Shown: in pieces, positions 1 through 17,690 of the stretch | How the letters are laid out: each line of letters starts with the position of its first letter | How positions within the stretch are numbered: position 1 is the first letter of the stretch | Source of the DNA: Pseudobdellovibrionaceae bacterium | GTDB lineage: Bacteria > Bdellovibrionota > Bdellovibrionia > Bdellovibrionales > Bdellovibrionaceae | Length of the DNA stretch: 17,690 nucleotides | Assembly: GCA_044359815.1 (NCBI GenBank) | Contig: JBIKLL010000060.1 | Coordinates: 1-17,690, forward strand | Direction: 5' to 3' | The notes under the pieces: model-generated | What the model was told of the DNA's origin: nothing | The model's database searches: none | The model's input: only the letters and a program-made list of their open reading frames with translations | Position numbers and translations under genes: made by a program

Positions 1-14
1 GAGGGGATGACACA

Positions 15-542
15 ATGAAGGTATGGGCGGCATTTTTAGCGGTTCTTATGATCGGAGTGAGCAGTTTTGCTTTTGATACTAATGTTACGCCACAGTATGA
101 GCTTGTGCGGGTTGGTTTGCCGCCCAAGGTTGGACCTGGTGATTTTTTTCCGTGGGGTAAGGAAGTTCCCTTTCCATGGTCCAAAATTCAGGGGATTTAC
201 AGAGGCTACGAAAAAACTGGTGAAACATTTTATTTCTTTAACGTCAGAGTCCAAAACGAAAATCAACGAATCCTGGAAATCTGGCAGATCGACAGCAAAT
301 GCCGATGGACAGCCAGGGGCGCAGGGTTTGAATACAACAAAGTCGTCAGGGCAGTTGTTGCCAATCAAGCAGGTAAATCATTTGAGCTGACGGTACAGGC
401 TTTCAACGCAAAAGATATTTATCCCAGCACAAAAAGTGGAATCGTAACTGTGATGTCAAAAAACATAGTGGGAATGCCCAGATCACGCGAAGATTTTGTA
501 CTCAGTTACATGGCGCCGACTTCACAATGTAGCCGCAGGTAA
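15..542 (+). CDS. Hypothetical secreted protein (175 aa, N-terminal signal peptide)
   Basis: SD-like GAGGGG at 1-6; MKVWAAFLAVLMIGVSSFA signal-peptide pattern; no recognised domain. Confidence 0.8.
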   Translation: MKVWAAFLAVLMIGVSSFAFDTNVTPQYELVRVGLPPKVGPGDFFPWGKEVPFPWSKIQGIYRGYEKTGETFYFFNVRVQNENQRILEIWQIDSKCRWTARGAGFEYNKVVRAVVANQAGKSFELTVQAFNAKDIYPSTKSGIVTVMSKNIVGMPRSREDFVLSYMAPTSQCSRR

Positions 543-1946
543 TGCGGCTTAATTTTATTGGTGTTCATGACCTATTCGGATCCGAGTTGAGACTGGACTA
601 GACTACTGCAGGTAAAGCGCTGCTTTGACTCAACTAATTCAGCTTTTATTCAGCCGCCTCATTTTGCAAAAATGACGACACAGTATTATCTATGGCTTCT
701 TAATAAAGATTTAGAATTAGTGGCTGATTCTGGACTGAGTCGTCCTAAGCTCAATGACAAAAACCAAAATCCTGGCGAACACTGGCGCAAGGCTTTAGAA
801 ATTGCTAAGGGTGATTCACATTTGGCAGCTAGAATGATTTCGATGTTGGGCCATGATGATGCGATGAAAGAGCCCTTAAGCATTTCGCCAACAACACCTG
901 GTTATGATGAATATTTAAAAGTTAGAAAAGAAATTTTTGAACGTGCAATTGAAAAAGCAAAAATTAAAAACCCGTCCATTGTGTCTGATCTAATGTCTTC
1001 TACCTCAAGTAATGTTTTACGCGTATTTAAAAATTCTACTTTGTTTTCCCCTAAATCAATTGGACCGGATATCGATATTTCAGACGAATTAAAGTCTAGG
1101 ATAATTTCTGTTCAGTCCAAAGACGGTAAATCAAATACAATTCCTGCTAAAGCTTATCATTTTTTGGGTTCAATTAATTCAGCCTGTGCGTTTATTGAAA
1201 AGTCTCAGTTGGGAATTTCAACCGGGCTACTAAACCCAATGTTGGCAGGATTTTATCGTGGAATGCGTATGGGGGAAATTATTGACGGTGAAAGATTGAG
1301 CGACAGATATTCTGAATTTTTCAAGACCTCCAAAGAGAATTTTATTTTAGGCGCACAAAAGGCTAAAAAATTTTTAGAACCGCACAAAAATGTATTTATC
1401 AATTCTGTCGGTGATAATGGATCTGAAAAAACGTCGATTTCGGTTTCATAAATAAACTTTCTGAACCAAAATAAGCTTAACTTTCTGAGTGAAGTGGATA
1501 CAAATACACTTTTAACTTTTTCAGACATGGATCAGTTGTATAGTTTTGTTCAAAATGAAAGTGCAAAGAGTGATGCAAAAAAAATCGCTGACAAAAATTT
1601 TAATTTCTCAACGATAATGGGATATAAAATGCGATTTCCCAAAAGGCCGAATGTGACAACCAGTTTGTACAGTTATGGCAAAATCGGTGGAACCTATATG
1701 AAACCTGGCCAGGAAAATCGCTGTGGTGAAAAGGGCTGGTCGACTGACAGATGCGACAGAGCTATGAAAGTGATTGAGTCTTGGGAAGTTTATTTTGATT
1801 GGACTCGGTCGCAACATTCAATTGGGGCTCAGTTTGCCATTGATAACTGTAGAACTTTGAAACACGGCGAAACCTTGGAAACTTTGGCGATAAAGGCATT
1901 GAATGGTCGTAAGTCACAAACCCCAGTTAAAAAAGGCGTAAATTAA
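542..1946 (+). pseudogene. Probable decayed gene (ORFs 672-1451 and 1494-1946 are one reading frame)
   Basis: 672 and 1494 are in the same frame, separated by a single TAA (1449-1451) and 14 sense codons. The frame is also open upstream to a TGA at 588-590, preceded by a hydrophobic LILLVFM stretch. An ATG at 542 (TAATG overlap with the upstream stop) is one base out of frame. Confidence 0.6.
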
Positions 1947-1956
1947 AGATCACCTG

Positions 1957-2142
1957 ACGGTTTAGGATTCGGTCTTCCCACAAATGCGCATCACGCGCAT
2001 TTGTCCCAGAGCCGGGGCCGATCGCTAGAGTAGGGAGTACAGGATTGTCTCGGGCTCCTGCCCTCGCCCCCTTCGGGGTTTCACGCAAAAATAGCATAGT
2101 GCTATTTTTGCCGAACAAAGGTTCAAATCTGACTCTCTACCA
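1957..2142 (-). repeat. tRNA-Val 3'-end-derived repeat/hairpin array (att-like)
   Basis: 2030-2046 is a 17/17 copy of tRNA 2179-2195. 2120-2142 is a degenerate inverted copy of the tRNA 3' end. A short AGGATTC remnant lies at 1964-1970. Perfect hairpins at 1980-2004 (10 bp) and 2085-2111 (12 bp). Confidence 0.85.
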
Positions 2143-2145
2143 AAC

Positions 2146-2172
2146 TAAAAAACCACCTTTCGGTGGTTATTT
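2146..2172 (-). terminator. Intrinsic terminator after tRNA-Val
   Basis: Minus strand AACCACC-GAAA-GGTGGTT followed by a T run. Confidence 0.85.
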
Positions 2173-2176
2173 ACTT

Positions 2177-2252
2177 TGGTAGGGAGTACAGGATTCGAAC
2201 CTGCGACATCCACCTTGTAAGGGTGGCGCTCTACCAACTGAGCTAACTCCCT
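2177..2252 (-). tRNA. tRNA-Val (anticodon TAC), CCA encoded
   Basis: Reverse complement AGGGAGTTAGCTCAGTTGGTAGAGCGCCACCCTTACAAGGTGGATGTCGCAGGTTCGAATCCTGTACTCCCTACCA: 76 nt, canonical cloverleaf. Confidence 0.98.
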
Positions 2253-2349
2253 GTCGTCATTAAGAAAGGGTTTTTTAACGACAAAGACCCACCTAATCAA
2301 GTCCTTTTTGCTGATTTTAGGCAGCTGAGCACTGAACTATTGCCTAAAT

Positions 2350-3186
2350 CTAGATGTGGGCTTTTATAAACCCCGCCAGATCCCTGAAAACCTCATCACG
2401 GTTTAAATCGTTGTACAGTTCATGCCTTCTGCCAGGGTAAATTTTCATTTGAATTCCGGGATTGTTCGCAATCTCAACACACTGCTTGGTTTTGTCAGAA
2501 TCAACTACGGGATCAGATTCAGGAATCTGCACCAAGGTGGGGACCTTTAATTGTGACAATATGGCTGAAACATTTTTAAAGGATTTTTGAATCCCTAAAA
2601 AAACGCCAGCACTCATTTTTTGATGTCTCAAATTATCAAGCTCATATTCTTTTTTGACTAAATCATCCCTGGTCAGCTTGTCGTAATCTATACCGGTTCC
2701 CAACGTAAGCTTTGGCAAAAAGCTCTCGGCAATCACTGAAGCCAGTTCTTTCATAAACGGAACCTGCATGCTGATCCCAAACAGTGGCGAACTAAAAACC
2801 AGGGCTTCAAATTTTTGCATAGAACCCGCTACCACCGCAGTCTGAATCAATCCACCCATCGAGTGGGCAAATAAAATCAGTTTTTTAAATTTCACTATTT
2901 TTTGGTTCCCCAGTTGCATGATCAGAAACTCTAAATCTTTACTGTATTCGTAAAAATCCACAGCATAACCCCTTAGGCCATCGGATTTACCATGACCCCT
3001 CAGGTCCCAAGCAATCACAGAAGCACCCGTGGGGGCCAGGGCATCCACCACACGCATATAACAGCCCGAATGTTCACCGTGCCCGTGGGTCACTAAAACC
3101 AAGGTGTCAGATTTGTTATCCCAAAGCTGAAAATACAACTTTGAACCATCAAAACTATCAATGAAACCTTCGTGATGTGCTTGCAT
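2350..3186 (-). CDS. Alpha/beta hydrolase, lysophospholipase/monoglyceride lipase family (Hydrolase_4)
   Basis: HGHGEH, DLRGHGKS, nucleophile elbow AHSMGG, catalytic D (DPVV) and H (RHEL). Start uncertain (3186, 3195 or 3222). Confidence 0.9.
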   Translation of the reverse strand: MQAHHEGFIDSFDGSKLYFQLWDNKSDTLVLVTHGHGEHSGCYMRVVDALAPTGASVIAWDLRGHGKSDGLRGYAVDFYEYSKDLEFLIMQLGNQKIVKFKKLILFAHSMGGLIQTAVVAGSMQKFEALVFSSPLFGISMQVPFMKELASVIAESFLPKLTLGTGIDYDKLTRDDLVKKEYELDNLRHQKMSAGVFLGIQKSFKNVSAILSQLKVPTLVQIPESDPVVDSDKTKQCVEIANNPGIQMKIYPGRRHELYNDLNRDEVFRDLAGFIKAHI

Positions 3187-3243
3187 GGATATCATTCTCA
3201 ATCTGCCCTTGACTGATGCCAAGTAAAAAGATTTAAACGATGC

Positions 3244-3888
3244 ATGTTGATTTCTGATTTATTAAAAATTTCTGATAACCAGCGGGACCAAAAGTGGGAA
3301 GACCAGTTTTTAACGGCTTTCACCCAATCAAACATTCAATTGCTTACCGAGGAACCTCAGATGGGTCCCGACAGTTGGCCCTATATGATTGTTCAAACTT
3401 CACAAACTTCTGATGAATCTGCGCAAAAATTATTGCAGTGGGTGAGCACCAGGGGCATTGGGATTGTGATTAATCCGCATAAAACCTTTCCTGATTTTGT
3501 TTTGACCTATGGGATGATTTGGCATTTCAGGGAAACAGGTTATTTTATCCGCAGAAATCTGACTAAAAACATTAACAGCACCGAAAGCTCTGTGCAGTTG
3601 GATCTATCCCAGGCCAATTTTGCAGATCCTACGCCAGAAATTTTGCCTGATTACGCCAGAAAAATTTTAAAAGAATTTTTTATTCAGCAAAATATTTTGC
3701 GACCTAAAATTTCAACTGCTTTTTGGCATGACAATAATTTTGATTTAGTGATTTCATTAGAATCAATCGGCAATCCGCCTGAAGCAGATCACCCAGACAT
3801 TGCCGAAGCCCTGTCGTGGTTTTTGCCACCACATTATTCGATTTTGTTTTTAAGTGAAAAACAGCTTCCGTATTTTTGGGAAATCTAA
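3244..3888 (+). CDS. Hypothetical protein (214 aa)
   Basis: Long ORF, divergent from the hydrolase and abutting the convergent gene; no motif I can name. Confidence 0.8.
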   Translation: MLISDLLKISDNQRDQKWEDQFLTAFTQSNIQLLTEEPQMGPDSWPYMIVQTSQTSDESAQKLLQWVSTRGIGIVINPHKTFPDFVLTYGMIWHFRETGYFIRRNLTKNINSTESSVQLDLSQANFADPTPEILPDYARKILKEFFIQQNILRPKISTAFWHDNNFDLVISLESIGNPPEADHPDIAEALSWFLPPHYSILFLSEKQLPYFWEI

Positions 3889-3890
3889 AA

Positions 3891-4298
3891 CTACTGTTCT
3901 TCTATTTCGCCTGGCATGGGCAATAAATCCATCAAACATTCACGCCAATATTCTGGAGCGTCTTCGGTATAATCTATACCCAGCTCGTAACCGGCCTTAC
4001 CCAACAATTTGGTTCTGGCAATGCGCCCAGAAATTTCCAGATTTAATTGGGGCAGATTAATTAAAACCCGCATACCCTTTATTGAGTCTATAGTTAGATT
4101 TTTGCGCAGATTGGCCGGAACCAAGTCTTCGCGTTTTACGACTAACAACAGCCCTGTTGTTGATGCCTGCATGATTTCACCACCCTTAGAAAGCTTCATT
4201 AAGTTTTCTAGGGATGACATGCTGGCAACCTTTAATGGTTCGATGGACTTTCTGGGAGCTGATCTGCCACCGGGAGCTACTTTTTTTACTGCAACCAT
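3891..4298 (-). CDS. PilZ-domain-like protein
   Basis: RxxxR (RSAPR) and degenerate D/NxSxxG (QASTTG), C-terminal beta-rich GRIAR...LGIDY; SD-like AGGAAGG upstream. Confidence 0.7.
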   Translation of the reverse strand: MVAVKKVAPGGRSAPRKSIEPLKVASMSSLENLMKLSKGGEIMQASTTGLLLVVKREDLVPANLRKNLTIDSIKGMRVLINLPQLNLEISGRIARTKLLGKAGYELGIDYTEDAPEYWRECLMDLLPMPGEIEEQ

Positions 4299-4336
4299 AT
4301 TTGCCTTCCTGTTCTTTTCTTAAGCTTACCTTAAAC

Positions 4337-4363
4337 TGATCGGCAAAACTGGACCAAAGTTAA
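4337..4363 (-). promoter_or_regulatory. Putative sigma-28 (FliA) promoter of the PilZ-like gene
   Basis: Minus strand TTAACTTT-N11-GCCGATCA versus consensus TAAAGTTT-N11-GCCGATAA. Confidence 0.65.
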
Positions 4364-4592
4364 GGAGTCCAATCAAAATATCCTGAAAACATTGAATCAC
4401 CCTGGAACAGATTCCAATAACGATTCTGCCCCCCAATGATTTGTGGATCTTTTAAACATCACAATCTCAATATGAGACTGTAATATACTGATATTTAGCA
4501 CAGTCCCTATAGCCCTCTTTCAGGTCTGAATGCGTATTATAGGGTTTAGTTCACGCTTGCTAGTGCAAATGGGAACCACTAATATCGTTCCC

Positions 4593-5534
4593 ATGATCAA
4601 CCATGAAGTCACACATAATGGAATCACCTGGGTCGACGTCATTGATCCAGCAAACGTTGATTTTTCAGACCTAGTTAAACGTTTTGGACTGCACAGTAGT
4701 TCGATCGAAGAATGTCTGGAGCCCGAGCACCTGCCAAAATACGAACATATGGAACGCTATAAATTTATGATTTTGCGGGCCATCGATATGGATGCTGATC
4801 GCAGGTCAGATTCTGTGCAAAGACTTACCAATAAATTAGCTATTTTTTATTCGGATGACTTTATTGTCACCTTTCACAGAATCAAACAGCCTTATGTGGA
4901 AGCAGTGATAAAAAAATTCAATGATGGATCTCAGATTTGCGATTTTGGTGCTAAATCAGTGGTTGTCGAATTAATCAATCAAGTCGCTTCAACATATGAC
5001 AAAGCCGTCGAAGACACCTACAGAAAGTTCGAAGGGTTTGAAGCTGAAGTTTTTAATTCAAATGCTGCCATCAAATTACAGCAGATTTATTTGTTAAAAC
5101 GACGGGCTTCCATTATGCACAGAATGCTCAAGATGATGGATGGACCTATTTCCGAAATGATCGTTGATTGCCCTGATAACGTAAAGCCCCAGTTTCAGAC
5201 AGTCCGTGAACATCTGAATAAGCTGACCTTTCAATTGGAAGAAGTCCGCGAAAGCCTGATTTCGTTACTGAATCTGCACGTATCCTTTGCATCCCATCGA
5301 ACCAACGAGGTCATGAGGGTATTGACAATATTTTCTGTGTTCTTGATGCCGCTGAATTTCATCGCCGGGGTTTATGGGATGAATTTTGAGTATATGCCAG
5401 AGCTAAAATCAGAATTTGGTTACCCGCTGGCTTTGGGTTTTATGGTTCTGGTAGCTGCGGTGATTTATCTGTGGTTTCGCAAAAAGGGTTGGCTGCGAAC
5501 AGACAACCTGAGCAAAAAAATCAGCAACAGATAA
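4593..5534 (+). CDS. corA: CorA-family Mg2+/Co2+ transporter
   Basis: WVDV near the N-terminus, TNEVMRVLT, GVYGMNF (GMN motif), MPEL, two C-terminal TM helices, WFRKKGW. Start 4593 preferred over 4530/4569. Confidence 0.93.
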   Translation: MINHEVTHNGITWVDVIDPANVDFSDLVKRFGLHSSSIEECLEPEHLPKYEHMERYKFMILRAIDMDADRRSDSVQRLTNKLAIFYSDDFIVTFHRIKQPYVEAVIKKFNDGSQICDFGAKSVVVELINQVASTYDKAVEDTYRKFEGFEAEVFNSNAAIKLQQIYLLKRRASIMHRMLKMMDGPISEMIVDCPDNVKPQFQTVREHLNKLTFQLEEVRESLISLLNLHVSFASHRTNEVMRVLTIFSVFLMPLNFIAGVYGMNFEYMPELKSEFGYPLALGFMVLVAAVIYLWFRKKGWLRTDNLSKKISNR

Positions 5535-6039
5535 AAAAGCAGATTTGATGAGTTTTACCGCCGAACACTATGCCTTTGCTGTTTTTTAAACCGTACACCT
5601 GAGGGTTTTCCAGGCTAAAGGTTTGGATGTTATCAGCGACTTTTTGAAAGGGCCCCAACAAAATCTGACTCAGCGTCTGAGGCTGTTTAAAGCCACGCAA
5701 TCCCTTAAAGGAAGCTTCCAGGGCCACCCATGTGGCCTTGCAATTGTCCTCGGTGGCCTTTGGATAGATCCTGCGAACCACATTAAAGGTGATGTTATCA
5801 GTTTGCTCGATGTCCAATCCCACGTTGGTTTTGGTTTCAGGATTGATGGCAAAAAATCCACCCAAATTAGGGCAATGAGATTTTGAATATTTAAAATCAA
5901 CATAAGGCTTTAATGAATCCAGCAACAAATATTTTGAACCGGTAACGTCTGCACCCCAACTGGGATCAAATTTATAAACTATATCTTTGGTATCAAAATC
6001 TTTAAAAACTTCTGCAATGTTAAAATCTAAACTGCTCAC
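5521..6039 (-). CDS. 4'-phosphopantetheinyl transferase superfamily protein (short/divergent)
   Basis: SKSH, VGLDIE and WVALEASFK match the SxSH / GxDxE / WxxKEAxxK motifs; GTG start overlaps the nadA stop. Confidence 0.7.
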   Translation of the reverse strand: MSSLDFNIAEVFKDFDTKDIVYKFDPSWGADVTGSKYLLLDSLKPYVDFKYSKSHCPNLGGFFAINPETKTNVGLDIEQTDNITFNVVRRIYPKATEDNCKATWVALEASFKGLRGFKQPQTLSQILLGPFQKVADNIQTFSLENPQVYGLKNSKGIVFGGKTHQICFFICC

Positions 6040-6998
6040 ATAAACCTATCTGAAAACTGTACGGGTTTTCCGTTAACAATATCAACCATTCGCTGCAGAG
6101 GCAGCTTGGCCCGCTCTTGTACCTGAGCGTTTATCGAAATGGGGTTAAGCTTTTCAATCATAGTTTTTTTAATTTTTTCCAAAGTATTAAGCTTCATATA
6201 GGGACAATTGTTACAGGCGCAAGTTTCATCATCAACGGGGGCTTGTATCAACACAGCTTCTGGTCGAGATTTTTGCATCTGATGCAGGATCCCTGTTTCA
6301 GTAGCCACAATAAATTTTTTAGCTGGATTATTTTTAACCTCGTCTAATAATTTAGAAGTCGAACCAATTACTGCGGCATAGGCCAAAACTGGTTCATCAC
6401 ATTCAGGATGGGCGATCACTATTGCGTCTGGATTTTCACTAATAAGCTGATGCAATCGTTTTGCTGAAAATAAAACGTGGACCTGACAAGCGCCCTGCCA
6501 AATTTCCATTTTACGCCCTGTTATTTTTTGCAAAAACTTACCTAAGTTTTTATCTGGTCCAAACAAAATCGGCCGATCTGCAGGCAGCGAGCGAATGATT
6601 TTTTCGGCGTTGCTGGAGGTCACAATCACATCACTGATGGATTTTACTGCCACGCTGGAATTAACATAGGTCACTGCGATCCCATCAGGATAAAGCTTTC
6701 GCCAAGCCAAATATTTTTCATAGGGTGAATCATTAACCAATGAACAGCCAGCATTCAAATCAGGGACAAAGACATTTTTTTGCGGTGACAACAGCTTCAC
6801 GCTTTCGGCCATAAACACCACTCCGCACATCAGGATATTTTGCTGTTTTAAGTTTTTTGCCTGAATGGCTAATTGGTAGCTGTCGCCGACAAAATCAGCC
6901 AGGTCTTGAATTTCACCGTCTTCGTAATAGTGGGCCAAAATGGCAAAGTCGTGCTTTTGTTTTAGATTTTTGATTTCTGTAACTAGATCATAGCCCAT
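6036..6998 (-). CDS. nadA: Quinolinate synthase
   Basis: ILAHYY, FVGDS, CGVVFMAE, AGCSL, YVNS, GACQVH, AHPEC, ATETG and CPYMK motifs, with three Fe-S cysteines. Confidence 0.97.
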   Translation of the reverse strand: MGYDLVTEIKNLKQKHDFAILAHYYEDGEIQDLADFVGDSYQLAIQAKNLKQQNILMCGVVFMAESVKLLSPQKNVFVPDLNAGCSLVNDSPYEKYLAWRKLYPDGIAVTYVNSSVAVKSISDVIVTSSNAEKIIRSLPADRPILFGPDKNLGKFLQKITGRKMEIWQGACQVHVLFSAKRLHQLISENPDAIVIAHPECDEPVLAYAAVIGSTSKLLDEVKNNPAKKFIVATETGILHQMQKSRPEAVLIQAPVDDETCACNNCPYMKLNTLEKIKKTMIEKLNPISINAQVQERAKLPLQRMVDIVNGKPVQFSDRFM

Positions 6999-7025
6999 AG
7001 GACAAGGGTTTATACCACTTTATAA

Positions 7026-7064
7026 AGTGCTGCCACCTTTAAGTACATTGATGATGGATTTTGA
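7026..7064. repeat. 39-bp perfect direct repeat of the mglA 3' end (displaced copy)
   Basis: AGTGCTGCCACCTTTAAGTACATTGATGATGGATTTTGA is identical to 8327-8365; 43/45 when extended through the stop codon (7020-7064 vs 8321-8365). Confidence 0.97.
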
Positions 7065-7107
7065 TGAGCCTAGATCTTGGAAGCTGGGGTCCAGGCCAGC
7101 AATTTAG

Positions 7108-7175
7108 AAATGACTAAAAATACCAACGAGTCATTTTAGTATTGACTAAAATTACCTAAAGGTCAAAATAGTCAT
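7108..7175 (+). promoter_or_regulatory. Promoter/operator array of the ATPase gene (probably leaderless)
   Basis: Two 32-bp imperfect tandem units (7111-7142, 7143-7174) with inverted TGACT/AGTCA half-sites; TTGACT (7142-7147) and CAAAAT (7164-7169) end 6 nt before the ATG; no SD. Confidence 0.55.
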
Positions 7176-8318
7176 ATGGAAAGATATCTACATTCCCGTG
7201 TTTTAAAAGACCTCGGTTCTAAAATGGTCTTCATTAGCGGGCCCAGGCAGTGTGGCAAGACAACCTTTGCCCAAGAACTATTGAAGGCTTCAAAATCTGG
7301 CAGGTATCTCAATTGGGACTCAAAAGACGACAGAAAAACAATTTTGGATTCTAGCTGGGTTGATCAAGATAATCTAATCGTTCTGGATGAGATCCACAAA
7401 TATCAAAAGTGGAAGAATCTTATTAAGGGAATCTATGACACACAAAAAAAGATTCATCAGTTTTTGATCACCGGAAGTGCGCTTTTAGATGTTTACAGAA
7501 AAGGTCAGGATTCTTTGTTCGGCAGGTATCACCATTGGCGCCTGCATCCCTTTTGTTTGGCAGAAAATCCTTTGCAGGATGATCCCAGTCAGGTTTTGGA
7601 AAGACTTATTGAAAGGGGCGGCTTTCCTGAACCTTTTTTGGCAGAGTCTGCAGTCGATGCCAAAAGATGGGCAAAGTCGCATATGGATTTATTGATTAAA
7701 GAAGACCTTCGAGACTTAAGCTTTATCAAGGATCTGACAGCTATCGAGCAACTGTATGAGGGGCTTCGGGCTAGGGTAGGGTCCATAATTTCGAATGCCA
7801 ATATTGCTAGGGATATCGAGGTCGCCCCAAAGACCGTGAAACAATGGATCGCAATCTTGGAAAGCCTTTACATTATATTTTCCATAAAACCATATTCCGG
7901 AAAAATGATTCGTGCTTTGACAAAGCCTTCCAAAATTTATGTTTTCAATAATCCAGAAGTTGATGGAGATGAAGGTGCAAAGTTTGAAAATCTGGTAGCT
8001 ACGCATTTGCTGAAGAGAGTTCATTTTCTAGAAGATTCAATGGGTGAAAAATTTGAACTCAGTTATTTGCGCGACAAAGAAGGCCGAGAAGTTGATTTTG
8101 TGATTCTAAAATCAAAAAAACCAATTTGCCTGATAGAGGCAAAATACAACTCAGATCAGCCATCTGGTCATTTAAACTATTTTGGCGATAAGCTGAAAAT
8201 TGCAAAGCGAATACAGTTAGTACAAAAATTAAAAAAATCTTCCAAATTAAAAAACATTGAAATAATTCCGGCGGCACAATTTTTAAGTAAGCCACTGGAT
8301 CAAAACATCTTCGAATAA
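7176..8318 (+). CDS. AAA+ ATPase (AAA_14) with DUF4143 region: winged HTH and C-terminal PD-(D/E)XK-like motif
   Basis: Walker A GPRQCGKT, Walker B LIVLDE, ITGS, GGFPE, HTH-like NIARDIEVAPKTVKQWIAILE, FENLV, EVDFV..IEAK. Confidence 0.92.
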   Translation: MERYLHSRVLKDLGSKMVFISGPRQCGKTTFAQELLKASKSGRYLNWDSKDDRKTILDSSWVDQDNLIVLDEIHKYQKWKNLIKGIYDTQKKIHQFLITGSALLDVYRKGQDSLFGRYHHWRLHPFCLAENPLQDDPSQVLERLIERGGFPEPFLAESAVDAKRWAKSHMDLLIKEDLRDLSFIKDLTAIEQLYEGLRARVGSIISNANIARDIEVAPKTVKQWIAILESLYIIFSIKPYSGKMIRALTKPSKIYVFNNPEVDGDEGAKFENLVATHLLKRVHFLEDSMGEKFELSYLRDKEGREVDFVILKSKKPICLIEAKYNSDQPSGHLNYFGDKLKIAKRIQLVQKLKKSSKLKNIEIIPAAQFLSKPLDQNIFE

Positions 8319-8320
8319 GA

Positions 8321-8911
8321 TTAAAGAGTGCTGCCACCTTTAAGTACATTGATGATGGATTTTGAAACTGTTTTTAATGAATCCATTACTCCGCGGCCCT
8401 CTGATGCCGTGGCCTCAAAGTCAGGTGCGTTGTATTTGTTAAGCTGTGCTCTTAGCTCAGAAAGCTTTAAAGCATTTGGCAAATCCCGTTTGTTGTATTG
8501 AAGCACAACAGGGATTTCTTTGATGTCATAACCTTGAGTTTCCAGATTGCGTTCCAGGTTTCTGAGCGATAACAGATTTTCCTCCATCCGCTCGGCCTGT
8601 GAATCTGCAACAAACACCACACCATCAAGGCCTTTTAAAATTAATTTTCGGCTGGCATCGTAAACCACTTGGCCAGGCACGGTGTACAGATGAAACCGCG
8701 TCTTAAAGCCCCTGATGCTACCCAGATCAATCGGCAAAAAATCAAAAAACAAAGTGCGTTCAATGTCGGTGTTCAGTGTGATTAAATCGCTTTTTTCGCC
8801 ATTGGTTTGTTGAAACACCCAACGGATGTTTGTGGTTTTACCACTCAGTGAAGGACCGTAGTAAACGATCTTGCAGTGGATTTCTTTGGCGTTGTAGTTA
8901 ATAAATGACAT
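8321..8911 (-). CDS. mglA: Ras-like small GTPase MglA
   Basis: MSFINY..KIVYYGPSLSGKTTN, RTLFFDF, TVPGQV, NKRD; start overlaps the recR stop (TAATG). Confidence 0.97.
   Translation of the reverse strand: MSFINYNAKEIHCKIVYYGPSLSGKTTNIRWVFQQTNGEKSDLITLNTDIERTLFFDFLPIDLGSIRGFKTRFHLYTVPGQVVYDASRKLILKGLDGVVFVADSQAERMEENLLSLRNLERNLETQGYDIKEIPVVLQYNKRDLPNALKLSELRAQLNKYNAPDFEATASEGRGVMDSLKTVSKSIINVLKGGSTL
8327..8365. repeat. 39-bp direct repeat, copy within mglA
   Basis: Identical to 7026-7064. Confidence 0.97.
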
Positions 8912-9513
8912 TACAGCTCAATCCTGTTTTCAAGTGCACGGCTCATTGTTCTGTCATCAATATAATCGATGTCGCTACCAATAGGAACACCTTGTGCGAT
9001 TCTGCTAAGTTTAATTGCACGGGTTGCAAATAACTTCATCAAATACAAAACCGTGGTGTCGCCCTCAAGGTCAGAATCCAAGGCTAAAATTAATTCTTTT
9101 ATGCGCCCCTCTGATCGATCTATCCGTTTGATCAGCTGATCAATGGTTAAATCATCTGGCGATACCCCATCTAATGGCGAAATTGATCCATGCAACACAT
9201 GATACCTGCCACGAAAGGCGCCCGAAGCTTCAATGCGCATAATATCTGAGGGTTCTTCAACGATACACAAAACATCGTCAGAACGATTGTTGTCCTGGCA
9301 GTAATAACACACGACCTGGTCGGTAAAATTAAAACATTCAGGGCATTGTCTGATGGATTCATGCAGACGATCCAGGGTCGCAGACAATTGCTTAGAATTT
9401 TCGGAAGGGCTTTTTAGCAGATAATACGCAAGCCTTTGCGCGGTCTTTGGGCCGATGCCAGGCATTTTGCCTAATTCAAAAACCAATTTATCTAACAAAG
9501 GGATTCTCAGCAT
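8911..9513 (-). CDS. recR: Recombination mediator RecR
   Basis: HhH MPGIGPKTAQRLA, C4 zinc finger CPEC..CYYC, Toprim VEE / YHVLHG / EGDTT. Confidence 0.97.
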   Translation of the reverse strand: MLRIPLLDKLVFELGKMPGIGPKTAQRLAYYLLKSPSENSKQLSATLDRLHESIRQCPECFNFTDQVVCYYCQDNNRSDDVLCIVEEPSDIMRIEASGAFRGRYHVLHGSISPLDGVSPDDLTIDQLIKRIDRSEGRIKELILALDSDLEGDTTVLYLMKLFATRAIKLSRIAQGVPIGSDIDYIDDRTMSRALENRIEL

Positions 9514-9545
9514 AAAAATATTTAAATATGAAAACTAACTAAAAT

Positions 9546-9869
9546 CTAGAACATTCCTGGGATGTTCATGCCGCCAGTGATCTTTTCCATTTCTTTGGCG
9601 CTGGTTTCTTTGGCGACCTTAAGGCCATCATTAACCGCAGCCAATACCAGATCCTGCAACATTTCAACATCACCTGATTTGATCACGTCAGGGTTGATCA
9701 CGATGGATTTAATCTGATTGTCACCAGTCACGACTGTTTTGACCGCTCCGCCGCCGGCAGATCCTTCAAAGGTTCTGGTGGCCATTTCTTCTTGGGCCTT
9801 TTTCATTCGGGTTTGCATTTGGTTAGCTTGTTTCATCAGCTGGGCCATGCCGCCTTGGAATCCCTTCAT
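9546..9869 (-). CDS. ybaB: YbaB/EbfC nucleoid-associated protein
   Basis: LMKQANQMQ, GSAGGGAV, EMLQDLVLAAVN; lies between dnaX and recR. Confidence 0.96.
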   Translation of the reverse strand: MKGFQGGMAQLMKQANQMQTRMKKAQEEMATRTFEGSAGGGAVKTVVTGDNQIKSIVINPDVIKSGDVEMLQDLVLAAVNDGLKVAKETSAKEMEKITGGMNIPGMF

Positions 9870-11488
9870 TTATGATCTCCTTTGTTGGTGACTGATTTGA
9901 TTTTGACTTTGAACGCCTGCGAAGCCGATCGCACCAATGGGTGTTTGGATAAATCCTCGATGACTTCTTGGGTTTTTGCGTTTTCTTTTTCGGTAGCCAA
10001 AGATTTTGCCGTAGTGGCGACTTTGACAGAAGACTGCTTGCTTTCAGTGATTGTAAACTCACAACCAGCGCCGTATTCGATGTGCACATGTTTACCCAGA
10101 TCAGACAACAAAGCCTTGTCCTGAAACTGTGGTGACAAAAACGAAACCTTGGCAGGGATGCCCAGTTCCAGCTTGTTGTCTTTGTGATTAATAAAAATCA
10201 GATTTTCAATCTTTGCACCCAGGATGGGATCAGCAGCTTTTACCTGCTGTACAAACTGAAACCATTTTTCCTGCGGGTTGATACCAATAGGATTGCTTTT
10301 GTGAGTCGCCATCGCAGGAGCTGCCGGACGTGCTACAGAATCCTGTGATTGTGTCACCGTCCCCTGGGGTCTGGCTGACAGTAATTCTGAAATTTGCACA
10401 ACATTTGGAGCTTGCGCGCATCTAAGCAGCAAAATTTCCATCACCAATATCGGATCCACTGATCGTGTTAAATCACTGATGCCCTTTAGGATCATATCAA
10501 AAATCAAATGCAGATCTTCGTACTGCAGGGGTTCACCCAAATCAGTCAAATACCTGATTTCTGAATCTGGCAAATCCAAGCTGGTGGGGTTTTTTGAAAC
10601 TTTTAAAAAAATCGCATTACGGATTGATTCGATCAGCTCTTTACCAAAAATAATGGGATCAAATCCAGATTCACGCAGTTTTTCAATGCACGCCATTGTG
10701 TCTGATAAATTTCGCGCACACAAAGCCGTTAGGGTTTCCAGAACCAAGGCCCTATCAGTCAGGCCCAAAATATCAACCGCCAATTGAGGAGTGATTTTTT
10801 GACCGGCAAAGGTGATTACCTGATCCAGCAAGCTTTGGCTGTCACGCATGGATCCATCACCCTGTCTGGCAATGGTCCAAAGGCTTTCGGTATCAATGTC
10901 CACTGAGTCTTTGGCGCAAATATTTTTTAAATGCTCAACGATTTGTTTTGTGGAAATTCTGCGAAAGTCAAAACGCTGAACCCTGGATAATATGGTCACA
11001 GGGATTTTATTGACCTCGGTCGTAGCCAGCACAAACAACACGTGAGCCGGAGGTTCTTCGAGAGTTTTTAATAGGGCATTGAAGGCCCCAGTCGACAACA
11101 TGTGGACTTCGTCTAAAATATAAATTTTGTATTTACCCTGAGAGGGTAAAAACGATACCCCTTCGCGCAGTTCGCGTATGGCATCAACACCGTTGTTCGA
11201 GGCTCCGTCGATTTCGATCACATCGATGTTTCGCCCCTGAGCAATTTCATCACAGGTTGTGCACTGATTGCAGGGCGTGGCTTCGGTAACGTTAGGACAT
11301 TTTAAAATCTTGGCCAGGATTCGAGCGCTGGAAGTTTTGCCAGTGCCTCTGGGGCCGGTGAACAACAACGCGTGATGGAGTCTGTCGTTTTTGATCGAAT
11401 TCAGAATTGTCCTAGAAATATGGGGCTGCCCAACCAGTTGTTCAAATGTTTGAGGGCGCCATTTTCTGGCGATCACTTCGTATGACAA
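9866..11488 (-). CDS. dnaX: DNA polymerase III subunit gamma/tau
   Basis: ARKWRPQTF, GPRGTGKT, zinc module, EIDGASNNGVD, DEVHML, NALLKTLEEPP, GSMRD; TTG start with GGAGG SD. Confidence 0.98.
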   Translation of the reverse strand: MSYEVIARKWRPQTFEQLVGQPHISRTILNSIKNDRLHHALLFTGPRGTGKTSSARILAKILKCPNVTEATPCNQCTTCDEIAQGRNIDVIEIDGASNNGVDAIRELREGVSFLPSQGKYKIYILDEVHMLSTGAFNALLKTLEEPPAHVLFVLATTEVNKIPVTILSRVQRFDFRRISTKQIVEHLKNICAKDSVDIDTESLWTIARQGDGSMRDSQSLLDQVITFAGQKITPQLAVDILGLTDRALVLETLTALCARNLSDTMACIEKLRESGFDPIIFGKELIESIRNAIFLKVSKNPTSLDLPDSEIRYLTDLGEPLQYEDLHLIFDMILKGISDLTRSVDPILVMEILLLRCAQAPNVVQISELLSARPQGTVTQSQDSVARPAAPAMATHKSNPIGINPQEKWFQFVQQVKAADPILGAKIENLIFINHKDNKLELGIPAKVSFLSPQFQDKALLSDLGKHVHIEYGAGCEFTITESKQSSVKVATTAKSLATEKENAKTQEVIEDLSKHPLVRSASQAFKVKIKSVTNKGDHK

Positions 11489-11565
11489 AAATCCTCCGGC
11501 TTACGAAAAAACAATTTACAACATTTGTGAAATTGAATTTTTTAATTAACCCCTAAAAACAAAAA

Positions 11566-11663
11566 GCGGCCGGGCGATCCATATCACAAATCAGTTTGAG
11601 TACCGTTGCTCCCTTCCGGGCCTAGCGGGATTGGTCAAACCAGATTTTGTATGGGACCCGACC
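11566..11663 (-). ncRNA. ffs: Signal recognition particle RNA (small bacterial 4.5S type)
   Basis: Minus strand forms a long hairpin GGTCGGG...CCCGGCC with domain IV GCTAGGCCCGGAAGGGAGCAAC, followed by a T run; typical position upstream of dnaX. Ends approximate. Confidence 0.93.
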
Positions 11664-11886
11664 AACATTAGGGGATACAGCAGAAATGGCGGATTTCCGA
11701 TCAATGACGCGAATCTTAGTGAATTTATTGCCTAACCGATAGGCTTAAATCAATAGGAAGCCACCAAGATTTAAGGGGGCTTTCGAAATCCAAGGGAATT
11801 GGTTATATATTTTGCCATCCAGGGCCGGCGCTCTGGTAAAAATCAAAATTCAAACTGCATTACGAGGGCACAAAAGGAGTCACAAA

Positions 11887-12270
11887 ATGCTATTAACGAT
11901 TTCAGCTTTAATGGTGGGGTTTTTGTCGGCTAACGATGCAACACAGATGCTTGAATGCAGTAATAAAAAAGCGTTAGGGACATCATATGTGAGAGTTTAT
12001 AATTCGGATGGACACTGCAACGGTGATAAGCGCAAATCAAAATTGGCTTTGGTTTATGTAAACGATGACATTGGCAAACCTGTTGTGTTTTGTGCCCAGG
12101 GAGATTTGTCAGCATTTAAAGAAGGCCAAGAAATGCAATTTGTCGTTCAATCTGCTTTTGCATGGCATTTTATTGATGACCAAACAATTACCTACAACCA
12201 AACCAAAAAGACAATTTGGTTACAGGAACAAACTTTTTATTGTTCAAACAAAACTGTCAGAGGCGAATAA
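11887..12270 (+). CDS. Small hypothetical exported protein (127 aa, 4 Cys)
   Basis: AGGAG SD 7 nt before ATG 11887; hydrophobic N-terminus MLLTISALMVGFLSA. Confidence 0.7.
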   Translation: MLLTISALMVGFLSANDATQMLECSNKKALGTSYVRVYNSDGHCNGDKRKSKLALVYVNDDIGKPVVFCAQGDLSAFKEGQEMQFVVQSAFAWHFIDDQTITYNQTKKTIWLQEQTFYCSNKTVRGE

Positions 12271-12324
12271 CAAGTCCAAATCAATTTTGATGGGCTTAGA
12301 AACCTGCTGTTGATACAGATCAGG

Positions 12325-13050
12325 CTATTTACCCTTTTGCGAAATATAGGTTTTTCGAAGAGCGTTTCTGATGTTGGTTAAAATATCAGGAGTGATTCCC
12401 AAAAAATAAAAAGAATTTAAAAACTGCCCCTCAAAGGATTCGTGGGGCTCAGATCCATAACACCGTCCGATCACAGAACCTGTTTGGCTAAAATCAGCGC
12501 CAAAAGCCTTTGAATACAAAATAGCTAATTCATCAGTTTGATATTGCTGTGTAGACCGCAGCTGGCAGTCAAATTCAGATAAACCTTCGATCACGCCAGG
12601 CTTTGCTACGTCAGCGTTTTGTGAAAGCTGTAACGAATAAACCTGTCGGGTGTCGTTAGTGCGACGACCTATGGTGTACATTGTGATTTTTTCGATCAAC
12701 AGGGCTTTATCAGGTGGCAACAACAAATAATCTTTGAAGCCAGAATTCAGAATTTTTAAAACCTTTAAATGATCTGTTTCAGTTCCGACTAAAATTTTGG
12801 GTGCTGTTCGGTTGGGAAATTTTTTATAAAAGCTGTCGACAAATTCTTGAGGTTGCTGCTGACCCATCACGACCTGTTCATACATCATGACATCAAAATT
12901 TACTGCCGTTAGAGCTTCAACGTATTTACGCTCATCCATCACGTGAGTGATGGAGTTGACCTCGCCTGCGTCTTGCTGGCGTCTTTTGAAAAAATCGTCT
13001 AATAGATCTTTAACTCGTTTGTCTGGACCATAGTACAATACTGAAGCCAA
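12325..13050 (-). CDS. Hypothetical signalling protein: degenerate receiver-like N-terminus and PilZ-like C-terminus
   Basis: FDVMMYE / PKILVG / LNSGFKDYLLLP resemble a REC fold lacking the phosphoacceptor Asp and conserved Lys; IEGLSEFDC..GRC..FYF resembles a PilZ barrel; TTG start with GGGGGA SD. Confidence 0.6.
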   Translation of the reverse strand: MASVLYYGPDKRVKDLLDDFFKRRQQDAGEVNSITHVMDERKYVEALTAVNFDVMMYEQVVMGQQQPQEFVDSFYKKFPNRTAPKILVGTETDHLKVLKILNSGFKDYLLLPPDKALLIEKITMYTIGRRTNDTRQVYSLQLSQNADVAKPGVIEGLSEFDCQLRSTQQYQTDELAILYSKAFGADFSQTGSVIGRCYGSEPHESFEGQFLNSFYFLGITPDILTNIRNALRKTYISQKGK

Positions 13051-13120
13051 TGTCTATCCCCCATGATGTCGATCTAAGTTAATTATTCATTATAGAATTA
13101 GGTATGTGAAGAACTAATTT

Positions 13121-14104
13121 TTAAAAAAGCCTTAAGATTTTCTCTAGCTGTTCGGTTTCCTCGGCCCAATAGTTATAAGAACCGAATTCAGGAAATATTT
13201 TTGGAAAACTGGGGTCCAGCCATCGATTGCCGATCCAGGCTGCGTACGAAATAATTCGCAGTCCCCGCAGTATCGGAATCTTTTGCCATTCACCTAGTGG
13301 AAAGTCTCGGAGCTCTTCGTAGCCTGAAAGCAAAATTTCTTTTTCGGATTCATCAGAAAAATCTGATAAAAGCATCCACACATCCTGTGATGCAGGTCCC
13401 ATCATGCAATCATCAAAATCTATAAAATAAAATAAATTTTCGGTTCCTGTTTGCGGCCGTTTGAGCAAATTTCCACGATGGCAATCGCCATGGATCCGAA
13501 AAAATCGACTGCTGTCAAAATTGTCGTAATACAAATCCTCGATTTCTTGAGCGGCATTTAAATATCTGGATTTCATTTCGGGCACTAAAAACCGATCAAT
13601 TGTGTGCAGCATTTCATTGATTTGGTAAGGCTCAAAACCTAAACGCGGACGGTGTTTGAATTTATATTTAGCGCCCACGTTGTGAATCTGAGCCAAGGTT
13701 CTGCCGGCCTTTTGCAGATCGTCACCCAAAAACTCATCAGGCATTTTGCCATAAAATTTCGGGAAAAATGCCACCAGATGGCCTTCAAATTCCAAAATAG
13801 TGGAATTTTGTTTGAAACGGATCGGCGCAACAACTGGTATCTTTTCGGCTTCAAGCTCGATCAAAAAACTGTGCTCTTCTTGGATACAGGGCAGTGACCA
13901 CCGACCGGGACGGTAAAATTTAACGATGATTTTTTGTGGCGTTTCAGGATTATCCGAGGCTTCCAGTTTGACCTCAAACACACGATTTTCATAGGAATTC
14001 AGCTGCTGAAATTCGCCTGTGGGCCAAAACCCAGCGGCTTCGACGGCAGACAGTATTTTGTCGGGATTCAGATCTGTAAACGATTGTATTGAGTTTTGTT
14101 TCAC
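13121..14104 (-). CDS. srkA: Stress-response Ser/Thr kinase SrkA (RdoA/YihE)
   Basis: LNSYENRV, KFYRPGRWS, EEHSF, IHGDCHRGN, IDFDD, QDVWML, RWLDPSFP. Confidence 0.95.
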   Translation of the reverse strand: MKQNSIQSFTDLNPDKILSAVEAAGFWPTGEFQQLNSYENRVFEVKLEASDNPETPQKIIVKFYRPGRWSLPCIQEEHSFLIELEAEKIPVVAPIRFKQNSTILEFEGHLVAFFPKFYGKMPDEFLGDDLQKAGRTLAQIHNVGAKYKFKHRPRLGFEPYQINEMLHTIDRFLVPEMKSRYLNAAQEIEDLYYDNFDSSRFFRIHGDCHRGNLLKRPQTGTENLFYFIDFDDCMMGPASQDVWMLLSDFSDESEKEILLSGYEELRDFPLGEWQKIPILRGLRIISYAAWIGNRWLDPSFPKIFPEFGSYNYWAEETEQLEKILRLF

Positions 14105-14203
14105 CCAGTCACATTACCATCTGCAGTAACATTTTGTCCTGGTATATTCATTGCTACTTAAGGAATTGGGGACAGTAGGACACTTTTTTTAAGGGTTTTT
14201 AGG

Positions 14204-15241
14204 TTGTGTCCCAACAGTTACCTGATAACAATTGTCCAAGCGGGGGGCGGTATTTTAAGCAATCAATTAGAAAACAAAAAATCTGATATCGAAATACTGG
14301 AAGCACCAAATCTGTCGTTTTATTTAGATTACCGAAAATATTTGGATGATTTTTATAAGTACAAACGCGAACTGACTAAAAAAAGTCTGCGACCCTATAC
14401 CTATCAAGTGTTTTCAGCAGGTGCGGATATTAAATCGCCTAATTATTTAAAAATGGTGATTGATGGCAAACGAAATTTGTCTATGGACATGGTTTTGAAA
14501 TTTGCAAAGGCCCTGGGATTAAACAAAGAATCTACAGATGAATTCAAATTGCTGGTGCAGTTTACCCAGGAAAACGATCCAGCGCTCAGAAATATTTTTT
14601 TAAAAAAACTGAATGAACACAGGATTTCAGCAAAATTAAAATCTGGTGAAATTGATGCCAAGACTTGGGAAAAACTGCCCAATTGGATCAGTTGGATTTT
14701 GTTTGCGATGATTGATCAAACAGGTGTGGAATTTAAGCCAGACAAATTGGTTAAACTATTACGTGGAACTGTTAACGAAGAAGAAGTCAGACAGGCTTTG
14801 CAGGCAATCATTGATTCAGGTGAAGTCGAAGTTTCACCTGAAGGCATGGTGGTCAGAAAAAACAATCTGATCGAAACTCCCGAGGATGTTTCAGTTCAGC
14901 TGGTCAGAAAGCTGCAATCTGAGTTGATGTACCTGGGACTAGAATCATTGTTTAAGGATTCAGCCAGCGATCGTGAATTTGGTTCGGCGACTTTGGCCCT
15001 GACCAAAGAAGAGTTTGAGGAGATAAAATTTCAGCTACGAAAGATCAGAAAACAAATCCAAAAAGACAATTCTGTTAAAAGAGCAGGCACAAAAGGGGAC
15101 AAAGTTTACCAATTGAATTTGCAATTGTTCCCGGTGACAGACAGAGTCAATGCGCAACAAGCAGGCATAGCTGCCCAGCAGCAAGAAACTAGACTTTCTG
15201 TTAGTTCTTTGTCAGAAAACCAAAAGGAAACCACTTTGTAA
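14204..15241 (+). CDS. TIGR02147-family protein (N-terminal HTH, DUF4423)
   Basis: YLDYRKYL..FSAGADIKSPNYLKMVIDGKRNLS..AKALGL, C-terminal REFGSATLAL and VYQLNLQLFPVT. True start uncertain. Confidence 0.88.
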   Translation: MCPNSYLITIVQAGGGILSNQLENKKSDIEILEAPNLSFYLDYRKYLDDFYKYKRELTKKSLRPYTYQVFSAGADIKSPNYLKMVIDGKRNLSMDMVLKFAKALGLNKESTDEFKLLVQFTQENDPALRNIFLKKLNEHRISAKLKSGEIDAKTWEKLPNWISWILFAMIDQTGVEFKPDKLVKLLRGTVNEEEVRQALQAIIDSGEVEVSPEGMVVRKNNLIETPEDVSVQLVRKLQSELMYLGLESLFKDSASDREFGSATLALTKEEFEEIKFQLRKIRKQIQKDNSVKRAGTKGDKVYQLNLQLFPVTDRVNAQQAGIAAQQQETRLSVSSLSENQKETTL

Positions 15242-15280
15242 CCACAAAAATGTGGATAAACCCGTGGATGCCGTTGATAA
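15238..15280. promoter_or_regulatory. DnaA-box cluster (1 perfect, 3 degenerate)
   Basis: TGTGGATAA 15251-15259 (perfect TTATCCACA on minus); GTAACCACA 15238-15246; CGTGGATGC 15263-15271; CGTTGATAA 15272-15280. Confidence 0.5.
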
Positions 15281-15468
15281 CTCACTAGAAAAACAAGCTT
15301 TAGGTGACGTTTTGCCACTGCTGAAAATTTATTTTTAAACAAATTATTATTTATAGGTCTAGGAATAACGAATGGGGTTTGTATTCAATTTTTGAATGAT
15401 AAATCTGTGATGAAAATAAATTTTTTTAGTGGTTTATGTTGTTGTTGACTCGATCGAAATGAATTTTA

Positions 15469-15813
15469 GGGGGTGACCTGGTTTCGACGTGGGAACAGAA
15501 GCTTGAGGAGCATTCCGGGGCGCATGGGGACCTCGTTAAAAACGTGCATCTTGTAATTGACAACAATTACGCACTTGCAGCCTAACCGCTAGCACGAAAT
15601 TATTTGTTGTGGTCGCGGACTTATAATTTCGTCATTTAGTGACCTCGATCTTGCGTGCTTTCTGCAGGCGTAAGATTTAAAAAATTCTGTGGGAAGGGTA
15701 GTTTTGATTTCGTCTGTAGAAGCTAAGCTATCAATTTAAATTGCAGACTAAGAATGTAGCGCCTCAACGTGGATGTCTTACGGACGGGGGTTCGATTCCC
15801 CCCACCTCCACCA
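15469..15813 (+). ncRNA. ssrA: tmRNA, tag peptide (A)DNNYALAA
   Basis: 5' GGGGGTG..GGTTTCGAC pairs with 3' CACCTCC-ACCA with a G3:U pair; T-arm GGGGGTTCGATTCCCCC; tag frame GAC AAC AAT TAC GCA CTT GCA GCC TAA at 15559-15585. Confidence 0.97.
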
Positions 15814-15815
15814 AT

Positions 15816-15842
15816 TAAAATGCCACCGAAAGGTGGCTTTTT
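15816..15842 (+). terminator. Intrinsic terminator after tmRNA
   Basis: GCCACC-GAAA-GGTGGC followed by TTTTT. Confidence 0.88.
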
Positions 15843-15845
15843 AAT

Positions 15846-15984
15846 TGGTGGATGGATGAAGGGAATCGAACTATTCTCGAGCCGGGGTTCGACTCGAAGG
15901 CCACGATGGCCGGAGAGCGCGTAGCCCTGAGCTTCGCTGAGGGTGAGTGCCGTGACGGCACGAGCATTCCCCCCACCTCAACCA
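15846..15984 (+). repeat. tmRNA 3'-end-derived repeat/hairpin element (att-like)
   Basis: Inverted degenerate copy at 15846-15871; GGGGTTCG at 15884-15891; GC-rich hairpins at 15892-15965; direct copy 15966-15984 (18/19 to 15795-15813). Confidence 0.88.
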
Positions 15985-16219
15985 TTTTCTCCGTACCAGT
16001 TATCAAGGATTTAACGGGGTTTCTTTTTGTTTCACTGAAATTCATTTATTATCATATATTTCAAAAACTTAATTGTATTTTTGCTTGAATTAAGTTCCTT
16101 GGATTTCCCTTACTTTAATCAAGTAACTTAGGGTCTTCTAGACTTGTTTTCTCTTTTCATTCTGCCGACAATGAAGCTTCTACAACGCAACAACCAACTA
16201 CTATGTTGAAGGGGTCTCC

Positions 16220-17371
16220 ATGAAAAAAATGATCGTTGTTATATCTCTGGTTATCACGAGCGCCTGCTCTAAAAGCAGTGACACGACTTCTGCTGCGGCC
16301 ACATTGGATACATCCATTACTGGTGTCATCTCCACCGCAACCGAAAAAATCACAGAGGGAATTCCAGGAGGAGATGTTTTGGCGTCTTCGGTTTCGACCT
16401 TAGGTGATATCGGTGCTGGCTATGGGAGCACAGATATTCAAATATTCGGATCTGGCTACTTCAACACTCCACAAACCTTCGTGCAATACTTGCTGAACAA
16501 AGCAGAAGATCTGGATCCAGGGGATGGAATGGGTTTGATCAATCGTTTTAAACAAAAGATTGTCAGCGGAATGTGTCCAATTATTGGACTGCATCCCGAT
16601 GCAAATTCAGATGGGATTCCCGACATTGGATCGGGTACCTTTGTTCTTCCTAACTTTTCGGACTCAACAGTTGCGGCTTCAATTGTTGCGAAATGTCCAG
16701 GAGCCAACGCAGCAAGCCTGAACGGCGCCTCAGGAGTAACAATCGGCTATGCGGTCACCGACGTCAGCGCTCTGGCGGGTTCAGAGTATTCCATTAAATC
16801 CGTGATCGATTTTGGTAATAATGGATCCACTGATAATATTCTTTATTACAAAGCGGATGGCAGTGTAATTCGCTTTGCATTTGTCGAGGTTGATACTTCT
16901 ATTATTGAGAGTGCTGCCTTATTTGAATTCGATGGAACTACATTAAGGTTTGATTTCCACGGCGGAGGGCAGGATGGCCACTATCGCATGCTGTATGACG
17001 GTTCAACTCGTGATATTTCACTTTATGGAATGGTGAAGAAAGATGCATCAAACAAGGTTTATATGTCGATGGTCGGAAATCGAAAAGAATCCCTAGCTGC
17101 TGTTACGTTGTCTGCCTTGAAAGCAAACGTAGCGGTTGTTTCAAATGGTCAAGCTTGCGTTACCGTCACTGGCGACACCTTTCCCTGGGACTCGAATTTC
17201 TCTTCGGGTGCCTGCGGAACTATTGTTGGATCTGATTTCGCCACCGCGCCGGCTGTTGCTGCACTTTCTGACGGATTTGATGGGTCATTGAATGTCAGTG
17301 TGTTTGATCACACGGATAAGATTCTTTTTTCGACACCAGCAACTGTGCTGACCAGCGCGATTATTCAGTAA
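16220..17371 (+). CDS. Hypothetical lipoprotein (383 aa)
   Basis: MKK + hydrophobic stretch + lipobox-like TSAC (Cys16), Ser/Thr-rich tether, beta-rich body; SD AGGGG. Confidence 0.85.
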   Translation: MKKMIVVISLVITSACSKSSDTTSAAATLDTSITGVISTATEKITEGIPGGDVLASSVSTLGDIGAGYGSTDIQIFGSGYFNTPQTFVQYLLNKAEDLDPGDGMGLINRFKQKIVSGMCPIIGLHPDANSDGIPDIGSGTFVLPNFSDSTVAASIVAKCPGANAASLNGASGVTIGYAVTDVSALAGSEYSIKSVIDFGNNGSTDNILYYKADGSVIRFAFVEVDTSIIESAALFEFDGTTLRFDFHGGGQDGHYRMLYDGSTRDISLYGMVKKDASNKVYMSMVGNRKESLAAVTLSALKANVAVVSNGQACVTVTGDTFPWDSNFSSGACGTIVGSDFATAPAVAALSDGFDGSLNVSVFDHTDKILFSTPATVLTSAIIQ

Positions 17372-17475
17372 TACTTTTCTATCGCAGTTTTCACAGGACT
17401 TTAAAAACAAATCCATGTATCAACAAGGCAAACTCGACATTTTTGAAAGCGGTGTTGCCATAGCGAAAGCCGTTT

Positions 17476-17589
17476 GGAGATCCGTCGCTGAGATTGAGGC
17501 GGCATTCCCCCCACCGAACGTTGCCGGCTCTGGAAGCGAAGTGAGCGTGAAGCGAACTTGAGCGAGAAGACCTATTCCCTCCACCGAGC
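17476..17589 (+). repeat. Two further tmRNA T-loop/acceptor fragments with an intervening module
   Basis: GCATTCCCCCCACC 17502-17515 (14/14 to 15964-15977); ATTCCCTCCACC 17574-17585 (11/12); TCGCTGAG 17485-17492 matches 15934-15941. Confidence 0.8.
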
Positions 17590-17608
17590 ATTAGAATTGG
17601 GAGTTAAA

Positions 17609-17690
17609 ATGAAATTGAACAAACACGATGAGCTACTTTTGCGTGATCTCAAATTTCAGCCAATTTGGCTGATGATATTTTATATTTTGA
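17609..17690 (+). CDS. 5' part of a hypothetical (possibly membrane) protein running off the window
   Basis: GGAG SD, ATG 17609, open to the window end: MKLNKHDELLLRDLKFQPIWLMIFYIL. Confidence 0.55.
   Translation, partial: MKLNKHDELLLRDLKFQPIWLMIFYIL

Follow-up and report, generated by a model that had tools for sequence, protein, structure and literature searches.

On balance, the DNA behind the tRNA-Val and tmRNA genes studied here probably consists of tandem copies of non-autonomous, gene-less mini-elements that integrate into T-loops in Bdellovibrio-like bacteria. Both genes lie in a window of 17,690 nt (the whole stretch of DNA that was analysed) in a 2.95-Mb, 91% complete assembly of an uncultured member of this group, termed G000 here. 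The inserts belong to a hairpin-folded family that is widespread and apparently not previously described. Its members share one anatomy and a conserved fold, have defined insertion boundaries, and have spread to different tDNAs and across a wide range of genomes.

Anatomy of the two loci

Two models were used to locate the folded modules, R1 for module B, built without sequences from the window, and R2 for module A. R1 matches are from a whole-genome search. The parts at tRNA-Val are the following:

2177-2252, minus strand: tRNA-Val(tac) gene (ARAGORN and Rfam)
2177-2195, minus strand: repeated segment b, the last 19 nt of tRNA-Val, from T-loop position 58 to CCA
2151-2168, minus strand: terminator hairpin, segment S of the proximal unit (14-nt core at 2153-2166)
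2119-2142, minus strand: b', the tRNA-Val 3' end repeated in inverted and diverged form (score 32)
2047-2116, minus strand: module A, hairpins H1-H3 (R2 match 2038-2121; fold z -4.8)
2030-2046, minus strand: direct copy 1 of the 3' end, from T-loop position 58 (17/17 identical)
1970-2025, minus strand: short module B, the 3' part of a four-hairpin module (R1 match 1963-2130, E 4.4e-9; fold z -3.6)
1964-1969, minus strand: 6 nt that remain of a second direct copy, older and more decayed than the rest

Module A is inserted here between the 5' half and the 3' half of the T-loop. At the tmRNA gene, the parts are:

15469-15813, plus strand: tmRNA gene, its last 19 nt being the repeated segment (ARAGORN and Rfam)
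15822-15837, plus strand: terminator hairpin of the proximal unit (core at 15823-15836, the same as at tRNA-Val)
15846-15871, plus strand: the tmRNA 3' end repeated in inverted and diverged form (score 32)
15882-15965, plus strand: module A variant with the plan H1-H2-H3, H1 compensated (R2 match 15882-15974; fold z -1.6)
15966-15984, plus strand: direct copy 1 of the 3' end, from T-loop position 58
16220-17371, plus strand: cargo ORF flanked by direct copies 1 and 2; its 383-aa product begins like a lipoprotein and belongs to no Pfam or NCBIfam family
17504-17515, plus strand: direct copy 2, 12 nt
17524-17572, plus strand: short module B (R1 match 17451-17580, E 1.1e-5; fold z +1.0)
17574-17585, plus strand: direct copy 3, 12 nt, one mismatch

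This plan was first noticed in a sequence-only reading of the window. Recomputation bore out the coordinates of all parts at both genes, the spacings between the fragments (149 and 77 bp at tRNA-Val; 171, 1538 and 70 bp at tmRNA), the presence of an inverted copy of its own 3' end at each gene, and the common start of the direct copies at T-loop position 58. The 14-nt terminator core is indeed identical at the two loci and has no third occurrence in the 2.95-Mb assembly, and each site is classed as terminator-like when read in the proper direction. When the 400 nt downstream of each gene were shuffled, none of 200 shuffles reached the observed direct or inverted score at either locus. The modules are also common to both loci, as had been proposed, with R1 matches at each and hairpins H1 and H2 shared, with compensatory changes, by the two A modules. 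The five bases that the sequence-only reading noted ahead of module A form the 5' half of a T-loop, and the bases preceding them at other loci match the T-stem of the local tRNA.

The original description of two unrelated tDNAs was right in that both are occupied, but it understated the extent. About half of the tDNAs in G000 have the same layout behind them: first the gene end, then a terminator or a long palindrome, and after it the inverted copy, the module and the direct copy. The proposal of a single architecture, in which locus-specific copies of the tRNA end are combined with shared structured modules, is supported at many tDNAs and in many genomes.

Module families and their fold

Among 151 genomes of the order, module A was found in 52 and module B in 23. 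Both modules, with compensatory changes, span 7-8 families. The plan recurs at about 18 tDNAs, one module family serving at least 15 different tRNA species, and BLAST relatives of the A modules in the window stand behind other tRNAs. A match to a named family was sought in Rfam with the window and 18 further loci, and yielded only tRNA, tmRNA, SRP RNA and sub-threshold chance matches.

The fold of module B comprises 44 pairs, 40 of them with double-sided changes, and these counts lean towards the model structure, since the alignment (A5) was fitted to the model. Paired cells amount to 91.7%, compared with 65.6% after shuffling, where none of 500 replicates came up to the real figure, and with 30-41% in a control with slid partners. 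In the inner helices, G.T oppositions outnumber A.C oppositions by 62 to 21, which suggests that the tRNA-sense strand is favoured, although strand-biased mutation instead of strand-specific folding could also produce the excess. Single-sequence DNA folding supports the modules at tRNA-Val only, as judged by the z scores listed above.

Insertion, spread and decay

Comparison of relatives, as the sequence-only reading had suggested, revealed a tRNA-Gln site that, among members of one genus, is empty in genome G099 and occupied in G075, where the insert consists of S, b' and module B and is bounded by a perfect 20-nt direct repeat, reaching from the T-loop to CCA. Beyond the second repeat, the sequence is homologous to that flanking the empty site, and internally deleted derivatives are present in G115 and G139. 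As in known tDNA elements, the insert lies between direct repeats of the gene's 3' portion, and an intact gene stands on one side. A tRNA or tmRNA gene lies on the same strand, 51-189 nt upstream and with an end matching the flanks, for 21 of the 27 R1 matches and 12 of the 19 R2 matches that were fetched, and the orientation of the module is always that of the tRNA.

Copies at tRNA-Leu, tRNA-Phe and tRNA-His of G037 have interiors that are 90-94% alike and outer stems matched to the tRNA in question. The likeness between tandem copies is 99-100% in G023 and on contig C69 of G000, and the nearest neighbours of some copies cross family lines. The decay of units grows with their distance from the gene. 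Units of 130-250 bp have no ORFs; cargo between the repeats includes toxin-antitoxin pairs at three tRNAs and the lipoprotein at tmRNA, and a cargo-bearing unit adjoins a cargo-less one in G363. Unit boundaries in the T-loop, tandem accretion and small cargo in some units are all supported. A terminator stands between gene and module in the window and at many other loci, which makes a read-through RNA unlikely. The direct repeat often continues past CCA, for between 7 and more than 40 nt, so that local duplication fits as well as integration.

The notion of a T-loop-targeted system is accurate for the boundaries, but not for every copy. In G139, 11 of the 12 module-A copies fetched lie more than 500 nt from any tRNA, in hairpin clusters with locus-specific inverted arms, whereas module copies in G000 and most other genomes stand behind tDNAs. 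For this reason module A cannot strictly be classed as a tDNA element, and its dispersal within one genus suggests that T-loop targeting may be only one form taken by an element associated with hairpins.

A model for the units

Islands, prophages and conjugative elements integrate in tRNA and tmRNA genes, and their tyrosine integrases cross over in the T-loop. K. Williams, in papers of 2002-2003, reportedly distinguished sublocation classes of tDNA integration and described the traffic at tmRNA genes. The units resemble such islands in the direct repeat from T-loop to 3' end, the gene end restored by incoming DNA, the tandem accretion with the newest arrival adjoining the gene, and the use of tmRNA besides tRNAs. 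A real case with the same repeat start is found in G045, where a 26.8-kb conjugative element with a tyrosine integrase stands at tRNA-Met in tandem with a mini-unit. The units differ from tDNA-integrating islands in their size of 130-250 bp without integrase or any gene, in the use of one module family for at least 15 tRNA species, and in the target-matched inverted copy and the conserved multi-hairpin fold.

In the reading that we favour, a unit of about 130-250 bp would insert site-specifically into the T-loop-coding part of a tRNA or tmRNA gene. It comprises four segments: b supplies a new gene end from T-loop to CCA, S is a terminator or a long palindrome, b' repeats the gene end in inverted orientation, and the fourth is a conserved folded module, either A with three hairpins or B with four. 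Insertion would push the old 3' end downstream and so leave the direct repeats, which begin at T-loop positions 55-59. Newcomers would settle beside the gene, leaving older units farther out and more decayed, and cargo of one to three genes can ride between the repeats. Strand exchange would be carried out by a T-loop-crossing recombinase supplied in trans.

Integron gene cassettes carry folded single-stranded attC sites, and XerCD uses a hairpin of the CTX phage. PMC7439510 and PMC3442271 bear on these systems. By analogy with these two cases, we infer that b', module and b, folded on the tRNA-sense single strand, may serve as the attachment site. The mini-element reading leaves the fit of b and b' to each new tRNA without account, and it is also weakened by the fact that neither circles nor variant junctions of the units were seen.

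Candidate enzymes and alternative explanations

The 91% complete assembly of G000 encodes only two tyrosine recombinases, both Xer-like. No serine recombinase, reverse transcriptase or TnpB (zinc-ribbon search) was found in it, and the window contains no recombinase gene. Integron-integrase models reached at best 123.5 and 80.2 bits in G000, with a cut-off of 265. The search for phage-type integrases gave no match in the complete, module-rich genomes G139, G115 and G087. Among the candidate families searched, no mobilising enzyme for the units was found. The common trans-acting machinery postulated in the sequence-only reading gained no support here. The three candidate families compared, a 211-aa HUH-Y1 family, a RAYT-like family and a phage-type integrase, showed no clear co-occurrence with the modules.

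It is possible, if unlikely, that the modules are REP/BIME-like or IS200/IS605-derived hairpins, and that an HUH-Y1 enzyme moves single-stranded DNA into hairpin loops, the T-loop of tDNAs being one favoured loop. The units share with REP, BIME, REPIN and IS200/IS605-derived elements the GC-rich hairpin clusters, the alternating orientation, the insertions in hairpin loops, the dispersed copies in one genus (module A off tRNAs in G139), and the company of Y1 genes in G000, where the 211-aa HUH-Y1 family has eight paralogues and a RAYT-like gene occurs once. The T-loop encloses module A exactly, with junctions after position 57/58 at the loci examined, and the module has subterminal hairpins and no terminal inverted repeats. 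The H1 loop holds a further nested module at four loci, and the fold is biased to one strand. Of the 51 genomes carrying module A, 41 have RAYT-like genes, as do 60 of the 99 without it, an excess that is weak as evidence, since the related genomes are not independent. However, the 211-aa family shows no clear association with the modules, being present in 31 of the 51 module-A genomes, in 52 of the 99 others and in 13 of 22 with module B, and it has no match in G139, G135, G157 and G087, which have 10-17 module copies each. Some module-bearing genomes lack a RAYT-like gene, and neither Y1 family was found in G037 with its five module-B copies, so that co-occurrence is not clean for either. 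In G000, moreover, the Y1 genes have no flanking modules, the RAYT-like gene is flanked by a different repeat, and TnpB is missing from the search results. The units are also set apart from these hairpin elements by their tie to tDNA T-loops, the restored gene end and the locus-specific arms; the restored end, the inverted copy and the 20-nt repeat at the tRNA-Gln site would be left unexplained.

Rather improbable is an origin without any dedicated enzyme, by fold-back priming and template switching at strong hairpins near highly transcribed tRNA genes, with the resulting gene-end duplications amplified by unequal recombination. Among the known systems closest to the units is the E. coli tyrT operon, which has tandem 178-bp repeats with copies of the tRNA end behind it. 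The tyrT repeats are like the units in the 3'-end copies downstream of the gene and in tandem amplification, but they concern a single locus in one species and have no inverted copy, shared folded module or spread to other tDNAs. Long arms that are perfectly complementary, yet different between loci and genomes, would fit an origin in replication errors, as would palindromes that continue into the tRNA end, the varied length of the repeats past CCA, the identity of tandem copies and the failure to find an enzyme. The cargo-less unit of G363, in addition, looks as if the right half of its cargo-bearing neighbour had folded back on itself. Replication alone cannot account for the same modules at many tDNAs and in many families, and it does not explain the foreign S segment at the polymorphic tRNA-Gln site or the constant T-loop junction.

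Still less probable is that larger islands or conjugative elements left the units behind as ordinary scars of their decay. Cis-mobilizable elements (CIMEs), as characterised in the pertinent passages of PMC5704250, keep attL and attR, have lost the genes for integration and transfer, and are decay products of a given ICE or IME. By that description, the units are like CIMEs in having no integrase, in the attachment-type repeats at their ends and in standing in tandem with a functional element in G045, and they are unlike them in sharing a conserved structured core over families and tDNAs and in seeming to multiply as a mini-unit. The modules would be leftover attachment-site arms, and the tRNA-end direct repeats, the tandem accretion, the cargo remnants and the conjugative element next to a unit in G045 agree with this. 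Independent decay, however, would not converge on one plan of 130-250 bp at about 18 tDNAs, would not keep two compensated modules over 7-8 families, and would not yield the highly similar cargo-less copies at three tDNAs of G037. Decay from an identifiable ICE or IME found no support, as none of 11 other loci with a homologous integrase carries module A or B; the adjacency in G045 was read as tandem accretion.

That the modules are not mobile DNA but work at the RNA level, as functional RNAs or as cis-acting structures in the 3' trailers of tRNAs (for processing, stability or as decoys), is very unlikely, for although strong covariation, constant tRNA orientation, G.T pairs on the sense strand and a possible acceptor-like helix of inverted and direct copies would suit such a role, the module is usually preceded by a terminator, units are present or absent and occur as tandem copies and deletion derivatives, and the Rfam match is absent.

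T-loops as a possible cassette platform

The T-loop-integrating mini-element, which we regard as the probable nature of the units, could be extended into a bolder proposal that we consider doubtful. The b'-module-b segment may be a self-templating, folded single-stranded site, its stem re-fitted to each tRNA by hairpin-templated correction, and the reaction may be run by a host Xer-type enzyme or an unrecognised one. Integrons share several traits with the units. Their cassettes likewise form arrays of small promoter-less cargo, each closed by an imperfect palindrome whose structured centre varies, and include toxin-antitoxin cargo, and attC sites may be likened to the modules in conserving structure rather than sequence and in strand bias. 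The parallel with integrons and CTX extends to the fact that the only tyrosine recombinases of G000 are Xer-like. The units differ from integrons in the absence of an integron integrase and an attI platform, the tRNA gene being the platform instead, and from attC sites in that the palindrome stem is a copy of the target itself and the use of single-stranded DNA is presumed. If the proposal is true, the T-loops of these bacteria would double as an integron-like cassette platform across the genome.

The units behind the tRNA-Val and tmRNA genes

The window, 17,690 bp long, is all of contig C59 of an assembly of 2.95 Mb in 125 contigs (41% GC, 91% complete). The nearest named relatives of its DnaX-like protein come from Bdellovibrionales MAGs (61% and 47% identity). 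When read in gene sense, the DNA downstream of tRNA-Val and of tmRNA presents its parts in identical order, and the two units can be aligned through the terminator region too.

Features of the window
2177-2252 (-): tRNA-Val(tac), ARAGORN and Rfam
15469-15813 (+): tmRNA, ARAGORN and Rfam
11565-11663 (-): SRP RNA gene, 58.8 bits
14204-15241 (+): gene for a DUF4423 protein, directly upstream of tmRNA
2151-2168 (Val), 15822-15837 (tmRNA): terminator hairpin after the gene end
2119-2142 (Val), 15846-15871 (tmRNA): last ~24 nt of the gene in inverted, diverged copy
between inverted copy and module A, both loci: 5' half of a T-loop
2047-2116 (Val), 15882-15965 (tmRNA): module A, hairpin-rich
2030-2046 (Val), 15966-15984 (tmRNA): direct copy of the gene end, starting at T-loop position 58
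1970-2025 (Val), 17524-17572 (tmRNA): short module B, further out, followed at both loci by a shorter gene-end fragment
between direct copies 1 and 2, tmRNA locus: 383-aa ORF, no family

The sequence-only reading had proposed one repeat architecture on two unrelated genes, and the order and coordinates of the parts bear it out. On recomputation, all five spacings between the gene-end fragments hold, as does the identity of the 14-nt terminator core, which occurs at only these two places in the genome.

Occurrence behind the tDNAs of the genome

The survey took in the DNA downstream of tmRNA and of every one of the 33 tRNA genes, and the last 27 nt of each gene were sought within 400 nt (p <= 0.01, 200 shuffles). 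For 32 tDNAs the contig continues for 150 nt or more past the gene. A direct copy follows 17 of them, an inverted copy 10, and copies of both kinds 8; in two of the direct-copy cases the match is a neighbouring tRNA gene of the C96 cluster. Judged by eye, at least one unit stands behind about 18 of the 34 tDNAs, two of these being completed across contig ends, as inferred from identical overlapping ends. The pattern first noticed at two loci is thus genome-wide.

The segment between gene end and inverted copy (S) is either a plain terminator or a palindrome of 90-130 nt, with perfectly complementary, locus-specific arms and a GC-rich centre common to the loci. The bases directly 5' of module A match the T-stem of the local tRNA, also in tRNAs with a different T-loop, and module A therefore lies inside the T-loop of a displaced gene-end copy. 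The insertion boundaries are in the T-loop, and the gene end is restored together with a terminator. Gene-proximal repeats are better preserved than distal ones.

Several contigs of this genome are broken by an ISL3-family insertion sequence (1.3 kb, 398-aa transposase; C79:13121-14456, C75:1-100, C29:1-99, C106:1-127, C81:14071-14197). At every end seen, it lies within a palindrome or unit that directly follows a tRNA gene (tRNA-Leu, tRNA-Met, a tRNA-Leu-derived unit), in one case with an 8-bp duplication.

Conserved folds of the two modules

The covariance model of module B (R1, four hairpins) was seeded with six co-linear copies, four from this genome, two from other families and none from the window. 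Of the 44 pairs in their RNAalifold structure, 26 show compensatory changes. R1 matches 10 places in the genome, both window loci among them, and in a sample of 151 genomes from the order it matches 23, which belong to 7 of 13 families. In an alignment of 39 matches, which was fitted to R1 and so favours the model structure, 91.7% of cells pair. Shuffles give 65.6%, with no shuffle out of 500 scoring as high, and slid partners give 30-41%; 40 of the 44 pairs show double-sided changes. Since G.T exceeds A.C in the inner helices (62 versus 21), the tRNA-sense strand is taken to be the folding strand; strand-biased mutation could contribute to the excess.

For module A, the model (R2, hairpins H1-H3) has both window copies in its seed. 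It matches 13 places in this genome, 52 of the 151 genomes of the order (8 of 13 families) and 7 genomes outside it in a phylum sample of 151. Covariation supports H1 and H2, the tmRNA variant included: MAFFT and RNAalifold recover H1 only from 13 copies and H2 also from a smaller set, and H3 is recognised by eye only. Single-sequence folding gives support for the Val modules only. The shared structured modules suspected from the window are thus backed by covariation in both A and B, and what we describe is a gene-less unit family in which two folded modules are conserved.

The family is best classed among tDNA-integrating and hairpin-repeat elements. Rfam, searched with the window and 18 other loci at E up to 1, yielded no match to the units; its output consisted of tRNA, tmRNA, SRP RNA and chance microRNA-like hairpin matches. 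BLAST of a module-A unit against phage and plasmid collections gave no match. On viral contigs, a strict module-B pattern matched nine times, always by chance, in coding regions of high-GC phages with neither hairpin nor tRNA. Full-text literature searches turned up no description of such elements in the titles and abstracts of the papers found.

Insertion and spread

The tie to tDNAs extends to the relatives. Of 27 fetched R1 matches, 21 follow a tRNA or tmRNA gene on the same strand at a distance of 51-150 nt, with an outer stem that fits the end of that gene; of the six others, three are located at the edge of a contig. Twelve of 19 fetched R2 matches lie 59-189 nt behind a tRNA gene. Of the other seven, four come after a tRNA-Ser-like end and a terminator, one comes after a conjugative element, and two are away from tRNA genes. 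The host genes comprise tmRNA and no fewer than 15 tRNA species.

Evidence of insertion comes from tRNA-Gln in a genus with complete ~3.8-Mb genomes. In G099 the site is empty, with the conserved flank directly downstream of the gene. In G075 it is occupied, and the flank begins only after ~230 bp made up of S, the inverted copy and module B, together with a 20-nt perfect gene-end repeat. Versions of the insert with internal deletions occur in G115 and G139. S has the long-palindrome form in G008 and G139, with arms that differ between the genomes but are perfectly complementary within each.

The units accrete in tandem, some carry small cargo, and they have spread among tDNAs and lineages. 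In G037, the inner modules behind tRNA-Leu, tRNA-Phe and tRNA-His share 90-94% identity, whereas each outer stem fits its own tRNA. Identity reaches 99-100% between tandem copies in G023 and on C69 of our genome, and some module copies have their nearest neighbours in other families (e.g. G041 with G075, 80%).

Not all copies are at tDNAs. Of the 12 module-A copies fetched from G139, 11 are not near tRNA genes and belong to clusters of hairpins with locus-specific inverted arms. Composite clusters on its contig C1 (e.g. 1443569-1444653 and 1670593-1671677) are intergenic and also away from tRNA genes. They group five or six GC-rich hairpins, with the module-A core among them, between 30-40-nt inverted repeats made of local sequence. 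At four loci of our genome (C55:30100-30176, C84:38439-38515, C29:~290-340 and the C107 unit), a further GC-rich hairpin module of ~50 nt sits precisely within the loop of H1 or its module-B counterpart, which suggests insertion into hairpin loops.

A search of sequencing runs for the window sequence gave 24 lake-water or wastewater metagenomes and no RNA data set. Contigs from four metagenome runs, short and shallow, showed no structural variant at either locus, and two records (X4 record 9, X6 record 31) bridge parts of the units unchanged.

Cargo

Cargo between successive direct copies
tRNA-Met: Gp49/HI1420-type toxin-antitoxin pair
tRNA-Glu: HTH_37 protein and a partner of unassigned family
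tRNA-Arg: BrnT/BrnA and a DUF4440 protein
tmRNA: the 383-aa ORF

At tRNA-Pro of G363, a cargo-less unit stands beside one with a two-ORF cargo. The two have ~190 identical nt in common, and the right arm that they share recurs, inverted, as the left arm of the cargo-less unit. In our genome, ~17 kb of stress-type genes (C99:54387-71650; among them Usp, Hsp20, OsmC, CBS, a ribosome hibernation factor, an erythromycin-esterase fusion) extend from tRNA-Gln to a module-A unit, the inverted copy of which is similar to the end of tRNA-Gln. A recombinase was sought in these 17 kb and none was found.

Search for the mobilising enzyme

The genome encodes two tyrosine recombinases, both with XerC/XerD models as best match, and gave no match for a serine recombinase, reverse transcriptase or TnpB. 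It has eight paralogous 211-aa HUH-Y1 genes (C23:186-821, C48:48162-48797, C8:23373-24140, and on C56, C47, C49, C100 and C125), 87-93% identical and with only ~75 nt upstream in common; modules A and B do not flank them. Several of these genes have flanking long microsatellite-like tandem repeats of 6-8-nt units, and many genomes of the order contain more than one copy of the family, with as many as 21 matches. The single RAYT-like Y1 gene (C8:9501-10160) lies between the arms of a ~24-nt inverted repeat, which is not related to either module.

Co-occurrence was counted by hand over 150 other genomes of the order, in which related genomes are not independent. The 211-aa family is present in 31 of 51 genomes with module A versus 52 of 99 without, in 13 of 22 with module B, and in 84 of 151 in all; the RAYT-like family is present in 41 of 51 with module A versus 60 of 99 without (102 of 151 in all). 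A phage-type integrase is found in 97 of 151 genomes (96 of 150 in the hand count), but not in ours, nor in the module-rich complete genomes G139, G115 and G087. In its distribution, none of the three follows the modules.

The 46 module loci examined contain 77 ORFs of 170 aa or more, and the neighbourhood scan covered 72 of them, the five omitted being at L050, L068 and L074. Just one ORF, in G045, has a phage-type integrase domain. This 417-aa tyrosine integrase is at the right end of a 26.8-kb integrative conjugative element in tRNA-Met (C3:235581-262540; genes for type IV secretion, VirB4/TraG-like, coupling and Fic proteins), placed between the tRNA gene and an older mini-unit. The repeat at its right junction begins at the same T-loop position as in the units. 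An inverted T-arm copy is found 18 nt behind the restored tRNA end. The adjacency of integrase and module is best read as tandem accretion; 11 other loci with a homologous integrase have neither module nor tRNA within 1.5 kb.

How the units may move

We favour site-specific integration by a recombinase supplied in trans. Inverted copy, module and direct copy would fold on the sense strand into an attachment site, with the inverted copy as source of its second strand. This mechanism is inferred, and is preferred because the repeat is of integrase type, because a genuine integrase uses the same T-loop point, and because the inverted copy is thereby given a role. It leaves over the dispersed copies, the nested insertions, the perfect locus-specific arms and the variable repeat length. 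These are covered by its two main rivals, an HUH-type single-strand mechanism aimed at hairpin loops and enzyme-free duplication by fold-back or template switching. A role as RNA is argued against by the terminator, which precedes the module.

Significance

tRNA genes are classic landing sites for islands. To our knowledge, the known elements of tRNA genes bring an integrase of their own, and each is restricted to a single tRNA. In contrast, the units described here are gene-less and tiny, have a conserved fold and occupy about half of the tDNAs of one genome. They account for contig breaks and 'tRNA fragments' in these assemblies. A target-matched folded site such as the one proposed could interest designers of recombination tools. 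The units recur across a phylum of predatory bacteria, with flanks adapted to each tRNA and toxin-antitoxin genes as possible cargo. If they move as proposed, they would represent a new way of building cassette arrays at essential genes, harmlessly, and would indicate an unrecognised recombination activity on T-loop-like DNA.

What the first reader, a model, noticed from the sequence alone, without database searches (positions are those of the whole stretch)
1957..2029. Module B (CCGGCTCTGG..GCGTGAWGCG..GAAGACC) recurs 15.5 kb away at the tmRNA array
Seen: the minus strand here reads CCGGCTCTGG (2015-2006), GCGTGATGCG (1996-1987, across the tip of a perfect 10-bp hairpin), GAAGACC (1977-1971), then GAATCC. 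At 17524-17579 the plus strand reads CCGGCTCTGG, GCGTGAAGCG (17545-17554), GAAGACC (17566-17572), then TATTCC. Order, spacing (38 vs 42 nt) and orientation relative to the tDNA all match. In both, exactly 1 nt separates GAAGACC from the T-loop fragment. Inference: a conserved recombinase-binding or end sequence that fixes the crossover position.
Basis: partly seen in the sequence, partly recalled or inferred. Interest (0 to 1): 0.75.

Follow-up and report, generated by a model that had tools for sequence, protein, structure and literature searches.

The report
Folded insert behind tRNA genes
The repeated "Module B" is one stem-loop of a small, gene-less, tightly folded DNA insert that sits in the T-loop of tRNA and tmRNA genes of Bdellovibrio-like bacteria, a kind of element I could not find described.

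Summary

**What Module B is.** It is not a linear binding site. CCGGCUCUGG pairs with GAAGACC, with compensatory changes, around a freely co-varying inner hairpin. This stem-loop is the 3' domain of a ~130-nt, five-helix non-coding core.

**Where the core sits.**
- It has 10 copies in this genome.
- It occurs in 26 of 151 genomes of the order and 15 of 151 of the phylum.
- It lies 58-159 nt behind a tRNA or tmRNA gene in 24 of 29 fetched loci.
- It sits between an inverted and a direct copy of that gene's T-loop-to-CCA segment.

**How it got there.** An empty and a filled tRNA-Gln site show that [3' end copy, spacer, inverted copy, core] was inserted at T-loop position 56/57. The two window copies are 5'-truncated relics inside arrays of displaced gene fragments.

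**What is unknown.** No recombinase or reverse transcriptase is linked to it. How it moves, and whether it acts as RNA or as folded single-stranded DNA, is open.

**Prior knowledge.** There is no Rfam family and four paper searches found nothing. Earlier notes of this scan describe analogous elements in other phyla.

The parts
2177..2252 (-). tRNA-Val(TAC), the gene behind which the first array lies
   Evidence: ARAGORN; Rfam tRNA 75.8 bits
2151..2168 (-). Terminator hairpin t (CCACC-GAAA-GGTGG) after tRNA-Val. It is 82% alike to the one after the tmRNA.
   Evidence: (I1)
2120..2142 (-). A': inverted, diverged copy of the tRNA-Val T-loop-to-CCA segment (TGGTAGAGAGTCAGATTTGAACC in gene orientation)
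   Evidence: sequence
2047..2119 (-). Core of a second element family (three hairpins, ends ...GGGCAGGAGCCCGAGAC). This is the unit nearest the tRNA.
   Evidence: relatives of this core behind other tRNAs of the genome
2030..2046 (-). Displaced direct fragment of the tRNA-Val 3' part (AATCCTGTACTCCCTAC)
   Evidence: 15/16
2016..2029 (-). Linker (TCTAGCGATCGGCC). It is the 3' strand of helix P0, whose 5' partner, P1 and P2 are missing here.
   Evidence: alignment to full copies
1971..2015 (-). Module B, copy 1. Box 1 is 2006-2015, the inner hairpin P3i is 1978-2005, and box 3 (GAAGACC) is 1971-1977. Box 1 pairs with box 3.
1953..1970 (-). Oldest displaced T-loop fragment (GAATCCTAAACCGTCAGG), decayed beyond the T arm
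15469..15813 (+). tmRNA gene (tag DNNYALAA)
15822..15837 (+). Terminator hairpin after the tmRNA
15846..15871 (+). A': inverted copy of the tmRNA 3' end (TGGTGGATGGATGAAGGGAATCGAAC)
   Evidence: (I13)
15872..15965 (+). Core of a related but different family. It has a P2-like GGCC-ACGAT-GGCC and a GTGCC-GTGA-CGGCAC hairpin, and ends GAGC.
15966..15984 (+). Displaced direct tmRNA 3' fragment (ATTCCCCCCACCTCAACCA)
   Evidence: 14/16
16220..17371 (+). ORF of 383 aa with no Pfam match, lying between tmRNA fragments. It is possibly cargo of another inserted unit.
17504..17515 (+). Displaced tmRNA fragment, 12 nt (ATTCCCCCCACC)
17516..17523 (+). Linker GAACGTTG (P0 3' strand, as in the full copy on contig C29)
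17524..17572 (+). Module B, copy 2. Box 1 is 17524-17533, the inner hairpin with tandem G.A is 17534-17565, and box 3 is 17566-17572.
17573..17589 (+). Oldest displaced tmRNA fragment (TATTCCCTCCACCGAGC)

Best explanation
**What it is (shown).** Module B is the 3'-terminal stem-loop domain of a ~125-135-nt non-coding core with five helices.
- P0 closes a three-way junction that carries P1 and P2.
- The second domain is an outer helix (GG-c-UCU of box 1 with AGACC of box 3), a purine-rich internal loop and a variable inner hairpin.

The core belongs to a gene-less insert of about 200-250 bp found in Bdellovibrionota. Read in gene orientation, the insert is:
1. A, a fresh copy of the gene's segment from T-loop position 56/57 to CCA. 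This keeps the tRNA or tmRNA intact.
2. A spacer or terminator.
3. A', an inverted copy of A that ends exactly at TTCGAA.
4. The core, which ends exactly at ...GACC.

The gene's old 3' segment is pushed downstream. Repeated insertions stack into arrays, with the oldest unit furthest from the gene. The two Module B copies in the window are relics that kept only the linker and the 3' domain.

**How it works (inferred).** The insert is a non-autonomous cassette moved by an enzyme encoded elsewhere, through a site-specific exchange in the T-loop. The folded sense strand is what the enzyme recognises. In that fold the A'/A stem forms a duplex copy of the target, and the two structured domains branch from its T-loop end. 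Known systems that work this way are integron attC sites and the folded attP of phage CTX. The box1:box3 helix ends at the junction and so fixes the crossover position. Modules of the element (spacer, domain 1, domain 2) are exchanged between lineages.
For: **Anatomy and covariation.**
- On 41 aligned copies, 90.3% of cells pair against 66.6% in shuffles (0 of 500 shuffles reach the observed value). 31 of 33 pairs show changes on both sides. Structures slid by 1-3 columns pair only 33-40%.
- P0 and the box1:box3 helix were not in the search model, yet they pair at 71% and 94-98%.
- Compensatory changes in the box1:box3 helix are GG/CC to GU/AC, UCU/AGA to UCC/GGA, and UCU/AGA to UGC/GCA. The inner hairpin has a median z of -5.3 in the 27 of 42 copies that match the type-I pattern.

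**Strand.**
- G.U pairs number 89 against 18 A.C.
- The sense strand folds more stably than the antisense strand in 37 of 39 copies with RNA parameters and 39 of 39 with DNA parameters.

**Position.**
- 24 of 29 fetched loci have a same-strand tRNA or tmRNA gene ending 58-159 nt upstream.
- A' matches its own gene's 3' end at 14/22 or better in 21 of 24 loci, against 64 of 494 mismatched controls. For A the figures are 14 of 24 against 94 of 494.
- The right junction is in exact register with C56 in 17 of 24 loci. The left junction is in register with T54 in 16 of 24.

**Insertion.**
- The flank directly behind tRNA-Gln in G116 is homologous to the flank behind the second A in G092.
- C76 carries a perfect 62-nt duplication of A plus terminator.
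- Nearly identical cores sit behind tRNA-Leu and tRNA-Phe in one genome.

**Module exchange.**
- Two loci with 98% identical upstream flanks have domains only 72% and 66% alike.
- Two loci with 69% identical flanks have domains 95% and 100% alike.

**Shared site with integrase-bearing DNA.** In G308 two 200-nt copies of the unit flank a 4.8-kb island that carries a truncated Phage_integrase ORF.

**Range.** 26 of 151 genomes of the order and 15 of 151 of the phylum carry it. In the scan of one genome per species, 13 of 24 exact-pattern hits are real by the model, and all 13 are labelled Bdellovibrionota or an unclassified 'Proteobacteria' MAG.
Against: - No recombinase lies next to any copy. 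This genome (91% complete) has only two tyrosine recombinases of Xer size and 10 copies of the core. G041 has 6 copies and three tyrosine recombinases, none nearby.
- No excised form, circle or single-stranded intermediate was seen.
- Covariation with many G.U pairs is what a functional RNA shows. It does not tell RNA from folded DNA.
- In the genus with the tRNA-Gln copy, the core and A' stay conserved while the downstream A decays. This fits a selected RNA or host function as well as it fits mobility.
- How A and A' come to match each new target gene is not explained by a simple T-loop crossover.
- Both window relics are truncated at the same structural point, just before the linker. I cannot explain this.
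Confidence: 0.55

Rival explanations
1. The core is first of all a gene for a structured small RNA. It would be transcribed with or behind the tRNA and cut out by tRNA-processing enzymes thanks to the minihelix-like A'/A stem. The RNA itself has a function, for example protein sequestration through GGA-type hairpin loops, or a role in tRNA 3' processing. Its DNA spreads only secondarily, with ordinary tRNA-site islands or by homologous recombination through the conserved tRNA gene.
For: - Five helices co-vary and G.U greatly exceeds A.C on the sense strand.
- The unpaired boxes stay identical across families of the order.
- In the tRNA-Gln genus the core is 95-100% conserved between species whose spacer is only 40% alike. 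A' stays complementary to the real tRNA end while the downstream A decays.
- Loops of P1, P2 and often P3 read AGGAG, AGGAU or UGGAU.
- GNRA tetraloops replace the P1 tip in some copies.
Against: - In many copies a strong terminator separates the tRNA from the core. No promoter-like site was called in front of the window copies.
- No expression was shown. Only a 67-nt piece appears in one metatranscriptome contig at depth 2.
- The idea does not explain why the core always lies between an inverted and a direct copy of the host gene's 3' end. It also does not explain why it stacks in arrays or why it has 10 copies behind 9 different genes in one genome.
- The GGA loops are not universal. P3 loops are often UUGAU or GUGAA.
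Confidence: 0.25
2. Module B would be a double-stranded arm-type or end site bound by an integrase of a tRNA-site island, and the copies would be ordinary scars of attR ends.
For: - Module B always abuts the displaced fragment, where the end of an island lies.
- Integrase-bearing or HNH-bearing DNA uses the same tRNA-Gln T-loop site.
- The regenerated gene plus displaced fragment is the signature of tDNA islands (PMC4383910, abstract).
Against: - Protein sites on duplex DNA do not show compensatory changes or a strand-specific excess of G.U.
- The units are 200-250 bp and carry no genes.
- No integrase is present in this genome beyond two of Xer size.
- Arm-type sites would not explain the inverted copy A'.
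Confidence: 0.1
3. A non-autonomous relative of IS200/IS605-type elements. It would be moved as single-stranded DNA by a Y1 (HUH) transposase that reads subterminal hairpins and inserts 3' of a short target word in the T-loop.
For: - The folding is strand-specific.
- A terminal hairpin ends 7-9 nt before the right end.
- A paralogous family of Y1_Tnp proteins is present: 9 matches in this genome, 17 in G041 and 7 in G146.
Against: - G055 has 5 core copies and no Y1_Tnp match, and G180 has 5 copies and 1 match.
- The Y1 genes are 80-85% alike over the ORF only, with no shared ends, and are not near the elements.
- IS200/IS605 insertion does not duplicate 20 or more nt of target, directly or inverted.
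Confidence: 0.06

Closest known systems
Genomic islands and prophages integrated in tRNA/tmRNA genes by tyrosine integrases (Islander definition, PMC4383910 abstract; T-loop attB of mycobacteriophage Ms6, PMC1762012 abstract; sublocation classes of Williams 2002, recalled)
   Same: - The insertion lies inside the 3' part of the gene.
- The insert restores the gene and the old 3' fragment is displaced.
- The junction is in the T-loop.
- Serial insertions give arrays of fragments.
   Different: - No integrase and no cargo; the insert is 200-250 bp.
- It carries an inverted copy of the target segment.
- It has a 130-nt core under selection for a single-strand fold.
Cis-mobilisable elements (CIMEs) and other integrase-less derivatives of integrative elements (recalled, no paper read)
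   Same: They are flanked by att-type repeats, lack recombination genes, and are presumed to be moved in trans.
   Different: - CIMEs are defined by the att sites of a known parent element in the same host. Here no parent is known.
- The element is a conserved fold found behind many different tRNA genes.
Integron attC sites and the folded attP(+) of phage CTX (recalled)
   Same: - These are recombination substrates defined by a folded single strand, with short conserved boxes and freely varying stems.
- Inverted copies of the site pair to form the substrate.
   Different: - No GTTRRRY/RYYYAAC boxes and no dif-like arms.
- No IntI gene, and no evidence that Xer acts here.
- The target is a tRNA T-loop.
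- Membership was not met or not tested.
Analogous gene-less structured elements behind tRNA/tmRNA genes noted earlier in this scan in Patescibacteria, Clostridia and Alphaproteobacteria (AI notes)
   Same: According to those notes, the element is bracketed by an inverted and a direct copy of the gene's own 3' end, sits at the T-loop, codes for no protein and has no Rfam match.
   Different: The cores have different sequences. I did not compare them with this family.

Membership tests
tRNA/tmRNA-integrating island (tyrosine integrase) | Regenerated target gene plus displaced 3' fragment at the far end | tested here: met
tRNA/tmRNA-integrating island (tyrosine integrase) | Integrase gene carried by the element | tested here: not met
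   - The gene and the core are 58-159 nt apart, which leaves no room for an ORF.
- The window ORFs include no integrase.
- The genome has only two Phage_integrase matches, both elsewhere.
tRNA/tmRNA-integrating island (tyrosine integrase) | Crossover inside the T-loop, flanked by the T-stem arms (T-loop sublocation class) | tested here: inconclusive
   The identity block starts at C56/G57 in 17 of 24 loci. The crossover itself cannot be mapped from sequence.
Cis-mobilisable / non-autonomous integrative element | An autonomous parent with the same att sites in the same host or its relatives | tested here: not met
   - None of 80 fetched viral loci holds the element.
- There is no match in phages or plasmids.
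- Only a decayed island with a truncated integrase lies between two copies in G308.
Integron attC | R''/R' boxes (RYYYAAC ... GTTRRRY) and an IntI integrase | tested here: not met
   The ends read TTCGAA and GACC|GA(A/G)TCC. No third tyrosine recombinase is present in this genome.
IS200/IS605-type non-autonomous element | A Y1 transposase in carriers, and insertion without target duplication | tested here: not met
   G055 has 5 copies and no Y1_Tnp. The target is duplicated over about 20 to 62 nt.
Any Rfam RNA family (including known self-cleaving ribozymes) | Match to a covariance model | tested here: not met
   Nothing covers the element at the gathering threshold in the window. Nothing but palindrome-type miRNA noise appears at E up to 5 on five full copies.
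Retron / reverse-transcriptase-dependent element | A reverse transcriptase gene | tested here: not met
   RVT_1 has no match in this genome, which is 91% complete.
Csr/Rsm-type protein-sponge RNA | Several hairpin loops that present GGA | tested here: inconclusive
   The P1 and P2 loops mostly carry GGA. P3 carries it in some copies only. Neither CsrA nor binding was tested.

The most novel reading that the evidence does not exclude
These inserts, together with the analogous ones noted in other phyla, would be a widespread and undescribed class of protein-less mobile cassettes. Each builds its own recombination substrate by folding: an inverted copy of the target pairs with the direct copy, and a structured core docks a host or passing enzyme. 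That would be a tRNA-gene counterpart of integron attC sites. Alternatively, the core RNA could itself take part in the insertion.
Probability: 0.3. Interest if true: 0.85.

Novelty: new variant of a known kind. Interest (0 to 1): 0.7.

Why it matters
tRNA and tmRNA genes are the classic landing sites of islands and prophages, and the short gene fragments next to them are routinely read as plain scars. Here the 'scar' contains a conserved five-helix fold with exact borders in the T-loop. That fold is maintained and exchanged between lineages across a phylum without any gene of its own.

If it moves as a folded strand, it widens the small set of recombination systems that read structure rather than sequence. 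If it is an RNA, it is a new conserved RNA class tied to tRNA loci. Either way it offers a defined, testable object: about 130 nt, with clear compensatory mutations to try, in cultivable Bdellovibrio. It also cautions against annotating such arrays as mere integrase debris.

Tried and rejected
- **Rfam.** Searches at gathering and E-value thresholds found no family for the element.
- **Reverse transcriptase.** None in the genome.
- **Integrase next to copies.** None.
- **L028.** An upstream ORF with weak HTH and Recombinase matches lies at a contig end. I did not pursue it.
- **L044.** An HNH_3 ORF upstream belongs to a different unit with its own T-arm-like end.
- **G041.** Two copies 4.2 kb apart proved to be a segmental duplication without recombinase.
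- **Viral contigs.**
  - Of the 80 fetched, the model matched one, at 23 bits, inside coding-like GC-rich DNA without a tRNA.
  - No hairpin-positive match was followed by a T-loop fragment.
- **Phage and plasmid collections.** No blastn match.
- **Expression.**
  - One look-up and one laying of contigs were done.
  - A metatranscriptome contig (depth 2.2) covers 67 nt of the core's 3' half.
  - Other runs are probably DNA.
  - No verdict on transcription.
- **Y1 (HUH) transposases.** They are present as a paralogous family but are unlinked to the elements.
- **Mini-hairpin reading of CCGGCUCUGG.** RNAalifold proposed this. I gave it up for the box1:box3 helix, which alone explains the GU/AC and UGC/GCA changes.
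- **Pairing of the 5' GAGAG with CUCU of box 1.** It does not co-vary (my reading).
- **A small peptide behind the AGGAG of P1.** No conserved frame, by my reading of the sequences; no tool was run.
- **Known ribozyme folds.** No model match. I did not test cleavage.
- **Literature.** Four searches gave no description of such an element. I saw search listings and abstract starts only, and read no paper in full.

Full report
**Observation.**
- Both copies have the orientation of the neighbouring gene: tRNA-Val(TAC) at 2177-2252 on the minus strand, and the tmRNA at 15469-15813 on the plus strand.
- The pattern CCGGCTCTGG-N20-45-GAAGACC occurs twice in the window. The expectation from 200 shuffles is 0.00.
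- The window is the whole of contig C59 of a 2.95-Mb draft genome in 125 contigs.

**The motif is part of a larger repeat.**
- The genome holds 8 exact matches of the pattern.
- Between the two boxes every copy has a hairpin with a different stem. Upstream there are about 85 further nucleotides with conserved boxes and two more variable hairpins.
- I built a covariance model from 8 copies, 5 from this genome and 3 from relatives. It finds 10 copies in the genome. These include one behind tRNA-Leu(GAG), one behind tRNA-Arg(TCT) and the two window copies at 42 and 25 bits.
- Three copies lie at contig ends. Their flanking fragments match the 3' ends of tRNA-Leu(TAG), tRNA-Arg(ACG) and tRNA-Met(CAT), which sit at the ends of other contigs.
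- All 10 copies can therefore be assigned to 9 tRNA or tmRNA genes.

**Anatomy.** Read in gene orientation, a full locus is:
1. The gene, ending in A, the segment from T-loop position 56/57 to CCA.
2. A terminator or an AT-rich spacer.
3. A', an inverted copy of A that ends at TTCGAA.
4. The core.
5. A second, direct A.

The core has two domains.
- **Domain 1.** After a conserved GAGAG, helix P0 pairs nucleotides 5-10 with the linker. Examples are GCAAUC/GAUUGC, GCAACU/AGUUGC, GCACGC/GCGUGC and GCCGAC/GUCGGC. In other copies P0 reads GAGAGC/GCGAAC with tandem G.A. P0 encloses hairpins P1 and P2.
- **Domain 2 (Module B).** The GG-c-UCU of box 1 pairs with the AGACC of box 3. Inside lie a purine-rich internal loop and the variable hairpin P3i.
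- **Support for the box1:box3 helix.** It shows GG/CC to GU/AC (3 copies, 2 distinct), UCU/AGA to UCC/GGA (2 copies) and UCU/AGA to UGC/GCA (1 copy). Variant 3' domains keep it as GGCCAU/AUGGCC, GGCUAC/GUAGCC and GGUCU/AGACC.
- **P3i.** It has a median z of -5.3 against shuffles in the 27 of 42 copies that match the type-I pattern.

Counts on the 41 aligned copies:
- 90.3% of cells pair, against 66.6% in shuffles (0 of 500 reach the observed value).
- 31 of 33 pairs show changes on both sides.
- Structures slid by 1-3 columns pair 33-40%.
- The alignment was fitted to P1 and P2, so it leans towards them. P0 and the box1:box3 helix were not in the model.

**Which strand folds.**
- G.U pairs number 89 and A.C pairs 18. 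Within P1 and P2 there are only 3 A.C.
- The sense strand is more stable than its complement in 37 of 39 copies with RNA parameters and 39 of 39 with DNA parameters.
- The folded molecule therefore has the sense of the tRNA. The data do not tell RNA from single-stranded DNA.

**Position and borders.**
- Of 29 loci fetched from relatives and this genome, 24 have a same-strand tRNA or tmRNA gene ending 58-159 nt upstream. The genes are Ala, Gln, Leu, Arg, Pro, Phe, Asn, Met and tmRNA. The other 5 loci are at contig ends or behind other inserted DNA.
- A' matches its own gene's end at 14/22 or better in 21 of 24 loci, against 64 of 494 mismatched controls. For A the figures are 14 of 24 against 94 of 494.
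- The right border is in exact register with C56 in 17 of 24 loci and the left border with T54 in 16 of 24. Most of the rest are off by one base at the ends of the model match.

**It is an insertion.**
- In one genus the core sits behind tRNA-Gln in 7 of 17 species sampled.
- In G116 the sequence right behind tRNA-Gln is homologous to the sequence behind the second A in G092. So [A, spacer, A', core] is the inserted piece, and the empty site has neither spacer nor A'.
- G132 holds a deletion derivative.
- Contig C76 of this genome has a perfect 62-nt duplication of A plus terminator.
- G055 has nearly identical cores behind tRNA-Leu and tRNA-Phe.
- Tandem arrays occur: period 217 on C69 and 199 in G180.
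- In the window, the unit next to each gene is complete but belongs to other core families. The Module B units lie further out and keep only the linker and domain 2, each preceded by a 12- or 17-nt fragment of A.
- I cannot explain why both are cut at the same structural point.

**Turnover.** Among the seven tRNA-Gln loci the spacer, domain 1 and domain 2 reassort.
- Two loci with 98% identical upstream flanks and a 97% identical spacer have domains only 72% and 66% alike.
- Two loci with 69% identical flanks and a 40% identical spacer have domains 95% and 100% alike.
- Domain 2 is identical in four species.
- A' stays close to the complement of the real tRNA end, while the downstream A decays to 7-14 matches of 22 in five of the seven loci.

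**Range.**
- The model finds the family in 26 of 151 genomes of the order, in 7 of 13 families. It finds it in 15 of 151 genomes drawn from the phylum, including three families of other orders. Those searches used stricter filters and drew on samples only.
- In the scan of one genome per species, the exact pattern with a T-loop tail gave 24 loci. Thirteen are real by the model, and all 13 are labelled Bdellovibrionota or an unclassified 'Proteobacteria' MAG. The 11 from other phyla are not matched by the model.

**What moves it.** Nothing was found.
- This genome has two tyrosine recombinases of 312 and 324 aa and no reverse transcriptase. The window has no recombinase.
- Multi-copy genomes have three to six tyrosine recombinases, none adjacent.
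- A Y1 transposase family is present in four of five multi-copy genomes. It is absent from G055 and is not linked to the elements.
- Viral, phage and plasmid collections gave no copy.
- The one link to integrases is in G308. There, two 200-nt copies of the unit flank a 4.8-kb island with a truncated integrase and an AAA_15/AAA_21 ATPase.
- Expression could not be judged.

**Other inserts in this genome.**
- Eleven of 34 tRNA/tmRNA genes have a direct copy of their 3' end (14/16 or better) within 400 nt downstream. I did not control this threshold separately.
- I inspected seven further such loci. They carry other hairpin-rich cores with the same logic.

**Comparison with what is known.**
- The regenerated gene and the displaced fragment are the hallmark of tDNA islands (PMC4383910, abstract). 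A T-loop attB is known for phage Ms6 (PMC1762012, abstract).
- The element fails the defining test of carrying an integrase. It adds two features not part of that picture: the inverted target copy and the selected fold.
- Folded single-strand substrates (integron attC, the attP of phage CTX; recalled) are the nearest mechanistic analogy, but their defining boxes are absent.
- Four literature searches (listings and abstract starts only) and Rfam gave no description.
- Earlier AI notes of this scan report analogous elements with other cores in Patescibacteria, Clostridia and Alphaproteobacteria. I did not test those.

**Verdict.** The finding is real and sits at the stated coordinates. It is the visible tip of a conserved, modular, gene-less family of T-loop inserts. 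What it is rests on direct evidence. How it moves, and whether the fold works as RNA or as DNA, is inferred and open.

Noticed in passing
window 7020-7064 and 8321-8365: A 45-nt direct repeat (96% alike) brackets the AAA_14/DUF4143 ATPase gene (7176-8318). The second copy overlaps the 3' end of the small GTPase-like gene at 8321-8911. It looks like a gene inserted into a gene end, with the end restored.
   Followed up: no
window 2047-2119 and 15872-15965; genome contigs C33, C55, C122, C21, C84, C30, C27: Other families of hairpin-rich cores occupy the same position behind tRNA/tmRNA genes. One family ends ...GGGC-AGGAG-GCCC-GAGNC before the displaced fragment.
   Followed up: partly
genome contigs C30, C84, C122, C75, C107, C38; locus L018: In several loci the 'terminator' between the gene and A' is a long AT-rich palindrome around a conserved GC-rich centre (...CTTGCGACGT...CACGCCTCAGTCGC...). 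It looks like a separate recurring module.
   Followed up: no
window 16220-17371: An ORF of 383 aa without a Pfam match lies between displaced tmRNA fragments. It may be cargo of an inserted unit.
   Followed up: no
genome contigs C8, C23, C47, C48, C49, C56, C100, C125: A paralogous family of roughly 211-aa Y1 (HUH) transposase-like genes is 80-85% alike over the ORF only. Some copies sit beside short tandem repeats.
   Followed up: partly
L200 (G308:C45:1-7000): A 4.8-kb island lies between two copies of the element. It carries DUF4236, a 95-aa integrase remnant and an AAA_15/AAA_21 ATPase. Its right end is a hairpin made of an inverted and a direct copy of the tRNA-Gln acceptor end, with no core between them.
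   Followed up: partly
contigs C29 and C75, first ~98 nt: Both contigs start with the same 98-nt sequence just upstream of an element copy. This is probably a collapsed repeat that broke the assembly.
   Followed up: no
Read laying record 9 of run X3 on L019: A contig joins the 3' 60 nt of the core to the tRNA-Gln end through 54 other letters. This is a short variant that keeps only Module B, like the window relics.
   Followed up: no

Follow-up and report, generated by a model that had tools for sequence, protein, structure and literature searches.

A one-gene ATPase-nuclease cassette between mglA and nadA of a Pseudobdellovibrionaceae bacterium: a probable insertion with long target duplication

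The stretch of DNA analysed here (the window; 17,690 nucleotides of contig JBIKLL010000060.1, assembly GCA_044359815.1, Pseudobdellovibrionaceae bacterium) carries the genes mglA and nadA on one strand, and between them a single gene for an ATPase-nuclease on the other (Table 1). This gene is bracketed by a direct repeat of 45 nt, whose copies are identical at 43 of 45 positions (96%) and lie 1301 nt apart from start to start. Across the 2.95-Mb genome, a search for the perfect 39-mer within the repeat (7026-7064 = 8327-8365) gave exactly two occurrences even with up to three mismatches allowed; the reversed-pattern control gave zero. Read on the minus strand, both copies are translated as SKSIINVLKGGSTL-stop, the sole codon difference being the last leucine, TTA or CTT, which is synonymous. 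Both positions at which the copies differ thus fall into a single codon, at an edge of the repeat; the same pattern is expected at a crossover boundary with an element-borne mglA end.

Table 1. Features of the mglA-nadA region (positions in the window)
Feature	Position	Strand	Basis
nadA (quinolinate synthase A)	6036..6998	-	Pfam NadA 1.7e-104; synteny in relatives
Left repeat copy, relic mglA end (last 14 codons + stop, TTA TAA)	7020..7064	-	Repeat search, translation
5' non-coding part of insert	7065..7175	+	Repeat and promoter inspection; family-wide pattern
AAA_14/DUF4143 ATPase-nuclease gene, 380 aa	7176..8318	+	Pfam, PADLOC, residues, predicted fold
2-nt spacer from cassette stop to mglA stop, genes convergent	8319..8320	.	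Sequence
Right repeat copy, working mglA 3' end (CTT TAA)	8321..8365	-	Repeat search, translation
mglA (Ras-like GTPase MglA), intact, 196 aa	8321..8911	-	E=8e-81 to MglA structures

The insert between the repeat copies spans 1,256 bp (7065-8320) and contains one open reading frame only, whose stop codon ends at 8318, just before the stop codon of the convergent mglA (8321-8323). Because the 3' end of mglA is duplicated on both sides of the insert, the gene keeps its complete reading frame. Its product aligns with solved MglA structures over residues 1-193, and full-length matches exist in relatives too. The relic copy is detached from mglA and lies at a native-like distance from nadA, which starts 21 nt past the relic stop codon. 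The first-pass annotation had described 39-bp perfect direct repeats 1301 bp apart, copies that encode one peptide and differ by the last leucine codon, and an interval holding a promoter and one gene with its stop 2 nt from that of mglA. All of this was seen again, the repeat now extending to 45 nt, and the description of a lone gene inserted beside mglA, with a duplicated 3' end that keeps MglA full length, is supported.

Pfam assigns two domains to the cassette protein, AAA_14 (1.1e-25, 90.5 bits, gathering cut-off 27) and DUF4143 (5.5e-25, 88.4 bits, gathering cut-off 28.1), and seven PDC-S01 models of PADLOC match it (model PDLC04790, E=1.9e-54). The order of domains is AAA_14, lid, winged-helix-like region and DUF4143, a PD-(D/E)XK domain listed within the superfamily of that name (PMC3424549). 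The Walker A (G22, P23, Q25, G27, K28, T29, T30) and Walker B (D71, E72) residues are present, the nuclease residues E305, D307, E321 and K323 are intact, and all of them are invariant in 49 sequences. In the predicted fold (pLDDT 92.5), a lid and a winged-helix-like region accompany an AAA+ core, and Foldseek matches it best with Orc1/Cdc6, Apaf-1, the archaeal ATPase SSO1545 (TMq 0.42), RuvB and RFC; a solved structure of the AAA_14/DUF4143 family itself was not found by sequence search. Orc1/Cdc6-type and STAND-type AAA+ proteins resemble the cassette protein in these three predicted parts, but they are only 10-18% identical to it and lack the C-terminal PD-(D/E)XK domain. The gene is present in a single copy in its own genome.

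The non-coding part of the insert contains two operator-like tandem repeats of 32 nt (7100-7131 and 7132-7163), to which the winged-helix-like domain may bind. A sigma-70-like promoter is composed of TTGACT (7142-7147), a 16-nt spacer and CAAAAT (7164-7169). As this promoter ends 6 nt before the ATG, its position predicts that the cassette transcript is probably leaderless. A second promoter-like site on the minus strand (7166-7138) points outward, facing nadA. No significant match to the 111-nt 5' part was found in the genome itself or in any homologue locus retrieved.

In 18 of 29 related genomes nadA follows mglA at a distance of up to about 110 nt, in five the gap between these genes is 330-1073 nt, and in six no nadA lies within 1.5 kb. 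A DUF4143 gene between mglA and nadA occurs in none of the 29, and neither does a duplicated mglA end. The closest genomes belong to other genera, the search for a close relative in which the mglA-nadA site is empty found none, and the best MglA in a scan of public metagenomes is 79% identical; the empty state, for which the first-pass annotation proposed to look in relatives, is therefore derived here from gene order and not from nucleotide alignment. An insertion hot spot between mglA and nadA was also considered, for which there is no evidence: the interval genes in the more distant relatives scanned are ordinary ones (Dus, AI-2E transporter, phosphopantetheinyl transferase), not cassettes.

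A nucleotide-level comparison is provided by a paralogue, L087, in which an insert of 1,252 bp lies between repeats of 147 nt. This site is empty in five genomes of the same genus: there the target is present once, with both flanks joined on it, and its aligned length is 94-147 nt, three of the five genomes having 146-147 nt. The left and right copies at L087 agree at 139/147 positions, the left copy and the closest empty target at 134/146, and the right copy and the target at 136/146. The copies thus resemble one another more than they do the nearest empty target, which argues for duplication in place. In the corresponding comparison for a further paralogue, L117, the left flank alone could be aligned within the genus, with 64-70% identity.

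Flanking repeats recur in the gene family. The survey covered 87 usable loci, namely the present one and 86 homologue loci from the same bacterial family, and cognate repeats with a score of at least 15 were found at 12 of them. In the control, non-cognate pairs of upstream and downstream sequences (n=348) reached a maximum of 16, with the 99th percentile at 13. Within the present genome such repeats flank 5 of 698 open reading frames of 300-460 aa, one of them being the cassette gene itself; the proportions 11/86 among homologue loci and 4/697 among other reading frames differ with p=1.5e-8 (Fisher test). The repeats vary in length from 21 to 147 nt and start 2-9 nt from the stop codon of the gene in six of the 12 loci. 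As predicted in the first-pass annotation, close homologues are likewise flanked by duplicated ends of neighbouring genes: at four of ten other loci the 3' end of a neighbour lies inside the repeats, as at mglA, and the neighbour stays whole. At three of these four, the ends of both convergent neighbours are included. The 28-nt repeat at locus L084, which is counted among the 12, takes in the promoter operator and lies 143 nt past the stop; it is doubtful. No flanking repeat was found at 75 of the 87 family loci and at 68 of 71 loci from other phyla; this would mean that most insertions are old, or else that there are further routes.

Related cassettes from other genomes, 73-88% identical at the nucleotide level, are alike only from about position -65 to the stop codon, and their flanks are unrelated. 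A common core is absent among 11 repeats (best pairwise local scores with mean 6.5 and maximum 10, against 6.2 and 11 after shuffling), the ends of the inserts at 11 loci lack terminal inverted repeats (mean score 6.3, and 6.1 after shuffling), and inspection of these ends by eye gave neither a junction motif nor microhomology. Recombinase families were found neither in 23 flanking open reading frames (within 1.5 kb) of ten repeat-bearing homologue loci nor in the 18 largest reading frames of the window, a remotely encoded recombinase being possible.

Several known mobility systems share part of these features. Elements with tyrosine integrases that reside at 3' ends of genes or tRNA genes are flanked by direct repeats which restore the 3' end of the target, as at mglA; in contrast to them, the cassette has no integrase, no conserved att core, no tRNA target and the size of one gene. 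Integrase-less derivatives of integrative elements are mobilised in trans. From insertion sequences and transposons the cassette differs by the absence of terminal inverted repeats and of a transposase domain, and by duplications of 21-147 nt instead of a fixed length. A free-standing homing endonuclease gene is, like the cassette, a single selfish nuclease gene located between host genes and patchily distributed among relatives. In homing, the gene is copied by repair from an occupied allele and no target duplication arises, whereas a long duplication is the hallmark of the cassette.

The closest resemblance is to insertion with long target duplication, which Furuta, Abe and Kobayashi (2010; PMC2853133) reported for restriction-modification genes, citing Nobusato et al. 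(2000) as their reference 37. The repeats reported there exceed 30 bp, vary in length, are accompanied by no other mobility gene and in some cases overlap 3' ends of genes, and the mechanism is thought to involve double-strand breakage. The units described in PMC2853133 are thus similar to the cassette in being short and nuclease-bearing, in having a variable, site-unique repeat of more than 30 bp with some 3'-end overlap, and in carrying neither transposase nor integrase. The same source defines the class by a flanking repeat of more than 30 bp that occurs nowhere else in the genome, an insert shorter than 20 kb with no other mobility gene, restriction and modification genes within this insert, and a related genome whose aligned flanks enclose one repeat copy and no insert. 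Here, the repeat has 45 nt (39 of them perfect) and two copies, and the insert has 1,256 bp and one gene, with no other mobility gene among the scanned reading frames of the window; in place of restriction and modification genes it holds one ATPase-nuclease gene and no methyltransferase. Absence of the insert in related genomes is seen for the present locus by gene order only (18 of 29 relatives, of other genera), and for L087 with aligned flanks in the five genomes of its genus. As a single gene with no methyltransferase, the cassette behaves like a member of this class and yet is no restriction-modification unit, and it differs further by its own palindromic, apparently leaderless promoter. 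Literature on long target duplication, among the matches listed, concerns restriction-modification genes throughout or else other topics. The signature of the cassette fits insertion with long target duplication better than integration at an att site.

We therefore propose that a one-gene cassette entered mglA 45 bp short of the end of the gene, with duplication of 45 bp of target, in a recombinase-free event of the long-target-duplication type, and consider this the probable history of the locus. The insertion with its duplication, the recurrence in the family, the empty site of a paralogue and the lack of a recombinase, terminal inverted repeats and a common core at the loci scanned are observations. 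As to mechanism, the 1,256-bp cassette would have entered at this point and doubled the last 14 codons and stop codon of mglA, the displaced copy remaining beside nadA. A staggered double-strand break whose nicks lay tens of bases from one another could have captured the cassette and yielded the duplication when it was filled in; the nuclease of the family itself may provoke such breaks.

Two explanations do without an insertion that duplicated its target. According to one, the contig is chimaeric and was joined at the 39-nt repeat. The genome is indeed a metagenome-assembled draft of 125 contigs, and Logan contigs of run X3, one of four lake-water runs whose contigs provided evidence (X3, X6, X7, X8), break at the repeats (7055, 8356, 8327); but such breaks at a 39-nt repeat are normal for 31-mer assemblies. 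The left junction is bridged by a contig of X6 (6683-7481) and the right one by contigs of X7 (8209-8526) and X8 (8267-8420), with more than 31 nt on each side, and joints or loose ends at the repeats are not reported in contigs of the four runs. As contigs of three other runs cross the junctions, the misassembly that the first-pass annotation had wished to see checked is excluded for practical purposes. Neither a joint across the insert nor a circle nor amplification is seen in these contigs; as contigs cannot display rare variants, this absence of an empty site or circle is uninformative either way. Strains with an empty site were also considered as the cause of word shares of about 0.45 in X6-X8, and were rejected in favour of patchy cover at low depth. 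The other explanation regards the ATPase gene as an old resident at mglA and the repeat as a later, unrelated local duplication. The insert's GC content (38.8%) is near that of the genome (41.2%), as an old resident would have it, but the gene is absent from the site in all 29 relatives, the repeat brackets exactly one gene with its promoter, and the same bracket surrounds paralogues far more often than other genes. This history is highly improbable.

Two further explanations accept an arrival by another route. Site-specific integration would involve a minimal element or the remnant of a larger island, with a copy of the mglA 3' end in its attP, and a recombinase of the tyrosine or serine type that acts in trans. 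It agrees with a repeat that restores the 3' end of a gene, as att sites of integrative elements do, with the position of both mismatches at one edge, as at the border of an identity block, and with the fact that integrases also yield repeats of 30-100+ nt (PMC2853133). It is at odds with the missing recombinase in the regions scanned, with the variable, coreless repeats at 11 loci, with the short shared part of related cassettes, which leaves no conserved attP-like arm, with the likeness of the two L087 copies, and with a target that is not tRNA-like; we regard it as quite unlikely. On these grounds the site-specific element with a replacement 3' end, put forward in the first-pass annotation, is not upheld. 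Its proposed targeting of mglA or predation genes is not supported either, since none of 89 other cassettes adjoins mglA, and a link to the T-loop of tRNA is rejected, since the site has no tRNA and 6800-8600 gave no Rfam match (E<=1). Alternatively, homology could have driven the arrival: a circular or linear copy of the cassette, linked beforehand to an mglA end in a related donor, would have come by transformation, and a Campbell-type single crossover or homology-facilitated illegitimate recombination would have duplicated the homologous segment. The endings CTT TAA (working copy) and TTA TAA (relic), both leucine and stop, look as if two alleles had been joined, and most published long target duplications come from naturally competent species (PMC2853133). 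Such a route leaves the first insertion at a site unexplained, and it is opposed by the lack of other cassettes next to mglA and by L087, both copies of which derive from the recipient lineage. A length of 39 nt, moreover, is about the lower limit for RecA-type recombination. We consider homology-driven arrival unlikely.

The cassette protein has the same two-domain build as PDC-S01 of PADLOC, an AAA ATPase fused to a PD-(D/E)XK domain; the gene is a common anti-phage candidate with a putative role in defence. PDC-S01 is reported to rank fourth in frequency among "defences" across prokaryotes (PMC12988326). The one representative tested in E. coli B did not belong to the four candidates that gave protection from T4, T5 or T7 (bioRxiv 10.1101/2024.09.26.614923). 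In the parts of the PDC-S01 literature covered here, it is a defence candidate by genomic neighbourhood, the one reported test showed no protection, and the texts are silent on movement of the gene; no discussion of how the gene spreads was found in literature on DUF4143, COG1373 and PDC-S01. A scan of viral contigs gave only 27 distant relatives of the cassette protein (24-28% identity), so that phages are no evident vehicle.

The scar of long target duplication, until now associated with restriction-modification genes, thus recurs in a second and very abundant class of nuclease genes, to which it extends a recombinase-free route of gene mobility. This family offers many natural insertion events, some with empty sites, for working out the mechanism. 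The mglA locus illustrates how the end of a conserved motility gene can receive a foreign gene and remain undamaged. More tentatively, and with rather low confidence, AAA_14/DUF4143 (PDC-S01) genes might be autonomous one-gene mobile elements, whose ATP-driven nuclease would make widely staggered breaks that capture the gene with its portable leaderless promoter and leave target duplications of 20-190 bp. If this were true, the rank of PDC-S01 among the commonest "defence systems" would in part reflect selfish spread and not proven immunity.

The 3' end of mglA occurs in the window as a direct repeat of 45 nt, whose copies agree at 43 of 45 positions and are spaced 1301 nt apart (repeat search). 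Its perfect 39-mer has only two sites in the whole genome with three mismatches permitted. Minus-strand translation gives SKSIINVLKGGSTL-stop for each copy, and their only difference lies in the last Leu codon (TTA vs CTT). The right copy is the genuine terminus of a 196-aa ORF, identified as MglA because its similarity to solved MglA structures extends over the full length (E=8e-81). The left copy, detached from that ORF, is located 21 nt ahead of the start of nadA (Pfam NadA, 1.7e-104). The insert between them carries a single ORF, the stop codon of which is 2 nt from that of mglA. The first-pass annotation, which had described repeat, coding and interval in these terms, was right in all details checked. 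The one-gene insertion is real and cleanly bounded, and mglA is preserved.

The window is an entire contig of 17.7 kb, and the genome is a draft of 125 contigs, 91% complete. Source names attached to the nearest relatives of the ATPase, such as Bdellovibrio sp., suggest a Bdellovibrio-like predator. Contigs from four lake-water metagenome runs containing the window's DNA (X3, X6, X7 and X8), none of them flagged as its possible source, were placed on the window. Both junctions are spanned by contigs of these runs, the left by one from X6 and the right by one each from X7 and X8, and the arrangement is not an assembly artefact. X3 contigs end at the repeats, as expected of 31-mer assemblies. 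No contig of a joint, a circle or an empty site was found among the contigs of the four runs, which cannot exclude such forms.

Coordinates of the insertion at mglA and of related features (positions in the window unless a locus or contig is named)
Feature	Location	Strand	Remarks
Left repeat copy	7020-7064		
Insert	7065-8320		1,256 bp, one ORF
ATPase-nuclease ORF	7176-8318	+	380 aa; AAA_14 and DUF4143 domains
Right repeat copy	8321-8365		
Outward promoter-like site	7166-7138	-	TTGACC-17-AATACT, pointing to nadA
Terminator-like hairpin	8143-8125	-	inside cassette, about 180 nt past mglA stop
tRNA-Val(tac)	2177-2252	-	
tmRNA gene	15469-15813	+	tag peptide DNNYALAA
X6 contig	6683-7481		left junction
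X7 contig	8209-8526		right junction
X8 contig	8267-8420		right junction
Tandem DUF4143 cassettes	L048:479-1609 and 1841-2995		
Cassette neighbourhood with AbiEi/AbiEii	L061:2770-4124		repeat-flanked
Cassette neighbourhood with nucleotidyltransferase	L107:662-1416		
Repeat-flanked single ORF (of L215-L217)	C99:51969-53087	+	window's genome
Repeat-flanked single ORF (of L215-L217)	C58:8731-9717	-	window's genome
Repeat-flanked single ORF (of L215-L217)	C106:25253-26500	+	window's genome
Element of about 60 nt	L117:1330-1388		genome G107
Element of about 60 nt	L337:41-99; L338:41-99		
Element of about 60 nt	L334:2448-2510		
Element of about 60 nt	L335:2463-2519		
Element of about 60 nt	L336:2473-2531		

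MglA loci were compared in 29 related genomes from other genera (72-82% protein identity); the conserved gene order is dnaX-ybaB-recR-mglA-nadA. The nadA start lies at most about 110 nt from the mglA stop in 18 of the 29, the gap measures 330-1073 nt in five, and nadA is absent within 1.5 kb of mglA in six. None of the 29 has a DUF4143 gene at this site, and in none is the mglA end duplicated; three intervening genes scanned in more distant relatives were all ordinary. The ATPase gene is an addition in the window's lineage. In relatives, the empty site is suggested by gene order; the closest MglA in a metagenome scan is only 79% identical, and there is therefore no nucleotide-level empty site for the window itself. 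On contig C11 of genome G034 (loci L011, L053), where the mglA-nadA gap is 470 nt, a DUF4143 cassette lies about 1.2 kb past the nadA end, close to the window's site but not at it.

The cassette protein matches PDC-S01 of PADLOC (E=1.9e-54), a phage-defence candidate, and no NCBIfam model. Walker A and B and the E-x-D...E-x-K nuclease motif are invariant in a 49-member family alignment and all kept in the window's protein; DUF4143 is included in a listing of the PD-(D/E)XK superfamily (PMC3424549). A search of PDB sequences found no structure for the family. An AlphaFold model built from the same alignment is confident (pLDDT 92.5), and its Foldseek neighbours are Orc1/Cdc6, Apaf-1/CED-4, archaeal ATPase SSO1545, RuvB and RFC. 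These neighbours point to an AAA+ core that bears a lid and a winged-helix-like region, with the nuclease domain placed after it.

The nearest worldwide cluster, with 6 member sequences, shows 98% identity; the following ones share 65%, one being labelled Bdellovibrio sp., and those at about 53% include Leptospiraceae, Spirochaetia and Turneriella. Matches occur in 103 of the 182 genomes of the window's own bacterial family, many of which have at least 10 (and up to 47 first-look candidates), with only 40-50% identity to the window's protein; in one well-sampled genus, 39 of 44 genomes have none. Such patchy, multi-copy, phylum-crossing spread is characteristic of genes that are mobile or serve in defence. 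Viral contigs contain only distant relatives. PDC-S01 has been ranked fourth in frequency among defence candidates and still awaits validation (PMC12988326), and the single representative tested in E. coli B was outside the protective set (bioRxiv 10.1101/2024.09.26.614923). In the passages and listings consulted under the names PDC-S01, DUF4143 and COG1373, no discussion of the family's mobility was found.

The cassette promoter, TTGACT-16-CAAAAT, ends 6 nt ahead of the ATG and falls within the second unit of a tandem pair of 32-nt repeats. The family shares this pattern: the 78 nt ahead of the start codon contain strong inverted repeats (mean score 22.5, against 8.0 for shuffled and 8.6 for downstream controls) and direct repeats (11.9 vs 5.8). 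Sigma-70-like promoters were recognized at 58 of 90 loci, and at 55 of these 58 only 5-8 nt separate the end of the -10 element from the start codon. This arrangement suggests leaderless transcripts and putative autoregulation through the winged-helix-like domain. The 78-nt stretch is often 88-97% identical between cassettes (loci L034-L122) whose proteins share 42-52% identity with that of the window, a pattern that may point to a common regulator or to some function of the palindrome other than transcription. The hairpin on the mglA/nadA strand and the outward promoter-like site, both at chance level in the scan, could substitute for lost mglA-nadA co-transcription.

Flanking repeats recur in the family. 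The 500 nt upstream were compared with the 340 nt that surround and follow the stop codon. Of 87 usable loci, comprising the window's and 86 homologue loci from the same bacterial family, 12 scored at least 15, the threshold, with repeats of 21-147 nt; L084 is a doubtful member of the twelve. Non-cognate upstream/downstream pairs reached a maximum of 16 (n=348). The control, in which every ORF of 300-460 aa in the window's genome (698 in total) was put through the same comparison, gave five matches, one being the cassette gene (11/86 vs 4/697, Fisher test, p=1.5e-8). In a sample from other phyla, such repeats were present at 3 of 71 usable loci and measured 132 and 189 nt at two of these. Inserts at the repeat-bearing loci measure 1,230-1,559 bp with one gene apiece, and the right repeat starts 2-9 nt past the stop codon in six of the twelve. 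Duplicated ends of neighbouring genes, for which the first-pass annotation suggested examining close homologues, were found: repeats span the 3' ends of both convergent neighbours at L037, L060 and L087, that of the left neighbour at L118, and that of mglA in the window. The neighbours so covered, which include RNase E/G, penicillin-binding protein and Mfd, stay intact. Related cassettes in different genomes (73-88% nucleotide identity) are similar only between about -65 nt of the start and the stop codon, and they lie in unrelated flanks.

Several further arrangements were seen. Of two tandem cassettes at L048, the first is bracketed by a 109-nt repeat that, apart from an indel, continues into the sequence upstream of the second, so that one cassette apparently inserted directly ahead of another. 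Some repeat-flanked cassettes adjoin toxin-antitoxin or abortive-infection genes: AbiEi/AbiEii at L061 and, at L107, a nucleotidyltransferase, whose ORF contains the left repeat copy, and its substrate-binding partner. Three more single ORFs of the window's genome lie between long direct repeats (74, 40 and 32 nt). One contains an L,D-transpeptidase YkuD_2 domain; the other two match no Pfam family. They may represent additional insertions that duplicated their target, or else intergenic elements present in several copies. An element of about 60 nt, 83-92% conserved across species of one genus and present at two contig starts in one genome, lies at L117 between left repeat and cassette promoter and elsewhere never beside a DUF4143 gene. 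It has no Rfam match and could be a small repeat or RNA.

An empty site is available for the paralogue L087 (genome G160), a 1,252-bp insert with a 147-nt repeat on either side. In five other members of its genus, the L087 flanks overlap on one target copy, with 94-147 nt aligned (146-147 nt in three). In the comparison with the closest, whose flanks are 84-91% identical, left and right copies agree at 139/147 positions, left copy and target at 134/146, right copy and target at 136/146. Each copy thus resembles its partner more than it does the empty target, as expected from duplication made in place.

No recombinase family was found in the window's 18 largest ORFs or in 23 flanking ORFs of 10 repeat-bearing loci, repeats of different loci share no common core, and the inserts have no terminal inverted repeats. 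The first-pass annotation's speculative tie to a tRNA T-loop is not supported, since neither a tRNA nor any Rfam family was matched there, and the tRNA gene arrays to which it alluded were not seen in the window; targeting of mglA is not supported either (0 of 89 other cassettes lie beside it). Restriction-modification genes of all types are reported to insert with direct target duplications of more than 30 bp, which are variable in length and site-unique, for example 46-bp repeats over gene 3' ends; other mobility genes are absent (PMC2853133). The authors suggested double-strand breakage as common factor and called the life cycle unproven (PMC2853133). The window's case shares every feature listed, bar cargo.

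We therefore consider recombinase-free insertion with long target duplication the probable origin of the cassette. The likeliest route would be capture of the cassette by a widely staggered break, followed by fill-in. The most daring interpretation open to the data, in which a nuclease of this family itself produces the break, we hold to be unlikely. Room for an element that brought its own mglA end is left by the two differences between the copies, both confined to the last codon; such an end entering by homologous crossover appears very unlikely, and by att-type crossover slightly less likely still. Two synonymous steps in the working copy (TTA-CTA-CTT) are an equally possible source of these differences.

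We regard the cassette as a new form of an insertion mode that has been described but not explained: the long target duplication known from restriction-modification genes here accompanies a different cargo, an ATPase-nuclease gene of a very abundant family.

What the first reader, a model, noticed from the sequence alone, without database searches (positions are those of the whole stretch)
15964..17690. Cassette-like array behind tmRNA: repeat - lipoprotein gene - repeat - repeat - next gene
Seen: GCATTCCCCCCACC at 15964 and 17502 (14/14, each preceded by GGAGA..TCGCTGAG..TGAG) delimit a 1538-bp unit holding only a lipoprotein gene. A further fragment at 17574-17585 is followed 23 nt later by a new ORF with an SD but little room for a promoter. 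Inference: integron-like serial capture of single envelope-protein genes at ssrA, possibly diversifying the predator's surface; the array probably continues past the window.
Basis: partly seen in the sequence, partly recalled or inferred. Interest (0 to 1): 0.75.

Follow-up and report, generated by a model that had tools for sequence, protein, structure and literature searches.

The report
Decayed island behind the tmRNA gene
The repeats are three copies of the tmRNA gene's own tail; two enclose a predicted lipoprotein gene plus a broken piece of a second gene, and no further copy was found downstream, so this is most likely the worn remnant of mobile DNA inserted at a common hotspot rather than an integron-like gene-capture array.

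Summary
The repeats are real: they are copies of the tmRNA (ssrA) 3' end, at 15966, 17504 and 17574, and occur nowhere else in the assembly. The cassette reading fails three tests. (1) The 1538-bp unit holds more than the lipoprotein gene: 17388-17502 is a PfpI-NUDIX gene remnant cut at both ends, and the 'shared' GGAGA..TCGCTGAG..TGAG before 17502 is its coding sequence. (2) The array stops: the ORF at 17609 continues on contig C53, whose 50 kb hold no further copy or recombinase. (3) No attC core, no IntI, and no circle or empty-site junction in contigs of 8 runs. The first and third copies end two gene-free hairpin modules that also follow tRNA genes here (14 of 34 tDNAs have a nearby tail copy) and occur in relatives; neither matches Rfam. 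In relatives ssrA is an ordinary island hotspot. Best reading: a trimmed island that entered at the tail copy inside a tRNA-linked hairpin repeat, by an integrase supplied from elsewhere. The scan noted these modules and displaced tails before, on other DNA.

The parts
15469..15813 (+). tmRNA gene (ssrA); its last 19 nt (15795-15813) are the source of the repeats
   Evidence: ARAGORN; Rfam RF00023, 174 bits
15807..15871 (+). Terminator-like hairpin (core 15822-15837) extended by an inverted copy of the ssrA T-arm/acceptor end
   Evidence: inverted repeat I5, self-BLAST 15790-15871, terminator scan; 15784-15985 folds with z -8.6 as RNA
15885..15965 (+). Module A: gene-free three-hairpin repeat, starts like the 5' half of a T-loop
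   Evidence: alignment A2 with first hairpin covarying in 6 of 10 pairs; CM R1 (this copy is in its training set)
15966..15984 (+). Tail copy F1 (18 of 19 identical to the ssrA 3' end)
15985..16219 (+). 235-nt AT-rich leader; one sigma70-like site (16031-16060, no better than chance) and one weak island-arm-like motif at 16002
16220..17371 (+). 383-aa predicted lipoprotein, no known family, predicted long beta-meander behind a small helical part
   Evidence: Cys16 invariant in 25 aligned sequences; model pLDDT 80.7; no clear PDB match
17388..17502 (+). Remnant of a PfpI-NUDIX hydrolase gene, cut at both ends; source of the supposed repeat extension
   Evidence: 28 of 37 residues identical to P0033; only significant tblastn hit in the genome, E 7e-11; 88 of 115 nt identical to the G094 copy, by codon position 34/39, 34/38, 20/38
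17504..17515 (+). Tail copy F2 (12 nt), running straight into module C
17516..17573 (+). Module C: second gene-free hairpin repeat, 9 copies in this genome, each followed by a tRNA-tail-like stretch
   Evidence: 86% identical over 65 nt to the copy behind tRNA-Asp on C38
17574..17585 (+). Tail copy F3 (damaged)
17609..17690 (+). First 27 codons of a small (about 78 aa) hydrophobic protein of no known family; the rest lies at the end of contig C53
   Evidence: P0035 93% identical over 27 aa; residues 37-74 at G000:C53:50281-50394 minus strand; no Pfam family
1965..2252 (-). Comparison locus: tRNA-Val(TAC), terminator, module A, tail copy, module C, damaged tail copy; the same order as at ssrA but without cargo

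Best explanation
The three repeats are copies of the tmRNA gene's 3' end, and the 1538-bp stretch between the first two is likely the trimmed remnant of a genomic island that was inserted there by an integrase encoded elsewhere. Shown: ssrA is followed by a terminator, hairpin module A and tail copy F1; then a lipoprotein gene, a NUDIX gene piece cut at both ends, F2, hairpin module C and F3; after that ordinary accessory genes without repeats. Inferred history: the ancestral locus read ssrA - terminator - module A - tail - module C - tail, as tRNA-Val in this window still does. A tyrosine integrase that recognises the ssrA T-loop/3' end used the tail copy behind module A as a second target, and a circle entered through the 13-nt core. 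That duplicated the core: F1 got a complete tail and leader from the incoming DNA, F2 kept its old junction with module C. Deletions (or a faulty excision in the donor) removed the integrase and most cargo and cut the NUDIX gene. The unit is now likely immobile. The modules are passengers and spare targets, not attC-like sites carried by each gene.
For: Repeat equals the ssrA 3' end. Cargo-free locus of the same layout at tRNA-Val. NUDIX remnant with a coding pattern of change; its full-length form is patchy (5 of 181 family genomes, 16 of 181 with any match), one copy lies about 21 kb behind ssrA on the same strand (G019) and a related domain lies in a tRNA-Val island (L295). ssrA is an island hotspot in the family: a 9-nt 3' scar occurs 31 times on the ssrA strand against 5 on the other strand in 1.02 Mb downstream of ssrA; 23 of 59 loci have one, 7 have two or three; 14 of 59 have a recombinase-like ORF within 15 kb (three are the seeds themselves; Pfam confirms L205 and L196). 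Small islets without an integrase, 1.1-1.3 kb, sit at ssrA in L194, L195, L215 and L242. L215 has the window's order: ssrA, module, tail, one gene, scar. In L205 a module's tail copy is followed by an arm sequence like that found directly behind ssrA in L196 and L010, as expected if tails serve as targets. L094 has two near-identical module copies around a 5-kb island with an integrase C-terminal remnant. Published pattern: regenerated tDNA plus displaced 3' fragment, tmRNA the most enriched target (PMC4383910, passages); cassettes ended by tRNA direct repeats (PMC4898812, PMC7771536, passages).
Against: No integrase lies in or near the unit, and none for ssrA was found in the assembly (2 tyrosine recombinases on other contigs, no resolvase; assembly 91% complete), so the enzyme is inferred. 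No empty version of this exact locus is known: G000 is the only genome of its genus among those searched and 8 runs show one arrangement. In the clearest filled/empty pair among relatives (L243 empty, L205 filled, same terminator and nearly the same module), and in L240, L241 and L242, insertion was at the gene's own 3' end and pushed the module away, which is the rival order of events. The NUDIX gene is cut within one base of the usual module/tail boundary, which random deletion explains poorly. GC and GC3 of the lipoprotein gene (0.46, 0.41) lie in or next to the range of its neighbours, so composition gives no sign of recent transfer. The arm-like motif at 16002 was defined after the fact (5 of 57 loci against 30 of 3384 background windows) and is weak.
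Confidence: 0.6

Rival explanations
1. Same kind of relic, other order: an island entered at the 3' end of ssrA proper and displaced the old terminator, module and tails; a later deletion fused the NUDIX gene to F2, and a new module A with F1 arose behind the restored gene.
For: This displacement is seen directly in relatives: L243 versus L205, and L240 (4.7 kb), L242 (1.2 kb), L241 (about 23 kb), each with a short scar, terminator, module A and tail on the far side of the cargo.
Against: No scar, terminator or module remnant is left between the lipoprotein and F2; it needs a deletion that ends within one base of the tail boundary and a second birth of the module.
Confidence: 0.22
2. Module-directed capture: an enzyme that makes or moves the hairpin modules (an HUH/Y1 transposase or the orphan tyrosine recombinase on C26) cuts at the module/tail boundary and joins foreign DNA there with little homology, so that arbitrary pieces, even gene fragments, are trapped behind tRNA genes.
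For: NUDIX-F2 junction at the boundary to within one base. Other tDNAs of this genome trap 0.8-0.9-kb toxin-antitoxin-like units between tail copies (Arg-TCG, a CAT tRNA, Glu). Module A is also a dispersed intergenic repeat in complete relatives (29 of 40 fetched stretches hold no ARAGORN tDNA) and interrupts a whole tRNA-Pro-like gene in the T-loop in L257. The genome has 9 Y1-transposase-like genes.
Against: None of the 9 Y1 genes shows a module in the about 260-300 nt read on each side. In 12 relatives' module-C loci read (one locus cut from view) the downstream genes vary but are not each bounded by tails. Ordinary integrase islands explain the scars in relatives. Whether the other post-cargo tails in this genome also cut genes is untested.
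Confidence: 0.11
3. One reading: an integron-like array in which single envelope-protein genes are captured one after another at ssrA, each with its own recombination site.
For: Direct repeats bound the unit; both named genes are rare and likely envelope proteins; single-gene or two-gene islets at ssrA recur in relatives.
Against: Second truncated gene in the unit; no folded site before F2; no attC core; no IntI; no more copies in 50 kb; the next gene's homolog in G144 follows an ordinary gene without tail or module; the one lipoprotein homolog locus read (L031) has no tRNA or tmRNA in 20.9 kb; no joints in 8 runs.
Confidence: 0.05

Closest known systems
Genomic islands in tRNA/tmRNA genes (Islander signature; PMC4383910, passages read)
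   Same: Intact tDNA plus 3' fragments in the same orientation; T-stem-region crossover; tandem arrays; tmRNA the favoured target.
   Different: No integrase in the unit, so Islander would reject it; 1.5 kb only; the fragments start at a hairpin module's end, without the 5' half of the T-loop.
Additive flexible genomic islands (Alteromonas PMC4898812; Ca. Actinomarinales PMC7771536; passages read)
   Same: [quoted passage not shown]
   Different: The passages read describe no conserved hairpin modules at the repeats; strain-level turnover could not be shown here.
E. coli tRNA-linked repeats, RtT/rttR of tyrT (layout recalled and taken from earlier scan notes; only a passage on rttR read, bioRxiv 10.1101/2024.07.17.603846)
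   Same: Short structured units behind a stable-RNA gene that end in a copy of its 3' end; function unclear.
   Different: No RF00391 or other matching Rfam family; the sequence family is different and module A is also dispersed away from tRNAs.
Integrons and CALIN arrays (features recalled)
   Same: Small units with toxin-antitoxin or envelope cargo between repeated sites.
   Different: No IntI, no attC cores, sites not conserved between units, gene has a 235-nt leader, array of one cargo unit.
REP/BIME/REPIN repeats with RAYT (features recalled)
   Same: Short palindromic intergenic repeats with conserved hairpin tips; Y1 transposases present in the genome.
   Different: Modules do not flank the Y1 genes; copy number is low (13 module-A hits here, up to 18 in relatives, with only 28 candidates scored per genome).

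Membership tests
Integron / CALIN | Integron integrase IntI | tested here: not met
   Both tyrosine recombinases score 80 and 124 bits on TIGR02249, cut-off 265; neither is near the locus. Assembly 91% complete.
Integron / CALIN | attC sites with RYYYAAC and GTTRRRY cores (motif recalled) | tested here: not met
   No match on either strand in 15814-16010 or 17372-17620. IntegronFinder itself was not available.
Integron / CALIN | Several gene-sized units in a row, each with its own site | tested here: not met
   One cargo unit; no further tail, scar or module in contig C53.
Integron / CALIN | Excision of cassette circles | tested here: inconclusive
   No joint in contigs of 8 runs; contigs at depth 2-9 drop rare forms.
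tDNA genomic island (Islander) | Intact tDNA with a 3' fragment downstream in the same orientation | tested here: met
tDNA genomic island (Islander) | Integrase gene inside the unit | tested here: not met
   so it is at most a decayed or non-autonomous island, not an Islander island
tDNA genomic island (Islander) | Cargo absent from most relatives | tested here: met
   Lipoprotein 0 of 181; PfpI-NUDIX full length 5 of 181
Additive flexible genomic island | tRNA/tmRNA hotspot whose content varies among relatives, with tail repeats behind cassettes | tested here: met
   59 ssrA loci: scars 31 against 5, varied cargo
Additive flexible genomic island | Different cassette sets among strains of one species | tested here: inconclusive
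   No second genome of the genus; 8 lake-water runs show one arrangement without variant letters where covered
RtT / tRNA-linked repeat of E. coli | Match to Rfam RF00391 | tested here: not met
   No such hit at E up to 5 in the window part or E up to 0.5 in 11 module loci
RtT / tRNA-linked repeat of E. coli | Structured unit behind the gene ending in a copy of its 3' end | tested here: met
RtT / tRNA-linked repeat of E. coli | Released as a small RNA from the precursor transcript | not testable with these tools
REP/REPIN with RAYT | Repeats flank the Y1 transposase gene | tested here: not met
   Flanks of 9 of 9 Y1-like genes read
Prophage remnant | Phage structural or replication genes | tested here: inconclusive
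   No phage family among 9 window proteins and 6 downstream proteins scanned with Pfam; PHROGs not run; module pattern gave only 2 hits in viral contigs, neither with the hairpin or a tRNA tail

The most novel reading that the evidence does not exclude
The hairpin modules are recognition sites of an undescribed, integrase-free capture system: a host enzyme cuts at the module/T-loop boundary, pastes modules into tRNA tails and other hairpins, and there traps short pieces of foreign DNA (toxin-antitoxin pairs, a lipoprotein, gene fragments) behind about 40% of this predator relative's tRNA/tmRNA genes.
Probability: 0.11. Interest if true: 0.8.

Novelty: new variant of a known kind. Interest (0 to 1): 0.3.

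Why it matters
As an island relic at ssrA it is ordinary. The added value is small but real: the locus suggests that tRNA-linked hairpin repeats, whose role is unexplained, act as spare integration targets and are shuffled by islands. If instead the modules direct capture themselves, Bdellovibrio-type predators would have a gene-collecting mechanism parallel to integrons, testable in cultured relatives that carry the same modules. The lipoprotein is a new small family with a confident model and no clear solved relative; a role in changing the predator's surface is possible but has no support here.

Tried and rejected
1. 'Stretch before 17504 is a decayed module A': my alignment controls favoured it (3 of 1000 shuffles and 7 of 2000 genomic stretches; 18 of 1887) but the CM missed it and protein and codon evidence overturned it. 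2. Continuation of the window by DNA overlap: none; solved only by protein homology. 3. One search used a mistyped module pattern and is void; redone. 5. Lipoprotein loci: 1 in metagenomes, 0 in genome contigs. First model useless (pLDDT 34); second good but best structural match Z 7.6, rmsd 5.3, in the range of common beta-sheet arrangements, and Foldseek gave nothing at E 0.001: inconclusive. 6. Promoter scan found 2 sites against 4.2 expected: no information on 'room for a promoter'. 7. Read laying: no joints in the array; uncovered bins in low-depth runs are no evidence. Runs X1 and X2 may be the source of the assembly. 8. Y1 transposases as movers: no module beside them. 9. Literature: nine searches found no description of these modules or of a Bdellovibrio ssrA array; the library lacks most subscription papers, Williams 2003 on tmRNA-gene traffic was not held (known to me by recall only), PMC10542128 had no relevant passage, and no supplements were read, where island tables could bear on novelty. 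10. Left open: whether the other post-cargo tail copies in this genome also cut genes.

Full report
Setting. The window is the whole of contig C59 of a 2.95-Mb, 91% complete assembly found in lake-water metagenomes. That the host is a Bdellovibrio-type bacterium is inferred from the module it shares with records labelled Bdellovibrionota, the TIGR02147-family gene beside ssrA and the Atlas neighbours of the lipoprotein.

The observation. Their core is the T-loop/acceptor end of the tmRNA gene at 15469-15813. It occurs at 15795 (the gene), 15966, 17504 and 17574 and nowhere else in the assembly; 0 of 200 shuffles give four matches. So these are tail copies of ssrA (F1, F2, F3), the usual mark of integration at a tDNA.

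Two hairpin modules. Between ssrA and F1 lie a terminator, an inverted tail copy and an 81-nt three-hairpin module A; the stretch folds far better than shuffles (z -8.6). Between F2 and F3 lies a 58-nt module C. Neither is special to ssrA: 14 of the 34 tDNAs have a cognate tail copy 130-325 nt downstream (a weak fifteenth at tRNA-Gln not counted), module C occurs 9 times in the genome and in 10 of 181 other family genomes, and a covariance model of module A, trained on 14 copies from six genomes, hits 53 of 146. Stems covary (6 of 10 and 7 of 10 predicted pairs; related sequences, so suggestive only). No Rfam family matches. tRNA-Val in this window has the order gene, terminator, A, tail, C, tail without cargo. 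In complete relatives module A is also scattered between housekeeping genes: of 40 stretches fetched from the upper part of the 237 hits, 29 hold no ARAGORN tDNA.

What the 1538-bp unit holds. The 383-aa ORF has an invariant Cys16 in 25 aligned sequences, no Pfam or NCBIfam family, 6 homologs at 48-69% and 26 profile hits, and is found in 0 of 181 other family genomes. The one homolog locus I could read has no tRNA or tmRNA gene in 20.9 kb. Behind its stop codon, 17388-17502 is a piece of a PfpI-NUDIX gene: 28 of 37 residues match P0033, it is the only significant tblastn hit in the genome, and its DNA matches the G094 copy at 88 of 115 bases with the changes piled at third codon positions. 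The piece lacks the whole 5' part and the last 17-18 codons, and ends one base before the C that precedes F2. My own shuffle tests first pointed the other way, a warning about such controls; the module model finds nothing there. Full-length PfpI-NUDIX genes are patchy (5 of 181) and sit among accessory genes, once about 21 kb behind ssrA. The unit is therefore a trimmed multi-gene piece, not a clean cassette.

Does the array go on? The ORF at 17609 is real: a 78-aa hydrophobic protein matches it at 93% over 27 residues, and residues 37-74 lie at the end of contig C53 in the right orientation. I infer that C59 runs into C53 across a gap of about nine codons; run X1 has a contig that goes 1587 nt past the window's end, but its letters were not shown. 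The 50 kb of C53 hold no tail copy (one 2-mismatch hit 16 kb on), no 9-nt scar and no module C, no module A in the first 19.9 kb with filters off and none of the 13 genome-wide hits, and no recombinase. The first genes are a CNNM/CBS protein, a VTT protein, a sensor kinase, a flavin oxidoreductase, a GNAT and DUF1428. The small gene's homologs lie 34.6 kb (whole) and 5.8 kb (3' piece) behind ssrA in two relatives, without tail or module in front.

Integron tests. No attC core motif (recalled consensus) at either site; both tyrosine recombinases are far below the integron-integrase cut-off, and also below the XerC and XerD cut-offs, so their identity is open. Contigs of 8 runs show no joint, loose end or variant letter in the array, apart from two single loose ends inside genes in X6 and tmRNA matches of other organisms (loose-end table was cut); rare circles would not appear in contigs.

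ssrA in relatives. I fetched up to 19.5 kb behind ssrA from 60 genomes chosen for long contigs; 59 parsed. By a strict criterion 8 have one long tail copy and none has two. A 9-nt scar occurs 31 times on the ssrA strand and 5 times on the other; 23 loci have one and 7 have two or three. Fourteen have a recombinase-like ORF within 15 kb (three of them seeds). L243 and L205 are an empty and a filled form with the same terminator and nearly the same module, the latter pushed 13 kb away by an island with serine and tyrosine recombinases; L240, L241 and L242 show the same displacement. L215 shows ssrA, module, tail, one gene, scar. L094 shows two fresh module copies round an island with an integrase remnant. 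In G000 itself, toxin-antitoxin-like pairs lie between tail copies at three other tDNAs. All this is the pattern described for tDNA islands and additive flexible islands (PMC4383910, PMC4898812, PMC7771536; passages only).

Mechanism. Best supported (0.6): insertion by a trans-acting ssrA integrase at the tail copy behind module A, then trimming. It explains why F1 has a whole tail and a leader while F2 abuts module C as at tRNA-Val. The enzyme, the circle and the order of events are inferred. The main rival (0.22) is insertion at ssrA proper with displacement, which relatives show directly but which needs two extra steps here. A module-directed capture system (0.11) is not excluded: the NUDIX junction falls at the tail boundary, module A behaves like a mobile repeat and interrupts a whole tRNA-Pro-like gene in L257; but no candidate enzyme is linked to the modules. 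The integron-like array is unlikely (0.05).

Verdict. Observation partly confirmed; interpretation partly supported. A decayed islet at a known hotspot, set in an undescribed (by my nine searches) family of tRNA-linked hairpin repeats that earlier notes of this scan had already reported on other DNA. Interest 0.3.

Noticed in passing
L257:2330-2490 (G193:C238): A whole tRNA-Pro(GGG)-like gene interrupted in the T-loop by an intact module A; either a dead gene or a T-loop intervening sequence. Not checked whether the genome has a second copy.
   Followed up: no
L259-L278 (G058, G059, G070): Module A as a dispersed intergenic repeat between housekeeping genes such as EF-G, RecA and L19 (named from the N-terminal sequences by recall), 11-18 hits in some complete genomes, often as the tip of a longer hairpin.
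   Followed up: partly
L158, L159, L160, L161 (G000 C21, C111, C31, C122): Toxin-antitoxin-like pairs (BrnT/BrnA, Gp49-like toxin with HI1420 antidote, an HTH_37 pair) lie between tail copies behind tRNA-Arg(TCG), a CAT tRNA and tRNA-Glu.
   Followed up: partly
L236 (G000:C79:13115-14456); ends of C81, C106, C75, C29: A 1.3-kb insertion sequence (ISL3-like by recall of the transposase) whose copies sit in the hairpins behind tRNA-Leu(TAG) and a tRNA-Met and break the assembly there.
   Followed up: partly
L156 (G000:C26:6747-7706): Orphan tyrosine recombinase, below XerC, XerD and IntI cut-offs, 4.3 kb from tRNA-Val(GAC), no island marks seen.
   Followed up: partly
G000 C8, C23, C47, C48, C49, C56, C100, C125: Eight near-identical Y1-transposase-like genes of about 200 aa, several beside simple-sequence repeats, and one RAYT-like gene flanked by its own inverted repeat.
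   Followed up: partly
window 14204-15241 and L031:8884-9813: A TIGR02147/DUF4423 gene lies just upstream of ssrA, and another is divergent from the distant lipoprotein homolog in L031; may be chance, as the family is a paralog family.
   Followed up: no
window 672-1946: Two ORFs without Pfam family lie downstream of the tRNA-Val module locus, with a low-GC stretch at 1001-1500; possibly a second islet.
   Followed up: no
L242 and L184: A GC-rich hairpin follows ssrA (L242, leading into a small GIY-YIG-like ORF named by recall) or an ssrA scar (L184); a different tail-linked element.
   Followed up: no
L245:5400-5700 (G000:C99): Two tandem module-A copies with a terminator, 17 kb from tRNA-Gln; probably a displaced tail.
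   Followed up: no
L162:1-700 (G000:C30), also C95 and C120: IS91/ISCR-like transposase fragments (label recalled, not scanned) in the island behind tRNA-fMet.
   Followed up: no
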